This document shows, piece by piece, positions 1 to 64,000 of a DNA stretch of 64,000 bases. This DNA is from an uncultured Chloroflexia bacterium (lineage in GTDB: Bacteria > Chloroflexota > Limnocylindria > Limnocylindrales > CSP1-4). The stretch lies in assembly GCA_963760625.1 (NCBI GenBank), contig CAVXDU010000003.1, positions 22,127 to 86,126 on the forward strand. Reading direction: 5' to 3'. How positions within the stretch are numbered: position 1 is the first letter of the stretch; each line of letters opens with the position of its first letter. The notes below the pieces were generated by a model. The model was not told the origin of the DNA. It did not search any database and saw only the letters and a list, made by a program, of their open reading frames with translations. Both the position numbers and the translations under genes were made by a program.

Positions 1-121
1 AGGCTGCCTGACCGCGCGGGACCCGGGTTTCCGGTCCTCCCTGCGGCGCGAGTCCCACGCATCCGGATCACCCCGCGACCCCGGAAGCGACCTGGATAAC
101 GGTCGTGACGTGCCACCTTTT
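1..121 (+). ncRNA. Candidate 3' part of a structured RNA (family unassigned)
   Basis: Nested GC stems (ccgcgcggga...tccctgcgg; gacccgg-gttt-ccggtc); ends GCCACC-TTTT directly before the att-arm-like repeat; no credible ORF. Confidence 0.25.
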
Positions 122-128
122 CACGGAT

Positions 129-164
129 GCTGCCAGCCACGCTGCCAGCCACGGCGGTCACACT
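129..164 (+). repeat. Tandem 12-bp repeat GCTGCCAGCCAC x2 + GGCGGTCACACT (att-arm-like motif)
   Basis: Perfect tandem at 129-152; related copies at 16033, 28760, 30297, 59193. Confidence 0.75.
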
Positions 165-248
165 GGGCACCACAGGGTGGAGTCAGTGGACGGGAGCCGC
201 GCAGGAAACGGACGCGGAGCGACCCGAGACCACGCCATGGGCGTCGTC

Positions 249-1640
249 TCAGCGCTGGGGCGACGGCTCCGCCGAGCCGGGTCCATCAACCACGGCGTTG
301 GGGTCGAAAAGCTCCGCCGAGTCGCGGACCATGGCCTCGCTGGCATCATCGCCGCCCACCAGGAGGACCTGGCCGTCTGGCAGGAGGGTCGCGGTGTGGT
401 CAGTGCGTGCCTCCCTGAGGGAACCCACGATGGTGAAGGACCCGCCGTCCGGATCCGATAGCTCCACTGTTCCGATCATCTGGTTCGTATCGTCGTCCCC
501 GCCCGTGATGAGCACGCGGCCATCGGGCAGTTGGGTCGCTGCGAACCCCCCACGCGCCTCAGCGAGCGAGCCTGCCGGCGCGAACGTTCCGGAGTTCGGG
601 TCCCATGTCTCGGTGGACGTGTAGCGCACCCAGGCCCATGGGGGGCCTGTGCCTCCTCCGGCAACCAGGACACGGCCGTCCAGCAGAAGCGTCGCTCGAT
701 GGCCGATACGAGCCTGGGCCATGAAGCCGGTCGGGCTGAAGGACATGCTCGCCGGATCCACAGCTCGGCCGAGGCGTGGTCGACCCCGTCGCCAAACCCG
801 CCGACCACCAGGACCCGGCCGTCAGGCAGCAGGGTCGCGGAATGCGCGAAGCGTTGGTCCCCGAGCGTGCCCGCAGGGCTGAAGGACTCGGTCACCGGGT
901 CGAACAGCTCAGCGGAGTCCAGCGCGCTGGGGCCTCCGATGCTGCCTCCGATCACGAGGACCCGGCCGTCGGGCAGGAGCGTGGCGGTGTGGTCGTATCG
1001 TCCCTGGGCCAGCGATCCAACGGCGCGGAAGGTCCCGCTCGCCGCATCCCAGAGCTCGGCCGAGTCGAAGATCCCGAGCTGGTCGTGCCCACCGACGACC
1101 AGGACACGACCATCCTTCAGGAGCGTCGCGGAATGGCGGAGGCGGGGGGTGGTGAGCGCGGCCGCGGGTTCGAAGGTCCGAGTGGCGGGGTCCCACAGCT
1201 CGGTCGCTGTGGACGGCAGGATTCTGGGACCGGCGCCGCCGATCACGAGCACGCGGCCATCGCCCAGCGACGTCGCGGTGTGCCATGACCGGCCCTCGGT
1301 CAACGTCCCGGCCGGGCACGACGTCTGGCCGCACCCTGTCGGCGGTGGGGGACTCGGTAGCAGTGAAGCAGCGGTGACGACAGCCGCGCCCAGGGCAACG
1401 ATGAGTGCCATCGTGATGATCATGAGGCTGGCGAGCCGGAACGTCGGCGAGCCGACGGCGACGCGGGATGAGATACGCATGGGAGGCTCCTTGATGGTCG
1501 CGAGCCAGCGCGGCAGCGGCCGCATCCGGCGCGCCTTGATGAGGATGTCGTCGACGGAGTGGTCGGGCGACAGCGGGACGCGCCACCACCTGCGCGAACT
1601 GGTCGGCGACGAAGCGATCGAAGTCGATGTTGTCGTTCAT
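249..1640 (-). CDS. ECF-coupled membrane protein (putative anti-sigma) with Kelch-repeat propeller; frameshifts near 1585 and 760
   Basis: Repeats R..HTATLLPDGRVLVIGG...SAELFDP; N-terminus MNDNIDFDRF..KEPPM then a TM helix; ATGA overlap with the sigma gene. Confidence 0.85.
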
Positions 1641-2201
1641 GCGGGTCGCTCCGTGACCAGGGCGCCATCGGTCGGGGGTCCTGCGCGCATCGATGCGCGC
1701 ATCGCCTCGAGACCGCGGTGGAGGCGGGACGCTGCCGTCCCGTAGGGGATGTCGATGATCTCGGCCACCTCGGAGACGGGCAGGTCGAGGTAGTAGTGCA
1801 GGACGATGCACGGCGCGCTGGTCGATGTCGAGCCGGTCCAGCTCGCGTCCGAGCCAGTCACGGTCCGCGACACCGACCGAAGCGTCCGGTGCCCCAGCCG
1901 ATCCCGGGTCGAGCGCCACGTGCAGCTCGACCAGGGTCCGGCGCCGGTCCCTGCCGGCGACCTTGTAGCAGGCACGCACCGTGAGTCGGCGGAGCCAGGC
2001 GTCCCAGGCGTCCGGATCACGGAGCGAGCCGACATGCCGCCATGCCAGCAGGAGCGCATCCTGGACCGCATCCTGGGCGCGATCCGAGTCGCGCAGGATG
2101 AGGTTGGCGATGCCGAACAGCCGGGGATGCGATGCCCGCACCAGCTCGGAGTAGGCATCGATGTCTCCGCCCATCGCCTGTTCGACCAGCGCTCGCTGCA
2201 T
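1637..2201 (-). CDS. ECF RNA polymerase sigma factor (frameshift near 1810)
   Basis: Region 2 AQDAVQDALLLAWR..WLRRL; region 4 VLHYYLDLPVSEVAEIIDIPYGTAASRLHRG. Confidence 0.9.
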
Positions 2202-2509
2202 GGACGTCACCGTTTCGGCGCGAAGCACATCTCCGCGCTCTCACACATTAGGAGGCCGCAGGTAGGGCGAACCTATCCCGAGGGCGTGAAGATCGCCTCC
2301 GACAGGCCGGCGATGACTTCGCGGCCTCTGCCGCCGCTGGGCGGTTCAAGCCGCCGGGTTCGGGCTGCCGGATAAGGGTGTTTTTGCGGGCTCGCGCAGC
2401 CCCACCCGCTGGGACCGCTGGCAGGGTTACGCTCTTCGCCCCACATCTCTGAGGCTACCGTCGCGAGTTCGGGACCAATGCGGCTGTGTGGCGGCCGATG
2501 CCCGTTACC

Positions 2510-2580
2510 CGACGCCTGGAAGACCCGCGTGATGGTCGCTGCGTGGTACGGCGTGCCATGCAGCGTCGTGAACATGTGGG
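2510..2580 (-). pseudogene. Tyrosine integrase internal remnant
   Basis: FTTLHGTPYHAATITRVFQ resembles the VFTT..GTP segment preceding the HxLR box of phage integrases. Confidence 0.5.
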
Positions 2581-2707
2581 CGCTTTCGACCCAGCGGAGC
2601 CTGAGACCAGGCGCGCCAGGTCGCTACGACCAGCCAGCGTCCGTCGAAATCACGCAGCCGCATGTCGATCCAGAAGTCGCGGTCGGGGTGGGTGAGGCGG
2701 AGGCGGA

Positions 2708-3073
2708 TCACGGCTGTGGCTCGAACAGCTCGTCGGTCTTCGCGGCCATGATGAGGTCGTTGCGATGCAGCCCCCCGATCTTGTGCGTCCACCAGGAGAC
2801 GGTCACCCTGCCCCATTCGGTCAGCAGCGCCGGATGGTGTCCCTCGCTCTCGGCGAGGGCGCCGACCCGGTCCGTGAACGCCAGCGCCCCGGCGAAGTCC
2901 GGGAACGTGAATACGCGCCGCAGGCGCTTGACGCCGTCGATCTCCACGACCTCCCAGTCGGGGATCTGCGGCCGCTGGTCGGCTAGCTCGGCGTCGGAGA
3001 CCGTCGGTTCGTCCCTTCGGCACGCGACGCAGCGCATCCCCACCAGCGGCTGTCCCAGCGTCTCGGGCGTCAT
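2708..3073 (-). CDS. phhB: 4a-hydroxytetrahydrobiopterin (pterin-4a-carbinolamine) dehydratase
   Basis: [33 protein letters not shown] signature. Confidence 0.93.
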
Positions 3074-3366
3074 TGGGTCAGACCGCAGTCACGACGCATC
3101 TCATGGTGGACAGGGTAACCCGGACCGACCACTGGCGGGGCCCGGCGGGGTGGGAGGAAGAGCGGCGCGCCTGAGCCGATAGGTGACTCACCGAACCGCC
3201 CTTCAAACTCAATGGCGGAGCCGCGCCAGCAGGTCGGTATCGAGTGTGGGCGAGGTCAAACATCGGACAAGTGGCTATCAGGCTGTGGTAGCCTACGCGC
3301 TCACGGCGTGGCGGGCCCGTGCGTTGCGTGGTGACCCAGCGCGCTCCCCTTGGAGGAGGAGGAACG

Positions 3367-4431
3367 ATGTCACGGAAACCGCTACTCGCGGCCTCTGCCC
3401 TGGCTGCGCTCCTGGCTACGGTCGCGGCACCCGCGCTCGCACAGGACGCGGAAACGTCCGACAAGCGCGTCGCCTTCAGCAACAGCTATGCCGCCAACTC
3501 CTGGCGTCAGGCCATGCTGAAGAGCTGGGACGAGCTCTCCAAGCAGGTCGTCCCAGGCGTGGTCGCGGCGGCGGACGTCCGCACGACGGCACAGGACGAC
3601 GCCACGCTCCAGCAGCAGCAGATCAGCGACATGATCCTCGAGGGCTACAACGCCATCGTGATCAACGCCAAGAGCCCCGAGGCACTCAACAGCGTCGTCG
3701 AGGAGGCCTGCGGGCAGGGTATCCAGGTCGTCTCGTTCGACGGCATCGTCACCGCCCCGTGCGCGTATCGCGTCGGGGTGGACTTCGAGGACATGGGCTA
3801 CCAGGAGGTCGTGTACCTCGCGAGCAAGCTTCCCAAGGGAGGCAAGCTGCTCGAGATCCGCGGCAACGCCGGCACGTCGATCGACGAGCAGATCAGCAAG
3901 GGCATCCACAGGGGCGTGGCCGAGTTCCCGCAGTTCGAGATCGTCGGCTCGGTCACCGGCAACTGGGCGCAGGACGTGGCCCAGCAGGCCGTGTCCGGCA
4001 TCCTTCCCAGCCTGCCCCCGGACATCGTCGGCGTCGTGACTCAGGGTGGTGACGGCTACGGCGCCGCCAAGGCCTTCGAGGAAGCCGGTCGGCCGCGGCC
4101 CATCATCATCATGGGCAATCGCCAGGACGAGCTGGCCTGGTGGAAGGAGCAGAAGGACAAGGACGGCTACGAGACCATGTCCTCTTCGATCGCACCGGGC
4201 ACCTCGACCGCCGCCTTCTGGGTCGCTCAGCAGCTGCTCGCTGGCGCCAAGGACGTGCCGCACGACATCATCGTGCCGTATCTCCGCTGGGACCAGGACA
4301 ACTTCGAGGAGGCCTTGGCACAGATGCAGCCGGGCGACGTCGGCACCAAGACGTACACGCAGGAGGAGATGAAGGCCGTCATCGAAGCGGCCAAGAGCCC
4401 GGACGGCGGAGCAAGCCCCGCACCGGGATGA
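3367..4431 (+). CDS. Sugar ABC transporter substrate-binding protein (RbsB-like fold)
   Basis: Signal peptide; [14 protein letters not shown]; strong SD GGAGGAGG; first gene of the ABC operon. Confidence 0.92.
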
Positions 4432-4466
4432 CGCGTCGCGCCGAGCGACTGGGAACGGTCGATCGG

Positions 4467-4502
4467 GATCGGGAGGACGGCCTTCGGGTCGTCCTCCCGA
4501 TC
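4467..4502 (+). terminator. Stem-loop with cUUCGg tetraloop after the binding-protein gene
   Basis: gatcgggaggacggcc-TTCG-ggtcgtcctcccgatc; no U-tract, so it may be an mRNA-stabilising hairpin. Confidence 0.65.
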
Positions 4503-4576
4503 GTCGTGTCGGCGCACCGCAGCGCTGGCATGATGCCCGGGTCCCGGACCGGGCCCCTGAGCGTGGTGGATCGGAG

Positions 4577-6036
4577 ATGACGGCTGGTCCCGGCTCGGTC
4601 GCGAGCCTGGAGGGGGTCAAGAAGGCCTTCGGCGCGGTGCGCGCGCTCGATGGCGTCGACCTGCGGGTCGAGCCGGGCGAGTGCGTCGGCCTCGTGGGCC
4701 ACAACGGCGCCGGCAAGTCGACGCTCATGAACGTGCTGGCCGGCACGCTGCTGCCGGACGAAGGCGCCATCTCCATCGGCGCCAGGGACATGAGCTCCGG
4801 CTGGTCGGTGACCACGGCACACGACGCGGGCGTGCGCTGCGTCTTCCAGGAGCTCTCGCTGTGCCCCAACCTGACGGTCGCCGAGAACGCCCGGATCCTC
4901 CACCCGCACCTCCGCGGCCTGCGCTGGCGCCGCGATGCGGGCGAGCTGATCGTCGGCAAGCTCGACGCCATCTTCCCCGGCCACGCGATCTCTGCCGCCG
5001 ACATCATCAGCGACCTGCCGCTCACGCAGCGCCAGATGGTGGAGATCGCGCGCGCGTTCACGGTGACGGACCAGCCGGTCAAGCTCGTCATCCTCGATGA
5101 GCCGACCTCGAGTCTGGACGTCGTCGTGGCACGCCAGCTGCTCGATTTCGTGCGCCGTTTCGCCGCGGAGGGCGGCTCGATCATCCTGATCTCGCATCTC
5201 CTGGGCGAGGTCCTCTCGACCGCGGACCGCGTCGTCGTCATGCGCGACGGACTGGTGGTCCGGACCGACCGTGCCGACGCGTTCACGCGCGACTCGCTCG
5301 TGGCCGCCATGGGCCACATCCCCGAGACCGCCACGCGAGCGGGCCGGTCGCCAGGGTCGACCGTAGCGGGTCGCCGGTGCGCATCCGCGCCGACCTGCGT
5401 GCCGGAGAGACGATCAGTCTCGCCGCCCACGAAGGGGAGATCGTGGGTCTCGCCGGTCTGGCCGGCCAGGGCCAGACGGAGATGCTGCTGCGGGTCTTCG
5501 ACGGGGCTCGGGGCGACACCGAGGTCAGCGGCACGGTCGCGGTGGTGGCAGGCGACCGGCAGACCGACGGCCTCTTCCCGCTGTGGTCGATCACCCGGAA
5601 CATCTCCATCGGCTCGCTGCGCGAGATGCTCCGTGGCTGGCTCGTGGACGCTTCGGCCGAGGCCCGCCTGGCAGCGACCTGGAAGGACCGCCTGGCGATC
5701 CAGACGCCGGACATGGAGAAGCCCATCCTCTCGCTGTCGGGGGGTAACCAGCAGAAGGCGCTCTTCGCGCGCGCCCTGGGATCGCAGGCGGACGTCATCC
5801 TCATGGACGATCCCATGCGCGGCGTGGACGTGGGCACCAAGCGCGAGGTGTACGGCCTCATCCGCGAGGAGGCCGCCCGTGGCCGCACGTTCCTCTGGTA
5901 CACGACCGAGACCGACGAGCTGGAGCACTGCGACCACGTCTACGTCTTCCGCGAGGGCGCCATCGTGGCAGACCTCTCCCGGGACGAGCTGACCGAGGAG
6001 AAGCTCCTGCACGCATCGTTCCGGGACGACGCCTGA
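4577..6036 (+). CDS. Sugar ABC transporter ATP-binding protein, two NBDs (frameshift ~5340-5377)
   Basis: [32 protein letters not shown]. Confidence 0.92.
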
Positions 6037-6038
6037 GC

Positions 6039-6998
6039 GTGATCGGGGCACGGCAAGACCGCATCCTGAGGCTCGGGCCGAGGCGACTGCGCGCACTGCT
6101 GCCGGTGGTGTCACTGCTCGTCGTGCTGCTCGCCATCTTCTACGTGCAGCCCAAGTCGGCGAGCTACTTCGGGCTCGACCTCCTCCTCCGGCTGGCCGTG
6201 CCGCTGGCGCTGGCGACCCTCGCCCAGCTGTTCATCATGACCGTCAACGACCTGGACCTGTCGATCGGCGCCTACATCAGCCTGACCGCGGGCATCTCCG
6301 CCACGCTGCTCGTCGACGAGCCCGTCCTCGGGGTGCTGGCCCTGGTCGGCTGCGTCGTGGCCTACGGAGCCGTCGGGGCCCTCATCCATGTCCGCCGGCT
6401 GCCGTCCATCGTCGTCACCCTGGGCATGTCGTTCATCTGGCTCGGGCTGGCCATCACCCTGCTGCCCACACCGGGCGGCTGCGCGCCCGAATGGCTGCGT
6501 GCCCTGATGACGCTGAAGCCGGAGCTGGTCCCGTTCCCCGTCATCGCCCTTGCCGTCATCGCCCTCGTGGCCCACATCGGGCTGATGTGGTCGCCCTACG
6601 GCGCGGTCCTCCGCGGCGTGGGTGGCAATGCGAGGGCCGTGGAGCGGGCGGGCTGGTCGATCCTGCGGGCCAAGGTCACGATGTACGCCCTGGCCGGCAT
6701 CGCCGGCGTCCTTGCCGGCATGGCATTGCTGGGCCTCAGCGGCGCGGCCGACGCTCGCTTTGGCGAGCGCTACACGCTGCTCTCCATCGCGGCCGTCATC
6801 CTCGGCGGTGGTGAGTTCGTGGGCGGACGGGTCTCGCCCGTCGGCGCGGTCGTTGGTGCCGCGACCCTGCTGCTCGTGAATTCGCTGCTGACGTTCCTGA
6901 GGCTCCCGCCCGACTGGCAGATCGGCGCGCAGGGTGTCGTCCTCATCGTGGTCCTGGCGCTGCGGCTGCTGGTCGACCGAGGAGGCAGGAACCGGTGA
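6039..6998 (+). CDS. Sugar ABC transporter permease (RbsC-like)
   Basis: DLDLSIG, PSIVVTLG, IAAVILGG motifs; hydrophobic. Confidence 0.92.
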   Translation: MIGARQDRILRLGPRRLRALLPVVSLLVVLLAIFYVQPKSASYFGLDLLLRLAVPLALATLAQLFIMTVNDLDLSIGAYISLTAGISATLLVDEPVLGVLALVGCVVAYGAVGALIHVRRLPSIVVTLGMSFIWLGLAITLLPTPGGCAPEWLRALMTLKPELVPFPVIALAVIALVAHIGLMWSPYGAVLRGVGGNARAVERAGWSILRAKVTMYALAGIAGVLAGMALLGLSGAADARFGERYTLLSIAAVILGGGEFVGGRVSPVGAVVGAATLLLVNSLLTFLRLPPDWQIGAQGVVLIVVLALRLLVDRGGRNR

Positions 6999-7954
6999 CC
7001 AACGTGGCACCGCTGCTGCGTCGCGCCCTGGCCAAGCCCTGGATCTGGGCCTATCTCGCCGCCCTGATCGTGTGGCTGGTGACCGTGATCACCACCGGTG
7101 GCCAGGCGACCGTCGGGCTGCTCACGGCGGCGCTCACATTCGGCAGCTTCTTCGCGCTCGTGGGCATCGGCCAGATGTTCGTCATCACGCTCGGGCCCGG
7201 CAACGTCGACCTGGCCATCCCGTCCACCATGGTCCTGGCCGCCACCATCTCCATCAAGACGATGGACGGTGACCCGGCGATGATCCCGGTCGGGCTGGCC
7301 CTGACCATCGCGGTGGGTGTCCTGGTGGGCATCGCCAACTATGCCCTGATCCGCCTCCTGCGTATCCCGCCCATCATCGCCACGCTGTCGTCGAGCTTCA
7401 TCATCCTCTCGATCGCCATCGTGTGGAATCGAGGGCTGCGCATCAAGCCACCCGATGCTTTGGGTGACTTTCCCGGGACCGACGTGCTGGGTGTGCCGCT
7501 CGTCGCCATGCTCGTCATCGGGATAGCCGCAGTCATGCACATCGTGCTCCACCGGACCCGGTACGGGCGGTCGGTCGCGGCGATCGGCCAGAACCAGCGT
7601 GCGGCGCGACTGTCCGGGGTCCGGGTGGACCGGGTGCGCTTCACCGCCTATGTGTCGTGTGCCGTGTTCGCATCGCTGTCAGGGTTCCTGCTGGCCTCGT
7701 ACTCCGGTGGGCCAGCGCTCAACATGGGCGACCCGTACCTGCTCATCTCGATCGCTGTCGTCGTCATCGGCGGCACGTCGGTGGCCGGAGGTGACGGCAA
7801 CGTGCCGGGCCTGTGGGGTGCGTCCCTGTTCCTGTTCCTGCTCGCCGCGATGCTCAATTCCTTCGGTATCGGCGAGGGGGTGCGCCAGGTGCTGACGGGC
7901 GTCATCGTCATCCTCGTCATCGTCGCAGCCAGCTTCCGCAGGGCGCCCGACTAG
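6995..7954 (+). CDS. Sugar ABC transporter permease (RbsC-like)
   Basis: GNVDLAIP, IPPIIATL, IAVVVIGGT; GTGA overlap with the upstream permease. Confidence 0.92.
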   Translation: MTNVAPLLRRALAKPWIWAYLAALIVWLVTVITTGGQATVGLLTAALTFGSFFALVGIGQMFVITLGPGNVDLAIPSTMVLAATISIKTMDGDPAMIPVGLALTIAVGVLVGIANYALIRLLRIPPIIATLSSSFIILSIAIVWNRGLRIKPPDALGDFPGTDVLGVPLVAMLVIGIAAVMHIVLHRTRYGRSVAAIGQNQRAARLSGVRVDRVRFTAYVSCAVFASLSGFLLASYSGGPALNMGDPYLLISIAVVVIGGTSVAGGDGNVPGLWGASLFLFLLAAMLNSFGIGEGVRQVLTGVIVILVIVAASFRRAPD

Positions 7955-8051
7955 GAGGTTGCCAGATCCCCGAGGCCGATGGCCTCCCGCTCCGCGACGA
8001 GCCGCAGGGTGTGCTTATGTCCCAGTCGCCATCCCGCGAGGCCGCAGCGGC
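7905..8051 (+). repeat. ~146-bp diverged direct repeat, copy 1 (permease 3' end plus downstream DNA)
   Basis: Aligns to 16055-16200. Confidence 0.85.
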
Positions 8052-8052
8052 T

Positions 8053-8526
8053 TCAGCCAGCGACCTTGGCGACCGTTGCCGCCACGATGTCCGCGTCCTG
8101 CCGTTCCTCGAGGGCGCGTCGGGCGTGCGCCACGACGTCGCGCTCGGCTCGCCGCATGACCCGGATGAACACCGGGAAGACAAGACGGAACCAGCCCTTG
8201 GGAGTCCACGCGCCATGCGATGTCAGGCGCGTACCGCCGCTCGATGTCGGCTCGAGCGTGATCGTCAGGACCACGCTGATCGGGCCGCCGTTCTCGTACC
8301 GCCAGAGGCGGGGACGCTCGAAGCGGGTGCATACGGACTCGATCGCCGGACCCTGCTTCCACTTCGCCCGGAATCGCGTGCCGACTCCCACCGGTCCGTC
8401 CGTCAGCTTCTCCATCGACCGGCAGTCAGGGTTCCAGCGGACCTCGTTGCCCAGGTCGGCGAGGTAGTCGAAGACGTCCTCTGGCGTCCGGGCGATCTCC
8501 ACGGTGTTCTCGATGATCGCGGTCAT
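8053..8526 (-). CDS. SRPBCC (START-like) family protein
   Basis: IARTPEDVFDYLADLGNEVRWNP...GPVGVGTRF. Confidence 0.85.
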   Translation of the reverse strand: MTAIIENTVEIARTPEDVFDYLADLGNEVRWNPDCRSMEKLTDGPVGVGTRFRAKWKQGPAIESVCTRFERPRLWRYENGGPISVVLTITLEPTSSGGTRLTSHGAWTPKGWFRLVFPVFIRVMRRAERDVVAHARRALEERQDADIVAATVAKVAG

Positions 8527-8532
8527 GGCCTC

Positions 8533-9219
8533 TCACCTCCCGGCTTGGATCCATCGGCATCCGGATTCCTCATCTCGACCTGCCCCGGAGCTCAGGGACG
8601 GTGGCCGCAGCTCCGCTCGGCGGACCGACCGTGCCCGGCGCGTCTCCACCGAGCCCATCCACAGCGCCCACGCGGGATAGAGGACGAAGGTCCCGAGCCA
8701 GCCCAGGTACCCGACCCACACCCAGGGAGGTGCGGTCTCCATGTCGTCCAGCCGCGCCGCGATCCCCGGCAGCATCACGATGCCCAGGGACATCAGGCTG
8801 CCGGCGACCGTGCCCAGGGTCCGCAGTCGCCGGGGCCAGGTCCCGACGGTCCCGGTCCCGCGGCCGTTGAGAACGGCCACGAACGCGCCGATGCCCGCGA
8901 ACCCGACGCTCGACACCAGCCCCGCGAGGAAGTACCCGGTGGTGCCCGAGACGACCAGCCCCGATCCGACGACGGTGAGCACGCCACCGATCGTCGCCGC
9001 TCCGACGGCGAGGTCTCCCGACCGCCCCGGGATGGCATGCCGGAGCCGCCACGCGAGCGCGGCACTCAGCACACCGGTGACCGCGTTGCCGAGGTCGTTC
9101 AGCGTGCCGAACGGGTCGCCCACGACGAAGAAGGTCGCGAGACAGGCCGCGCTCCCGGCCGCCACCGCTCCGATCGCTGCCGCCAGCCGCCCCGTGTCAC
9201 GGTCGATCCGCTCGTTCAT
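8533..9219 (-). CDS. Hypothetical integral membrane protein
   Basis: About 6 hydrophobic helices; FGTLND motif; divergent from TetR. Confidence 0.7.
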   Translation of the reverse strand: MNERIDRDTGRLAAAIGAVAAGSAACLATFFVVGDPFGTLNDLGNAVTGVLSAALAWRLRHAIPGRSGDLAVGAATIGGVLTVVGSGLVVSGTTGYFLAGLVSSVGFAGIGAFVAVLNGRGTGTVGTWPRRLRTLGTVAGSLMSLGIVMLPGIAARLDDMETAPPWVWVGYLGWLGTFVLYPAWALWMGSVETRRARSVRRAELRPPSLSSGAGRDEESGCRWIQAGR

Positions 9220-9301
9220 GCTTCCGTTCTCCTTCCACGCCCGGTCGTTCGGGAGTATCATTTACCTGCCACTGGCTGTCAATGGAATAGATGGAGCACC
9301 G

Positions 9302-9907
9302 ATGCCCCGTCCCTACAACCTCGGCCGACGCGCCGCCCCGAAGGCCGACACGCGGTCCCGGATCGTGGCCGCCGCCCTGGAGCTTGTCCGCGAGCACGGC
9401 ATGGCCGGCGCGTCGAACCTCGCCATCGCGCGCGCCGCGGACGTGGCACCGGCGACCGTCCGCAACCACTTCCCGCAGCCCGCCGACCTGTCGCACGCCG
9501 TCGTCGAGGCGCTGCTGACGGAGATCCGGGTGCCGAAGCCCTCGATCTTCGACGGCCTCGCGGGTATCGACGAGCGCGTGGAGCGGCTGGCCGTGGAGCT
9601 TGCGGCGTTCTATGGGCGCAGCGAGCCCTGGTGGCGGGTCTACGAGCGCGAGCCCGAACTGATCAGCGCATGGGGAGGGGGCGTCGCCAGCTACTACGCT
9701 GACCTCGACCGGCTGATGCGCGACGCGCTGCTGGAGCTGGGCACGGACGAACGGTCCGTGGCCGTCCTGGCCGCGGTGATCGGGCCGCCGGCCTTCTTCG
9801 CGCTCCGCGCGCGCGGCATGTCAGCGGACGAGGCTGTGATGTTGTGCCTGGAGCTCGCGCTCCCGTGGCTGCGCCGCCGCCGCTCCGACCTCGTGGACGC
9901 GTCATGA
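9302..9907 (+). CDS. TetR family transcriptional regulator
   Basis: HTH IARAADVAPATVRNHFP. Confidence 0.9.
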   Translation: MPRPYNLGRRAAPKADTRSRIVAAALELVREHGMAGASNLAIARAADVAPATVRNHFPQPADLSHAVVEALLTEIRVPKPSIFDGLAGIDERVERLAVELAAFYGRSEPWWRVYEREPELISAWGGGVASYYADLDRLMRDALLELGTDERSVAVLAAVIGPPAFFALRARGMSADEAVMLCLELALPWLRRRRSDLVDAS

Positions 9908-10083
9908 CGGGAGTTGCGTCGTTCGTTCCTCGTGCAGCCGCCCGACATCCAGCGCGGTGTGGACATGGCGCGGTGTCCGGTTCACGGTTACGGACGGTGG
10001 TGTGCGGTCCTGAGTCAGATTGCCCGCTCTCGCCAGTCCTGACCGATTCCCGGGACTGGTTACCCCCGCCACCTTGCTCCGAG

Positions 10084-10848
10084 TCACGAGAGCGGCACGA
10101 ACCTGATGGGGTCCTCCTGGAGCAGCAGCGGGCCAGACCTCCAGGTATCGGCCCCGCAGACTCGACATCGGTCATCCACCTGACCGCTTGGCCGGTTGTA
10201 CGGACGCCGAATAGCCACCAGGTCCAGGGCGTCGACTGCCGGCTGAACCTCTTCGACGGCGTACCGTGCCGCAGCGTCATGATCAGGGTCCAGCGCGGCA
10301 GCGACGAGGTCGGAGGACAGGTCATCCTCGATCATCGGCGGGGCGATGCTCAATGACCATCGACAGGCCGCGGCCTCGGCCACCGCAGTGTCGAGCAGGA
10401 AGCCGGAACCGCAGGTGGTGCAGATGACCGAATAGACGATCACGCGGGACCGATCCGCGGTCCCGGGGTCAGTGTCCGTGTGCCAGGGGTACCGTCGCGC
10501 AGCGACCGTGGTTGGCACTGGCATCGCCGCCGCCGGGCCCTGGCGGGCGATCGCCTGGGACGCTACGGCCGCGAGCGCTTGGAACGTAAGCAACAGATGG
10601 TTGACCCACGGCTCTTGACCCTCGGTGACGTGGTGCCCACTTGAGCGCGTGATGAGTAGGTCGTAGAACGTCCCGGGTGCGCTTCCCTGGCTCATCAGCC
10701 GATAGCCGATGGCCATCTCCGCCGGGGCCGGCAGGTCGAGGACCTTGCGCGTGTTGACTAGCCACCACTCGAGGTCGAGCCGATCGAACAGTGCCTCCAT
10801 GCCGACGAGACTGGACCGTAGGAGATCGACCGCCAGCATGGGCATCAT
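10084..10848 (-). CDS. Hypothetical protein (may be a fragment or chimera)
   Basis: 254-aa ORF with protein-like composition; no family recognised. Confidence 0.4.
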   Translation of the reverse strand: MMPMLAVDLLRSSLVGMEALFDRLDLEWWLVNTRKVLDLPAPAEMAIGYRLMSQGSAPGTFYDLLITRSSGHHVTEGQEPWVNHLLLTFQALAAVASQAIARQGPAAAMPVPTTVAARRYPWHTDTDPGTADRSRVIVYSVICTTCGSGFLLDTAVAEAAACRWSLSIAPPMIEDDLSSDLVAAALDPDHDAAARYAVEEVQPAVDALDLVAIRRPYNRPSGQVDDRCRVCGADTWRSGPLLLQEDPIRFVPLS

Positions 10849-10905
10849 CGTAGGTCAGCGTGCCATTCAGGCAGGCCCGGAGCCGTGGTGTGTATGGCGC
10901 GAACC

Positions 10906-11022
10906 CTACCCGCCCAGCACCGCGTCACCACCCGCGCCGCCTCCCGCTGCCGCTGCTCCAGCACCTGCCCGTACGTGTTCGAGGTCAGCGTGATGGAGCT
11001 GTGCCCGAGCTGGTTCTTGACG
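10906..11022 (-). pseudogene. Tyrosine integrase C-terminal remnant
   Basis: VKNQLGHSSITLTSNTYGQVLEQRQREAAR..DAVLGG* with the LGH and catalytic Y motifs. Confidence 0.85.
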
Positions 11023-11094
11023 AGCGGCCGCTGCAGTGCCATGAGGTCGGCTCAGCCGCCCCGTAGCCTGCCTGGCTTGGCATACTCCGAGGTC

Positions 11095-12979
11095 ATGGAT
11101 GTCGCCGACGGTCCAGCCCGGACCGCGTCGAGCGCCACGCTGCGGATGGACTGGATCCTGGCGGTCCTCTCGGTGTGGCTCGTCGGAGCGTTCTACATCG
11201 ACCTGTGGGCTCATGCCCACGGGGAGGTCGACGACACGTTCCTGACCCCCTGGCACGCGATGCTGTACGCGGCCGCAGCGACATATGGGGTCGTGCTCGT
11301 CGCGGCCATCGTGCTGGGAGGTCAGCGCCGACGGATTCCGGGATGCGCTCCCCCCACCGTACTGGATGGGCTTCGTCGGCTTCATCCTGTTCTGGGTCGC
11401 CGGGATGCTGGACATGACCTGGCACTCGTTCTTCGGGTTCGAGGTCGACATCGAGGCGCTCCTCAGCCCGACCCACCTGCTGCTGGCCACGGCCGGCGTG
11501 CTGATGGTCGGCGCCCCCATCCGGGCACGCGGCGCCGCGCTGACATCGGGTGGTGTCCGGACGTGGCGGACGGCCGGACCGCTCGTGATCCCGACGGCCA
11601 TGGCGGTGGCGATCCTGGGGGCCTTCACCCAGTACGTCCATCCGTTCGTCGACGCGTGGGCGGCTGCCCTCCCCGGGGACGTGGTCACACCGACGGCGCA
11701 GCTGTACGCGATGGCCGCTGATGGCTCCGGCCAGCGTCGGCTCACTATCGTGCCCGGACATGCCCTGGGGCCGGCGTGGTCCCCGGACGGAGCGCGGATC
11801 GTATACGCATATCAGCCCGGGCCCGATGACGTCAGCGGGCTGCCTGCCGGCATCCGGTCCATGGCACCCGACGGCAGCAACGACCATCCGCTCGTGACCG
11901 GCTACGCCGGGTCGGGGCCGGCCTGGTCGCCAGATGGACAGCAGATCGCCTTCTCCGCGGAGGTCGACGGGCAACTGGACCTGTTCCTGATGCGGGCCGA
12001 CGGGACGGACGTCCGCCGGCTCACCGACGACCCGGCGTCCGACTGGGGCGTCGCCTGGGTGCCGGATGGGCGCACGCTGCTGTTCATCTCTGATCGAGGT
12101 GGTGGGTATCACATCCACCGGTTCGACCTCGCTACCGGCCAGGTCGCCCCCGTGACCAGCGGTCCGTGGCAGGACTACGACCCGGCCATCTCGCCCGATG
12201 GCACGCGGCTCGCCTTCACCTCCGACCGTCGCGGCGGCGGCCGCCATGACGTGTGGCTGGCTGACATCGACGGTGGCTCGCCATCCCGGCTGACGAACGG
12301 CGAGGACGTGGGCGACAGCTACATGCCGACCTGGTCGCCCGACGGCTCGACGATCGCGTTCACGTCCAACCGGACGGGCGACCTCGAGGTATTCACGATG
12401 CCCGTGACCAGTGGCGCGGCAGTCAACTTGAGCCGCAACCCGGGTGCCGATGATGGCTGGGCTCGCGCCGCCTGGTCGCCCGACGGGATGACGATCGTCT
12501 ACCCGTCGACCGGGAACGTGCCCTACTGGCGGGTACCGCCCGTCAGGCAGGGGTTCGGGGCCGCTGGGATCCTGGTCAGCGCGGCAGTGCTGGCGGGGGC
12601 GCTGGTCCATCTGCGGCGGCGCTACGGCACATTGCCCGTGGGGGCCTACGGGGTGGTCATCGGGGTGCCGCTCGCCCTCGTCACGGTCCTGCGCGACGAG
12701 TACCGGCTGCTGCCAGGGATCCTGGCGGCCGCGCTCATCGTGGAACTGATCGTGCGCCGGTGGCCCGCTGGCGCGAACAGGACAGGCGACGCCCTCGTGG
12801 CATTCCTCGTGCCGGCCGTCGTCTTCTCGCTGTACTTCGCGACGATCGCGGTCACCGACGGCATCGGCTGGACCATCCACCTCTGGATGGGCGCCATCGT
12901 GATCGCCGGCATCATCGGCTTGCTCCTTGATGAACTGGGCCGGCCCGCCACCGTCGGCGGGACCGCGCGCCCACCTTGA
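11095..12979 (+). CDS. Polytopic membrane protein with inserted TolB/PD40 beta-propeller (frameshift ~11325)
   Basis: TM segments (DLWAH, TPWH, SPTH) flank repeated PAWSPDG..IAF motifs; more TM helices at the C-terminus. Confidence 0.82.
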
Positions 12980-13020
12980 CCGACGCCGTCGGCTTCCAGG
13001 CCAGGGTGCCGCCGTGTGAC

Positions 13021-13074
13021 CACCCGCCCCGGCGGCGTGTCCATCACCCTCGCCACCTCGCGCTGCTGCTGCCG
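13021..13074 (-). pseudogene. Integrase extreme C-terminal scar
   Basis: QQQREVARVMDTPPG vs QRQREVARGMDAVLGG. Confidence 0.6.
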
Positions 13075-13281
13075 TCTGAGCGCGTGATCGACGACATCGC
13101 CGAGCGCCTGGCGCCGGCCGATCCACGTTGTGGACGGGTGAAGACGCTCAGTGTCTTCGCCCTGATGGTCGGGACGCTCGAGGTCTCCCGCGCCCTGGCC
13201 GACCGGCGACTCGCCGACGAGGTGCTCGAACAGGGCATCGAGAACGCTCTCGCTCTACTGGGCTCGCCGCGTCATGGCTGA
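13075..13281 (+). pseudogene. TetR family C-terminal remnant
   Basis: IDDIAERLAPADP...FALMVGTLEVSRALADRRLADEVLEQGIENALALL; no HTH or start. Confidence 0.6.
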
Positions 13282-13378
13282 TGCGACCGGGCCTAGTGCC
13301 GAGTCGTTCCTCGGGCCCCAGAAGGCGCGCTTGACCCCGGTCGGTGCTCTCGATGGGCTCGGTAGTTGGAGCATTATG

Positions 13379-13409
13379 TTGCACTATCGGTGCACCAGTG
13401 GTGTATCCT
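13379..13409 (+). promoter_or_regulatory. Probable leaderless promoter and XRE operator TGCAC-N5-GTGCA
   Basis: Inverted repeat at 13380-13394; TATCCT ends 7 nt before the ATG at 13416. Confidence 0.5.
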
Positions 13410-13415
13410 TGAGGC

Positions 13416-14006
13416 ATGACCTCACCCGACATTGACCTCATGTCCGTCATCGGCGAGCGGGTCCGCGCGCGGCGCCGTGCTCTCGGATGGACCCTCGACG
13501 AGCTGGCGGACCGTTCGGGTGTCAGCCGCAGGATGCTCGTGAACGTCGAGCAAGGGACGACCAACCCCAGCATCGCCACGCTCCTCCGCCTCAGCGGCGC
13601 GCTGGGGGTCGGCCTCCCGTCCCTGGTCGCGGCCAGTGACACCGGGAAACCATTCGAGGTCAACCGCGCCGGGACCCGGGCACCGCTCTGGACCGGGAGC
13701 CACGGAGGCCGGGCATTCCTGGCCCAGGGTGTGACCGCACCGGACGTGCTCGAGCTATGGGACTGGACGCTCGGGCCGGGCGACGCCCACGCGAGCGAGC
13801 CTCACGTCCCGGGCACCCGGGAGCTGCTCGCTGTGATCGAGGGAGACGTCGTCCTGTCGGTCGGCGGCGACGAGGTGGTGCTGCGGGCCGGCGACGCGGT
13901 CTCCTTCGTCGGGGACGTGGTGCACGCGTACCGCAACGATGGTCCGGCCGGGGCACGGTTCGCGCTGACAGTGTTCGAGCCGGTGGGCAAGGAGATGCGC
14001 CGATGA
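13416..14006 (+). CDS. XRE-family HTH regulator with cupin domain
   Basis: TLDELADRSGVSRRMLVNVEQGTTNPS plus a cupin C-terminus. Confidence 0.92.
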   Translation: MTSPDIDLMSVIGERVRARRRALGWTLDELADRSGVSRRMLVNVEQGTTNPSIATLLRLSGALGVGLPSLVAASDTGKPFEVNRAGTRAPLWTGSHGGRAFLAQGVTAPDVLELWDWTLGPGDAHASEPHVPGTRELLAVIEGDVVLSVGGDEVVLRAGDAVSFVGDVVHAYRNDGPAGARFALTVFEPVGKEMRR

Positions 14007-14725
14007 CCGTCGCGACACTCCAAGCCCTGCTGGCGGCCGCCGTCGTCGGCCCGACCGTCCACGAGCTTCGGCCCGACTACGTCGCGCTCCTCATCGCAGC
14101 CGACGGCCTGCCGGGCGGCCCGAGCAACGAGCGGTCGGACGGCTGGCTGCACGAGGCGGAGGCCGCGGCCGCTGCGCGGCTGGCGGGGGGCGCGCCCGAG
14201 GAGCGGCCGCACGTGGCGCTGTGGCGGGACGCCTATCGGGCCTTCGGAGCGAAGCCGCAGCGGACGCGCAACAGCCTCGAGGCGCTGCTGCGCCGCGTGC
14301 CCGACGGGCTGCCCCGGATCGACCGGCTGACCGACCTCTACAACGCGGTCTCCGTCCTGCACGAGGTGCCGCTGGGCGGCGAAGACCTGGCAGGGTACGT
14401 CGGTCCAGCGCGCCTCGTCCGCGCGGTCGGGACGGAGTCCTTCGAGACCACCGCGGAGGGCCAGCCGGTCATCGAGCACCCCGAGCCGGGCGAGGTGGCA
14501 TGGGTCGACGACGCCGGTGTCACCTGCCGTCGCTGGAACTGGCGCCAGTGCACGCGCACGCGGCTTACTGCGGCGACCACTCGGGCGCTGTTCATAGTCG
14601 ACGCCCTCGGCCCTGAGGCCCTCGCGACCGCGACCGCCACCGGTGACGATCTGGAACGGCGGCTACGCGCCCTGGACCCTGGGGTCGGGACCGCCCGGCG
14701 ACTTCTCGCTATGCCCAGCGCCTGA
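14003..14725 (+). CDS. B3/B4 (PheT editing-like) domain protein
   Basis: WRDAYRAFGAKPQRTRNSLEALLRR, DLYNAVS, TCRRWNWRQ. Confidence 0.9.
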   Translation: MTVATLQALLAAAVVGPTVHELRPDYVALLIAADGLPGGPSNERSDGWLHEAEAAAAARLAGGAPEERPHVALWRDAYRAFGAKPQRTRNSLEALLRRVPDGLPRIDRLTDLYNAVSVLHEVPLGGEDLAGYVGPARLVRAVGTESFETTAEGQPVIEHPEPGEVAWVDDAGVTCRRWNWRQCTRTRLTAATTRALFIVDALGPEALATATATGDDLERRLRALDPGVGTARRLLAMPSA

Positions 14726-14742
14726 GCACGAGGAGGCATCCC

Positions 14743-15099
14743 GTGTTCATGGTCTCATTCCTCTTCCGGCCGGGTCGCTACGACGACGAGTTCCACCGCC
14801 TGAACGCGGAGACGCAGGCGATCGCGGAGTCCACGCCGGGTTATCTCGGCTCCGAGAGCTGGTGGTCGGACGACCGGTCCGTCCGCAACGCGGTCTACTA
14901 CTGGGACGATCTAGGACACCTCTCCGACTTCTCCCGGGCCGTCCCGCACCTCGAGGCGAAGTCCCGCTACGACCGCTGGTACGACGGGTACCAGATCGTC
15001 ATCTCGGATATCCGCGACGCGTATGGCGACGGCCGCCTCCCACATCTCACCTCTCCGATCGCCAAGGTGCGACGACCGCCCGGCCCGCGGCATGGCTGA
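14743..15099 (+). CDS. Antibiotic-biosynthesis-monooxygenase-like protein
   Basis: PGYLGSESW...YYW..H..AK..Y.RWY. Confidence 0.75.
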   Translation: MFMVSFLFRPGRYDDEFHRLNAETQAIAESTPGYLGSESWWSDDRSVRNAVYYWDDLGHLSDFSRAVPHLEAKSRYDRWYDGYQIVISDIRDAYGDGRLPHLTSPIAKVRRPPGPRHG

Positions 15100-16030
15100 A
15101 GCCGGTCTGAACTCGACCGATGCCGGGCCCCTCGGGCGCGCGCTCGTTGGGACGCACCGAGTGCCCGCGTGGTCCCTGGCGGTGCTCGCGATGTTCTCAG
15201 TGCAGGTCGCATCGGCGCTGTCGACGGGCCTGTTCGCGCAGGTGGGCGCTGCGGGCACGGCCTGGCTTCGGCTCACGGCGGGTGCCGCGATGTTCCTCGC
15301 GCTCGCACGACCGCGCCTTCGCGACCGGTCGCGATCCGAGCTGCTCGGCGCTGTGGCGCTCGGCGCAGCGACGGGCGCACTGTCCGTGTGCTTCCTCTCG
15401 GCCATCGAGCGCATCCCGCTCGGGACCGCCGTCGCCATCGAGTTCCTGGGGCCGCTCGTCGTCGCGGTCGCCGGCACCCGGACCAGACTCGGGCTCGCAT
15501 GGCCGGCTCTGGCGGTGGTCGGGGTGCTCCTGCTGACCCAGCCGTGGGTCGGTTCCGTCGACCCGGTCGGGATCCTCTGGGCGGTCGGGGCCGCGGCTGC
15601 GTGGGGGCTCTACGTCCTGCTCAGCGCCCGGGTCGGCAGACGGTTCCAGGGGGTCGAGGGGCTGGCCATCACGATCCCGATCGCGGCGGTGGTCACCGCG
15701 AGCGTGGGCCTACCCCAGGCCGTCGGCCACATCACCTGGCAGGTGATCGCTGCCGTAGTGGGCATCGCCCTGCTCATGCCGGCGCTCGCCCTGTCGCTCG
15801 AGATGCTCGCCCTGCGACGGATCACCACGACCGCGTTCGGGACGCTGATGGCCTTGGAGCCCGCGATCGGTATGGCGGTCGGCATGGCCGTGCTCGCCCA
15901 GGGCCCCACGGCCATGCAGGTGGCAGGGACAGGCCTCGTGGTGGTCGCTGGCATCGGGGCCACGCGCCCAGGACGCGCGTGGCTGACCGATCGATCCGAC
16001 CTAGCGACCGAGGGGCAGCCCAAACAGCCC
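15092..16030 (+). CDS. EamA/RhtA-like DMT transporter (3' end approximate; no stop seen before the duplicated segment)
   Basis: AIERIPLGTAVAIEFLGPL, ALEPAIG. Confidence 0.85.
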
Positions 16031-16032
16031 GA

Positions 16033-16200
16033 CTGCCCGCCACGGCGGTCACACTCGTCATCTTGGTCATCGTCGCCTCCAGCTTCCGCAGGGCGCCCGA
16101 CTACGGTCTTGCCCAGTCCCCCAGCCGATGGCCTCCCGCTCCGCGACGAGCCGCAGGCTGTGCTTGTCTCCCAGTCGCCATCCCGCGACGCCGCAGCGGC
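16033..16200 (+). repeat. att-arm-like motif abutting copy 2 of the ~146-bp repeat
   Basis: 16033-16055 matches 142-164 at 22/23 nt; 16055-16200 aligns to 7905-8051. Confidence 0.85.
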
Positions 16201-16215
16201 GGTACCATGTCGTCT

Positions 16216-16231
16216 ATGGTATGCATACCAT
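16216..16231. promoter_or_regulatory. Probable LacI operator ATGGTATGCATACCAT
   Basis: Perfect 16-bp palindrome; near-copies at 18432 and 19932. Confidence 0.8.
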
Positions 16232-16483
16232 TTGCACCTGCCGGCGAAACGGAGAACGGCGCGTGCCCGTTGTGACGCCCGGGGGGTGCCAAGGACCAGC
16301 CGGGACGTCCCAAGGCATGGCGCCCGGCTCACAAGACGCGGCGAGGCTGAAGCCGGTGCCGGTGGCCGCTCGACAGCCGCCCGTGACAGGAGGACCAGCT
16401 CATCGGAGACGGCCCACCTCTGGCGCTGTCGGTCGCCCTCTGTGCCAGTTCGTGGGCGGCCGCACAGGCGGCGTGGTGAAGCG

Positions 16484-17266
16484 ATGAGTGATCTCCGTGG
16501 TCCGGTCTTCGTGACTGGGGGAGCCCACGGGATCGGCGCCGCGGTCGCGCGGCGCCTTGGGCGCGAGGGGACGCATCTCGGCGTGGCCGACATGGATCGG
16601 AACGCGGCCGCCGGGGTAGCAACGGACATCCAGGACGCGGGCGGTCACGCGACGCCGCTCGACTGCGACGTCACCGATGCCGACGCGATCCAGCATGCCC
16701 TCGCTCGGCTCGAATCGGAGGGGGAGGCGCCCGTTGCCGGAGCGGTGCTTTGCGCCGGCATCAGCGCCGAGCATCCCTTCCTGGAACATCCACTCGCGGT
16801 GTGGGACGCCGTCATCGCCGTCAACCTGACGGGGACATTCCTCGCGATCCAGGCGGTGGGTCGGTCGATGGTCGCGAGCGGGACATCGGGCGCGATCGTC
16901 GCGCTTAGCTCTGTCTCCGCGCGCGGAGGGCGCCCGACCCAGGCCGCATATGCCGCCAGCAAGGCCGGGATCCTGAGCGTCGTGCGGTCTGCGGCACTCA
17001 CCCTCGCCCCATATGGTGTGAGCGTCAACGCCATCTGTCCGGGTGTCGTGGATACCGACATGACGCACGCGATCCATGCCCGCCGCGCTGAGATGCAGGG
17101 GATCTCGAGCGAGCAGTCCCTGGCGGAGATGGTCGCCAGGATCCCGATGGGCCGGATGGAGACGCCCGACGAGGTGGCGGGCATCGTCTCATTCTTGCTC
17201 TCGCCCGCCGCTCGCTATGTCACCGGTCAGGGGATCAACGCCTGCGGCGGACTGGAGTTCGCCTGA
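16484..17266 (+). CDS. SDR family oxidoreductase
   Basis: TGGAHGIG, YAASK, NAICPG. Confidence 0.92.
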   Translation: MSDLRGPVFVTGGAHGIGAAVARRLGREGTHLGVADMDRNAAAGVATDIQDAGGHATPLDCDVTDADAIQHALARLESEGEAPVAGAVLCAGISAEHPFLEHPLAVWDAVIAVNLTGTFLAIQAVGRSMVASGTSGAIVALSSVSARGGRPTQAAYAASKAGILSVVRSAALTLAPYGVSVNAICPGVVDTDMTHAIHARRAEMQGISSEQSLAEMVARIPMGRMETPDEVAGIVSFLLSPAARYVTGQGINACGGLEFA

Positions 17267-17319
17267 CAAGCAGTCTCGGCAGAGAGCGGCCATGACACCG
17301 ACCTTCGGCGTCTTCCATG

Positions 17320-18324
17320 TCAGTTCAGGTCGGGTGGGGGACCGCTCGATCGCCTCACGATGATCTCGACGGGCAGCACTATCTCCTGACGCTCCGCGGG
17401 GCCGGTGCCTGCCAGCCTGGCGAGCAGCAGGTCCGTGGCGCGCTCACCCATCTCGTAGGCGGACTGGGCAGCCACCGTGAAGAATGGGTCGAATGTGATG
17501 GCCAGGGGCAGGTCATCGAATGCCACGACCGACATGTCCTCCGGGACCCGGACGCCCGCTTCACGCAGGGCGAGCATCGTTCCCACGGCGATGAAGTTGT
17601 TGGCCGCGAAGATGGCGGTCGCCCGCGGATGCGTCAGCAGCAGGTCGCGCGCGGCTCGCGACCCATGTTCCTGTTTGTACTCTCCCCAATAGATCTGCTT
17701 GCCTCCGCTGAACCCCGCTTCGCGCATGGCGCGGAGATAGCCGGCCACGCGGTCGCTCGCGGTGGAGACCTCGCGCGGTCCGGCCACGATGGCGATGTGC
17801 CGGTGTCCCAGCTCGAGCAGATGCCGGGTCAAGGCGTAGGCGCCACCCTCGGAGTCGCCGCGAACGGTGTCGTCAGCACCTTCCGGGAGATGCCGATCGA
17901 GCACCACGAAGGGCGTTCCGCGCTTGCGCAGGGTATCCAGCGAGCGCAGGGAGGCGGGCACCAGCAGGAAGCCATCGACCTGTTTCTTGAGCAGGAAGGT
18001 CAGGTACTCCTCCTGCTTGGCTGGGGACCCGTCCGTGTTACCGAAGATGACGTGGTAGCCGCGACGATTGGCGGCATCCTCGACTCCGCGCGCGACCATC
18101 GTCGCGAAGGGATTCATGATGTCGCCCTGGACGAGCGCCAGGGTCTGAGTGCGCTTGGTGCGCAGGCTGGGACCGAGTGAATTCGGGATGTAGGCGAGGT
18201 CGGCGATGGCCCGTTCGACCCGCTGGCGGGTCTCGGGGCGGACGTGGTCGCCGTTGTTGATGACCCGCGAGACCGTGATGGGGGAGACGCCGGCTCGCGT
18301 CGCGACGTCACGGATGGAAGGCAT
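17320..18324 (-). CDS. LacI family transcriptional regulator
   Basis: SIRDVATRAGVSPITVSRVIN plus a periplasmic-binding fold. Confidence 0.95.
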   Translation of the reverse strand: MPSIRDVATRAGVSPITVSRVINNGDHVRPETRQRVERAIADLAYIPNSLGPSLRTKRTQTLALVQGDIMNPFATMVARGVEDAANRRGYHVIFGNTDGSPAKQEEYLTFLLKKQVDGFLLVPASLRSLDTLRKRGTPFVVLDRHLPEGADDTVRGDSEGGAYALTRHLLELGHRHIAIVAGPREVSTASDRVAGYLRAMREAGFSGGKQIYWGEYKQEHGSRAARDLLLTHPRATAIFAANNFIAVGTMLALREAGVRVPEDMSVVAFDDLPLAITFDPFFTVAAQSAYEMGERATDLLLARLAGTGPAERQEIVLPVEIIVRRSSGPPPDLN

Positions 18325-18431
18325 TGCGCGAGACCTCTGACCACTGAGGTAGGCAGGACGCCCAGTCTAAGGCCCACCCGGAGGCACCGATGCGTGCCCC
18401 AACGAGCCACGCGACCCGGTATCATGCCCAA

Positions 18432-18447
18432 ATGATACGCATACCAT
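18432..18447. promoter_or_regulatory. Probable LacI operator ATGATACGCATACCAT
   Basis: 14/16 match to the palindrome; lies between divergent lacI and fucosidase genes. Confidence 0.75.
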
Positions 18448-18457
18448 CGGCATCCCG

Positions 18458-19870
18458 ATGACCTATCTGCCGACCTTGAAATCGATCGCCACTCATCCGG
18501 TCCCCGCCTGGTATCACGACGCCAAGCTGGGGATCTTCGTGCATTGGGGCCTCTACTCGGTACCCGGCTGGGCGCCGCATGGAGCCGATCGCGACGACCA
18601 GGTGGCGAGGGCCGGCTGGGAGAGTCTGTTCGCCAGCAATCCTTACGCCGAGTGGTACCAGAACACGCTCCGGATCGGTGACACGCCCACACGACGCCAT
18701 CATCAGGCGGCCTACGGGCGCGACTTCGCATACGACGACTTCGCGCCCATGTTCCGCAAGGCTGCGGAGGGCTGCGATCCGGATCGATGGGCGACGCTGT
18801 TCGAGCAGGTCGGCGCCCGCTATGTGGTCTTCACCACCAAGCATCACGACGGCTTCCTCATGTGGCCCAGCCAACACACGAGTCCCCACAAGCGGGGCCG
18901 CTTCGCCAGCGATCGAGACTTCGTGGCTGATGTCACGCAGGCCGCGCGCGCGCACCACTTGCGCGTCGGGCTCTACTACTCCGGCGGCCTCGACTGGACC
19001 TTCAGCGAGCAGCCGGTCCGGTCGTACATGGACGTCTACTCCACCATCGTCCAGGACCCGGCATTCGTGACGTATGCCACGAGACACTGGCATGAGCTCA
19101 TCGACCGGTATGCGCCGTCCATCCTCTGGAACGATATCGGTAGCCCGCGTGCCTTCGACCTCGCCGGTCTGGTGGCCGCGTACTACAACGCAGTTCCTGA
19201 TGGCCTCGTCAACGATCGCTGGGGTCAGCGACTGCCTGACCACGTGCCGGGAGCCGGTGAGATGGTCATGTCCCCGCCGGCGGCGCACTACGACTACACG
19301 ACGCCGGAGTACGACAGCTACCCGCAGGTCACCGAGCACAAGTGGGAAGCCACCCGCGGCATCGGCCGTTCGTTCGGCTACAACGCGAACGAGGGGGCCG
19401 ACGACCACCTGTCGGTCACCGAGCTGGTGCGCAGCCTGGTCGACATCGTGAGCAAGAACGGCAATCTCCTGCTGAACGTGGGGCCCATGGCCGACGGCAC
19501 CATCCCCGATCTGCAGCGCGACCGGTTGCTGGGGCTCGGAGCCTGGCTGGATGTGAACGGCGAGGCGATCTTCGAGACGCGACCCTGGCTTTCCGCCGAG
19601 GGTCGCTGTGGTGACGGGACGCAGGTCCGATTCACCCAGCGGCAGGACTCCCTGTACGCCATCCTCCTCGCTACCCCCGCGAACCGGGATGTCCTGCTGG
19701 AGGGCCTCCTGGCCGCAGACGGGACCGAGGTCCGACTCCTGGGGCAGCCCGATCCCCTGACCTACAGCCAGGCCGCTGGCCGCCTGCGGGTGACGCTGCC
19801 CGGCGGCCTCACGGATGCGGCCGCCCACGCCCTGAAGGTGACACCGAAACCGCGCCAGCTCGACGTTTGA
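18458..19870 (+). CDS. Alpha-L-fucosidase (GH29)
   Basis: WYHDAKLGIFVHWG, TTKHHDGF, LWND, VNDRW, VSKNGNLLLNVGP. Confidence 0.95.
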   Translation: MTYLPTLKSIATHPVPAWYHDAKLGIFVHWGLYSVPGWAPHGADRDDQVARAGWESLFASNPYAEWYQNTLRIGDTPTRRHHQAAYGRDFAYDDFAPMFRKAAEGCDPDRWATLFEQVGARYVVFTTKHHDGFLMWPSQHTSPHKRGRFASDRDFVADVTQAARAHHLRVGLYYSGGLDWTFSEQPVRSYMDVYSTIVQDPAFVTYATRHWHELIDRYAPSILWNDIGSPRAFDLAGLVAAYYNAVPDGLVNDRWGQRLPDHVPGAGEMVMSPPAAHYDYTTPEYDSYPQVTEHKWEATRGIGRSFGYNANEGADDHLSVTELVRSLVDIVSKNGNLLLNVGPMADGTIPDLQRDRLLGLGAWLDVNGEAIFETRPWLSAEGRCGDGTQVRFTQRQDSLYAILLATPANRDVLLEGLLAADGTEVRLLGQPDPLTYSQAAGRLRVTLPGGLTDAAAHALKVTPKPRQLDV

Positions 19871-19931
19871 CGTCCCTCAGCAAGCGTTTGACGACGCGGC
19901 GATGGCCGTGACAGGAGGCCATAGGCCCGCT

Positions 19932-19947
19932 ATGGTATGCGTACCAT
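19932..19947. promoter_or_regulatory. Probable LacI operator ATGGTATGCGTACCAT
   Basis: 15/16 match to the palindrome; upstream of the ABC operon. Confidence 0.8.
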
Positions 19948-20097
19948 GACATGGGCAGCGCGCACATCTATCGAGGCCGGGTCCCTGGAAGGAGGCCGCC
20001 GCTGATCGATCGCCACAGTTCGTGCCGATCCGGAGGGCGCGGCTCTTCGGTTGGCCATTCGCTTCCCAGACAATCGAGTCTTCCAATGGAGAGGGCA

Positions 20098-21421
20098 ATG
20101 CGAATCGCGATCCCCGTTAGGCTGCTCGTCGGAGCGCTATCGGCCGTCCTCCTGTCCAGCGGTGTGGCTACCGCGCAAGACCCCGTCCAGCTGACCGCGA
20201 CCGTGCTCGGTACCGGCCCCACACCGGTTGCGCTGCGAGCCGTCGTCGACCAGTGGAACAAGGACAACCCAGGCATCCAGGTCCGCGTCGAAACGCGTCC
20301 CGACTCCGACACGTGGCAGACGGCGGCCCCCAGCACCGAGTTCGCCGCCAGCGACGGACCAGACCTCTCGTGGTGGTGGTGCGCCCGGGCGCAGGGCTGG
20401 CGGGACATGAGCGAGACCGGGATGCTGGCGCCACTCGATGACCTGTACGCAAGCCAGGGTTGGAACACCGCCTTTCCCCAGGGCACCCTCGACTACTTCA
20501 AGGACCCCGTGGATGGGCATTACTACGGCGTCCAGGTCGACACCGTGTTCACGCCCATCGTGTTCTACAACAAGGACATCTTCGACAAGCTGGAGCTCAC
20601 CGAGCCGAAGACATGGGAGGAGTTCTACGCGGTTACCGCCGCCCTGGCCAAGGCCGGCTACATCCCGCTCTCGGCCCTCTACGGCATGCAACTGCAGAAC
20701 CACCTGCCACAGGCGCTGATGCTGCGCTCATGGACGCAGGAGGAGTACGACGCGTTCACGCAGAACTGGTCGGGCAAGGCAGATCCGGCGACCTTCGAGC
20801 ACAAGTGGACCGACCCGAACAGCGTGCGCATCTTCCAGACCATCAAGGACATGGCCGACCACAAGGTCTTCGGCGACGGCTTCCAGGCGCTGACGGACCC
20901 CGACCAGGCCAAGTCGTTGTTCCAGAGCCAGCAGGCGGCCATGTACGTGATGGGCGTCTGGGAGGCCGACAACGCGGTCGCCGAAGCGCCCTTCAACGCG
21001 GATTGGTTCTATTACCCGCCGATCGGAGACCAGAAGCCGCTCGGGGTGGTGGGCACCTGGCCGGCCGACTGCGTCATCGTCTTCCAGAACCGGGCGCATG
21101 TCGCGGAGGCGAAGCAGTTCGTCTCGTACCTCCTCTCGCCAGCAGGCATGGCCATCTTCGCGAAGGCCTTGAGCGTGCCGCCCGGTCGCACCGACCTGTC
21201 GTCCGAGTTGCTCGGCTCCGCGCTCGGCGCGAATACCGTGAAGATCTGCCGGCGAGGTCGCGACCCTCGGTTCGGCTCCCCTGTGGGAGGCATCCATCCC
21301 TAAGGAGCTGTTCGATGGGATCCGGCAGCACATCGATCTGATGCTGGCCGGAGCGGAGACCCCAGAGGAGGTCGCAGCGGCAATCGAGGAGCTCAACGTG
21401 GAGTCCCGGAAGATCAACTGA
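20098..21421 (+). CDS. Carbohydrate ABC transporter substrate-binding protein (frameshift ~21250)
   Basis: Signal peptide; FYNKDIFDKLELTEPKTWEEF. Confidence 0.88.
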
Positions 21422-21474
21422 GGCTGCACAGGTCCTGGCGCAGGATGACGGCCGGCACCTCCACCGGTCGCGAA

Positions 21475-21506
21475 GGTAGGGGTGGGCATCGGGCCCACCC
21501 CTATCC
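21475..21506 (+). terminator. Intercistronic hairpin
   Basis: ggtaggggtgggc-atcgg-gcccacccctatcc. Confidence 0.55.
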
Positions 21507-21567
21507 TCGTTGTATCGGACCCAGGCACCGGCTACGCTGGCTCCCACGGGGAGGGTTCGCGTGACGG

Positions 21568-22512
21568 GTGGAGCGAGCGCCGGTCGGCCAGGGCAGCCCT
21601 ACCGGATGCCTCTCCCGTACCGCGATCGTCATCCGCAAGGGCGTACGCGATCACCTGCTCTGGTACCTGTTCCTGACGCCCGCGGTCGCGCTGATCGTGG
21701 GCTTCATGGTGGTCCCCATCCTGCAGTCGCTTTCCTTGGTGCTCTATCGCTGGAACGGGGTCAAGCCACGCCAATACGTCGGCCTCGACAACGTCGTCGC
21801 CCTCTTCGACGACCGCTTCTTCGTGGGAGCGCTGTCGCACACGTTCGCCTTCGCCATCGTGACGACCGCCGGGACCGTCGGCCTGGGGTTGCTGCTGGCC
21901 GTGGCCATCTCGCGCCAGGTGCCGGGCTCGTCGCTCTACCGCGTGCTCTTCTTCCTGCCCGTGATGGTGCCGATCACGGTGGTGGGGGCCCTGTGGGTGC
22001 GCCTCCTCGAGCCGAACTTCGGGCTCCTGAACACCGTCCTGCGCAGCGTCGGCCTGGATGGCGTGGCGAAGTCGTGGTTGGGCGACTCGAGCATCGCACT
22101 ATGGGTCCTGATCGGGGTCACGATCTGGCAGTACTCGGGCTTCCCGATGATCGTGCTGCTGGCGGCCATCGAGCAGATTCCCGACGAGGTGCATGAAGCT
22201 GTGACGCTCGACGGGGCGTCCGAGGCGCAGCGGCTTCGGCACATCACCCTGCCTCTCATCCGCCCCGTCCTCATCGGCATCTCCGTGTTGCAGGTCATCT
22301 TCTCGCTGAAGGTCTTCGACCTCGTCTGGGTCATGACGCGAGGCGGCCCAGGACAGAGCACCGACGTGCTGGGCACCTTCCTGTTCAACGAAGCGTTCTT
22401 CAGGGGCAAGTTCGGCTATGCGTCGGCGGTCGCCGTGGCCATGTTCGTGATCATCTTCGCGGTCACCTACGTCTACCAACGCATGGCCCGCGTCGAGGAT
22501 GTCGGGCTCTGA
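21568..22512 (+). CDS. Carbohydrate ABC permease (CUT1)
   Basis: EAA-loop-like HEAVTLDGAS; FDLVWVMTRGGPG. Confidence 0.92.
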   Translation: MERAPVGQGSPTGCLSRTAIVIRKGVRDHLLWYLFLTPAVALIVGFMVVPILQSLSLVLYRWNGVKPRQYVGLDNVVALFDDRFFVGALSHTFAFAIVTTAGTVGLGLLLAVAISRQVPGSSLYRVLFFLPVMVPITVVGALWVRLLEPNFGLLNTVLRSVGLDGVAKSWLGDSSIALWVLIGVTIWQYSGFPMIVLLAAIEQIPDEVHEAVTLDGASEAQRLRHITLPLIRPVLIGISVLQVIFSLKVFDLVWVMTRGGPGQSTDVLGTFLFNEAFFRGKFGYASAVAVAMFVIIFAVTYVYQRMARVEDVGL

Positions 22513-23404
22513 GCGGCGTGAGGTGGCCGCCATGACGCCCCCGGGCCGGATATGGGACATCTCGGTCGGGCGCGGCTTGCGCGTCCTCGTCATCGTCATG
22601 CTGGCAGTGTGGGCCGTCATCGAGCTCTATCCCGTCGTCTTCATGTTCAACGCCTCCTTGAAGGCGGACCCGGACATCCTGGGCAGCCCGTTCGCGCTGG
22701 CCATCCCACCCAGCGTTGAGAGCTACTTCAGGGTCTGGGCGGGCGACCAGACCGGGCAGCCCTACCTGGCCTACTTCCTCAACAGTTCGGTCATCCTTGT
22801 GGGCACCCTCGCCCTGCTGCTGTTCAGCGCGACACTGGCCGGCTACGCCCTGGCCAGAGGACGCTTCCCAGGCGGCCGGACGCTCCAATCGGCCATCCTC
22901 CTCTCGCTCGCCGTACCGGCGCACACGCTCCTCATCCCGCTCTACTTCTTCCTCGGTGGCTTCGGGCTGCGCAACAACCTCTTGGGCATGATCCTGGTGT
23001 ACACGACGCTAGGGCTGCCGCTCTCGGTCATCCTGGCCCGTGCCTACTTCCTGAGCTTCCCGGTCGAGCTCGAGGAGCAGGCTCAGATCGATGGCTGCTC
23101 GCGCGTGGGCGCCTTCGGGCGCATCGTGCTACCCATGTCGAAGGGCATCCTGGCCACCATTGCCATCGTCAACGTCACTTGGGTCTGGTCGGAGCTGTTC
23201 TTCGCCAACGCCCTGCTGTCCGACACGGACATGCAGACGCTGCCCATCGCCATCGCCTCGTACCGCCCTGCACTGATGGCGTCAAGCGCGCCCATCAGCC
23301 AGCATTTCGCGATCATGGCGCTCACCACCTTGCCTCTTCTCGTGTTCTATGTTCTCTTCCAGAAGAACATCCGCAAGGGCATCGCATCGGGCGCCTTGAA
23401 GTAG
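22499..23404 (+). CDS. Carbohydrate ABC permease (CUT1)
   Basis: ELEEQAQIDGCS; VLFQKNI. Confidence 0.92.
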   Translation: MSGSERREVAAMTPPGRIWDISVGRGLRVLVIVMLAVWAVIELYPVVFMFNASLKADPDILGSPFALAIPPSVESYFRVWAGDQTGQPYLAYFLNSSVILVGTLALLLFSATLAGYALARGRFPGGRTLQSAILLSLAVPAHTLLIPLYFFLGGFGLRNNLLGMILVYTTLGLPLSVILARAYFLSFPVELEEQAQIDGCSRVGAFGRIVLPMSKGILATIAIVNVTWVWSELFFANALLSDTDMQTLPIAIASYRPALMASSAPISQHFAIMALTTLPLLVFYVLFQKNIRKGIASGALK

Positions 23405-23433
23405 CAGCGCACCGCTGAGTCGCCGGGCCCAGG

Positions 23434-23467
23434 CCCGAACAGTTGCTCGACGTCCTCGAGCGTCATG
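23434..23467 (-). pseudogene. Integrase scar
   Basis: MTLEDVEQLFG vs MTLEDVKIMLGH of the 25042 remnant. Confidence 0.55.
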
Positions 23468-23503
23468 ACCCCGCATGGTGTCATCCGACTGGTCCTCGTC
23501 GTG

Positions 23504-24412
23504 CTACGCGCGCACGCCCGACAGCTTGGCTGGATCGGCCACGATGTCGATGGCGCGGATCCGCCCGCCCACGATCGCGATGGCGACTACCCCGATGACC
23601 CTCCCGGGCGGACCGACCACGATCCCGGCCCCGCCGTTCACCATGGCCGGGCGGCAGAGCGGCGCGAAGAATCGCGCATTCGACCGCAGGTACGCCGCCA
23701 CATGCTCTGCCCCTGACATCGGTGGTGGCGCCGCCTGCGGACGTCCGCCGGTGTCGATCCGCAGGACGACGTCCGGATCCAGGAGGATCAACAGGCGCCC
23801 GAGGTCGCCGTCACGGGAAGCGGCAAGGAACGCGTCCACGATGGGCCGCTGGACGGCGAGGTCGGCGTCGGGCTCCACCCCTGCGGCCCGCACCCGGCGA
23901 CGGGCACGGCTGGCCAGCTGTCTGCTGGCGGCCGGTGACCGGTCGACCATGGGGCCGATGACATCGAACGGGACACCGAAGACGTCATGGAGCACGAAGG
24001 CCAGGCGTTCTGCCGGGCTCAGGGTCTCGAACACGATGAGCAGGGCGATGCCGATCGTGTCGGCAAGGACCGTGGCCTCCTCGGGTGAGTCGTAGGCCAC
24101 GACGATGGGTTCGGGGAGGGAGAGTCTCGAACTGCCATCGTTGCGTGAACGACGGGCCCGTAGCCTGTCGAGGCAGATGCGCCCGGTGACGGTCGTGAGC
24201 CACGGTCGCAGTGCGGAGCGGTCCTCCGGCGGTCGTCGGTCCAGCCGCAGCCAGCACTCCTGGAGCGCATCCTCGGCCTCCGCCATCGACCCGAGCATCC
24301 GATAGGCCACACCCCGTAGATAGGGTCGATGCCGCTCGAACTCGTGGGCCAGTAGCGAACGAGCTACCTGGTCGTCGCCGGGATCGGCCGAAGGGTCATG
24401 GTCCATGTGCAT
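23504..24412 (-). CDS. ECF sigma factor with SnoaL-like extension (ECF41/SigJ type)
   Basis: AYRMLGSMAEAEDALQE, LPEP, FVLHDVFG, DTGG, DPAKL. Confidence 0.92.
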   Translation of the reverse strand: MHMDHDPSADPGDDQVARSLLAHEFERHRPYLRGVAYRMLGSMAEAEDALQECWLRLDRRPPEDRSALRPWLTTVTGRICLDRLRARRSRNDGSSRLSLPEPIVVAYDSPEEATVLADTIGIALLIVFETLSPAERLAFVLHDVFGVPFDVIGPMVDRSPAASRQLASRARRRVRAAGVEPDADLAVQRPIVDAFLAASRDGDLGRLLILLDPDVVLRIDTGGRPQAAPPPMSGAEHVAAYLRSNARFFAPLCRPAMVNGGAGIVVGPPGRVIGVVAIAIVGGRIRAIDIVADPAKLSGVRA

Positions 24413-24434
24413 CCCTATCACGAAGCGAACCGGC

Positions 24435-24463
24435 CACGATGTGACAGCGGTCGTCACATCGTG
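24435..24463. promoter_or_regulatory. Back-to-back ECF41-type promoters (inverted repeat CACGATGTGAC-N7-GTCACATCGTG)
   Basis: GTCACA -35 on both strands, each followed about 17 nt later by CGTG. Confidence 0.7.
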
Positions 24464-24532
24464 CCCGCTGACTACGTGTACCACACGGACGGCGCCGACA
24501 TCCCGGCACCGCCACCATCACGGAGTCGATCG

Positions 24533-25019
24533 ATGACCGAGATCCCCGACCACGCGCCCTTCCCGTGCTCCCCGCGTCGTGACCGCCTTCAATCCGCTCA
24601 TGCGCCGCCTCATGAGCGCTGGGATGCCCGCCGGACCGAACGTCCTCCTGACGGTCACCGGCCGTCGGACCGGCCTCGCACGCACGTTCCCGGTCGCGCT
24701 GATGCAGGTCGACGACCGGATGTTCGTCCAGTCGCCCTACGGCGAGGTGGACTGGGTCCGGAACCTACGCGTCGCGGGCCGTGCCACGCTGATCCGGCAT
24801 CACCGCGAGACGCCGGTGGATGCCGTCGAACTCACGCCCCAGGCGGGCGGTCCGGTCCTGCGGCAGGCACTGGCGCCGTACCGCAGGAACCGGCTCGTCG
24901 CCCGCTTCGCGCAGGTCTTCGTACCGCTGGGCCCTGACGCCTCGCTCGACGACCACGTCCGTCACGTCCAGGGCCATCCGATGTTCGAACTGCTTCCCCG
25001 TCAGGATCGGGACCGGTGA
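24533..25019 (+). CDS. F420H2-dependent nitroreductase/quinone reductase (Ddn-like); frameshift ~24570
   Basis: LLTVTGRRTG..R, DWVRNLR..G, HPMFEL. Confidence 0.82.
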
Positions 25020-25041
25020 GGCATCGGGATCGCGGGCGATC

Positions 25042-25185
25042 CTACCAGCCGAGCACCGCGTCCATTGCCCCTGCCACTTGTCGTTGGCGCTCGTCGAGTA
25101 CGTGCCCGTAGGTGTTGGAGGTCAGCACGATCGTGCTGTGGCCGAGCATGATCTTGACATCCTCGAGCGTCATCCCGCTGGAGAG
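25042..25185 (-). pseudogene. Tyrosine integrase C-terminal remnant
   Basis: SGMTLEDVKIMLGHSTIVLTSNTYGHVLDERQRQVAGAMDAVLGW*. Confidence 0.88.
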
Positions 25186-25342
25186 TTCCCGATCCGGGAC
25201 AGGGCTGCTCGCCGCGTTCGAGGCGCACGCATATCCCAACGACGTCGGTCCCGGGGTGTTCGACGAGCACTCTCGCGGGACCCTGGCGTCGACGCCATGG
25301 TCTCGCATCTCGTGGCTGCGCAGCGCCATCTGTCCGCCGACC

Positions 25343-25390
25343 GGACTCTTGATCCTCGTGTCCTGGGTTCGAATCCCAGCCGGCTCACCA
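25343..25390 (+). tRNA. 3' half of tRNA-Lys(CTT), att-like fragment, not a full gene
   Basis: gga-ctCTTga-tcc, T-arm ctggg-TTCGAAT-cccag, ends CGGCTCACCA; no D-arm or 5' acceptor strand. Confidence 0.78.
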
Positions 25391-25638
25391 GCTTCAAGCG
25401 TGCATATGACGATTGAGACCTGGTTATCGTCATCGACTGCGCGTATCGGCCGGGCGGTTCTCGACCTTTGGCCTGCGATGACGGTCCGGATGGCAGTGCG
25501 ATCCACCCACGCGCGAGCTCGATAATCCGAATGGGAGGACTGTCCCGAGCGCAGGGCCGACGGCTGGGCGACGGTCGACCGATCGCTCGCCGCCGACGGC
25601 AACATCGTTGCAGCAAGATGCCGAGAACGGAGTTCACG

Positions 25639-26388
25639 ATGGATCCAACCCGAAGGATCGCCGTCGCCACCGGAGTGTTGCTGATCGTCGCGACTGTCGC
25701 GAGTCTTCTGGGGACGGCGGTCACACCTGCCCTCACCGGCGCGGACTACCTCACCGGCTTGTCCGCGAATGCGAACCAGGCGACCGCCGGAGCACTGCTC
25801 TTTCTCATCGCGGCCTTCGCCAGTGGCAGCATCGCCGTCGCGATGTATCCGGTCCTGAAGGGGCTGAACAGCGGCCTGGCCTTGGGATCCGTGGTCTTCA
25901 GGACCATCGAGGCGGTCATGTACACGGCTGGCGTCGTGATCCTGCTGTCGTTGCTGACACTCGGCCAGGAGTTCGCGGCATCAGGGGCTGCCGAACGTGC
26001 CTCGCTCCAGGTCGTCGGCGATGCGTTGTTGAGCGTGCGCCAACACGCCACCCTCGCGTCGGTGTTCGCGTTCAGCCTGGGTGCCTTCCTGTACTACTAC
26101 CTGTTCTTTCAGACGCGACTGGTTCCGCGATGGCTGTCGGGCTGGGGCATCGCCGCGATCGTCGTTGCGATGGCGGCTTGCCTCATGGCCCTATTCAGCG
26201 ACAGTCCCGTGACCGGGTACGCGCTCCTGATGCTTCCCATCGCGTTGCAGGAGATGGTTCTCGCGGTGTGGTTGATCTTCAAGGGATTCAGTCCCGCTCA
26301 CCTTCCATCCGCGACTGCTCCCCGGGCACGCGATCCCGGCGCGCGGACCTCTGGCCGACCTCTCTCGTCCGCTGGAGGTACATCCTGA
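25639..26388 (+). CDS. DUF4386 family membrane protein
   Basis: FRTIEA, LVPRWLSGWG, QEMVLAVWLIFKGF. Confidence 0.85.
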   Translation: MDPTRRIAVATGVLLIVATVASLLGTAVTPALTGADYLTGLSANANQATAGALLFLIAAFASGSIAVAMYPVLKGLNSGLALGSVVFRTIEAVMYTAGVVILLSLLTLGQEFAASGAAERASLQVVGDALLSVRQHATLASVFAFSLGAFLYYYLFFQTRLVPRWLSGWGIAAIVVAMAACLMALFSDSPVTGYALLMLPIALQEMVLAVWLIFKGFSPAHLPSATAPRARDPGARTSGRPLSSAGGTS

Positions 26389-26419
26389 ACCGGGTCGTTG
26401 ACCTCTCGGGAGGTGACCT

Positions 26420-26536
26420 CACCCTCCCAGCACCGCGTCCACGCCACGTGCCACTTCGCGTTTGCGCTGTTCCAGCACGTGCCCGTGAGTGTTGGACGTC
26501 AGCACGATGGTGCTGTGACCCAGCAGGTTCTTCACA
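26420..26536 (-). pseudogene. Tyrosine integrase C-terminal remnant
   Basis: VKNLLGHSTIVLTSNTHGHVLEQRKREVARGVDAVLG. Confidence 0.88.
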
Positions 26537-26597
26537 TAGGTCTGGCCGGGATCTTGCGTGGGGGGTCGGCCCGGCCCGATCCTGCGGTCGAGTCGGA

Positions 26598-27146
26598 TCA
26601 GGGCGTAGCAGCGAGCAGCTGCTCGGCCACCTGCTCGAACGCTTCGAGACTCCGATCAGCGCGACTGATGACAACTGATCCCTCGCTCGCCGCGATCACG
26701 GTCGTCGCGTGCCGGGCCGCCGTAGCCGCATCCATACCGCCGAGCTGATAGAGCTCGGCGAGTCGTGCGCGCCAGGCCCTGAAGATCTCCGCCGCGTGCC
26801 CCAGCAGGTCGGGGGAGTCGGTCGCCACGGTGACCGCCAGGACGGCGCACCCTGCCCGGAGGTCCGAGCGCACGAGGACCTCCCGCCAGAGCTCGAGGAA
26901 GAAGCGGGTCACCTCCCTGGGTGGCGAGCCACGGACCGCCTCGAGGACCCCCAGCGCACGCTCGCCGGCGAGCTCGATGGCGGCGTCCACGAGCGCGTCC
27001 TTGCCGTCCGGGAAGTGGTGGTAGATCGATCCGCGGGGGGCGCCGGAGCGCTCCAGGACGTCGCTGAACGACGTGCCCTGCAGACCCCGGGTGGCCAGCA
27101 GGGTCACGGCGCTCTCGATCATCCGCTGGCGGGCGTCGCTCGGCAC
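26598..27146 (-). CDS. TetR family regulator (LmrA-like)
   Basis: SGAPRGSIYHHFPDGK. Confidence 0.92.
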   Translation of the reverse strand: MPSDARQRMIESAVTLLATRGLQGTSFSDVLERSGAPRGSIYHHFPDGKDALVDAAIELAGERALGVLEAVRGSPPREVTRFFLELWREVLVRSDLRAGCAVLAVTVATDSPDLLGHAAEIFRAWRARLAELYQLGGMDAATAARHATTVIAASEGSVVISRADRSLEAFEQVAEQLLAATP

Positions 27147-27167
27147 CGGTCGTCCATCCTCCGCTTG

Positions 27168-27215
27168 ACTATGACGCTCGTCATAGTGGATGCTTGTCTA
27201 TGACGACCAGCATAG
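27168..27215. promoter_or_regulatory. Two probable TetR operators
   Basis: ACTATGACG-CT-CGTCATAGT (27168-27187) and CTATGACGACCAGCATAG (27198-27215). Confidence 0.72.
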
Positions 27216-27232
27216 TCAGGAGGACCCATCTC

Positions 27233-27664
27233 ATGCCGATGATCGACATCTACGCGACGGCGGGCACCTTTCACGACCCGCACGCGCTCGCAACGTCTGC
27301 GGCGACGACCCTGATGCGCATCGAGGAGGTCCCCGAGATCCCCATGTTCCGCGAGAACACGGCGGCGTTCGTCCACGATCTTGCCGCCGGTGCCATCTCG
27401 GACGTCAACGGTGACGGCGCCCATGTCCGCGTCCAGGTCCTGACGAACGCCGGTGCCCTCGATCGGACCAAGCAACTCGCCGTCGTGGAGCAGCTGACGG
27501 CGCTCATCGCGGACGCCGCCGGCGATGCCACGCTGGCACGCCGGACGTGGGTCCTCCTCACCGAGGCGGCTCCGGGCGGGTGGGGTCTCTGGGGCCACGC
27601 AAACACGAACGAGGAGCTTGTGGCGGCGGCTCGAGCCGAGATCGCGTCCCTTCAGCGCGGCTGA
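27233..27664 (+). CDS. Tautomerase superfamily protein
   Basis: N-terminal Pro (MPMIDIY); GGWG motif. Confidence 0.82.
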   Translation: MPMIDIYATAGTFHDPHALATSAATTLMRIEEVPEIPMFRENTAAFVHDLAAGAISDVNGDGAHVRVQVLTNAGALDRTKQLAVVEQLTALIADAAGDATLARRTWVLLTEAAPGGWGLWGHANTNEELVAAARAEIASLQRG

Positions 27665-27691
27665 CACCGGGAAGTTCGCCGGTGCCTCGTT

Positions 27692-27716
27692 TGTTCGAGG
27701 TCAGCGTGGTGGAGCT
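27692..27716 (-). pseudogene. 25-bp integrase scar
   Basis: 24/25 identical to 10976-11000 (SSITLTSN codons). Confidence 0.6.
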
Positions 27717-27804
27717 CCACGCGTTCCCCGCTGCGGGTCCTTCGCCGCTGACCGGTGCACCGATGCGGATGGACGGTCACTTGCCCGGACTACTCGCGAA
27801 CCGA

Positions 27805-28182
27805 TCAGCGCGGGGCGACGATGACGTACAGCATGAGCACCACCGCTCCGACCACGACCGCGCCCGTGAGCACGAGATGAGCGAGTACGGCGGGTCGGTA
27901 GGTTTGCGTGTCGATCTCACGCTCAGTCCGAACGAACCGGTAGGCGCCAACCACGGATGTCGCGGCTCCAAGTGCGATGAGCACCAACCCAAGGACCGAT
28001 CCGACTACGGTCGAGCCCGCGGGACCGAGCGCGAAGCGGTCCACCAGGAAGCCTATCCCGACCACCGCCAACGCTGTGCGCTGCCAGGCGAGGAGCGTGC
28101 GCTCGTTGGCGAGATGATCACGAACTGCCGCCTCAGTTGGCGAGCGATCATCAGATGAGCGATCGGTGCCACTCGGCGTCAT
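27805..28182 (-). CDS. DUF202 (YidH) membrane protein
   Basis: RDHLANERTLLAWQRT. Confidence 0.9.
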   Translation of the reverse strand: MTPSGTDRSSDDRSPTEAAVRDHLANERTLLAWQRTALAVVGIGFLVDRFALGPAGSTVVGSVLGLVLIALGAATSVVGAYRFVRTEREIDTQTYRPAVLAHLVLTGAVVVGAVVLMLYVIVAPR

Positions 28183-28237
28183 CGTCGCATCGTCTCATGG
28201 CTCTGGTCGTGATGGTCGCCTGCTGGCCCCGAGACCG

Positions 28238-28486
28238 TCAGACCTCCATCGTGAGTTCGTGGATCTCGGCGGGCGGGATGCCGTTGCGGGTGTGGATGCG
28301 CTGGATCGCCTCGGCGCTCGGGGCCTCGGAGAGGCAGAAGACCTTGCCGCTCACCGGATCGGCCCATGCGTGCTGGAAGTCGACACCCTCCTCGGCCTGG
28401 ATCGCGAGGTCGCTCTGGTGGGCGGCGAGCAGCGCCTCGGGCGTGATGCCGACCATGCCATCGTGGACGTCCATGAACTTCGCCAT
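28238..28486 (-). CDS. DUF4242 / SCO4226-like nickel-binding protein
   Basis: FMDVH..AH..DL..Q...GKVFCLSEAPSAEAI..IH. Confidence 0.88.
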   Translation of the reverse strand: MAKFMDVHDGMVGITPEALLAAHQSDLAIQAEEGVDFQHAWADPVSGKVFCLSEAPSAEAIQRIHTRNGIPPAEIHELTMEV

Positions 28487-28759
28487 GTCGAGGATCCTCC
28501 TGGGTGTCACTGCCCTACCGTGTGAGGTCGGTCTCGCCATCGCCCAGCGCGGCGTGGTGGCGACCGACCGTTGGGCGCCGCACTGGTGGGACCCCTAGGG
28601 CCCCGTGCCGCTCCCTGCCCCACGGAGTCTGCTCCAACAAGCGGGTGATGGATAGATGCGGATCGAGCGCTGCGGGCGAGAACCGGGCCGAGCGACCCGG
28701 CCATGCGGTTATTGCCCGGCCCCAAGGCCAGGTCGTTGGCCTGCTGACCGTGGACCTGA

Positions 28760-28789
28760 AGTGCCGACCGCGCTGACGGCCACGCCGGT
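28760..28789 (+). repeat. att-arm-like motif (degenerate)
   Basis: agtgccgaccgc-GCTGACGGCCAC-gccggt. Confidence 0.55.
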
Positions 28790-28912
28790 GGTATCGTGCG
28801 GACGCCATGGAGCCGATGGACGAGTGAGTCCACCCGCGTTCGAGTTCACCCTGGGTCGTGGCCGGCAGCGGACGAGATCGTCGGTGAACCGGGTCGGTTC
28901 GATGATTGCGCC

Positions 28913-30244
28913 ATGACCCCAGCGCACACGCGGCGACCCGCCCCCGTGGGCGATGAGTTGATACGTCGGGCGATCGGCGTCGCCCGTCGGGCCCGCGACC
29001 ATGGCAACCATCCGTTCGGCGCGCTGATCAGCGATGCTGCCGGTATGGTGCGACTCGAGGCCGAGAACACGGTCGTCACAACAGCTGACTGCACCGGCCA
29101 CGCGGAGATGAACGCGATTCGTCAAGCGTGCGCTACCCTCGACCCTGACGTCCTCGCCACGGCCACCCTCTACACCAGCACCGAGCCCTGCGCCATGTGC
29201 GCCGGTGCGATCTACTGGGCCGGCGTCTCGCGCGTGGTGTTCGGGTTGCGGGAAGAGGAGCTTCGGGTGCTGACCGGCGTCGATCCCGGGAACCCCACGT
29301 TGGCGCTGCCGTGCCGCGAGGTCTTCGCGCGTGGCCAGCGCCCCATCGACGTCATCGGACCACTGCTCGAGGACGAGGCCCGTGCGGTCCACGAGGGCTT
29401 TTGGTCTGGACGAACGAACGCGACTCGCGCGGTGGGATCGTTGGTCTCCGGGCCGACCGAGGTGGAGCCCGGTCGGCGCCTGTATGCCTCGGACCTCGAG
29501 CGGCGGCTCCTCGATGGCGTGGGGGTGGGACCAGGCGAGACGGTGCTCGAGCTGGCCTCCGGGTTCGGTGCACTCGGTCTGCGTCTCGCGGAACGGGTCC
29601 GACCGGGCGGCCGGACGATCTGCTCCGACATCCGCCCCGAGCGCGTGGATGCCATCGGCCGACGTGTCGAAGAGACCGGCGCCGAGGATATCGACGTCCG
29701 TGTACTGGACATGCTTCGCCTCGAGCTGCCGGACGCGAGCGTCGATGGCATCGTGTGCCGCTGGGGCTTCATGTTCCCGCTGCCGCCGGAGCAGGCGTTC
29801 GCCGAAGCACACCGGGTGCTCCGGCCCGGGCATCGCCTCGTCCTCGCGGCCTGGGCGGATCCAAGCCGGAACCCGTGGATCTCGCTCGTCGATGACGCGC
29901 TCCGCGATGAGGGTCACCCGCTACCGGTTGATCGCCGATCACCTGGTCGGATGTTCTCGCTGGCGAACCCGGCTCGCCTGCGGGCGCTGATGACCGCCGC
30001 AGGATTCGACGGCGTCGTGGTGGACGAGGTCCCGCTCGAGTGGGGATACGACGACTTCGATGCCTACTGGGAGGAGGAGGGACTCATACCCGGGCCCTTC
30101 GAGGATTACCTGCGCGCGCTCCCGCCGGCCTCGTCAGGGGCGATCCGGGAGCGGCTCCGAGCGTCGCTCGAGCCCTGGACACAGCCCGCCGGTGGCTACA
30201 AGATCGCGGGTGTAACGATGGTGGCGGCCGGTCGGCGGTCCTGA
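28913..30244 (+). CDS. Nucleoside deaminase fused in frame to a class I SAM methyltransferase
   Basis: HAE...EPCAMC zinc motif, then VLELASGFG SAM-binding motif. Confidence 0.8.
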   Translation: MTPAHTRRPAPVGDELIRRAIGVARRARDHGNHPFGALISDAAGMVRLEAENTVVTTADCTGHAEMNAIRQACATLDPDVLATATLYTSTEPCAMCAGAIYWAGVSRVVFGLREEELRVLTGVDPGNPTLALPCREVFARGQRPIDVIGPLLEDEARAVHEGFWSGRTNATRAVGSLVSGPTEVEPGRRLYASDLERRLLDGVGVGPGETVLELASGFGALGLRLAERVRPGGRTICSDIRPERVDAIGRRVEETGAEDIDVRVLDMLRLELPDASVDGIVCRWGFMFPLPPEQAFAEAHRVLRPGHRLVLAAWADPSRNPWISLVDDALRDEGHPLPVDRRSPGRMFSLANPARLRALMTAAGFDGVVVDEVPLEWGYDDFDAYWEEEGLIPGPFEDYLRALPPASSGAIRERLRASLEPWTQPAGGYKIAGVTMVAAGRRS

Positions 30245-30296
30245 ACATCCAAGGGTCCCGGCCTGTCTCTGCGTGGTCGCTTTGCGGCAGGCGCCT

Positions 30297-30326
30297 CGTG
30301 ACAGCCACAGTGACGGCCACGGCGGT
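30297..30326 (+). repeat. att-arm-like tandem 12-mer
   Basis: CGTGACAGCCAC-AGTGACGGCCAC-GGCGGT. Confidence 0.7.
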
Positions 30327-30436
30327 GATCCGCGGTGGGTCTGGATGAATCGTGTGGACCAGCGGAACGAGGCAACGCCACGCGGCCCGCTGGGAGAGGA
30401 TGCAAAGATCGCGGATGGATCGTCGCGCCGGAGACC

Positions 30437-31033
30437 TCAGCCGTTCGCGGCGCTGACCTTGTAGGTCACGGTCGCGCCGTGGAGGCCGTTGTCCGGGTTG
30501 ACCCCATCCTCCGCGTTCCCTTGGCCTTCCAGCTTGCACTGGAGCCAGTACCCGTACCGGGCCTGGTTCACGGTGGCGTGCTGGATGCTCGAGTCGGCGA
30601 CCCGAACGGGGTTGTAGGACGCGATCGCCGATGTCGGCAGCTGCGCCAGCTCCTGGTATGCACCGGCTGACCTTGCACGCAGGTCCGACCGGAACAATCC
30701 GCAATACCGCAAATCGGTCCCGGGATCGGTGTCGATGTATGTGAACTCCACCTTGGTCACCACCGCCCCGTTGGGCAGGTCCGGTCGGCAGGTGACAAAG
30801 CCGTCGCCGGTGGAGAAGCCGCGCATGACGTAGCCATCGCGGACCCTGGTGACGAGGCCTGAATCCACCGGGTGGAAGTCGTAGGCCGAACAGCTCGTCG
30901 TCCGGGTCTGGATGGCCGCTGCAGCGGTATGCGGCCGCCCGATTGCCACCACCGGCCCTATCAGCAGGGCTGCAGCCACGGCAACGACCGTCGCCCAGAC
31001 GATCGAACGCAGGGTCAGACGCACGACCACCAT
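30437..31033 (-). CDS. Secreted hypothetical protein
   Basis: Signal peptide; beta-rich with 4 Cys (LPNGAVVTKVEF). Confidence 0.7.
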   Translation of the reverse strand: MVVVRLTLRSIVWATVVAVAAALLIGPVVAIGRPHTAAAAIQTRTTSCSAYDFHPVDSGLVTRVRDGYVMRGFSTGDGFVTCRPDLPNGAVVTKVEFTYIDTDPGTDLRYCGLFRSDLRARSAGAYQELAQLPTSAIASYNPVRVADSSIQHATVNQARYGYWLQCKLEGQGNAEDGVNPDNGLHGATVTYKVSAANG

Positions 31034-31321
31034 CACCACACTCCTCGCCTCCCGCCGACCGCGAAGGGCTGCGGTCGCGACGGTTGGTCGGCGGAGTGTG
31101 CTGCGTGGACGTGACGACCGCAAGCCCTCGCCACACCGGCCCGCCGCAGCTCCGCGTTCTGGCTGACGTGGGGTCTGGGCGCTCGTGACCCCGGCGACCG
31201 GAACTGTTGAGACCGGCGGTGGACAAGGCTCGTACCGTTGTCAGGCGATCCTCAGGGCCGACGCCTACGGTACGGTCAGGACGCGTGACGGACAGACGTG
31301 ACCCGAGCACGGGGCTGACCG

Positions 31322-32337
31322 ATGGTGCAACGAGCAGACCGCCGAACGACATTGGACCGGCTGGCACGCCTTGCGGATGGCCGGCCCGTGGACGATGGCC
31401 TGGCGGATGTCTCGGCAGCGGTCGACTGGGCGACGGATGCCGCAAGCGATACCCCCGGTACGAGAGGCACGGATGGCGTGACGCCGCAGCGGCCGCGGAC
31501 CACTCGCACGCACCTGCGCACCATCCGCCACCGCCTCATCCCGTTCGTGTCGGGCGTGTTCGTGGTCCTGGTCGCGCTGGCCCTCTACCAGCGCCTCTCG
31601 CCCGCAACCCAGCCCCTGACGGCCGCCGACATCGACCAGCGCGTCGCGAGCGTGCTCGCCTCCCAGGAACCACTACCCGCGTATTCCGAGGCGGTGTTCG
31701 ACATCATCGCGCCGTCCATGGTCCTCATCTCGACCCACGGCGGGCCGGCCACGACCCCGGACATCGACGCGGCCACGTCGCCTGGCCCTGCCACCGGCTG
31801 GTCTGGCAGCCTGGGCAGCGGCGTCGTGGTCACGCCGGATGGCCAGGTGTTCACGGCGCTCCACGTGGTCGAGGACGCCACGGACATCACGCTCACCTTC
31901 ATCGATGGCTCGACCTCGTCCGCGACCGTGCTCCAGGCCGACCCATCCAAGGACATCGCCGTGCTGCAAGCGGCGACCCTGCCGAGCGTGGCGACCCCGG
32001 CGGTCCTCGGCAATCCCAACGTACCCATCGGCAGCGATGCCTATGTCGTGGGCAACCCCTATGGCCTGTTCGGGTCCATGAGCGCGGGCGTCATCTCGGG
32101 TCGTGGCCGGACGTTCCAGGAGCACGATGGCGGGCCGCGCATCCGTGATCTCATCCAGTTCGATGCCGCGGTCAATCCCGGCAACTCCGGTGGGCCGCTT
32201 GCTCGACCGCGCGGGTCATGTGCTGGGCATCGTCATCGCGCTGCTCAACCCGACCCAGGAGGACGTGTTCATCGGCATCGGCCTGGCCGTGCCCATCGAC
32301 TGCCGCCGGTGCCGCCGGTGGCATGCCCCCGTACTGA
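31322..32337 (+). CDS. Membrane-anchored trypsin-like serine protease, no PDZ domain (frameshifts ~32200-32310)
   Basis: TALHVV, DIAVL, NPGNSGGP. Confidence 0.88.
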
Positions 32338-32354
32338 CACCAGGAGGGAGTGAT

Positions 32355-33380
32355 ATGACCATCGACCAGCGCGACGCCCGTGGTGACGGGCACCCGGCGA
32401 CCCCGATGGAGCGGGTGCTCTACGAGGTCAAACGGGTCATCGTGGGCCAGGATCACCTCCTGGAGCGGCTGCTGGTGGCGCTCCTGGCCCGTGGTCACGT
32501 CCTGGTGGAGGGCGTGCCCGGACTCGCCAAGACGATGGCCATCAAGACGCTCGCCCAGACCATCGGCGGCGACTTCAAGCGCATCCAGTTCACCCCGGAC
32601 CTGGTGCCGGCGGACCTGGTCGGGACGCGCATCTACGACCAGAAGCAGGGCGAGTTCCACACCTCGCTCGGCCCGGTGTTCACCAACCTGCTGCTCGCGG
32701 ACGAGATCAACCGCGCGCCCGCCAAGGTCCAGAGCGCGCTGCTGGAGGTGATGCAGGAGCGCCAGGTGACCATCGGCCGGGAGAGCCACAAGGTGCCCGA
32801 CCCGTTCCTGGTGCTGGCGACCCAGAACCCCATCGAGACCGACGGCACCTACGCCCTGCCGGAGGCCCAGGTCGACCGATTCATGCTCAAGGTGCTGGTG
32901 GGCTACCCGACGCCGACGGAGGAGTTCGTCATCGTCGAGCGCCAGACCGCCGCACCCGCCACCCCGCAGCTGGTGCTCACGCCGGAGCAGCTGCTCGACC
33001 TGCAGCGGCAGGTGGACGACGTGTTCGTCGACCCGGCGCTCATCCAGTACGCGGTGCGCGTGGTGCATGCCACGCGCCAGCCGGAGGCGCACGGCATCAA
33101 GGACCTCGACCGATACATCACGTTCGGTGGCAGCCCGCGCGCGTCCATCAACCTGATCCTCACGGCCAAGGCGCTCGCGTTCGTGCGCGGCCGCGACTAC
33201 GCGCTGCCCCAGGACGTGCTGGACATGGCGCTGGACGTGCTGCGCCATCGCATGGTGCTGTCGTACGAGGCGCTCACGGACGACGTCACGAGCGACGACC
33301 TGCTGCGCACCATCATCGCCCGCATCCCGGTGCCGGTGGTGCCCCTCCGTGGTCACAGTGACATCCGCGCCAGCGCCTGA
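32355..33380 (+). CDS. moxR: MoxR family AAA+ ATPase
   Basis: EGVPGLAKT, RIQFTPDL, LADEINRA, ATQNPIE. Confidence 0.95.
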   Translation: MTIDQRDARGDGHPATPMERVLYEVKRVIVGQDHLLERLLVALLARGHVLVEGVPGLAKTMAIKTLAQTIGGDFKRIQFTPDLVPADLVGTRIYDQKQGEFHTSLGPVFTNLLLADEINRAPAKVQSALLEVMQERQVTIGRESHKVPDPFLVLATQNPIETDGTYALPEAQVDRFMLKVLVGYPTPTEEFVIVERQTAAPATPQLVLTPEQLLDLQRQVDDVFVDPALIQYAVRVVHATRQPEAHGIKDLDRYITFGGSPRASINLILTAKALAFVRGRDYALPQDVLDMALDVLRHRMVLSYEALTDDVTSDDLLRTIIARIPVPVVPLRGHSDIRASA

Positions 33381-34319
33381 TCGGCGGCGAGGCGCCGGCA
33401 CCTCGTCGGGCCCCACAGCTCACCGCGCCGGAGCGCGTCCTCCAGCGCCTCGAGTTCCAGGTGATCCGACGCCTCGATGGCCTGCTCCAGGGCGACTATC
33501 GCAGCCTGTTCCTGGGCTCGGGGGTCGACCTCGCGAACCTGCGCGAATACCAGTACTTCGATGATGTCCGGCACATCGACTGGAACGTCACCGCGCGCAC
33601 CGGACATCCCCCACGTCCGGGTCTACCACGAGGACCGCGAGATCGAGGCGTGGTTCCTGGTGGACCTCAGCCCGTCGGTCGATTTCGGGGTGGCCGATCG
33701 CGACCGGGACAAGCGCGCGGTCGTGGTCGACCTGGTGACCGTCCTCGCGCAGGCTGCTGAGCCGCCACGGCAACCGGGTCGGCGCGATGCTCTACGGCGA
33801 CCGGGTCGACCGGACCATCCCGCCGCGCACGGGCCGCGACCAGGTGCTGCGCATGACCGATGCGCTGCTCGACGCGCCACGGCTGCCTGGCTCGGCGCCC
33901 ACGGAGCTGTCGACGCTGCTGGAAGCGGCGCTCCGGTCCATCAAGCGCCGCTCGATGGTGGTCATCGTGTCCGACTTCATCAGCACCCCGGGCTGGGAGC
34001 GGCCGCTCGCGCTGCTCGCTCGGCGTCACGAGGTGCTCGCGGTGCGCGTCGATGACCCGGCGGAACGGACGCTGCCGGACGTTGGGTTGCTGGTCATGGC
34101 CGACGCCGAGAGCGGTGAGCAGGTGGAGGTGGACACCAGCGATCGCGGGTTCCGCGAGCGGTTCGGCGACCGCGGTCATGGCGCGCGAGAGCCGGTCTGG
34201 CGGCCTCGTTCCGGAAGGCGGGTGTCGAGTCACAGCCGGTGGCCACGGACGACGACCTGGTGCGCGCCATCGTGCGCCTGGCGAATCGCAGGGCCCGCCG
34301 GGGACGCGTCGCGTCATGA
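33358..34319 (+). CDS. DUF58 protein (several frameshifts)
   Basis: REYQYFDDVRHIDWNVTAR; VSDF. Confidence 0.85.
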
Positions 34320-35407
34320 CCTTTCTGTGGCCATGGATGCTGCTCCTGCTGCTGGGTGTGCCGCTGCTGGTCTTCGGCTACCTGGGCATCGAGCGTCGAC
34401 GCGTGCACGCGACTGGCCGCTATCGGCCTGGGTCGTGTCGCGGCCCGCGACGACGGATCGAAGGTCACGCGACGCTCCTGGCTGACGTTCGGCGCTACGC
34501 CCCCGCGACCATCCTGCTGGCGGGCATCGTCATGCTCATCGTCGCGCTCGCCCGACCGCAGGCGGTCGTCGCCATCCCGCGCGAGGAGGGCATCGTGGTC
34601 CTCGTGTTCGACGTGTCGGGCAGCATGGCCGCCACGGACGGCGGTCGGACTGGCTGCCGCCGACGCCGGCACCCGGCGCGAGTGGCGCACCGCGGCCGGC
34701 ACCCGGATCGCCGCGGCCAAGGCGATCGCCACGGCATTCGTGGAGCGGCAGCCCTGCGAGCGTGGTCATCGGTGTCGTCGCGTTCAGCGACAGCGGACTG
34801 TCCGTCCAGGTGCCCACCAACGACCAGTCGGCCGTGCTCGCCGCCATCGATCGACTCCAGCCGCAGCGGGGCACCTCGGTCGCGCAGGGCATCACCGCCG
34901 CGCTGACGACCATCGCGAACACCCGGGCCCCCGAAACCAGGGCTACTACACCAGCCGATCGCCGGAGCCGACCGCCACGCCGGTGCCGGTCCCGCCGGGC
35001 AGCGATGACTCGGCGGTCATCGTGCTGCTCTCGGATGGCGAGAACACGGTCCGCCCCGACCCCATCGACGCGGCACAGGCGGCGTCGGACCAGGGCGTCC
35101 GCATCCAGACCGTGGGCCTCGGCAGTCCGGCTGGCACGACGCTCCGCGTCGGCGACTTCCAGGTCCACACCCAGCTCGACGAGGCGACGCTCCAGCAGAT
35201 CGCGTCCATGACCGATGGCACGTACACGCGTGCCGACACGTCCGATCCGACGCCGCGCTCACCAGCGTGGACGACGTGCTCGGCAGCGAAGCTGGTGAGC
35301 CGCGACGAGGACATCGAGGTGACCGCGCTGCATGGCGGGCGCCGGGATGCTGCTCCTGGTCGTGGGTGGCGTGGCCGGGCTCGATCTCGCTCGGGCGCCT
35401 CCCGTGA
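34316..35407 (+). CDS. vWA domain membrane protein, BatA-like (frameshifts)
   Basis: MTFLWPW, ALARPQ, DVSGSM, LLSDGEN. Confidence 0.82.
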
Positions 35408-35427
35408 GCCGGGACCGGCGCACGGCG

Positions 35428-36522
35428 GTGACCTTCCTGTGGCCGTGGGCCCTCGCGCTGCTGCTCCTGCTGCCAGTGCTCGTCGGCGTGCGTATCTGGG
35501 GGCAGCGCCGTCGATCACGACCCGCGGTGCGCTACTCCAGCCTGTCGCTCATCGCGGTCGCGGGCCCGGGCTCGTCCCGCATCCGTCGGCATCTGCCGTT
35601 CGCGCTGTTCCTCGGCGCGATCGCGGCACTCGTGCTCGCCGTTGCTCGGCCGGTGGCGGTCCTCGCGGTACCCACGAGCGGTGCCACCATCCTCCTGACC
35701 ATGGACGTGTCGGGCAGCATGTGCTCCACGGATATCGAGCCCAGCCGGCTCCAGGCGGCGGAGGCCGCGGCGTCGGACTTCGTGGAGCAGCAGGCGGGCA
35801 GCCTCCAAGATCGGCATCGTCGCGTTCTCGTCATTCGCGGAGCTCATCCAGGCACCCACCAACGACAAGGTCGTGCTGCTGGCTGCCATCCATAGCTTCC
35901 TGACGGGTCGCGGCACGGCGGTCGGGGACGGCATCCTGTCGGCCATCGACGCCGTCGCGGACCTCGATCCGAGCGTCGCCCACGCCCTCACACCCTATTC
36001 CGACCGAGGCGGCCCCGACACCGGTCGTCCGCGGGTGCCTACGCCGCCGCCATCGTCGTGGTCCTGACCGACGGCGCCAACAACGCCGGCTCGGACCCGC
36101 TCGGAGGCGGCCCAGCAGGCCGCCGACCGCGGGCTCAAGGTCTACACCATCGGCTTCGGGACAGCGGAGGGCGGGGGCAGGGACCCCGCGTGTCGGCGGC
36201 AGTTCGCGGGTCGCGAGCCGGGGGGTTCGGCGGCGGCGGATTCAACGGTGGCCAAAATAGCGGAGGCGGCGGGTTCGGCGGCCAGGGTGGCTTCCGGCGG
36301 GGCATCGACGAGGACACCCTTCGCCAGGTCGCCGCCATCACCGACGCCGAGTACTACCCGGCCGAGAGCGCGTCGGAGTTGGAGTCGGTGTTCCGGAGCC
36401 TGCCCACGTCCCTCATCACCGCCCACGAGGTCGCGGAGCTGAGCGTTGCATTCGTGGCGGCCGGGGCGCTGCTCACCATCCTCGGCATCGGTCTCTCGCA
36501 GCGCTGGCGCCCCCTGCCGTAG
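35428..36522 (+). CDS. vWA domain membrane protein, BatA-like (frameshifts)
   Basis: TFLWPW, DVSGSMC, LTDGAN, IDEDTLRQVA. Confidence 0.82.
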
Positions 36523-36551
36523 GCCCAGCGAGCACATGCGACCTCGCAGTG

Positions 36552-36828
36552 ATGGGCAACCACACTGTGGGTCTGGGTCTCCATCGCCGTGCTCGTGGCC
36601 GTGGTGCTGCTCATGGCGCCCCTCGCCGGCTGGCCGATGAACCGGGTCCGGCGGGCCCTCGGGCTCCGGTCGGAGCGCAATGGGCCGGGCCGGGACCCCA
36701 TCAGGGAGGCGCTGTCCGACGACGAGCTATGGGCGGCGCGTGCGGCCCTTCATCCGGGCCTGGTGGGCCTGGTGGGCCTCGCCGGGACACTGCTCCTCGT
36801 CTGGCTGATGGAGGCCAAGCCCTTCTGA
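36552..36828 (+). pseudogene. Membrane protein C-terminal fragment (DUF2269-like)
   Basis: Ends LLLVWLMEAKPF; N-terminal half missing. Confidence 0.45.
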
Positions 36829-36919
36829 TGCGTGTCCTCAGCGCCGTCGCATCCCGTGCTCCCGCCGGCCTCGTATCCTTGGGACGAGCCGGGTCCGGCT
36901 CGCGATGCCTGGAGCAAGC

Positions 36920-37399
36920 ATGAAGACACCATATCCCTGCCTCTGGTTCGATGGCGCCGCCGAGGAGGCGGCCACGTTCTACACCACCCTCTTCCCCGAC
37001 AGCCGTATCGACCGGATCTGGCGCTCCCCGGCAGATACGCCGAGTGGTCCCGCGGGCATGGTCCTGACCGTCGACTTCACGCTGTCCGGTCAGCACTTCC
37101 AGGGCCTCAACGGCGGTCCCGATTTCCGGTTCGATGAGGCCGTGTCCTTCGTGATCGAGTGCGACGACCAGGCAGAGGTCGACCGATTGTGGGCCGCCCT
37201 GGCCGCCGATGGTGGCGAGCCTGGTCCGTGCGGCTGGATCAAGGACCGCTTCGGACTCTCGTGGCAGGTCGTGCCTCGTCGTCTGGCCGAGCTGATGGAC
37301 GATCCGGACCCCGATCGCGCCCGCCGGACCATGGAAGCGATGCTCCGGATGGGCAAGATCGAGGTGGGCGAGCTGGAACGCGCGGCCGACGCCGCCTGA
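36920..37399 (+). CDS. VOC/PhnB-like protein
   Basis: PCLWFDG.AEEA, LNGGP, CGWIKDRFGLSWQV. Confidence 0.92.
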   Translation: MKTPYPCLWFDGAAEEAATFYTTLFPDSRIDRIWRSPADTPSGPAGMVLTVDFTLSGQHFQGLNGGPDFRFDEAVSFVIECDDQAEVDRLWAALAADGGEPGPCGWIKDRFGLSWQVVPRRLAELMDDPDPDRARRTMEAMLRMGKIEVGELERAADAA

Positions 37400-37430
37400 G
37401 GGACAAGTCTGCTGGCTGGAACGGGTCGCC

Positions 37431-37473
37431 TCATCCGCACAGGCACCCGTTCCATCGCGCGCGCGACCTGCTC
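37431..37473 (-). pseudogene. Integrase extreme C-terminal scar
   Basis: EQVARAMERV..G* vs RQVAGAMDAVLGW*. Confidence 0.5.
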
Positions 37474-37669
37474 GGCCGACGATGGAGCGCACACGAAGGT
37501 GGATAAGTGGGTTGCCATGCGCGCAAGAATGATAGAGGACAGGGGTGAGGCTCGGCCCGGTCGCGCGAATACCAGGGAGTCTGGGGCCCGGTCCGGACGC
37601 ATCGTCCGGACCGATCCGGCTGTACCAGAGAGGCTGTCCCCAAGCGAGCGGGTTCGTGGGAGGTGGGAG

Positions 37670-38200
37670 ATGTCCGTCCGGCGCGGTCTGGCCGTCTGGC
37701 CATTCATCCTCATCCTGGGCGGCGGGACCGTCCTTGCCCAGGACACCTCCAACAGCGTGGTGGAGGTGAGTGGCGTCGAATATGCCTTCGTCGGGCTGCC
37801 TGCGAGCGTCCCCGTGGGGACGTCCTTCCGGCTCGTGAACAACGGCCAGGAGGACCACGAGTTCGTGATCGTTCGGGCCAACGAGGGGACCACCGAGACC
37901 CTGGAGGAGCTCCTGGCGATGCCCCCGGACCAGACGGCCTCCAAGTTGACCACTGCCGGCATCGTCTTTGCCGACGTGGGGAAGACGTCGGTGGCTACCC
38001 TTACGGTCGACCAGGAAGGTAGGTACTTCGCGGTCTGCTTCATCCCGCAAGGCACGAAGTCCGGCGTCTCGCCCTCGCCTGCCGCTGGGTCTCCCGGGGT
38101 CCAGGCGGGGACGCCGCATGCCCTCCTCGGCATGGTGGCCGAGTTCACGGTCGGTGGCCCCGAGGCATCCGAAGGTCCGCTTTCGACGCCGATCCCCTAA
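37670..38200 (+). CDS. Secreted cupredoxin-like protein
   Basis: Signal peptide; N.G..DHE and CFIP...H..LGM copper-ligand pattern. Confidence 0.75.
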   Translation: MSVRRGLAVWPFILILGGGTVLAQDTSNSVVEVSGVEYAFVGLPASVPVGTSFRLVNNGQEDHEFVIVRANEGTTETLEELLAMPPDQTASKLTTAGIVFADVGKTSVATLTVDQEGRYFAVCFIPQGTKSGVSPSPAAGSPGVQAGTPHALLGMVAEFTVGGPEASEGPLSTPIP

Positions 38201-38318
38201 GCGCTTACGGCTCCATGGCCCTGGCAATCGGGTCTCGTGCTGCCGCGAGGGTTGGGCAGGACCTGGCAGCGGTGCTCCCGCTGCCACAGCTCATAGCATC
38301 ACCGGGGAGCATGGAGAC

Positions 38319-39653
38319 TTAGGGAACGACCATCCGAATGCGATGGTTGGCGCTGTCGCCGATGAGCAGCGCACCGTCGCGGTCCACGACGGAGGTGGGG
38401 CCGTTCAGTTGGGCCTCGGTCGCCGGACCGCAGTCCCCGCTGTAGTGCCCAGTTCCGTTGAGTTGTCCCACTCCGCTGCCGGCCACCGTCGTGATGATCC
38501 CGGTAGCGTCGACCTTGCGGACATCCCCGTTGTTCCAGTCGGCGACATAGAGGTCGCCCGCCGTGTCGACGGCAAGGCCGTAGGGGCTGGACTCGATGGT
38601 GGCATCGACCGCCGGGCCAGCGTCGCCGGAATGACCCGGGATGCCGGTCCCGACGACGGTCGAGATGGTCCCGGACGGGTCCACCTTGCGGATCCGGTAG
38701 TTGCCGCCGTCGCCGAGGTACACGCTACCGTCCGGTGCGACCGCGACGCCGACTTGCCCGTACGGCCAGTTCCCGAACGTCGCCTCCGTGGCGGAACCCC
38801 CGTCGCCAGAGAAGCCCGTCGCTCCGGTGCCGGCGAACGCGTGGATCACCCCCGCGGGATCGATGGTGCGGTACCTGTTGGTGTCGTCGAAATACAGCGA
38901 GCCGTCGGGCCCGATGGCCAGCGTGGCCGCACCGATCTGGGCATCGATCGCCGGTCCGCCGTCACCGGTCGATCCCTGGACACCGGTCCCCGCGATGGTC
39001 GTAATGGTCCCGGCGGGGTCGATCCTCTTGATGGTCGAGACGTCCGTCAGATAGAGGTTGCCCGCCGGATCGAAGGCGAGGCCGCTCGGGCCGGCGAGCC
39101 CGGATGCGAACGTCTCGATGACACCGTCGGGCCGGACGCGCCGCACGGTCGTGCCGTCACCGAAGTAGACGCTGCCGGAACCGTCGATGGCCAGACCCTG
39201 GCCCATCTGGATCATCGCGGCCGTGGCTGGGCCGCCGTCACCGGACGAGCCGGCGACGCCGGTCCCGGCGATCGTGGCGATGTCGCCGCTCTCGAGGGTG
39301 GTGCCGGGTGGGCAGGCCGTCGGCAGCATCGCGAGCGCCGGCAGGGCATCCCTCCCATGAGGTGGGCCGTCCCGGAGTACCTGCGAGCCGACGATGGCGG
39401 CGCTCGCCGCGAGTGCGACCGCCAGCAGGCCGATCAGGAGCAGTACCAGCGCCATCCGTAACGGCGGCGCCGCCGTGAAGGTCGTGGTTCGAACAGTCAT
39501 CGGTAGCCACCTTTCGAGGAAGGTCCACGCAGGCCGCTGCCGCGTGCGGCTGGTCTGCGCGAGGATGTCGTCGCGGAGGTCCGGCGTGCTGGTCCCGGCG
39601 AGATCGTTCAGGCCAGCACTCAATCGGGTCCCCAGTCGGTCGTCGAATGTCAT
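38319..39653 (-). CDS. ECF-coupled membrane protein (putative anti-sigma) with NHL-repeat propeller
   Basis: TRQRPAWTFLERWLPM then a TM helix; repeats AGTG..G.SGDGGPA; ATGA overlap. Confidence 0.88.
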   Translation of the reverse strand: MTFDDRLGTRLSAGLNDLAGTSTPDLRDDILAQTSRTRQRPAWTFLERWLPMTVRTTTFTAAPPLRMALVLLLIGLLAVALAASAAIVGSQVLRDGPPHGRDALPALAMLPTACPPGTTLESGDIATIAGTGVAGSSGDGGPATAAMIQMGQGLAIDGSGSVYFGDGTTVRRVRPDGVIETFASGLAGPSGLAFDPAGNLYLTDVSTIKRIDPAGTITTIAGTGVQGSTGDGGPAIDAQIGAATLAIGPDGSLYFDDTNRYRTIDPAGVIHAFAGTGATGFSGDGGSATEATFGNWPYGQVGVAVAPDGSVYLGDGGNYRIRKVDPSGTISTVVGTGIPGHSGDAGPAVDATIESSPYGLAVDTAGDLYVADWNNGDVRKVDATGIITTVAGSGVGQLNGTGHYSGDCGPATEAQLNGPTSVVDRDGALLIGDSANHRIRMVVP

Positions 39654-40213
39654 GCCGGACGTCCCATGGGTGCGCCAGCGGGGCCGTCGACGTCGTCGCC
39701 GACGGCCGTGAAGCGCATGGCCGTGAGTGATCGATAGAGGCGGGACGACGCCGTACCGAGCGGGATGCCGAGGGCGTCCGCCGCCTCGGGCAGCGTCATC
39801 TCCAGATAGAAACGCAGCACGATGATCGTGCGCTGCTCCGGGTCAAGCCGGGCGAGGGCGCGGTCGAGATAGTCACGGTCAGCGACACGGGCCGACGCAT
39901 CGGCGACGGGCACGTCATCGAGGGGGTTCAGCTCCACCTCGATGACCCGCCGGCGCCGCCGCCGCGACATGTCGATGCAGGAACGTACGGTGAGACGATG
40001 CAGCCAGGCATCAAACCGGTCCGGGTCGCGCAACCCGGGCAGGTTCCGCCAGGCGAGCACCAACGCCTCCTGGACCGCGTCTCGCGCGAGCTCCGAGTCC
40101 CGGAGGATGAGACGGGCAGCCAGTTCCAGCCGCGCGACGGACGCATCGACGAGCACACCGAAGGCGTCATGATCGCCTCGGCCTGCCCGCTCGACGAGAC
40201 CCCGCTGGTCCAC
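39650..40213 (-). CDS. ECF RNA polymerase sigma factor
   Basis: ARDAVQEALVLAWRNLPGLRDPDRFDAWL; GIPLGTASSRL. Confidence 0.93.
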   Translation of the reverse strand: MDQRGLVERAGRGDHDAFGVLVDASVARLELAARLILRDSELARDAVQEALVLAWRNLPGLRDPDRFDAWLHRLTVRSCIDMSRRRRRRVIEVELNPLDDVPVADASARVADRDYLDRALARLDPEQRTIIVLRFYLEMTLPEAADALGIPLGTASSRLYRSLTAMRFTAVGDDVDGPAGAPMGRPA

Positions 40214-40543
40214 GCTCGCCCTTTCATACGGCGCGACGCTTGGTCGCACTCATACGGTATGACGTCCGGAGCGACCGAATCACTGCAGACAATGTTGCGC
40301 TCTGACGGTGGCGACGACGCGACCAGACATCCGTGGCGTTCGGCTGGCCATCACGGGCAATCGGCTCCCGCAATGCCCGGGCGATGCCGCAGGCAGTGTG
40401 TGACACCGTATGGGGCCCTGCGTGACGACGCGGGACGTCGTACGGCGATCCGGGGTCCGAGGCGCGACGAGCTGCCCTCCGCTCGCTCGACCACCGCCGC
40501 GCCGCATGACCGCTGCGGGCGGTGACGTGCCATCGCCCGCGGT

Positions 40544-41224
40544 CTAGGTCGGAGCGCCCTCGTGCACCGGTTCGCCGAGCTCCACGATGCGGCCCTGGAT
40601 CCGTCCCGCGTCCGGGTACTCCTCGCCGTGCGCGAGGCCGACCTGACTCAGCCCGAGCGCGGTCGCCGCAGCGTCGGTCAGGTACAGGTAGGGGCGGAAG
40701 CCGATCCGCTCTCGGATGGTGTTCTTGAGCAAGCGGTGCGCGACCGTCACGGCCGGGCCGAGCAGGTCGCTGCCGGACCCGACCGTCTGGCGTACCGCCG
40801 GCCCCCGATGGAGCACCACCTTGAGGTCGAGGTACGCCACTGCGGGGCACGCAGTGCAGACATGGTCGCTCGAGGGGATGGCTCGCGTGCGACTCTCGAT
40901 GAACGCGCGGTACATCGTCCCGAGCTTCTCGAGGACCCGGTCGCCCTGGCCATCGAGGCTCGCCGCCGGTGCGGCCGCGAAGACGGCGTCGCCCTCGAGC
41001 TTGACGACGGCGAATTCGGGCTCCACGCCCGCGATGATGGTGTCGAGGAGGGCCCCGAGCACGGAGTAGGCGGCCGGGATGCCCCCGCTGAAGTCGACCC
41101 CGTGCTCCTGCTCGACGCCGGCCATGAAGCCCGTGTAGCCCGAGATGTCGGCGAGCAGCAGGTACCGCTCGCCTGCCGGCGCATCCGCACCCTTCTGCGA
41201 CCCGACTCCCGCTGTTCGTTCCAT
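40544..41224 (-). CDS. DUF2652 (nucleotide-cyclase-like) protein
   Basis: LLADISGYT, KLEGDAVF, C.AC, AHRLLKN. Confidence 0.85.
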   Translation of the reverse strand: MERTAGVGSQKGADAPAGERYLLLADISGYTGFMAGVEQEHGVDFSGGIPAAYSVLGALLDTIIAGVEPEFAVVKLEGDAVFAAAPAASLDGQGDRVLEKLGTMYRAFIESRTRAIPSSDHVCTACPAVAYLDLKVVLHRGPAVRQTVGSGSDLLGPAVTVAHRLLKNTIRERIGFRPYLYLTDAAATALGLSQVGLAHGEEYPDAGRIQGRIVELGEPVHEGAPT

Positions 41225-41336
41225 GTGCTCCCCCTGCCCGTCCTCGCCAGTCGCGCCAGGTTGGTGCGACTGCCTGGGCAAGGCTACAGCCCGCGGTCGA
41301 TAGGCTCCCTCCGGCGTGATCTCACGCACGAAGCTA

Positions 41337-41386
41337 TCGGATCATGGCTCCGAAGGTTAACGGGTTCAAGCCCTGTAGGCCATCCC
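41337..41386 (+). tRNA. Degenerate 3' half of a tRNA (His-like)
   Basis: tcgga-7nt-tccga stem, acggg-TTCAAGC-cctgt T-arm, end ggccatccc. Confidence 0.5.
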
Positions 41387-41415
41387 TCGGCCCGAAGACC
41401 GAGGGACCCGACGTA

Positions 41416-42204
41416 TCACGCAGGGCTCCTGCCGGCCGGACTCTCGAGAGCCGGTGGCTCCGGCAGCGGCGGGAGGTCACCGGAGACGATGAGACCGACG
41501 ACATCCTGGGCGTTGCCTCCGGCGTCCTTGTGGACGAGGATGGCCGAGAGCCCTGCATAACCGCCCTCCCCGACGCAGACGTAGGTCGCCCCGGTCGTCA
41601 GGAGTGTCCCGCCATTGCCGAGGCCTTTGTAAAGGTTGGTGTTCGAGCACGCCCAGCCGCCGCCGTCGTTCTGCAGATATTCGGCCTCCATCTCGACCGT
41701 GATGGTGCCTGCATCCGTCCGGTAGGCGTCGGCGTTCCACCGCGCCACCGCCTCACCCGTGAGGCGTGGGTCACTGGACGTCCATGTCCGCGGCTTGCAC
41801 TCGTCGTTCCAGTGGTGGGTGACATCGCCGTCGACGACGGGGGGCGGGTTGGAGCAGTCCGGGGCGGGCTCGATCTGGCCGGTGACCCATGTCGGGGCGA
41901 CGGGCGGGACCGGGACCGGGCTCGGCAGCAGCGAGGCGCCGGCGATCACGGCACCGGCGAGGGCGAGCGTCAGGACGGCCGTGACGGCCACGACCAGGGC
42001 GATGCGGAGCGTCGGCGAGCCGACGACGAGCTGGGATCGGTAGCGCATGGGGGGCTCCTTGAGGCTGGTGAGCCAGGGCGGACGCTGCCGCCTGCGGCTC
42101 GTGGCGGAGGCGATGTCGGCGCGCAACTGGTCGGGGGCCCGCGACGTGGGTGTCTCGGCCAGCAGGCGTTCGAGGAGCGGCTCGACGCGCACGTCTCGAG
42201 TCAT
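41416..42204 (-). CDS. ECF-coupled membrane protein (putative anti-sigma), unknown extracellular domain
   Basis: RRRQRPPWLTSLKEPPM..GSPTLR then a TM helix; SDPRLTGE; ATGA overlap. Confidence 0.82.
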   Translation of the reverse strand: MTRDVRVEPLLERLLAETPTSRAPDQLRADIASATSRRRQRPPWLTSLKEPPMRYRSQLVVGSPTLRIALVVAVTAVLTLALAGAVIAGASLLPSPVPVPPVAPTWVTGQIEPAPDCSNPPPVVDGDVTHHWNDECKPRTWTSSDPRLTGEAVARWNADAYRTDAGTITVEMEAEYLQNDGGGWACSNTNLYKGLGNGGTLLTTGATYVCVGEGGYAGLSAILVHKDAGGNAQDVVGLIVSGDLPPLPEPPALESPAGRSPA

Positions 42205-42764
42205 GGCGTGTGCACCGGAATGGCATGTTTCGGGGCCTCAGGCTCGGCCTCGAGGGCGAGCCTGAGGGCCCGCAGCCCACGGCTCAGGCGGGACTTCGCC
42301 GTGCCCACCGCGATCCCCAGGATCTCGGCCACGTCGCTGATGGGGAAGCCGAGATAGAAGTGGGTGACGATGGCTGCGCGCTGCTCGACCGGCAGCCGCC
42401 CGAGCTCGTGCTCGAGACGGTCGCGCTCGACGAATGGCAGCGCGATGTCATCGACATGGTCGATGCCGGCGTCCGGCATCGCCTGGAGCTCGACCAACGT
42501 CCGGCGTCGGTCCCGTTTCGCGTGGCGGTAGCAGGACCAGACCGTCAGGCGGTAGAGCCAGGCATCCCAGGCGTCCGGTTCGCGGAGGGCGGGCAGGTCC
42601 CGCCAGGCCGCGACCAGCGCTTCCTGGACGGCATCCTGGGCCTGGTCAGCGTCGTGCAGGATGAGGTTGGCGACGGTGTACAGCCGGTCGACCGAGCCGT
42701 CGACCAGGCGCGTGAAGGCGTCATGATCGCCCCGCTTCGCCCGGTCCACCAGCTCTCGCTGCAT
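42201..42764 (-). CDS. ECF RNA polymerase sigma factor
   Basis: AQDAVQEALVAAWRDLPALREPDAWDAWL; GTAKSRLSRG. Confidence 0.93.
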   Translation of the reverse strand: MQRELVDRAKRGDHDAFTRLVDGSVDRLYTVANLILHDADQAQDAVQEALVAAWRDLPALREPDAWDAWLYRLTVWSCYRHAKRDRRRTLVELQAMPDAGIDHVDDIALPFVERDRLEHELGRLPVEQRAAIVTHFYLGFPISDVAEILGIAVGTAKSRLSRGLRALRLALEAEPEAPKHAIPVHTP

Positions 42765-43028
42765 CGCCGCCGCCGCTCCGACGCGGCTCCCTCGGCCGCG
42801 TTCATACCACTATGCGTCGTCTCGCTGCCACATCTGTTCCCTGGAAACGAACATTCACGTGGATCCTCGACTCTGACATGTTGTTTGTGTCCTGACGCGA
42901 CGGCCACAGCCCAGGTCGCTGTTGGCCCCAGGATGTTGAACTCCGAGAACCCTGGCCGCGGCGAGGTGGGCGCTTGACCCTCCATGGAATGATGACCGCC
43001 AACCCGAACATGCTGAGCGGAGGCACAG

Positions 43029-44249
43029 GTGGGCAGGAGCAGGCGGACACTGGTGCTGGCTGGCTCGCTCGTGGCGGCATGCTCGATCTGGATCGTCGCT
43101 CCCGGTCCGGTGATGGCCCAATCACCGGCGCAGGCCTCTCTGGTAGCTGGGTCCGGATGCGACGCGACATCGATGGCTGCGGTGTCCCCCGCCTCGGGGT
43201 CGGGGGTGGCGCGTGAGACGCTCTCATGGAGCTTGGTCGCTGGCGGCCCGATGCTGGCCGACTCTACGTTGCATGACATCGCCGCCGGCCCGTCTGGGAA
43301 CTCGGCGATCGTCGGCTATGCCGGTGCCTTCGACATGGACCTCGGTCGTCCCATCAACGCTTTTGCTGGTTGCTCGGGAGATGGCGCGAGCTGGGTCGCG
43401 GGCACTGTCGAGGACGGTCGCAATGCGGACATGAATGCCGTGGCCGCGTCTGCCGATGGCTTCGTCGCCGTCGGTGGTGCCAGCAAGGGCCTTGTCTGGA
43501 CCTCGTCCGCGGGGGACAGGTGGTCCCCGGTCGAGACGCCGTTGCTGGACGCCGCGTACCCCCAGGACGTGTCCTGGTCGCCGGCGGTCGGATTCGTCGC
43601 GACCGGGGTCCGGGAGACCATCGACGCTGCCGGGGAGCTGACCGCCCAGACCGCCAGCTACTGGCTGTCGGCTGATGGGCAGACCTGGACCAGCGGTGCC
43701 ATCTCGGACGCGGCGCCGATCGCGGACCTGGTCGCGGTCGGGGACGATGGGCTGCTGCTCGCGGCGGGCCGGCTGTACGCCGATGACGGTCCCAGTAGCC
43801 CGGTCGTCTGGCGCTCGTCCGACGGTGCATCCTGGGAAGCCATCGGGGGGCCCGCCACGACCGGCGCCTGGTACCCGAGTGAGCTCGCGTTCGCCGCCGG
43901 ACGCTTCTTCCTCCTGGTCGCGCACGACAGCGATGGCACGATCCCCCTCGTGACCGCGCTGTGGTCCTCTACCGATGGGACGACCTGGGACGAAGTGCCG
44001 GGTTTCGAGTCGTTCCAAGGGGCGATCGGCGCGGGAGGGCCGGGTGTTGTGGCCGTCGACGCGGCCACGGTCCGCACGTCGGCCGATGGCACGACCTGGA
44101 CCAGCACGCCCGAGACGCTCTTCGACGGACATGACATCGCGAGCCTCGCCGGCGTTTCCGACGGCCGCGTGCTCGTGGTCGGCAAGGGAACGGTCCCCTC
44201 CGAGGCAGAGGTGAGCGACGGGGCCGTGTGGGTCGGGACACCCGAGTAG
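43029..44249 (+). CDS. Secreted protein with Asp-box/BNR-like repeats
   Basis: Signal peptide; repeated W.S.DG.TW. Confidence 0.78.
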   Translation: MGRSRRTLVLAGSLVAACSIWIVAPGPVMAQSPAQASLVAGSGCDATSMAAVSPASGSGVARETLSWSLVAGGPMLADSTLHDIAAGPSGNSAIVGYAGAFDMDLGRPINAFAGCSGDGASWVAGTVEDGRNADMNAVAASADGFVAVGGASKGLVWTSSAGDRWSPVETPLLDAAYPQDVSWSPAVGFVATGVRETIDAAGELTAQTASYWLSADGQTWTSGAISDAAPIADLVAVGDDGLLLAAGRLYADDGPSSPVVWRSSDGASWEAIGGPATTGAWYPSELAFAAGRFFLLVAHDSDGTIPLVTALWSSTDGTTWDEVPGFESFQGAIGAGGPGVVAVDAATVRTSADGTTWTSTPETLFDGHDIASLAGVSDGRVLVVGKGTVPSEAEVSDGAVWVGTPE

Positions 44250-44643
44250 TCCGGCCTGAGGCCCGGCACCGCCGAGGACCGGGCCTCTCACGATCCGGTG
44301 CCCTCCAGCAGCTCACTGCCTGTCTGATCAGGCGCCCATCGCGCAGTGCCGCCAGTGACTCGGCCATCGGAGGTGCGATCAAGGGCGACGGTCCCAGCAG
44401 TACCTTTTCACAGGGGACAGGGGCCCGACATCCGGGCACCATGCGTTCACGGGTCGACGATGTCTCCTCCACTACGGCCCTTTCCCTTAGCGACCGGAGA
44501 GCTAACTGACCCGGGCTCCTGGTCGCGGCCGTTCACCGGGCCGCGCATCCTCGCCCGCCCCCGAGCAGTCGGGTCTACGCACCAGTCACAGGGAGAGGTG
44601 ATCGATCACGAGGACTAGCGTCCTGGCGCCACTCACCACATTC

Positions 44644-45276
44644 GTGCTCGTCGCGGCCTTTGCCTCAGGCAGTGCCGCTGTCGCGGCGGCCGACCCGGAG
44701 CGGCTGGACCTGTGTGTCACGTTCACGGCAGAGGAGAGCGACCTGCGTCCGGAGCAGCTCATGGCCGGCGTCAAGGACGCATCGGTGGTCATCGTCGATG
44801 CGCCTGAGCCGGGAGCGTGCGCGTCTTCGCTGCATTCACCCAGTCCGACCCTTACCCAGGGACCTGACGGCCAAGCCGAGCCGTCGACCATCCCCGAGGT
44901 CATCCAAGCCGGCGAGTACGACGCTTGCTTCCTCGTGACCGACGCGGAGATGGAAGGGCTGTTCCGTCGGCATCTCCCGGAGCCGTCCTCTGGGACGCGG
45001 GCCGGCGGTGCGCACGATTGCATGTGGAGCTTCGATGTGGACCCCATGGAGATGGCAGTGATCTGGCTCGGCGACTACGACGGCTGGGCATCCCTGGCGG
45101 GCCTCAGCGCCGATGCGATCGAGGGCGTTGGCGACGAGGCGCTGTGGGTCCTCGACGGCCAGCTCTGGGTACGGTCAGGCAATAGGGCGTTCACCGTGAT
45201 GGTCCTTTCCGACACGCTCAAGGCGAAGGACACCGCCATCGCTATCGCCCGCCTCGCGGTACCGCGCATCCTCTGA
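44644..45276 (+). CDS. Secreted hypothetical protein (DUF3558-like C-terminus); true start possibly 44598 via frameshift
   Basis: DAC.L.T..E, C.W, IEGVGDEA, ARLAVPRI. Confidence 0.6.
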   Translation: MLVAAFASGSAAVAAADPERLDLCVTFTAEESDLRPEQLMAGVKDASVVIVDAPEPGACASSLHSPSPTLTQGPDGQAEPSTIPEVIQAGEYDACFLVTDAEMEGLFRRHLPEPSSGTRAGGAHDCMWSFDVDPMEMAVIWLGDYDGWASLAGLSADAIEGVGDEALWVLDGQLWVRSGNRAFTVMVLSDTLKAKDTAIAIARLAVPRIL

Positions 45277-45312
45277 CGGTTCGAGTGGGGCTCTCGCGGA
45301 CAGCAGCTGTTG

Positions 45313-47506
45313 TCAGAGTGCCAGGCAGGTCGCCGCCGCCCCCGCCCCGGGTGCAAAGGTCGACATGATGTTCATGACGGTGAGGGCGCTGGTCGCCGCC
45401 GCGAGGTATCCCACGACCGTCGCGGCCATCGCTCCGTAACAACGGACCAGCCCGAGCCTGGTCCGGATGATGAGGCCGGTTTCGGCGAACTCCGAAGCGG
45501 ACCCATCGTCCATGGTGTCGGTGGTCTCGCCCGTCTCCGGGTCGATCGCCCACCATCCGACGCGCGCCGTGTCCCCCATGGCGACCGGCTTGGCGGGGAC
45601 GACCACGACGTCGCCGGCGGCGACCAGCTGGCGGATCGCCGCCGTCGCTTGCGGCCCGTAGGGGAGTCCACTCGGTACGTCCCCGTGGACGACGAGGTTC
45701 GGGATCCCCTGGGCTGCGGCGGCCTCGAAGATCTCGCCGACGCCGATCGTGCCGTGCGTGACAAGCGGCGTGTCGCTGGCGAACTCCATGGCGAAGCGCT
45801 CCGCGAGTTGGTCCGTGACCCCGGCGATGACCTCCGCGCTCCCGGTCGTGATGGAACCCTCGGTCAGGGGCAGGATCCCGTGGCTCCGATGCCAGATGTC
45901 GAGGCCGAACCGCACAGCGCCGCGGAGGTCATCCGCGGTCGCGTCCGGGTCGACCCGCAGTGAGACCGACACGACGTTCGGACCGTCGATGAACGTGCGA
46001 GCTCCCTCGTCGAGGACCATCGACGTGTTCATGACATCCCGCAGGTTGTGGTAGGCGAGCGCCAACATGCCCAGCCCGTCGTCGGACGCCGCGACGATGG
46101 GCGCCACGCTGGTCGGCCCGGTGGCGATGGCGAAGGCTTCGACGCCCTGCATGGGCGGGAATCCGGCCGATCCGGTCCCCTCGAGATCGACGAGCGTGAT
46201 GGGTGCGACGGCATCGATGGTGGGCGTCCCGTCGTGACGCACCGACGGAGGGACGCGATCGAACACGGTCCTGCGAGCGACGGACGGCTCCTCGCCGGGC
46301 GGCGTCACGGAGACCTCGAGCCACTCCGCCGTCGCTTCGCCCTCGATCGGGCCTCCTCCCTCGGAGGTCGGCGATGGCTCTGCCGAGAGGATGTCGGAGT
46401 CGCCGCCGGCGAGCGGGAAGGCGACGGCCTCGTCGGCCACGAACGCTTGCCCCCCGAAGTCCAGGGTCGGTCGATAGTCGATCCAGCCGCCCCCGAACAG
46501 GCTGCCCAGGGTGATGCCGAGGGTCTGGAGCCCGGACGGCGTGACGTGGCCGAACGACACCGGCACGCCGGCAAGCTGCGTCGGCGAAGTCCTCATGCTC
46601 GAGGATGCTGTCGGTGACCAGCTGTCCTCCCTGCGCACGCTCGACGAGGACGTCGAACCGGACCCGGTAGCGGAGGTCATCGGGCAGTCGATCGAGCGTC
46701 TCCGATGCGGCCGTCAGCACGCTGCCCGGCTCCGCCCCCGGCAGGGTGGGATCCAGATCCCGCCACTCGGGCCCGAACGCGGCCTGCACCCAGGTGTGCC
46801 CGGTCACCTCGGCGGGAGGCAGCGATGCTTCCTGGGCGGGCAGTCGGACGCCTGCGTCCTCGAGCGCGGCCTGGAGCATCGTGACCGTGTCGCCCAGCCG
46901 GGCAGCGGCGAGCTCGAGGCGCTCCTGACCCTCAGCCTTCAGCTCAGCGTCCGGCTTCTGGTACAGGGCACCGAGCGGACCGCTCGGGAGTGGCTCACCC
47001 ACAGCATCATTGCCCGCGACCTGCTCCACACCCGCGTCCAGCGGACGCGTCGCGAGGCGCCGAGCAGCCTCCACATCGACCGGCAACGTGTCGAGCAGCT
47101 GGGCAGACGCGGCCTCGTCCAGGCTCCCCTGCGCGAACCGATAGCGGATCAGGCTCGCATCCAGCAGGGCCGCAAGGAGCAACGCCTTGTCCGCCGAGTT
47201 GCCGGCGCGCGCCTGGAGCGTGCCCAACGCGCCCCGGAGGATGCCCGGGTACGGCTCGTACGCGATCTCGTCCGCCACGAACCGGAAGATGGAGTCAAGG
47301 TCGTAGCCGAGCTCGAGCGCCAGGTCCGCGATCGGATCGGCCTGGACCTGGTCCGCGATCCCGCCCGCAGGCCCCTGGGCCAGCGGCCGCCCGGCTGTCG
47401 CCGCGAGACCCGGCCCACTGCTGCTCAGCAGGATCGCGGCGAGCAGCAGCGCGGTGAGGCCCAAGAGGGAGCGTGATCGGGCCCGCCCCGTGCGTCGATG
47501 TCCCAT
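45313..47506 (-). CDS. Secreted transglutaminase-like protein (frameshift ~46580)
   Basis: YEPYPGILRGALGTL..RAGNSADKALLLAALL, HTWVQ, DLDP. Confidence 0.75.
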
Positions 47507-47710
47507 CGTCCTCGGCTCCGTGGGTGCTCCGGGGCGCCAAGGGTAGCACCCCGAGTGGGGACCTCAAGGCGACGCCGAGCCACCCAATTGCTCGATGCGC
47601 AAGTGGACCCCGTGCTCCGGGAGCGGCCCGGACGTCCTCGAGCGTCCACTCCATCTTCTGGTTCGGCATCGGCGGACACCGTCAGCGCGGAGGCCGCCTG
47701 AGCCTACTTG

Positions 47711-50700
47711 TCACGCATCGGCGAGAAGCAGGTCGCGAGCTTCGAGGATGTCGGGTGTGCCCTGGTCCTCGGTCAGCGTCTCGAGGATGTCGCGGAGCCG
47801 GCGCGACCTGTCAACGCGTACGGCTGGGTCCGTATCTCGGGCGCTGCGATAGAGCCGGATAGCGGCACGCAGCTCGGACGTCCGCGCACCCCAGGCGTGG
47901 GCGACCTCCAGGGCACGCTCGTACGCGGCTTCCGCGGCCGCGGCCCCGGTAGCGAGCAGGAGGTCACCCCGGACGATGTACAAGTCTGGCATCACGGGTG
48001 CCAAGGCAAGTGCCTCGTCGACGGCACCGAGACCTTCGGCGATCCGATCGCCCTGTACACATGCCTGGGCCTTGAGTTGCAGCAGGAACGGCCAGAAGAC
48101 CGGCGGCGTCCGCAGGTCTCGGTACTGCGCGAGACCCTCGGAGATCCACCGGAACCCCTCGTCCCCCACGTTCAGAGCTACCGCCGACGCGCCGAGGAGC
48201 GCTGTGCCGACGGCCTTCCAGACGTGGAGCTCATGCTCCTCGGCGACCTCGATGACCTGGACCGATAACGCCCGAGCCTCTGCGGGTTCCCCCCGCCACA
48301 GTCGCAGTAGGCCAGCATGGAACAGCGCATAGCCGGACGTAGACGGATGGGCCAGCGCGCGCGCCGCTGCCGCCGCCTGCTGGGAACGTTCCAGGGACCG
48401 GTCGGTCCGTCCCAGCCACCAGAGGAGGAGCGACAAAGCGGTCAGGCTCACGACCCATGGGTTGGGCCCCAGACGGAACGGCACCTCGCGACCGGCATTC
48501 GCCTCGAACATCCGGACGCTGGTCTCCACGTCGGGGATGCTGTCCTCGAGCCTGCCTCCGAAGCCGCGGCTGGTGCCCAGCACAAGATGGCCGTCGGCGC
48601 TCATCAGCGGATCGTCCTGGAGTTCCCCCAGCCGAACGATCCGTCGTCCGAGGTCCGCGGCCTTGGCATGTTCATTCCGGAGCATGTAGAAGCTGGCCAG
48701 ACCGCGCAGCACCGGGTAGGCCTGGGGCACCTCGGCCCCCTTGAGCGAGCCCAGCAGCCCCTCGTACGCCGTCTGCACCTCGGTGGTGTACCCCTGCATG
48801 GCGGTGAGTGCGCGTGCCTGATTGCTGCGAAGGGTGATCGCGAGGAGGGTGCGCTCGGGAGTCGTCGGCAGGACCTCCAGCAGGGCCAGGACGTCGCTGG
48901 CGAGGTCCGTCAACCCCCGGTACCAGCCATTGGCGTCATGGAGTGGCCACAGGCCCCGCATGAACACCTCGAGTCGCTCCAGGTCGTGTCCCTCGGTGCT
49001 GAGCCGCCAGGCTGCCCGCAGGTTCTCCAACTCACGGGCCAGTTCCCGCAACGCTGTCGAACGCTCGGGTCCTGCCGTCTTCAACCCGCGCTGCGAGGCC
49101 CACTGTGCGTAGTAGGCGGCATGGGCCGAACGTGCTCGCGACGCTAGCTCGGCATCGGTATCCAGTCGCTCGGTCGCATATTCCTGCACGGACTCGAGCA
49201 TCTCGAACCGCGGCTCCTCTCCTTCCCGATCGCTTTGCCGCAGGAGGCTCTTGTCGACGAGTGAGATCAGGCCATCGATGGGGTCGATGCCGGGAACACG
49301 ATCGGCAATGCTGCGTGCCACGCTCTCGACGGCTTCCACGTCGGCGCCGTGGAAGCAGGCCAGCACCTCGAACAGTCGCTGCTCCTGGGGTGTCAGCAGC
49401 TGGTAGCTCCACTCGATCGTGGCGCGAAGGGTCTGCTGGCGTTCCGGGAGCTCGCGGGTCCCGCTGCCCAGGATGCTCAGTCGGCTGCCGAGTCGGTCGA
49501 GCAGGGCCTCGAGCGAGAAGACCCGCAGCCGTGCCGTCGCGAGCTCGATCGCCAGCGGCAGCCCCTCCAGTCGGCGGCAGATCTCTGCGACGGTGGCGGC
49601 GTTGTCATCGGTGACCCGGAAGTCCGGCCTGACAGCCCGCGCGCGTTCGACGAACAGTCGCACCGCCTCGAAGCCCTCGACCCGCTCAGCGGTGGCGACC
49701 TTCAGCGTCGCCTCCGGCAGGCCCATCGGCGGCACGGCAAAGAGGCGCTCGCCACTGACGTGCAGAGCCTCCCGGCTCGTCACCAGCAGCTTCAGCTCGG
49801 GGCAGTCCTTAAGGAGTCGGGCGAGGATGGGGGACGCACTCGTGACCTGCTCGAAGTTGTCCATCACGGTGAGCAGCTGCTGATGTCCGATCTGTTCGGT
49901 CAGCTCGGCGAGCTGCGCATCCTCGCTGGCATCCGGGAACCCCAGCTCGCGGTTGATCGTCGTGAGCAACGTGGTCGAGTCGCGCGCCGCGGACAGATCG
50001 ATGAACACCGCGCCTGCTGAGAAGTGGTCCTGCGCATCCCTGGCCGCGTGCAGCGCCAGTCTCGTCTTGCCGATCCCCCCAGGTCCCGTGAGCGTCAGCA
50101 GCCGGACCGCCTTGTCCTCGAGGTACCTTCCGATGCGCAGCTGCTCCGCGGTGCGGCCGACGAAGACCGATGGCTCCTCAGGAAGGGTCCGGACACGCTC
50201 GCCCATCGTGGTGAGCGGCGGAAACCTCACCGGCAACTCCGGATGCAGGAGCTGGAAGACGCGCTCCGGTCGCGACAAGTCCCTCAGGCGGTGCTCCCCC
50301 AGGTCGCGCAGGGACGCGCCCTCGGGAAGCCGATCCATGACCAGGGCCGCCGTGGGGTTGGAGAGCAGCGCCTGGCCACCGTGGCCCGCCGCCATGATGC
50401 GAGCGGCGCGGTTCACGGCCTGCCCGTGGTAATCGCTCCCGTCACCGGATGCCTCGCCGACGTGGAGGCCCATGCGGACCCGGAGCGGCCCGGTCTCGCC
50501 CCATGACTCGCCTTGGAGCGCGATCTGGGCGGTGAGACACGCGGTCACTGCATTGCGCGCGGTATCGAACACCGCCATGACGCCGTCACCGGTCATCTTG
50601 ACGACCGCCCCATCTGCGCCCTGCACCGCGTGGCGAAGGATCGCGTCATGTCGAGCGAGGGACGCCCGCATCCCATCCGGGTATCGCTCCCACAGCCGCG

Positions 50701-50839
50701 TGCTGCCCTCCACATCGGTGAACAGGAACGCGAGCATCCTGGAGTTGGTAGGTTCGTCCTGGTCGACGGTCACGATTCCGATCGGGCTGGGGTCATGGCC
50801 GAGGGACTCGGCGACGGGTCGTCCGACCGTCCCCGCCAT
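47711..50839 (-). CDS. Class III adenylate/guanylate cyclase - STAND NTPase - TPR protein
   Basis: FTDVEGST, GDG, NRAAR; GPGGIGKT; DNFE; GLPLAIELA. Confidence 0.93.
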   Translation of the reverse strand: MAGTVGRPVAESLGHDPSPIGIVTVDQDEPTNSRMLAFLFTDVEGSTRLWERYPDGMRASLARHDAILRHAVQGADGAVVKMTGDGVMAVFDTARNAVTACLTAQIALQGESWGETGPLRVRMGLHVGEASGDGSDYHGQAVNRAARIMAAGHGGQALLSNPTAALVMDRLPEGASLRDLGEHRLRDLSRPERVFQLLHPELPVRFPPLTTMGERVRTLPEEPSVFVGRTAEQLRIGRYLEDKAVRLLTLTGPGGIGKTRLALHAARDAQDHFSAGAVFIDLSAARDSTTLLTTINRELGFPDASEDAQLAELTEQIGHQQLLTVMDNFEQVTSASPILARLLKDCPELKLLVTSREALHVSGERLFAVPPMGLPEATLKVATAERVEGFEAVRLFVERARAVRPDFRVTDDNAATVAEICRRLEGLPLAIELATARLRVFSLEALLDRLGSRLSILGSGTRELPERQQTLRATIEWSYQLLTPQEQRLFEVLACFHGADVEAVESVARSIADRVPGIDPIDGLISLVDKSLLRQSDREGEEPRFEMLESVQEYATERLDTDAELASRARSAHAAYYAQWASQRGLKTAGPERSTALRELARELENLRAAWRLSTEGHDLERLEVFMRGLWPLHDANGWYRGLTDLASDVLALLEVLPTTPERTLLAITLRSNQARALTAMQGYTTEVQTAYEGLLGSLKGAEVPQAYPVLRGLASFYMLRNEHAKAADLGRRIVRLGELQDDPLMSADGHLVLGTSRGFGGRLEDSIPDVETSVRMFEANAGREVPFRLGPNPWVVSLTALSLLLWWLGRTDRSLERSQQAAAAARALAHPSTSGYALFHAGLLRLWRGEPAEARALSVQVIEVAEEHELHVWKAVGTALLGASAVALNVGDEGFRWISEGLAQYRDLRTPPVFWPFLLQLKAQACVQGDRIAEGLGAVDEALALAPVMPDLYIVRGDLLLATGAAAAEAAYERALEVAHAWGARTSELRAAIRLYRSARDTDPAVRVDRSRRLRDILETLTEDQGTPDILEARDLLLADA

Positions 50840-50995
50840 CGTAGCGGCGTTGGAGACCCCCCGGTACCGCGCACATATGCGAAGGCGGTCGCCATTGCCT
50901 CGACCGGTTACTCGTCACGGATCCCTTGCTGGCGGACCCGAACGAGTTTCCCTGGAGATGTCACCTTTCGGGCCGAATCGGTCCCTTAGTAGGTG

Positions 50996-51479
50996 ATGGA
51001 CACCACGATGGTCGTGATCGACTGGAACCAGAGCGTCGAGGCCCTGTACCGTCAGGACTCCGATCGTCTGTGGCGGGCGGTGCGTGCCTTCGCGGGCGAC
51101 CCGGACATCGCCAGCGAGGCGGTCGCCGAAGCCTACGCCCAGGCTCTTCGCCGTGGACCGGCGATGCGCGATCCGGCGGCCTGGATCTGGCGTAGCGCGT
51201 TCCACATCGCAGCCGGCGCCCTGAAGTCACGTCGCTCCGGCTGACGAGGCCTCGTCGGGTCCCGGCGAGCACCACGACCGTTACGAGGACCCGGACCTCC
51301 TGGCAGCGCTTCGGCAGCTGCCCGACGCGCAGCGCGCGGCGGTGATCCTCTTCTACTACGCCGACCTTCCGGTCGGTGAGATCGCGGCCCGCCTCGGCTC
51401 GAACGGGCTCGCGGTGCGGGCGAACCTCAGCCGTGGGCGCAGACGACTGCACGACCTCCTGGGTGGTGGACATGACTGA
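50996..51479 (+). CDS. ECF RNA polymerase sigma factor (frameshift ~51245)
   Basis: ASEAVAEAYAQ, DPAAWIW; LPDAQRAAVILFYYADLPVGEIA. Confidence 0.85.
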
Positions 51480-53004
51480 CCTCCACGAGCGCTTCCGTGC
51501 GCTCGACCACGTCCCTGCGCCGTATCTCTGGAACGAGATCGAGCGGCGTGCCGGGCAGCCCGCGACCGCCATGTCCGTCGTGGTGTCGTCGCCCATCCAA
51601 CGGCGGCCGCGGCTCGCTCCCCACTCGAGGTCGCACGCCGTGCAGATGACGCTCAAGGTCGCAACGGTCGCCGTCATCGTGCTTGCCGTCGGCCTCGGGC
51701 TCGGCCGGTTGCTGCCGAGTGCCGTCACTGACGTCGGCGTCGATCCATCCCCAACGTCCAGCCCGGTGGCGCCGGCGATCCCCCTCCGGGAGGGATGGCT
51801 GCCTGCAGGCACCTATGTCTCGACACCCTTCGCGCAGCCCGGCGGGCTGGGGCTGTGCCTCACGCCGCCCCAGCCCGGGTGCGTCGAGTCGACCGAGGAC
51901 GACGGCATCCGGTTCACGCTGACCCTCCCCGACGGCTGGGCAGGCGCTCCCCATGGAGGCGTGGAGGAGCGCGATATCGGGCCGAACATCTCCTTCGAGC
52001 GGGGCGGATGGCTCCATGTCGATCCCTGCGGCGGTTCGGGCTCGCCGCTCGGCGCTCCGGAGATCCCGGTCGGACCGACCGTCGACGACTTCGTTGCGGC
52101 GCTCGTGGACCACCCGCTGCTGGTCGTGTCAACGCCGGTGGACGTCACTTTGGGCGGCTACTCCGGGACCTACGTGGACCTGACAGTCTCCCCGGACGTC
52201 GATCAGCACCGCCCCCTGGACCTCCCGTGCAATGGGTTCAAACCGTGGTCACCGGGCATCTACAAGGAGGCAGGGCTGTGGATCCTGGACGTCGACGGGC
52301 ACCGGGTGATCGTCAGGAGCGAAGAGGACCCGGAGGATTCGCCGGAGGCCCGGGCGCAGCTCCAGGCAGTCATCGATTCGATCACGATCGACGTCCAGCC
52401 GGCGGACCCACTGGCGACACCCGGTGCCCGTCTCCCGTGCCAGGGAGGCGAGACGACGCTGACGGCCGGACGGTACGTCATCCCAGGCCCGGGCACCTTC
52501 TGCTCCAACCAGTCGCGCGGCTGGCCGGACAAGACGGTCACCATCGAGCTTCCCGCTGGCTGGGTGTATCGGGCTCCTGTATACGGCAGTTGGCTCTACC
52601 GCGATTCGGCCAAGCTCCAGATCGGGGTCGTCGACCACGTCTATGCCGATCCATGCCACGCGGGATCGGCCGTGGGACCGACACAGGACGACCTGATCGC
52701 CGCGCTGCGTGGTGTCCAGACCACCACGCCCGACGCGATCACGCTGGATGGGTACTCCGGTGTGCGGATGGACCTCGCGATCCCGACCGATCCCCCCGAC
52801 TGCGAGCCCCAGCGACTGTGGGACGCCGAGACCGACAACGGCAGGTTCGGACCCCGGGCTGAGCCTGGATGGATCCATCGGATGTGGATCCTCGACGTCG
52901 AGGGGGTGCGCTTCGTCCTGGACGCCTCTCGTGCCCCGGACGCCCCGCCCGAGGTGCAGGCGGAGCTGGACGCGATCGTCGAGTCCGTCGACTTCGAGCC
53001 GTAA
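51472..53004 (+). CDS. ECF-coupled membrane protein with two copies of an unassigned extracellular domain
   Basis: MTDLHERF..., TM helix; repeats TL.GYSG..DL, WILDV.G.R, L.A...SI. Confidence 0.82.
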   Translation: MTDLHERFRALDHVPAPYLWNEIERRAGQPATAMSVVVSSPIQRRPRLAPHSRSHAVQMTLKVATVAVIVLAVGLGLGRLLPSAVTDVGVDPSPTSSPVAPAIPLREGWLPAGTYVSTPFAQPGGLGLCLTPPQPGCVESTEDDGIRFTLTLPDGWAGAPHGGVEERDIGPNISFERGGWLHVDPCGGSGSPLGAPEIPVGPTVDDFVAALVDHPLLVVSTPVDVTLGGYSGTYVDLTVSPDVDQHRPLDLPCNGFKPWSPGIYKEAGLWILDVDGHRVIVRSEEDPEDSPEARAQLQAVIDSITIDVQPADPLATPGARLPCQGGETTLTAGRYVIPGPGTFCSNQSRGWPDKTVTIELPAGWVYRAPVYGSWLYRDSAKLQIGVVDHVYADPCHAGSAVGPTQDDLIAALRGVQTTTPDAITLDGYSGVRMDLAIPTDPPDCEPQRLWDAETDNGRFGPRAEPGWIHRMWILDVEGVRFVLDASRAPDAPPEVQAELDAIVESVDFEP

Positions 53005-53130
53005 CGGGTCGCAGATGGCGGCTCGCCGAGCCCGGTGACGCCATGCGGTGGATACGATAGTCCACCAGATGGGCTCGACCCGGGAGATTGGATGGCACGA
53101 CCGGGTCGTCAATCCCGCGAGTCCGCGAGG

Positions 53131-53315
53131 TTCGATTGGACGTGGTGCGAGGCCCGGCGTTCGACGTGATCGTCGTCGGTGCTGGAGCCGCGGGATCTGT
53201 CGTCGCGCGGCAGCTGGTTGAGACGGGCGACCGATCGGTCCTGCTGCTCGAGGCCGGACCCGATCATCGCGCAGCCATCCCTGCCGAATGGCGCGACGGG
53301 TGGCGACTGCCCCAG
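53131..53315 (+). pseudogene. GMC oxidoreductase 5' remnant
   Basis: FDVIVVGAGAAGSVVARQL...VLLLEAGPD, then similarity is lost. Confidence 0.72.
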
Positions 53316-53341
53316 GGCCGTAATCGTCCTCGCGACAGGAA

Positions 53342-53397
53342 ACCCGCCCGGCACGGCCTCCATCACCCGCGCGACTTCGCGCGCGCTACTGTTCGAG
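53342..53397 (-). pseudogene. Integrase C-terminal scar overlapping the stop of the TolB-like gene
   Basis: LEQ*R..REVARVMEAVPGG. Confidence 0.6.
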
Positions 53398-54541
53398 CCG
53401 CTGCCAACTCGCGAGTCCGACGTTGCCCGTGGACTCAAGGGCAGCGGCGGGAGCCAGACCTGCTGCGTCCACGATCACAAGCGTCGCGGACGGACCGAAT
53501 GTCTCATCCACCGAGTAGCCAAGCAACATCGAGCCGTCCGGCGACCAGACCGGGAGGAGCCCCGCCACGGCCGGATGCTCAAGTGCCACGGGATCGCTCC
53601 CATCCGGGCCGGCCACCACGAACCTGCCGACGACCGGGGCTTCCCTGGACCTGAACCAGGCGAGCCGAGATGCGTCGGGGGACGAGACTGCCCAGTACTC
53701 GTTCTCGGGTCCTCCCACGAGCATCATCTCGCCGCTGCCGTCCGCGTTCACGACCCAGACATCGCCGTTGCCGCTGGATGCCAGGAAGAACAGGATCCGA
53801 TGTCCATCCGGGGACCACTGTGGCTCGGCGAAGTCCACGCCGGACCCTGGGACGTTCGTCAGACGGTGAGGATCGTCGCCATCGGACCCGATCAGGTAGA
53901 CCCCCGCGTCCCCGACCGATCTGCCGCCCCGATAGGCGATCGTTCGTCCGTCAGGAGACCACGTCGGGTCCTCGCCGTCGGTCAGCGAGATCGGCAACCC
54001 ACGCTCATCGATTCGCGCGATGTCTACGACCGATGTCCCAGCCGCGATATGGGAATACGCGAGTCGGTTGTTGTCCGGTGACCACGCGGGCCGCGTCTCG
54101 GGAGGCGAGCCAGGCTCGTTGTTGGATAGCTTCAAGCCGGAGGCGATGATCCGAGGATCGGAACCGTCGGCTTCCATCACGATGAGCGATGTCGTAGGGG
54201 CATTGGCCACGGACAGGAATGCCTCGAAGGTGAATTCGATCCGCACCCGTCGGCCCGGGCATAGACCAGAAGGCGATGCGCTTCCCATCGGGAGACCAGG
54301 TCGGCGTGATGTCGATGGAGGACCCACTGGTCAGGCGTGCCCGACCAGTGCCGTCTGCGTTGGCGACCCAGATGTCACCGTTCGAATCAAATGCGATGAG
54401 GCCGTTCCTCCCGAGCCCGGGGCTCATCGGCGACGAGGACGGCACGTGCTGCTGTTGAGCGAAGGCCAGGCCGGTCGCGACAGCGGTCGCAACGAACGCC
54501 ATCGCCAAGGCGACGCTAGCCCGTGACCTGGACTTGGACAT
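53386..54541 (-). CDS. Secreted TolB/PD40 beta-propeller protein (frameshift ~54255)
   Basis: Signal peptide; GRNGLIAF; repeated P.WSPDG. Confidence 0.85.
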
Positions 54542-54601
54542 CTCACTCCTCACGTGCGATCGCTCGTTGTTCGCCCGCGGGCTCGCCGCCCCGACAGCCT
54601 G

Positions 54602-54642
54602 TTGATCATCGTGTCCTGGGTCGAATCCCAGCCGGCTCACCA
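54602..54642 (+). tRNA. Second copy of the tRNA-Lys 3' fragment
   Basis: Matches 25349-25390 with 1 mismatch and 1 gap. Confidence 0.75.
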
Positions 54643-54660
54643 GTATGTGCTCGCGACTGG

Positions 54661-57014
54661 TCAATCGGGCTGCGTGTCGAATCCCAGGACCCACCATTCC
54701 CGACGCCCCTCCTGCTCGTTCACGAGGAAGAGGGCATCCCCAACGCCGATCATCGAAAGGCTAGTGAGGTCGCTCGGGAGGTCCAGTCCCGAGAGGTCCA
54801 ACTCCGTCCAGGTGCGCCCGTCAGGGGACGCCCAAAGTGCCCTTCCTCCTCCGACCCACTGCATCGCCACGAAGCCGGAGCCTGCCCGGACGATGGCCGA
54901 TTCCTGCGGCGGCGATTCGAGGACCTGATCCCAGTGCAGGCCATCGGCGGACCGCCACGCCTTCGCGATCTGGTGCTGGGTCCCGGGTTCCTGGTACTCG
55001 GCAAAGAACGCATACTCGGTACCGTCGATGAGCCGACGGTCCGTCGGGGACACGTAGAATGTCCCGCCGCTCGCACCCTCGCGTGATGTCCCATGGACCG
55101 AGCTCGGTCCAGACCCCGGTCTCATCGAGTCGCCACGCCACGACCGGCCCGCTCGGGTCCGCGAGCGCGAGGGCGACGATGCCGTGCGCCGACGCCAGCC
55201 ATAGCGACTCCATCCTGCTGCCGCATGATGGAGTCGGGCGTGTCGATCGGCACGAGCCGGTCCCCCTCCAGCATGGCCATCACGTGTCCACTCGGTGGCC
55301 CGTCCCGTACCCAGCCCCTGACATCCTCGAGCGTGACACCCTCGAGCGTCGTCACGAGCGTCCCATCACTCTCATCGGTCACACGGAGTCCTCCAGGGAC
55401 CGCCTCGAAGCGTTGCCGTACGTTCCGGGTCGTCGCGGCCCCGGGCGGGGATGGAGAACAGGCCCGGCTCCAACTCCTCGGCGGGCCAGGAGCTGCCCGC
55501 ATGCCAGCCCAGCGACGCGAATGGCTCGCTGGCCTCCAGGTCGATCTCAACGGCGGCCACGGCTTCCGTGCTGGCGCCGCTCAACCACCCCAGCTCCCAC
55601 CCGATGGCAGGGGGCCCCGCCGGGATGACACCGCTCACCTCGATCGGCGTCCAGGCGCCGTCTGTCGATCGTCGCCATAGCCGCTTCGCGTCTGGTCCCG
55701 AGTCACTGTCAGACCACCACTCACTCTCGCTTGACCAGTCCCACCACGAGCCACCCTCCAGGGGCACGTCGATCGGCTCGGACGTCCAGCGCATGCCGTC
55801 CTCGGACGTCCACATCCGGTTTCGGTCGACATCCACGAAACGTGCGCCCGGACGCGGCCAGTTCCTCCGGCAGGGTCGCGGTGCCATCCGACAGGTGGAC
55901 CCAGCGAGCCGGGCCGATGGGCGTGTCCACGACGCCCGATGTGCGCCCCAGCGGGGATGTCCGTCCCCAGTGTCGGCACTCCTTCGGCACGGTCGACGAG
56001 TGCAGTCACTGACTCGGCGGGCATGAGGGCATCCGACGGAGGAGCTGCGGACGCCGCGGCTTCTGGTGATTCGCTGAGCTGGATCGAGTCCACGATGCTC
56101 TGCAGCTGTGCCTTGATCTCTGGCGCCGTGGCCGCATGGTCGATGGCCTGGACCACGACCCGGAGGCCGTCGACGTCGAGGACCCAGAGGTGCCAGAGTT
56201 CGCCTGGATCCTGGGCGTAGTACCAGGGGTTCCAGGGCCGATACGCGTCGCAACCGGTGAGATCGGTCGGCACCTGGAGTTCCAGAGTACGTCCCGGTGT
56301 ATCCCGCGAGCGTGACATCGACCGGCTCGGTCACATCGAGCAGGGGGTGATCGACGAGCGCGCTGACGAAATCGTCGACGCTGGGGCCGACTGGGATGTC
56401 CGGTGGGCCGTCGTTGACACAGGGGTCGTCGGCGAGCGAGGCCCCACGGACGAAGATCAGGGCCGCCCCGTCCGTGGCCGACCCGCCGGTGAACAGGACC
56501 CCGCTCGAACCACTTCCCTCCCAGCCGTCCGGCACGGTAGAACGTGATGCGCACGTCGTCGTCGACGGACCGGTCGAGGCAATCAGCCTGGTCCAGGCAG
56601 GCGTCGTTGCCGGGAGCCGCGAAGGGCGTCGTCACGTAGGTGCCCGCGTTCAAGGGCTCCCAGACCTCTCGGAGGGGAACTGGCTCGGGGGTGGCGGAGG
56701 GTGAAGGGGCCGGAAACCGCGCCGAAGTCGGTAGATCGGGGCAGGATGGTGACGCCGACGGCCAGGGCGATCGCGGCGACGACGGCGAACTTGAGCACGT
56801 TGGCCATGGCATTGGACCTCGTTGGGTGGGATGGTCGACCGACGAGCGTGCGGACCATCGGTCGCCCGGGGTGATGCCTGGCCTCCGCGCCGTCGCGCAC
56901 CTGCGACGCGGCCTCGTAGCTGGACATGGCGGTGGCCTCGATCTCCACTCGTCGATCCACGAGGAAGCCGACGATGGCGCGGTCGAGTCGTTCGTCGGAG
57001 AGGTGGTGGTCCAT
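54661..57014 (-). CDS. ECF-coupled membrane protein: unassigned domain plus Asp-box-like region; many frameshifts (possible pseudogene or two genes)
   Basis: PTRSNAMANVLKFAVVAA TM; IPVGPSVDDFVSALVDHP; WTSEDGMRW, WRSADGLHW. Confidence 0.65.
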
Positions 57015-57576
57015 CACGAGCCCTCCTGCAGGGCATGTCGAAGTTGTTCACGGGCGGTGCGCAGACGCGATCGGACGGTCTCCCGGGGGATGCCCAGGAG
57101 CTGCGCTGTCTCGTCGATCGAATAGCCCACATCGAGGACGAGGACGACGACCGCCCGATGCACCGCGCTCAATCCATCGAACGCCTGACGCATCGCCAGG
57201 CGCTCAGGGAAATCGGCTTGCGGCGACGTCCACTACCTCGCCTGCCGGTGCCTCGATCCCATGGACGGTGGGCGGGCGGAACAGCCGACCCAGCCAGGTC
57301 ACGCGCGATCGCTTTCTCCCGGGCCGCCTCGCGGACCACGATGCGGTCCAGCCAGGGACGGAGACGGGTGTCGTCCCGCATCGTGCCCCGCGCGCGCCAG
57401 GCTCGCTCAAGCGATGTCTGGACGATGTCCTCCGCCGAGGCGACATCCCCGCACACGAGTCCGGCGAGCCCGACGAGACGCCGGTAGTGGTCAGCGAAGA
57501 ACGACTCCAGCGCCCGCTGGTCCCCGCCCGTCACGTCGGCGTTCTCGGTCATCTCGGTGGTTCGCACACCTGCCAT
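57014..57576 (-). CDS. ECF RNA polymerase sigma factor (frameshifts)
   Basis: SAEDIVQTSLERAWR..WLDRIVVRE; GYSIDETAQLLGIPRETVRSRLR. Confidence 0.85.
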
Positions 57577-57852
57577 GGGTCCGTCCTAGCGGATAGTCGT
57601 CCCAACATAGACCGAGCGAAGTGCCTCGAACGGGTCAATCCACGATTTGCTGGGCGGGCAGCAACGAGGCGAGAAGTGCCCTCGGTGTGCGTCATCCTCC
57701 CAGCACCTCGTCCACACGGCCGCGAGAACAACGCGGTTCTGAGCCGACCCGGACCATCGCCGAGCGACCGGGGGACCGTCCGCGCTCTCCCGTGGCCCGT
57801 GTCGGTTAGGTAGGGTCTGGGCGGCTAACCGGACGCTCAAGCTGGAGATACC

Positions 57853-59113
57853 ATGTTCCGATCCCAGCGACTCCTGGCCCTGGCGGGCGGCACCCTGGTC
57901 CTCTCACTGGCCTCGGCGGTCCCCGTGGCTGCCGCATCGAGCACGACCCGATGGGTTGACAACGATGGCCATGCCGGCCCGGGCGGCTGCGGCGGTTCCG
58001 CGGTGGCGTCGACGTCCATCCAGTCCGCCGTGACGGCCAGCAACGCCGATGACGTGGTCATCGTATGTCCGGGCACGTACACCGAGCAGGTGCGCATCCG
58101 CGGCGATCGCGACGGTCTGATCCCTCCGGTCATCGACACCCTTCAGCGCCACGATCAAGGCACCCTCGTCGGTGGCGTCACCGCTGGGCTTCACGTACCT
58201 GGTGCTGGTCGACCATGTCGACGGCGTGGCCATCACGGGCTTCAAGGTGGTCACCCGCACCGCGGCGCCCTGCGAGACCCTCGAGGTTGCCATCGGGGTC
58301 ATCGGCTCCCGGCGCACCTCGATCCGCGGCAACCGCCTCCTCGCTCCCGGCTCGGACGGCAGCGAGGACTGCAGCCAGAACATCGGCGTCGCGGTCGTTG
58401 ACGAGCTCGAGGGTGGTCAGCCCGGCGGCGGCTCGTCATCCTTCACGGCGACCGCCACCATCGGCTACAACGAGGTCCGCGACGCGCGCCTCTTCGGCAT
58501 CGCGGCCCTGGCCGCCAGCGGCCGCACCGATGTGGACATCGTGTACAACTCCGTGCGCGCCTACTTCGGTCAGCCGTCGGGTGCCTCGTCGGTGGCGGGC
58601 GTGGTCCAGAGCCAGTTCGGCATCGTGCTCCTCGGGCGCACCCGGGGCGTCATCAGCCACAACGTCATCCAGGGCGCCTCACTTGGACGGCCCGACGTTC
58701 CAGGGCGGCATCGGCATCGTGGCCCTGTTCGACAGCGGCTCGTCCCACGGGGAGAACGGGCCCATCGCCATCCGCGGCAACCTCATCCGCCTTGTGGGCG
58801 TGGGCATCACGACACAGTCGGCCGACCAGCTGACCATCCGGCGAAACGAGGTCTCCAACGTCTTCCAGGGCCTGTCGCTCGAAGCCACGACCGCATCCTC
58901 GGTGTCCGACAATGACGTCAGGGCCAGGAGGTGGGGATCTTCGTGTCGGGTGGCAGCACCGATAACGCGCTTCGGCGCAATCACTTCGCCGGGCAGGGCG
59001 GGTACTGCCTCGACCAGACCTCGGGGTCGGGCAGCCACGGCACCGCCAACTCGTGGTCATCGAACAGGTCCAGTCATGGCAGTGACCCGGTGGGCATCTG
59101 CCTGCCGGACTGA
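57853..59113 (+). CDS. Secreted right-handed parallel beta-helix protein (frameshifts)
   Basis: SIQSAVTA...VIVCPGTYTEQV; repeated I..N motifs. Confidence 0.78.
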
Positions 59114-59192
59114 GCCGTTCGAGCTCGAAGTGACCAAGGGGGTCGGCGTCACGGGTGCCGGCCCCTCGATCACGTGCGAGCTTCTCGCCGCT

Positions 59193-59220
59193 TCTGCCTG
59201 CCACGCTGCCAGCCACGGCA
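59193..59220 (+). repeat. att-arm-like tandem 12-mer
   Basis: TCTGCCTGCCAC-GCTGCCAGCCAC-GGCA. Confidence 0.72.
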
Positions 59221-59225
59221 GAAGT

Positions 59226-59310
59226 ACGACCACGAGGACTCATCGAGACCGGCATCCCCCTCGAGGACGCACGGACCCATGAGCTCAAGGGGCTTCCGGG
59301 ACGGCGTCAG
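59226..59310 (+). pseudogene. Class III cyclase C-terminal remnant
   Basis: GIPLEDARTHELKGLPG resembles the G.HELKG.P end of cyclase domains. Confidence 0.5.
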
Positions 59311-59508
59311 GCCTGTCGCGTGGTCTCCCCGTTGGGCGGTGCTTCCACAGAGCGAGGGTGGTCGTCGAGTTCGACGGACGGTGATGCCGCGACCGCCATC
59401 GCCGGTGATGACTTCGGATGTGGCGGGCAGCACCCATCGCGGGCGTATGTCCGGCCTACACTGACCCCCGGGGATGGCTGCCGCGAGTCGCGGCTGTGGG
59501 AGCGAAGG

Positions 59509-59892
59509 ATGGACGACGACAAGCACACGTCTGCTGCGGAGCTGCTGGCAGGCTGGCGATCGGCGGGCAGGGACACGGCTGCGGCCGAGAAGGCGGTGTC
59601 GGTCGCCATGGTCGCCCAGGCGGCTGCGGAGGCGGCCGCAGAGGCCGCGGCCGCTGTAGAGCGTGCCGCCGAAGCCGCCCATGCCGCGGTCACCCACGCC
59701 AAGGTGGCGACGGAGCATGCCCAGCGGGCCGCGATGCTCGCTTCGCAGGCGGCCCGATTGGCCAGCGCGAGCGCGGAGGTCGAGAGTGCCCGAGCGCTGG
59801 ATGCCGTCGACAAGGCGCACATGCGTGAGGACGAGGCAGGAGCACGTTTCCGCGAGGCCCAGGACAAGGGCGTCGATGGGCCGCAGGGTTAG
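59509..59892 (+). CDS. Ala-rich coiled-coil hypothetical protein
   Basis: ELL..WR.A.RD..AA pattern; plausible codon usage. Confidence 0.6.
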   Translation: MDDDKHTSAAELLAGWRSAGRDTAAAEKAVSVAMVAQAAAEAAAEAAAAVERAAEAAHAAVTHAKVATEHAQRAAMLASQAARLASASAEVESARALDAVDKAHMREDEAGARFREAQDKGVDGPQG

Positions 59893-60069
59893 GGGGCGCT
59901 CGGCGCGTAGCACGCAGACCGAGTCCAGGCGCGGCTGCTGGACGCCGGGATCGAGTTGGCTGCGATGCGTGAACTGGTCTGACTTGAGGTCAGGGGCACC
60001 GTTGGTCGCATGCGTGGGCTCGACGACCCGATCAGGGCAGGACCGGGGGTGAGATCGTAAGGGACAGAC

Positions 60070-60099
60070 CGAAGCCCGGGCCACAAGGCCCGGGCTTCG
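60070..60099 (-). terminator. Hairpin downstream of groEL
   Basis: cgaagcccgggcc-acaa-ggcccgggcttcg. Confidence 0.72.
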
Positions 60100-60117
60100 A
60101 AGCTGGACGCGATCGGC

Positions 60118-62337
<2,220 letters not shown>

Positions 62338-62364
62338 CTACTGTGGGAGAGGTGAACGGTGGGA

Positions 62365-62718
62365 ATGACGATCGGAGCCCTGCTGAGACGGGCACGCGAG
62401 GTGCGCGGTCACTCGTCCAACGAGACCGCGCGCAGTGCCGGGATATCCCCGGCCTATCTCAGCAAGATCGAGAACGATGCCGTGCGGCGTCCCTCGCCCG
62501 ATGTGCTCCACAGGCTCAGCGAGGCCCTCGGCGTCCCATACGCGGAACTGATGGTGGTCGTCGGCCACCCGGTACCGAGCGTCGTAGAACCGACTGACCC
62601 CGCTCGCCTGGGCACGGCGCTCTTCGCCGACCTCACGGACGACGAGCGAGACGAGCTCCTCGAGTATCTGGCGTGGTATCGCGCCAGGAAGGGGTCCAGG
62701 CGCCGGAACGGGCAGTGA
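62365..62718 (+). CDS. XRE-family HTH regulator
   Basis: AGISPAYLSKIEND..RRPSP; divergent from groES. Confidence 0.88.
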   Translation: MTIGALLRRAREVRGHSSNETARSAGISPAYLSKIENDAVRRPSPDVLHRLSEALGVPYAELMVVVGHPVPSVVEPTDPARLGTALFADLTDDERDELLEYLAWYRARKGSRRRNGQ

Positions 62719-62800
62719 GATGGCACGGCCCGCCGGCCTGACCGCGGAAGCTCGCCGAGTCGGCTGGCAGCCAGGGGGCAGCAACGATGTCCGTGGACCG

Positions 62801-63195
62801 TCAGACCACCACGACGACCTTGCCCATGGTGCCCACCTGGAAGGCCTCGAGCGCGCCGTGGGCGTCGGCGAGCGGGAATGTCTTCTGGAGCTTGACCCGC
62901 AGCGTGCCGGCGGCCACCTGGGTCGCCAGCGACGTGAGCTTCTCGGGAGTGGGCGCAGCCATCACGTTCGTCGCCCGGATCTCCCGGCCGGCGAGGGCCT
63001 CGGCGTCGGCCGTGACGAGGGTCGTGGCCACCCGGCCGCCGGGGCGGACGAGTCCCGTCAGACGCGTGAAGGCGTCCCCACGGTTCACGAAATCGATGAG
63101 CGCGGTCAGCCCGTCCGGGAACCTGGCCCTGATCGCGTCCGCGACGTCACCCGACGCGTAGTCGACCGTCTCGGTCGCCCCGAGGAGCGCATAGG
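62801..63195 (-). pseudogene. Zinc-binding/NADPH:quinone oxidoreductase C-terminal fragment
   Basis: LGATETVDY...VRPGGRVAT...FPLADA..GKVVV; N-terminal domain absent. Confidence 0.7.
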
Positions 63196-63304
63196 CTTTC
63201 AAGGTCGGTACCTCCTGGCATTCCTGGTGGCATCGAACCCGAGCCTCCACCCGGCGCTCCCATCAGCGGCGTCCGCTGTCTCACCGATCTGCTAACGTCC
63301 CGCG

Positions 63305-64000
63305 GTGTCCATACCGTCCCGCCTGCCGCTGCACCCATTCCTGCTTGCAGCGTTCGCGGTGCTCTCGGTGTATGCCTCCAACCTGACGCAGGTCTTGCCC
63401 GTGGACCTCGGCGGGCCGCTCGGCCCGCTTTCCCGGGCCATCGTCGGTGCTGGCGTCACCATGGTCTTGTGCTCGCTGGTGCTGCGTGACTGGCGGCGGG
63501 GCGCCATCCTGGCCACGGCCGTGGTCGCGGCGTACGCCTTCTTCGGTCGGCTCGCACCTGAGCTGCTCGGCCTCGGCCTCACCGAGCAGGTCCAGCTGGC
63601 TGCGTGGGCGGTCGTCGTCGTCGTGGCTGGCGTGTTCGCCGTCCGGGCACGCGGAGCGCTGCCGTCGGCCACCCTGGCCCTCAACACGTTCACCCTCCTC
63701 CTTGTCGCCATGACCCTGTTCAGCATCGTCCCCTACGAGGCGAACCGGGTCGCCGCCCAGGGCGCGACGATCCCGGGTGCCGGCACGCCCATCACGGCTA
63801 CGAGGGTGCCGGATCGGGATATCTACCTCATCGTGCTCGACAGCTATGGATCCCACTGGTCCATCGAGCACCGGTTCGGCATCACCGGCGACGAGCTGCC
63901 CACGTGGCTGGGACGGCAGGGATTCCAGGTCGTGCCGGGCGCACGGACGAACTACCGGGCGACGGACTTCTCGCTCGCGTCGATGTTCAGCATGCAGATG
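63305..64000 (+). CDS. Membrane-anchored sulfatase/alkaline-phosphatase-like protein (truncated by window end)
   Basis: LHPFLLAAF TM region, then DIYLIVLDSYG...NYRATDFSLASM. Confidence 0.75.
   Translation, partial: MSIPSRLPLHPFLLAAFAVLSVYASNLTQVLPVDLGGPLGPLSRAIVGAGVTMVLCSLVLRDWRRGAILATAVVAAYAFFGRLAPELLGLGLTEQVQLAAWAVVVVVAGVFAVRARGALPSATLALNTFTLLLVAMTLFSIVPYEANRVAAQGATIPGAGTPITATRVPDRDIYLIVLDSYGSHWSIEHRFGITGDELPTWLGRQGFQVVPGARTNYRATDFSLASMFSMQM

Follow-up and report, generated by a model that had tools for sequence, protein, structure and literature searches.

Does the gene for a membrane-bound partner of an ECF sigma factor also contain, just in front of its membrane helix, a second place at which ribosomes begin? 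The question is raised by five such genes in the window, that is, the whole stretch of 64,000 nucleotides analysed here from an uncultured Chloroflexia bacterium (assembly GCA_963760625.1, contig CAVXDU010000003.1, positions 22,127 to 86,126), in each of which an SD-like element and an in-frame start codon lie inside the reading frame. We consider it probable (roughly 0.7) that the conserved site is a real internal translation start, which would give rise to a short isoform that lacks the cytoplasmic domain. The last cytoplasmic codons are under nucleotide-level constraint in the family to which sites 1-3 belong and in a related subtype, and the constrained codons spell the complement of the 16S 3' end, as GAAAGGTGG, AAGGAG or GGAGG, with an ATG or GTG in frame 6-9 nt downstream.

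The sigma genes concerned encode regions 2 and 4 only (Pfam Sigma70_r2 and r4_2; NCBIfam sigma70-ECF above its cut-off), and the partner gene follows directly downstream, its start overlapping the sigma stop as ATGA or GTGA in 20 of 24 loci and in window pairs 1-3. The partners are single-pass proteins with a cytoplasmic N-domain of about 50 aa, a hydrophobic helix and an outer domain that varies (NHL, Kelch or unknown), and the same N-module is joined to many different outer domains. No recognisable anti-sigma domain was found in the partners with Pfam or PDB: 18 N-domains had no Pfam match at E up to 1, and comparison of the N-domain with PDB sequences returned no meaningful match, the best (E 0.41) being a ribosomal protein. 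This genome holds about 20 copies of such partner genes, as well as 55 ECF-type sigma segments. In the window, the sigma and partner genes are:

1637-2228, minus strand: ECF sigma gene 1, in two frames that change near 1812 (sigma HMM, overlapping frames, E 2.4e-44 and 3.1e-16).
249-1640, minus strand: partner gene 1, with N-domain (HMM E 1.4e-20), TM helix and Kelch repeats (Pfam); the frame changes at least twice (near 1590 and near 770); its ATG at 1640-1638 overlaps the sigma stop (ATGA).
39650-40249, minus strand: ECF sigma gene 2, 199 aa, intact (Pfam Sigma70_r2 and r4_2, NCBIfam sigma70-ECF).
38319-39653, minus strand: partner gene 2, 444 aa, with a 51-aa N-domain (HMM 2e-28), TM helix and NHL beta-propeller (TEN_NHL 3.8e-37); start and sigma stop overlap by 4 nt.
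42201-42764, minus strand: ECF sigma gene 3, 187 aa, intact (Pfam, NCBIfam).
41416-42204, minus strand: partner gene 3, 262 aa, with N-domain (HMM 9e-28), TM helix and a C-terminal domain that has no family in Pfam or NCBIfam and matches only hypothetical Chloroflexota clusters; start and sigma stop overlap by 4 nt.
50993-51479, plus strand: ECF sigma gene 4, in two frames (sigma HMM E 6.2e-5 and 1.6e-6), with an in-frame stop at 51242-51244; region 4 runs on in another frame to TGA 51477-51479.
51472-53004, plus strand: partner gene 4, 510 aa, with a different N-domain (MTDLHERFRALD...), QRR junction, TM helix and a C-terminal domain without a family in Pfam or NCBIfam.
57014-57576, minus strand: ECF sigma gene 5, in two frames that change near 57200 (sigma HMM E 1.1e-12 and 9.6e-14).
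55372-57017, minus strand: partner gene 5, paralogous to partner 4 and split into at least four frame pieces, its successive parts carried by ORFs 56583-57017, 56006-56812, 55372-56535 and 55635-56318.
23504-24484, minus strand: sixth sigma gene, with a C-terminal extension and no partner.

Frame changes interrupt sigma genes 1, 4 and 5 and partner genes 1 and 5, and hence pairs 1, 4 and 5. Since the sixth sigma gene has no partner, an earlier sequence-only reading, which ascribed an internal SD and start codon to all five partner genes, was accurate in its wording, and inspection of the sequence located all five sites where that reading had put them. The energies given below, in kcal/mol, are those of predicted pairing with the 3' end of the genome's own 16S rRNA, read from contig C8.

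Site 1, 1478-1492, minus strand: AAGGAG 1492-1487, spacer cctccc, ATG 1480-1478; KEPPM subtype; -7.5.
Site 2, 39498-39515, minus strand: GAAAGGTGG (GAA AGG TGG) 39515-39507, CTA CCG, ATG 39500-39498; ERW subtype; -11.4.
Site 3, 42046-42060, minus strand: AAGGAG 42060-42055, spacer cccccc, ATG 42048-42046; KEPPM subtype; -7.5.
Site 4, 51627-51648, plus strand: GAGGT 51627-51631, 8 nt, GTG 51640-51642, then ATG 51646-51648; -7.1 for GTG against -3.2 for ATG.
Site 5, 56805-56820, minus strand: GAGGT 56820-56816, 8 nt, ATG 56807-56805; -7.1.

As inspection of the ORFs confirmed, every internal start shares the reading frame of the gene that follows an ECF sigma gene, and the translations do contain, downstream of all five, the basic and then hydrophobic stretch that had been described; the use of the AGG Arg codon at three of the five sites (2, 4 and 5) was also correctly noted. 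The peptides at these sites had been taken for unrelated types, which proved mistaken, as they are subtypes of one family: sites 1-3 share one N-terminal domain family according to the N-domain HMM, while sites 4 and 5 lie in paralogous genes, and their junction can be aligned with the third subtype of that family. Thus, five out of five does not amount to five independent events. Nor is the feature general to ECF partners, since in this genome it occurs in 17/17 evaluable family partners versus 3/16 other ECF partners. The SD-like element sits 6-22 codons upstream of the helix.

For background rates, the genome's own high-GC3 ORFs were used (1307 ORFs with 309,148 codons). In these, -7.5 is reached by 8% of internal in-frame ATG or GTG codons, and the chance of at least one start at this energy within a 20-codon window is 9% (3% for ATG only, and 1.3% at -11). 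Genuine starts of the lineage look alike: the partners' own upstream start codons often follow GGGAGG at a distance of about 9 nt, with 13 of 21 at -7.5 or below, and 9 of 18 stand-alone signal-like N-termini of this genome reach -7.5, several with GGAGG and a C-rich spacer. It counts against an internal start that the ERW site, at -11.4, surpasses 98% of the 93 near-unambiguous gene starts examined, among which the exact word GAAAGG is absent. Complementarity to the genome's own 16S 3' end, at spacings of 6-9 nt, is found upstream of the internal starts. The SDs of sites 4 and 5 are weak, and at -7.1 they just miss the -7.5 cut; for these two sites only, a chance or lineage-specific match, in which a GAGGT before Val or Met is common to two recent paralogues, is a serious possibility, although somewhat short of an even one. 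Four homologues from other genera with the same N-domain (L096, L097, L099 and L103) have no comparable site, their best value before the helix being -6.1. Against a chance match, the junction (QRR ... AGG, three codons, start, x-x-LK-x-A) aligns with subtype 3, and also with a paralogue in the same genome that reads GGG AGG TTC CAG ACG ATG, at -12.1.

Nucleotide-level constraint was assessed mainly in the ERW subtype, represented by 106 unique sequences after nine loci judged to be chance matches had been left out. In these sequences, which are relatives, so that the counts overstate independence, the Glu codon is GAA in 104/106 and the Arg codon AGG in 103/106, against a genome usage of 15% for GAA and 7% for AGG, with GAA-AGG in 10 of 2093 Glu-Arg pairs. 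All 35 ERW-type sequences from 12 genomes read GAA AGG. At the conserved Arg -14 and -12, only 8-10 codons upstream, AGG is found in 0/191 and all four CGN codons are used; pairwise codon differences amount to 65-69% at Arg -14, Arg -12 and Pro -11 versus 4-6% at the two SD codons. The start column, 6 nt downstream of the SD codons, holds 85 ATG, 19 GTG and 2 TGG (n=106), and all 19 of its Val codons are GTG, which accounts for 43% of Val codons. The same picture emerged from a codon-blind DNA pattern scan of the genome contig collection, in which any Glu or Arg codon was allowed and the family was called from the upstream part only: of 45 family matches, 42 were GAA AGG with a start, one GAA CGT with a start, one GAG CGG without a start and one GAA AGG with an apparent indel, whereas matches in other phyla had a CGN Arg codon in 8/9 and a start at that position in 0/9.

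Other subtypes differ in how far they bear on this constraint. Subtype 3 keeps (T/C)GG AGG, three codons and then ATG or GTG, with Trp or Arg at -5 written as TGG or CGG in 31/35 and Arg -4 as AGG in 31/35, and a single member has GTC in the start column. Variants with changed amino acids retain the purine run: GRW is written GGA AGG TGG, LREAPM carries AGG GAG, and LRGGTM (TTG AGA GGT GGA ACC ATG) has a congener LEGDTM (CTC GAA GGA GAC ACC ATG), the run lying once in another frame register. In the KEPPM subtype, preferred codons alone yield AAGGAG (recoding p about 0.8), and therefore nothing beyond amino-acid constraint is demonstrable for sites 1 and 3. In the whole family, the start column contains 60 ATG, 5 GTG and 8 other codons (n=73). 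The expectation that the Met/Val codon would be conserved is thus borne out, the column alternating almost only between ATG and GTG (104/106 ERW; 65/73 family), while the expected conservation of the SD at synonymous positions was found for the sites 1-3 family, through its ERW codons, and for subtype 3, where it exceeds what the amino acids demand, but not for the KEPPM codons or the other-genus homologues of the partner 4 N-domain. In some distant members, Met persists although the SD is weak or missing (L058 at -1.5, L090 at -2.5, L262 and L272-L274), and hence Met may also matter to the protein.

Such members would fit the proposal that the element is an SD-like pause site, which slows elongation before the helix and thereby times targeting or assembly with sigma, Met being merely a conserved residue; strong pairing with the anti-SD and a position 6-22 codons before the helix also agree with it. 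We regard this as unlikely. Pausing leaves the near-exclusive ATG/GTG column unexplained (104/106 ERW; 19/19 Val codons GTG), as well as the fact that loss of the start mostly accompanies loss of the SD: members with a start (n=65) average -9.9 kcal/mol versus -6.3 in synonymous recodings, and those without one (n=8) average -6.45 versus -5.1. It likewise leaves unexplained the reduced local mRNA structure, as at real starts, since the native mRNA between -30 and +33 has weaker structure than its synonymous recodings (mean z +0.8, with 80% of the 65 less stable, a modest effect among related sequences) compared with z -0.39 at control internal ATG/GTG codons. Furthermore, the helix would not yet have been made when the ribosome paused, so that targeting could hardly profit, and later ribosome-profiling work has questioned SD-like pausing.

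It is quite improbable that the SD and ATG survive, more or less unused today, from the old start of an exported protein upstream of which a short cytoplasmic module was fused. The sequence after Met does resemble the N-terminus of an ordinary exported protein, for example MNTYAKLAIAAAAVVV, the SD and spacer resemble those of stand-alone signal-like N-termini of the same genome, and one N-module is joined to many outer domains; a relic would nevertheless decay, yet the rare codons at the site are kept in more than 100 sequences, spread over many genera and two taxonomic families, and fusion may thus explain the origin of the site but not its maintenance. Least probable of all is selection on the protein motif alone (ERW-x-P-M, KEPPM, WR-xxx-M), with codons inherited or spread by gene conversion among paralogues and an accidental SD likeness, for although all cases fall in a single family restricted to one class of one phylum, the Chloroflexota, Trp and Met are single-codon residues and the KEPPM codons are preferred ones, such selection does not account for fixed GAA and AGG beside freely varying synonymous codons, for the lack of AGG at other conserved Arg positions, or for a purine run that survives amino-acid changes.

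Because an SD and a start are kept inside the gene before the helix, each gene probably yields two products, the regulator in full length and a shorter form that is exported. Under this internal-start explanation, ribosomes would initiate at the internal start as well as at the upstream start that overlaps the sigma stop; the full-length form would carry the presumed sigma-binding N-domain, and the short form, lacking it, would begin with a basic-then-hydrophobic signal anchor or signal peptide. Speculatively, the short form may act as a decoy or partner in sensing and proteolysis steps, or may be the exported working protein itself. A bolder version, which we offer only tentatively and consider rather doubtful, is that one ORF provides both sensor and output, the long form holding sigma at the membrane and the short form being an ordinary exported protein. 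Synthesis of the long form would then be coupled to that of sigma by the overlap of stop and start codons. The regulator would have its helix and outer domain in common with the exported protein on which it reports, and the short form, as a competitor for the same ligands, partners or proteases, would determine at what level the switch responds. If this version is true, the roughly 20 genes and 55 sigma segments would make it one of the principal ways of signalling in this class of Chloroflexota.

Bacterial internal starts giving two proteins have been known as scattered single cases, mostly from experiments in model organisms, and shortened proteoforms arise in this way from IF2, ClpB and ArcB-C. 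The present case was recognised from sequence, extends to an entire family of signalling genes from uncultured Chloroflexota of soil, and has an unusually clean synonymous-site signal. If the short form is made, sigma switches would gain a third player inside the regulator gene, invisible to current annotation, and the calling of such genes would be affected, as a gene finder may choose either start. A literature search found no description of such dual-start sigma partners.

Single-pass ECF anti-sigma factors of the RseA and RsiW type are under regulated proteolysis. The partners resemble them in gene position, immediately behind sigma and with a start that overlaps the sigma stop, and in layout, with a short N-terminus in the cytoplasm, a single helix and a sensor-like domain outside, but differ in that their N-domain matches no known anti-sigma domain in Pfam or PDB. 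To our knowledge, proteins of this type have no dual-start feature, and none was found in a literature search. In phage lambda holin S (S105/S107), a dual start two codons apart alters one charge, and the different cytoplasmic N-termini change the action of the protein. Here, too, two starts would lie in one membrane-protein gene, separated by about 50 codons and a whole domain. Shortened isoforms of Mycobacterium tuberculosis SigE are produced from internal starts, an internal promoter and non-canonical codons (PMC10027907). Both cases concern alternative starts inside an ECF sigma regulatory module, whereas here the partner gene rather than sigma is affected, and the SD and start are canonical. 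In CheA-L/CheA-S and CcmM58/35, in-frame internal starts give N-terminally shortened proteoforms (PMC13515050). Shared features are one ORF, an in-frame internal SD with ATG or GTG, and two products, here predicted, that differ by an N-terminal domain. Unlike in those systems, the gene here encodes a single-pass ECF sigma partner; the cut falls exactly between cytoplasmic module and membrane helix, so that the predicted short form starts with a signal-like segment; and the feature is kept across an entire multi-paralogue family.

The window has a G+C content of 69% and belongs to a genome of 3.75 Mb in 16 contigs. It holds five ECF-type sigma genes, each with a same-strand partner gene for a membrane protein directly after it, and the pairs, partners and internal sites are numbered 1 to 5 below:

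1480, minus: site 1, internal start codon of partner 1
23504-24484, minus: sixth sigma-like gene, 326 aa, extended by a long C-terminal part and not followed by a partner gene
38319-39653, minus: partner gene 2, intact, with an NHL propeller
39500, minus: site 2
39650-40249, minus: sigma gene 2, intact
41416-42204, minus: partner gene 3, intact, without a known domain
42048, minus: site 3
42201-42764, minus: sigma gene 3, intact
51472-53004, plus: partner gene 4, intact, its sigma gene being split over two frames
51640/51646, plus: site 4
56807, minus: site 5

In pairs 1 and 5, both the sigma and the partner gene are broken by frame changes; together with sigma gene 4 this makes five interrupted genes out of ten (window 249-2228, 50993-51479, 55372-57576). 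The completeness score of the genome is 60% despite its size and few contigs, which fits many indel errors, and the frame changes may well be assembly indel errors rather than decay. The sixth sigma-like gene may encode a sigma factor with a fused regulatory domain. A sigma profile hits 55 segments that extend to the end of region 4; for a genome of 3.75 Mb this number of ECF sigmas is very high, although some of the segments are pieces of frame-shifted genes. Beside pair 4 lies a 1042-aa ORF (47711-50839, minus) with what we take to be an N-terminal nucleotide cyclase-like motif, followed by an ATPase and a repeat region.

The sequence-only reading had described an in-frame SD, spacer and start codon in all five partners, across unrelated peptide types. 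All five arrangements are present in frame, with pairing energies against the genome's own 16S 3' end of -7.5, -11.4, -7.5, -7.1 and -7.1 kcal/mol for sites 1-5. In 1307 high-GC3 ORFs of the same genome, 8% of internal in-frame ATG/GTG codons reach -7.5 and 9% of 20-codon windows hold at least one such start, so any single site is by itself unremarkable. The peptide types, moreover, proved not to be independent: sites 1-3 lie in one N-terminal domain family (N-domain alignment A1; HMM E = 2e-28, 9e-28 and 1.4e-20 in the window), and sites 4 and 5 are paralogues. In the whole genome, about 25 segments resemble the N-domain of partners 2 and 3, and an alignment of 18 of them has only three invariant columns: a Trp, an Arg in the region of the helix, and the internal-start Met. 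The junction before the helix takes three forms:

ERW: R-x-R-Q-R-P-x-W-x-x-P-E-R-W-[IL]-P-M
KEPPM: W-L-A-L-I-K-E-P-P-M
subtype 3: Q-R-R-x-x-W-P-A-[RW]-R-x-x-x-M-N

The family is present in 6 of 12 genomes of its own genus. In its own taxonomic family, 10 of 23 genomes match A1 and 8 of 23 alignment A8; for another family in this class the figures are 5 and 13 of 16, and outside those two families it is almost absent among 401 genomes sampled from the phylum. KEPPM is nearly restricted to the window's own genus, to which its members in other genomes belong: a class-level search matched three other genomes of 150 and gave no clear member beyond the genus, which makes a wider codon test impossible for this subtype. 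In relatives, subtype-3 partner genes form tandem arrays spaced about 1.5-2.3 kb apart (G078:C2:304038-311035; G248:C31:434-3851), which suggests that sigma-partner cassettes were duplicated locally. L160, a family member that reads GAA AGG TGG TTT CCC ATG, sits in a metagenome-assembled genome labelled Candidatus Dormiibacterota, i.e., another phylum, which could be a matter of binning or labelling, or of gene transfer.

The strongest evidence comes from synonymous codon choice in the ERW type; all conservation counts are drawn from related sequences, and codons are numbered from the internal start (0). Genome-wide, Glu is encoded by GAA in 15% of cases and Arg by AGG in 7%, and only 10 of 2093 Glu-Arg pairs read GAA-AGG. 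Yet among 35 unique ERW sequences from 12 genomes, the SD codons are GAA in 35/35 and AGG in 35/35, while the conserved Arg -14 and -12 use all four CGN codons and never AGG, and Pro -11 occurs in four codons. A codon-blind DNA pattern scan of a public genome collection, accepting any Glu codon followed by any Arg codon, left 78 among the matches listed after those with too little flank were dropped. Of these, 45 were classed as family members from the upstream part alone; 42 of the 45 read GAA AGG, with a start codon two codons past TGG, the others being GAA CGT with a start, GAG CGG without one, and GAA AGG with an apparent one-base indel at the ATG. Nine listed loci from other phyla or without family context have CGN in 8/9 and a start codon at the aligned position in 0/9. 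These presumed chance matches (L124, L126, L129, L131, L155, L162, L197, L199, L201) were excluded from further counts; seven are of other phyla, and L162 (without the helix) and L201 (with a stop in the motif) are titled uncultured Anaerolineaceae.

Pooling the 35 sequences with the scan matches listed gave 106 unique sequences, with GAA in 104, AGG in 103, and a start column of ATG 85, GTG 19 and TGG 2. In this pooled set, AGG occurs at Arg -14 and -12 in 0 of 191 cases. Two sequences use different codons in 65-69% of pairwise comparisons at Arg -14 and -12 and at Pro -11, and in 4-6% at the GAA and AGG positions. Val in the start column is GTG in 19/19, against a genome-wide share of 43% for GTG among Val codons. 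The 16S tail ends in CCUUUC, to which GAAAGG is exactly complementary, and its CACCU is matched by AGGTG. The spacer avoids G (codons -2 and -1, at site 2 window 39501-39506): in the pooled set, Leu -2 is CTG in 0/78, a codon that accounts for 51% of Leu codons, and CCC predominates at Pro -1. This avoidance at codons -2 and -1 is a further constraint at the nucleotide level. When ERW members are tested one by one against recodings, p is only about 0.05-0.08, close to the frequency of AGG itself; the signal draws its strength from family-wide counts and not from individual genes. Conservation of the SD beyond amino-acid demands, which the sequence-only reading had named as its test, is thus borne out for ERW, where GAA AGG is nearly fixed against freely varying flanking codons; at the KEPPM sites preferred codons would suffice to give the SD. 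Sites 1 and 3 read AAG GAG, which those codons already yield (recoding p about 0.8), and therefore depend on homology to ERW and the invariant Met.

Similar constraints are seen in subtype 3, where 35 unique sequences (rows gapped at the start column skipped) have ATG in 29, GTG in 3 and GTC, CGG or ACC in the other 3. Arg -4 is AGG in 31/35 and is preceded by Trp or Arg, always encoded by TGG (18) or CGG (13), so that the DNA reads GGAGG nine bases upstream of the start. The purine run is kept despite amino-acid change: LRGGTM in the window's genome is TTG AGA GGT GGA ACC ATG, its counterpart LEGDTM in a congener is CTC GAA GGA GAC ACC ATG, and other variants are GRW (GGA AGG TGG) and LREAPM (AGG GAG GCT CCG ATG). 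Across 73 family members, counted by the same rules, mean pairing energies are -9.9 kcal/mol for the 65 that have ATG/GTG (synonymous recodings: -6.3) and -6.45 for the 8 that do not (recodings: -5.1). Members lacking the start mostly lack the SD as well, such as an own-genome paralogue (TCA CGG TGG CTG CCC CCG) and loci L043, L037, L176 and L260. Exceptions are L058, L090, L262 and L272-L274, which keep Met with little SD, and L087 and L086, which have an SD-like run and no start at the aligned column.

Folding of the 63-base stretch around the internal site is less stable than in synonymous recodings preserving SD and start (mean z +0.8; 80% of 65), the control value for random internal ATG/GTG codons being -0.39. 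The ERW site pairs more strongly than 98% of 93 near-unambiguous gene starts, a set made imprecise by the many frame changes of the assembly; within this crude set, 26% reach -7.5 or below versus 8% of internal codons, and SD use at ordinary starts seems moderate. Of 18 stand-alone proteins in the same genome whose N-terminus is signal-like, nine reach -7.5, and several have GGAGG and then a C-rich spacer. The upstream partner start overlaps the sigma stop (ATGA or GTGA) in 20/24 loci, often with GGGAGG about nine bases before it. The idea that the long form lacks an SD and depends on coupling to the sigma stop alone was rejected, as 13/21 long starts lie at -7.5 or below; in partners 2 and 3 of the window this pairing is weak (-4.8 and -5.4).

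The SD of sites 4 and 5 is only GAGGT, and these partners have another N-domain. At the junction they can be aligned with subtype 3, AGG and the GTG or ATG being separated by three codons, and a paralogue from the same genome reads GGG AGG TTC CAG ACG ATG there (-12.1). A comparable site was, however, found in 0/4 other-genus homologues of the partner 4/5 N-domain. With the 55 sigma segments of the genome as starting points, an ATG at -7.5 or below precedes the helix in 17/17 evaluable family partners versus 3/16 other partners; the internal SD and start are not general to ECF partners.

A run complementary to 16S rRNA in rare codons, a fixed spacer, a position restricted to ATG/GTG, their joint loss, and weak local structure are together most simply explained if the site is a working internal translation start, a reading to which, on sequence comparison, we give a probability of about 0.7. 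A pause site, a pure protein motif, or a relic of gene fusion would each leave at least one of these observations unexplained. An internal promoter was also considered, and no further synonymous constraint was found between codons -17 and -6 in the pooled ERW set among the matches listed. A frameshift-stimulating role for the SD-like element is rejected, since the sequences have no slippery heptamer and the invariant start codon would be left unexplained.

With a working internal start, the long form would carry a cytoplasmic domain of 50 residues, presumed from gene order and coupling only to be the sigma-binding part; Pfam and PDB sequence searches gave it no matching family or solved structure, and the N-domain and outer domains of partners 3 and 4 stayed nameless after searches of Pfam, NCBIfam, PDB sequences and the ESM Atlas. 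In the short form, a few basic residues would come first and the hydrophobic segment next, as in proteins that are exported or anchored. This form may be a competitor of the long form for ligands, partners or proteases, or it may itself be the exported working protein.

In-frame internal starts are an accepted route to two proteins from one bacterial gene, and a 2026 review names CheA, CcmM and a type III sorting-platform protein among its examples (PMC13515050); a term count for this review gives no occurrence of 'anti-sigma'. Searches of openly available full texts found no report that an anti-sigma gene or ECF partner gene has an internal start. Shorter isoforms of Mycobacterium tuberculosis SigE arise from internal starts (PMC10027907); it is the sigma factor that is shortened there, whereas here the candidate internal start lies in the partner gene.

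Follow-up and report, generated by a model that had tools for sequence, protein, structure and literature searches.

The window, by which we mean the whole analysed stretch of 64,000 nucleotides of Chloroflexota DNA, is probably part of a large variable island at a tRNA-Lys(TTT) gene, formed by tandem accretion of small integrative elements followed by their deletion. Truncated 3' ends of tyrosine integrase genes, all on the minus strand, lie there between cargo genes together with attachment-site debris derived from the tRNA. The integrase scars are by-products of deletion and not recombination sites.

Results

Using a DNA profile of the last 135 nt of the integrase, built from eight copies of the same genome, we searched the whole 3.75-Mb assembly and recovered window positions 10907-11036, 25043-25174 and 26420-26545 at E<1e-32, all three being members of the training set. 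These stubs were also found by tblastn and HMM searches and comprise residues ~338-376 (10907-11036, profile E 9.7e-33; one nucleotide is deleted close to the end), residues 330-375 (25043-25185, E 4.2e-34) and residues 339-376 (26420-26545, E 8.9e-33); the first is common, with its flanks, to contig C6 at 96% identity. The profile gave E-values of 0.0045 for 13029-13086 (about the last 20 codons), 0.016 for 53342-53398 (about the last 19 codons) and 1.4 for 27692-27716, a weak, possible minimal stub that matches only by a perfect 17-mer of the LTSNT region. The sites at 23434 and 37431 were absent from its list at E<=10 in the whole assembly, and the corresponding fragments were also unrecovered by the HMM profile search: 23433-23474, which corresponds to residues ~328-341 (MTLEDV...) and not to the extreme end, and 37432-37501, a weak, possibly decayed stub that aligns, with gaps, to the final ~70 nt. 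Each candidate was aligned locally with five strong copies, and 400 random 156-nt segments from six other contigs served as the null. The observed score was reached by 1/400 null segments for the site at 13021 (fragment 13029, score 62), 0/400 for 23434 (23433, score 47), 3/400 for 27692, 1/400 for 37431 (37432, score 35) and 0/400 for 53342 (score 57). An internal fragment at 2477-2596 (residues 279-318, without the 3' end; tblastn E 2.4e-7, HMM E 1.8e-8) is 85% identical to C4:600552-600638.

The original prediction had claimed at least eight integrase 3' scars, all on the minus strand, and an internal piece near 2510. The strand is borne out for every integrase fragment in the window, the internal piece is solid, and the scars include six statistically solid 3' fragments (10907, 13029, 23433, 25043, 26420 and 53342) and two of nominal significance only (27692 and 37432).

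The parent is a family of 376-aa tyrosine integrases with PF14659 and PF00589 in full-length relatives. Of 300 candidate database proteins, 285 were matched by the stub peptide at E<=0.001; many of these are integrases of 376 aa with PF14659 and PF00589, with 84-91% identity along the stub. The genome itself gave PF00589 matches at C3:12914-13099 (C3 being the contig of the window) and C4:622489-622614. Stub translations contain LGHSSITLTSNTYGHV, fitting the C-terminal LGHS...Y motif, which we take to be the site of the catalytic tyrosine in tyrosine recombinases. Judged by sequence, PF00589 and this motif mark the stubs as truncated genes of the tyrosine recombinase/phage integrase type. As predicted, tblastn and HMM searches found no intact integrase of the family in the window, nor was there one in the 60%-complete assembly. 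By tblastn with P0094, the assembly holds 14 family loci, of which 12 reach residue >=370 (the two falling short are C3:24603 and C4:600543) and none covers residues 1-66. N-terminal pieces are detectable, because the HMM picked up a 25-aa piece (residues 67-91) at E 1.7e-8.

Pairwise differences among seven long stubs of the genome amounted to 0.141, 0.109 and 0.309 at codon positions 1, 2 and 3, and the same measure gave 0.140, 0.119 and 0.390 for seven intact integrases of relatives. Synonymous versus non-synonymous codon differences numbered 185 versus 171 in the stubs and 251 versus 136 in the intact genes. Since the stub differences fall mostly at third codon positions, the stubs are remains of separate, once-functional integrases rather than duplicates of a single scar. 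Those in the window go back to at least three integrase lineages.

According to codon-usage gene calls made in the present analysis, the distance from the stop codon of a plus-strand gene to the start of a remnant is 22-41 bp in six cases, in agreement with the 20-45 bp originally proposed. The preceding genes, five of the six with Pfam matches, are a PD40-propeller gene (11366-12979, stop ~41 bp before stub 13029), an ABC permease gene (22499-23404, 29 bp before fragment 23433), an F420H2-quinone-reductase-like gene (24579-25019, 22 bp before stub 25043), a DUF4386 gene (25618-26388, 31 bp before stub 26420), the gene at 27239-27664 (27 bp before candidate stub 27692) and a PhnB-like gene (36920-37399, 31 bp before candidate stub 37432). 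A terminator-like hairpin is located at 27665-27684, between the gene at 27239-27664 and the candidate stub. Two stubs depart from the pattern, 10907 being preceded by a co-directional minus-strand gene and 53342 lying 337 bp after a plus-strand gene. Cargo orientation is mixed, and just upstream of the window the cargo is co-directional with the stubs. The segment at 24.5-27.7 kb consists of three consecutive cargo modules of 0.4-1.1 kb. Among the cargo left behind in the island are regulators, transporters, sigma/anti-sigma pairs, STAND NTPases and detoxification-type genes.

A full tRNA-Lys(TTT) gene is located at C4:597440-597515 (plus strand), upstream of every stub on C4. The last 6 kb of C4 are 92-99% identical to the first 8.1 kb of C3, and through this overlap of 6-8 kb the two contigs would appear to join. 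Because the end of C4 overlaps the start of the window's contig, we place the window in a large island downstream of tRNA-Lys. Genome-wide, the scars are clustered: 14 of the 16 profile matches at E<=0.01 are on C3, C4 (600-632 kb) or C6, all 14 on the minus strand, and at least 12 stubs occur in ~83 kb of C3. Contig C6 represents a variant haplotype with 3.8 kb in place of 9.8 kb of C3, one breakpoint lying at an attachment core and the other 24 nt from a stub. Segments that are 92-99% identical are shared by C3, C4, C6 and C14, indicating strain mixture.

The window also contains attachment debris that the original prediction had missed, namely two tRNA-Lys 3' fragments of 45-50 nt (cores) and three arm-type repeats, all on the plus strand. 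The core at 25343-25392 (C3:47468) extends from the anticodon stem to CCA, is 96-98% identical to the tRNA-Lys 3' part in relatives and at C4:615573, and is 158 nt away from stub 25043, on the side of its truncated 5' end; the second core, at 54599-54643 (C3:76725), is 91-92% identical to tRNA-Lys 3' parts. Motif search located the putative integrase-binding arm CAGCCACG-N4-CAGCCACGG at 134-154, where the core is missing and the flank, as far as ~246, can be aligned to the P-arm side of the junction at C4:615454, and, with three mismatches each, at 30302-30322 and 59198-59218, the flank of the latter resembling the arm region of locus L032. The three arms in the window compare with 0.01 expected, and none of 100 shuffles gave as many as three; in the assembly, arm repeats with <=3 mismatches number ten, every one of them on the plus strand of C3, C4 or C6. 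Further cores were identified at C4:615573, with CAGCCACG-N4-CAGCCACGG on both sides (C4:615454 and 615700), and on C6 at 5.7, 7.9 and 10.3 kb. Modules of 2.3-3.3 kb without any stub, bounded by complete arm-core-arm junctions, occur on C6 (junctions at 5546, 7867 and 10226) and likewise in locus L053. In 5/35 truncated copies an arm or core is kept 12-171 nt from the truncated end. Most junctions in the window are inferred, because only two cores and three arms survive for eight stubs. Direct repeats of the tRNA 3' end in company with a full tRNA gene, flanking arms predicted to bind integrase, and variable presence among close relatives, all of them found here, are the sequence features of a tRNA-targeting island.

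The intact parent was found in genomes of the same genus, as 376-aa PF14659+PF00589 integrases located 1.4-3.6 kb from tRNA-Lys(TTT) and oriented towards the tRNA. The arm repeat is found ~70 nt past the tRNA on its 3' side, as the P' arm, and ~110 nt 5' of attR. Locus L033/L045 has the order tRNA, arm, 3.1 kb, stub, 2.5 kb, intact integrase, and locus L034 the order tRNA, 2.3 kb, stub, 2.1 kb, stub. In more distant family members (L058, L062 and L083) the integrase stop lies 110-150 nt from the tRNA. As to synteny across the scars, none of 30 relatives matched window positions 21500-29000 collinearly, and the longest similarity extended over 1.48 kb at 71% identity. At the DNA level, the C4 flank upstream of tRNA-Lys resembled the tRNA-Lys flanks in none of four relatives, so that this locus need not be orthologous to theirs. 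The C6 and C3 haplotypes also differ, in line with variable presence. Homologues of some cargo modules in relatives are without stubs or attachment sites within 1.5 kb, so that the modules between scars need not move as units.

Discussion

We propose that the elements carried a 376-aa tyrosine integrase reading towards the tRNA, an attachment site made up of the 3' ~48 nt of tRNA-Lys and flanking arm repeats, and cargo in the interval from the integrase stop codon to the arm on the tRNA side. Such elements would insert one after another in tandem. In a tandem pair, a deletion would take the 5' part of the integrase of the tRNA-proximal element, its remaining body and usually the internal attachment junction, thereby joining the proximal cargo to the element that follows. 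Nothing but the 3' stub of the integrase would be left, since this directly adjoins a cargo gene, usually a convergent one, that is kept; the survival of 3' ends only is thus explained by an argument from geometry. Repeated rounds would yield cargo and stub in alternation, with cores and arms surviving occasionally. The deletions may have been illegitimate, with selection keeping the cargo while the ability to excise was lost. Of the original proposal, repeated site-specific integration followed by deletion, with cargo split by integrase debris, is upheld by diverged, once-coding stubs clustered in one orientation downstream of one tRNA-Lys, by the lack of synteny in 30 relatives and by the same pattern alongside intact integrases in the same genus. 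The integron-like array without attC, with scars as junction sites, is not supported, given the classical attachment debris, the variable 5' ends of the stubs, the loss of similarity within ~20 nt of the stop and the mixed cargo orientation.

The integrase 3' end could itself be a recombination site or self-copying repeat and the scars functional cassette junctions, a reading that is largely refuted and in our view very unlikely. The regular spacing behind plus-strand genes and the uniform orientation speak for it, as does synonymous variation that is rather low over the final five codons, although 5/7 intact genes still vary there. Against it, most divergence falls, as it does in intact genes, on third codon positions, Serine codons switch between AGC and TCG among copies, stub 5' ends range from residue 171 to 361, similarity ends at the stop codon or within ~20 nt of it with nothing in common beyond, and genuine tRNA-derived cores and arms exist. 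That the short matches are GC-rich coincidences and the array several strains co-assembled in one bin is extremely improbable: strain mixture is visible in the near-identical segments of four contigs, and 27692 and 37432 are only nominally significant, but six fragments are strongly significant, all fragments lie inside single contigs and relatives show arrays of the same type on contigs of 0.3-2.9 Mb.

The tRNA-Lys locus might, alternatively, be an active gene-capture platform, in which modules of one to three cargo genes plus a stub, bounded by tRNA-Lys attachment sites, are integrase-less cis-mobilizable cassettes moved in trans by a related integrase. Serial insertions and deletion of the proximal mobility module would join cargo to the next integrase-bearing element with its outer attachment sites, so that an internal array of such modules grows and arm-core-arm modules without integrase are mobilisable in trans, a functional analogue of an integron with attP-type sites. 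The complete junctions on C6 and in L053 are consistent with this, as are the arms and cores kept near truncated ends and the three consecutive short modules at 24.5-27.7 kb; moreover, two L032 stubs, 18% diverged, have an identical arm-stub junction. Yet this junction is absent from every other of 49 genus genomes, attachment sites are missing at most window stubs, the assembly is without an intact integrase and homologous cargo in relatives is found outside such arrays, and we regard this reading as unlikely. Accretion followed by deletion is the explanation we prefer, although activity of the family at the present locus cannot be shown, with no intact integrase in the 60%-complete assembly.

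In lambda-type tRNA-linked islands the integrase adjoins attP and the tRNA 3' end is duplicated. The present family resembles them in its tyrosine integrase reading towards the attachment site, a core that is the tRNA 3' part and arms on both sides, and differs in that its close members have 1.4-3.6 kb of cargo between integrase stop and P' arm and in the unusually dense stub array. ICESt1-related elements and cis-mobilizable elements (CIMEs) of Streptococcus thermophilus, reportedly described by Pavlovic et al. in 2004, are likewise said to stand in tandem at one site through site-specific recombination, to form composite islands and to include deletion derivatives without integrase but with attachment sites; integrase-less, attachment-flanked modules in tandem with related elements are found here on C6 and in L053. 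Their target is reportedly the fda 3' end and not tRNA-Lys, the host here is a member of the Chloroflexota, the elements here are small and without recognisable conjugation genes, and the dominant scar is the integrase 3' stub, with most attachment junctions lost. Closer in host, the Dehalococcoides ssrA islands are described in passages of PMC3146451 as multiple tandem islands within ~100 kb downstream of one small-RNA gene, bounded by its 3' direct repeats, 15 of them without integration modules and proposed to be cis-mobilizable and formed by accretion. According to these passages they share the tandem layout at a small-RNA gene, accretion and the Chloroflexota host, whereas their target is tmRNA, their repeat measures 20 bp and their integration module is another one (PMC3146451); serial integrase 3' stub scars are unmentioned in the same passages (PMC3146451).

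Integrons share with the region serial small accessory-gene modules, an orientation-consistent array and a tyrosine recombinase. Unlike integrons, it has no attC-like sites, IntI-type integrase or attI, its cargo orientation is mixed and its modules are products of the reductive decay of autonomous elements. Comparison of the copies revealed no conserved sequence or inverted repeat past the stop codon, and the stubs diverge in the manner of coding DNA. An IntI/attI integron head was rejected by domain content, target and cargo orientation: the stubs go back to a tRNA-targeting integrase of phage type with PF14659 and PF00589, and cargo is in mixed orientation.

Accretion and deletion is a known route for piling up accessory genes, as in the ICESt1/CIME and Dehalococcoides ssrA islands, and as it stands the region is a clear but unsurprising example of it. 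It illustrates how more than 100 kb of flexible genome are built up in an uncultured Chloroflexota lineage of soil and freshwater, with many small tRNA-Lys-targeting elements stacked and then stripped of their mobility genes, and the integrase stubs provide a countable record of independent acquisitions. If composite elements with stub-separated cargo, such as L033, are still mobile, they would offer a simple and testable route by which integrative elements gain cargo.

Truncated integrase genes and their parent family

The assembly comprises 3.75 Mb in 16 contigs and is 60% complete, and the window (C3:22127-86126) has a G+C content of 69%. Translation of the minus strand where the original prediction had placed decayed 3' ends of one integrase gene revealed a plain integrase tail at 10906, 25042 and 26420, the remaining positions giving shorter pieces. 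Using a DNA profile that covers the terminal 135 nt of the integrase gene, built from eight training copies, we screened the whole assembly and recovered 10907-11036, 25043-25174 and 26420-26545 (each E<1e-32, all three being among the eight training copies), 13029-13086 (E 0.0045), 53342-53398 (E 0.016) and 27692-27716 (E 1.4); no match to this tail was listed at 23434 or 37431. In a targeted local alignment test of the short candidates against a null of 400 random segments of the genome, the observed score was reached by no segment for 23434 (a piece covering integrase residues ~328-341) and 53342, by one for 13021 and for 37431, and by three for 27692. An internal integrase piece was found at 2477-2596 (tblastn E 2.4e-7, family HMM E 1.8e-8). 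Profile, alignment, tblastn and HMM thus bear out the minus-strand fragments, two members being weak. Their predicted placement also held: according to codon-usage gene calls, six remnants begin 22-41 bp past the stop codon of a plus-strand gene, and five of these six genes carry Pfam domains.

The stub peptide retrieved widespread 376-aa tyrosine integrases with PF14659 and PF00589 domains (84-91% identity over the stub), together with many short proteins ending in the same tail. Family members at 73% identity or more belong to public MAG records of Candidatus Limnocylindrales or Chloroflexota, those at 34-53% to records of Dormibacterota, Thermomicrobiales, Rubrobacter and Streptomyces. Family matches were obtained in each of the 49 genus genomes searched, and among the 150 of 221 matches listed, full-length stop-free integrases of at least 73% identity occur in six places, with one more cut by a contig end. 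The parent integrase that the prediction supposed is therefore found intact in genus genomes, reading towards tRNA-Lys. As was also predicted, no intact integrase of this family is present in our 60% complete assembly, whose best copies are pseudogenes of the catalytic domain with frameshifts (C3:12509-13123, on the contig of the window, and C4:622062-622617). Neighbours of the intact genes include an HTH_17 excisionase-like protein, a STAND NTPase and a RelA/SpoT-domain protein. We considered the 254-aa gene at 10084-10848 as a conserved integrase-upstream gene and rejected it, as it does not resemble the genes upstream of the integrase in relatives' loci L030 or L033.

Distribution and separate origins of the remnants

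With the family protein P0094 as tblastn query, 14 family loci were identified in the assembly, of which 12 reach residue 370 or beyond, none contains residues 1-66 and the remaining two are internal fragments. Since the family HMM picked up a 25-aa N-terminal piece (E 1.7e-8), this 3' bias is not a detection artefact. A hand tally over 150 of the 221 matches in relatives gave the same direction: partial high-identity matches overwhelmingly end at residue 367 or later, with one 5' piece (residues 1-53) among the matches listed. Mapping of density and orientation agreed with non-random scars, as 14 of 16 profile matches (E<=0.01) lie on C3, C4 (600-632 kb) or C6, all 14 on the minus strand.

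The copies are alike only up to the stop codon or ~20 nt past it, and their 5' ends differ. A site-specific breakpoint inside the integrase was rejected, the 5' ends being scattered from residue 171 to 361. The idea that stubs were retained because they serve the convergent gene as a terminator or 3' UTR was set aside: 10000-29000 holds six terminator-like sites, against 3.9±1.8 in shuffles, and the sole one at a stub is 27665-27684. Third-position variation is low across the last five integrase codons; constraint at the DNA level was rejected as its cause, because matches were ascertained on that segment and five of seven intact genes vary there.

Pairwise differences at codon positions 1, 2 and 3 amount to 0.141, 0.109 and 0.309 among seven long stubs of the assembly, and to 0.140, 0.119 and 0.390 among seven intact integrases of relatives. 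This pattern, AGC <-> TCG switches at serine codons between copies and at least three tail variants in the stub translations (...ELRKREVARG..., ...EQRQREVARVM... and ...DERQRQVAGAM...) together argue that the scars record separate acquisitions of diverged elements and not one scar copied. Synonymous to non-synonymous codon differences number 185:171 in the stubs and 251:136 in the intact genes, and the lower ratio in the stubs fits decay after truncation.

The tRNA-Lys attachment site and variation of the island

Attachment-site debris missed in the original prediction is present in the window: the 3' part of a tRNA-Lys gene, from anticodon stem to CCA (48 nt), at 25343-25392 (plus strand), and a second tRNA-Lys 3' fragment at 54599-54643 (plus strand). 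The tRNA pieces of the window are fragments only, ARAGORN having detected no complete tRNA there. Rfam gave a single match in the window at E<=1, to toga_FSE, which was below threshold and taken as chance. An arm-type direct repeat, CAGCCACG-N4-CAGCCACGG, lies on both sides of the att core (the tRNA-Lys 3' part) at C4:615454 and C4:615700 and recurs at window positions 134, 30302 and 59198, with 0.01 expected. All ten arm repeats detected genome-wide at up to three mismatches are on C3, C4 or C6 and on the plus strand. In relatives, a full tRNA-Lys(TTT) is followed ~70 nt further 3' by the arm, and the distal core repeat has the arm ~110 nt on its 5' side. In our assembly, the full tRNA-Lys(TTT) (C4:597440-597515, plus strand) is upstream of every C4 stub; comparison of its flank with those of relatives gave no matches beyond the tRNA and the arm region. 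At 92-99% identity, the final 6 kb of C4 correspond to the opening 8.1 kb of C3 (1-8128), from which we infer that C3 is a putative continuation of the C4 tRNA-Lys island.

At C13:87682-88476, a lone plus-strand stub follows a paralogue of window gene 10084-10848. It adjoins part of another, different PF00589 integrase and lies 3.6 kb from tRNA-Gly(CCC), so that this locus may be a second island of smaller size.

Several contigs have segments of 1-5 kb in common at 92-99% identity (C3 1-8128 and the C4 end, C3 108939-113980 and C14, two C6 blocks and C3), and the bin therefore mixes strain variants of the island. C6 and C3 have 1.9 kb and 1.1 kb in common at 96-97% identity, separated by 3.8 kb in C6 versus 9.8 kb in C3; one breakpoint is at an att core, the other 24 nt from a stub, and C6 is a strain variant. 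Synteny across the scars was not conserved, in keeping with the prediction: none of 30 relatives has a collinear match to window 21500-29000. Matches of C3 95-105 kb in five relatives were scattered and non-syntenic, and homologues of some cargo genes in relatives lie outside such arrays. Each of the 11 public runs listed contains no more than 0.13 of the words sampled; contigs from four of these runs were short and of low depth, and the candidate joints in them, such as one from 25395 to 26966 in two runs, involve the conserved tRNA core.

Cargo genes

The cargo encodes TetR and LacI regulators, sugar and branched-chain ABC transporters, a fucosidase, ECF sigma factors with propeller partners, a MoxR ATPase, a cyclase-NB-ARC protein, F420- and PhnB-type enzymes, a deaminase-methyltransferase and a GroEL paralogue; the window cargo was found to hold neither phage genes nor genes for conjugation or replication. 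The cyclase-NB-ARC protein (1042 aa, 47711-50839, minus strand) joins an adenylate/guanylate cyclase domain to an NB-ARC/STAND NTPase, and a STAND NTPase is likewise convergent cargo beside the intact integrase of L030. The Cpn60/GroEL paralogue (60118-61743, minus strand) lies in a variable region and has DNA paralogues of 72-79% identity on C2 and C12. Several ECF sigma genes (39650-40213, 42201-42764 and 23504-24412) have numerous paralogues of ~65-70% identity throughout the assembly, some of them being paired with NHL or PD40 propeller genes. In the 439-aa minus-strand ORF 909-2228, whose N-terminus matches Sigma70_r2, a ~147-nt repeat occurs seven times (351-1305, copies 61-73% identical); this ORF may be an ECF sigma factor fused to, or misjoined with, a propeller-like repeat partner. 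Another 147-nt segment occurs at 7905-8051 and 16055-16200 (83-95% identity), the latter copy being preceded by a degenerate arm-like motif at 16025 and itself lying within a 724-aa ORF that joins an EamA transporter to an SDR, and may mark a gene fusion or a further junction between elements.

Probable accretion and deletion of tandem elements

Cargo of 1.4-3.6 kb separates the integrase stop from the P' arm in seven relatives' loci (L030, L046, L047, L048, L052, L053, L082); this distance is just 150 nt in L054, and in more distant family members the stop lies 110-150 nt from the tRNA. L029 is a 6.4-kb element with tRNA-Lys at one end and a 40-nt core repeat at the other. A tandem pair, in the reading direction of the integrase, would have the layout core-P-body1-int1-cargo1-P'-core-P-body2-int2-cargo2-P'-tRNA, and a deletion from the internal-junction P' through body2 into int2 would leave int1-cargo1-stub2-cargo2-P'-tRNA. 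L033 (tRNA, arm, 3.1 kb, stub, 2.5 kb, intact integrase) has the arrangement predicted for this deletion; L034 reads tRNA, 2.3 kb, stub, 2.1 kb, stub. The integrase 3' end would survive because it abuts retained cargo, the stretch 5' of the stub, up to the next cargo, being a redundant mobility module. A deletion ending short of the junction would place a stub beside an arm or core, and such a repeat lies 12-171 nt from the truncated end in 5 of 35 truncated copies, including window 25043. Loss of all integrases would yield a fixed array like the window. We infer both the mechanism of deletion and the order in which these events took place. The two stubs of L032 (11599-11723 and 14130-14270) share an internal deletion and the junction to an arm repeat, although their identity is just 82%; among the 49 genus genomes searched, this junction is spanned by these two copies only.

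We consider it likely that the window is the product of accretion and deletion of tandem tRNA-Lys-targeting elements. The part of the original prediction that invoked repeated integration followed by deletion stands, with separate acquisitions and att debris; its integron-like array does not. No attC-like sites were found, the integrase is of the phage type with a tRNA as its target, and the cargo is of mixed orientation, and by these features the array is not an integron. An active, integron-like platform for gene capture seems improbable. The accretion-and-deletion route has reportedly been described for ICESt1/CIME elements. In Dehalococcoides, a published account proposes this route for tandem ssrA islands and counts 15 islands without integration modules (PMC3146451). 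Our literature search found no account of truncated integrase remnants in tandem at tRNA-Lys. Details specific to the present lineage are the close succession of 3' stubs and the stretch of cargo that separates the integrase stop from the P' arm.
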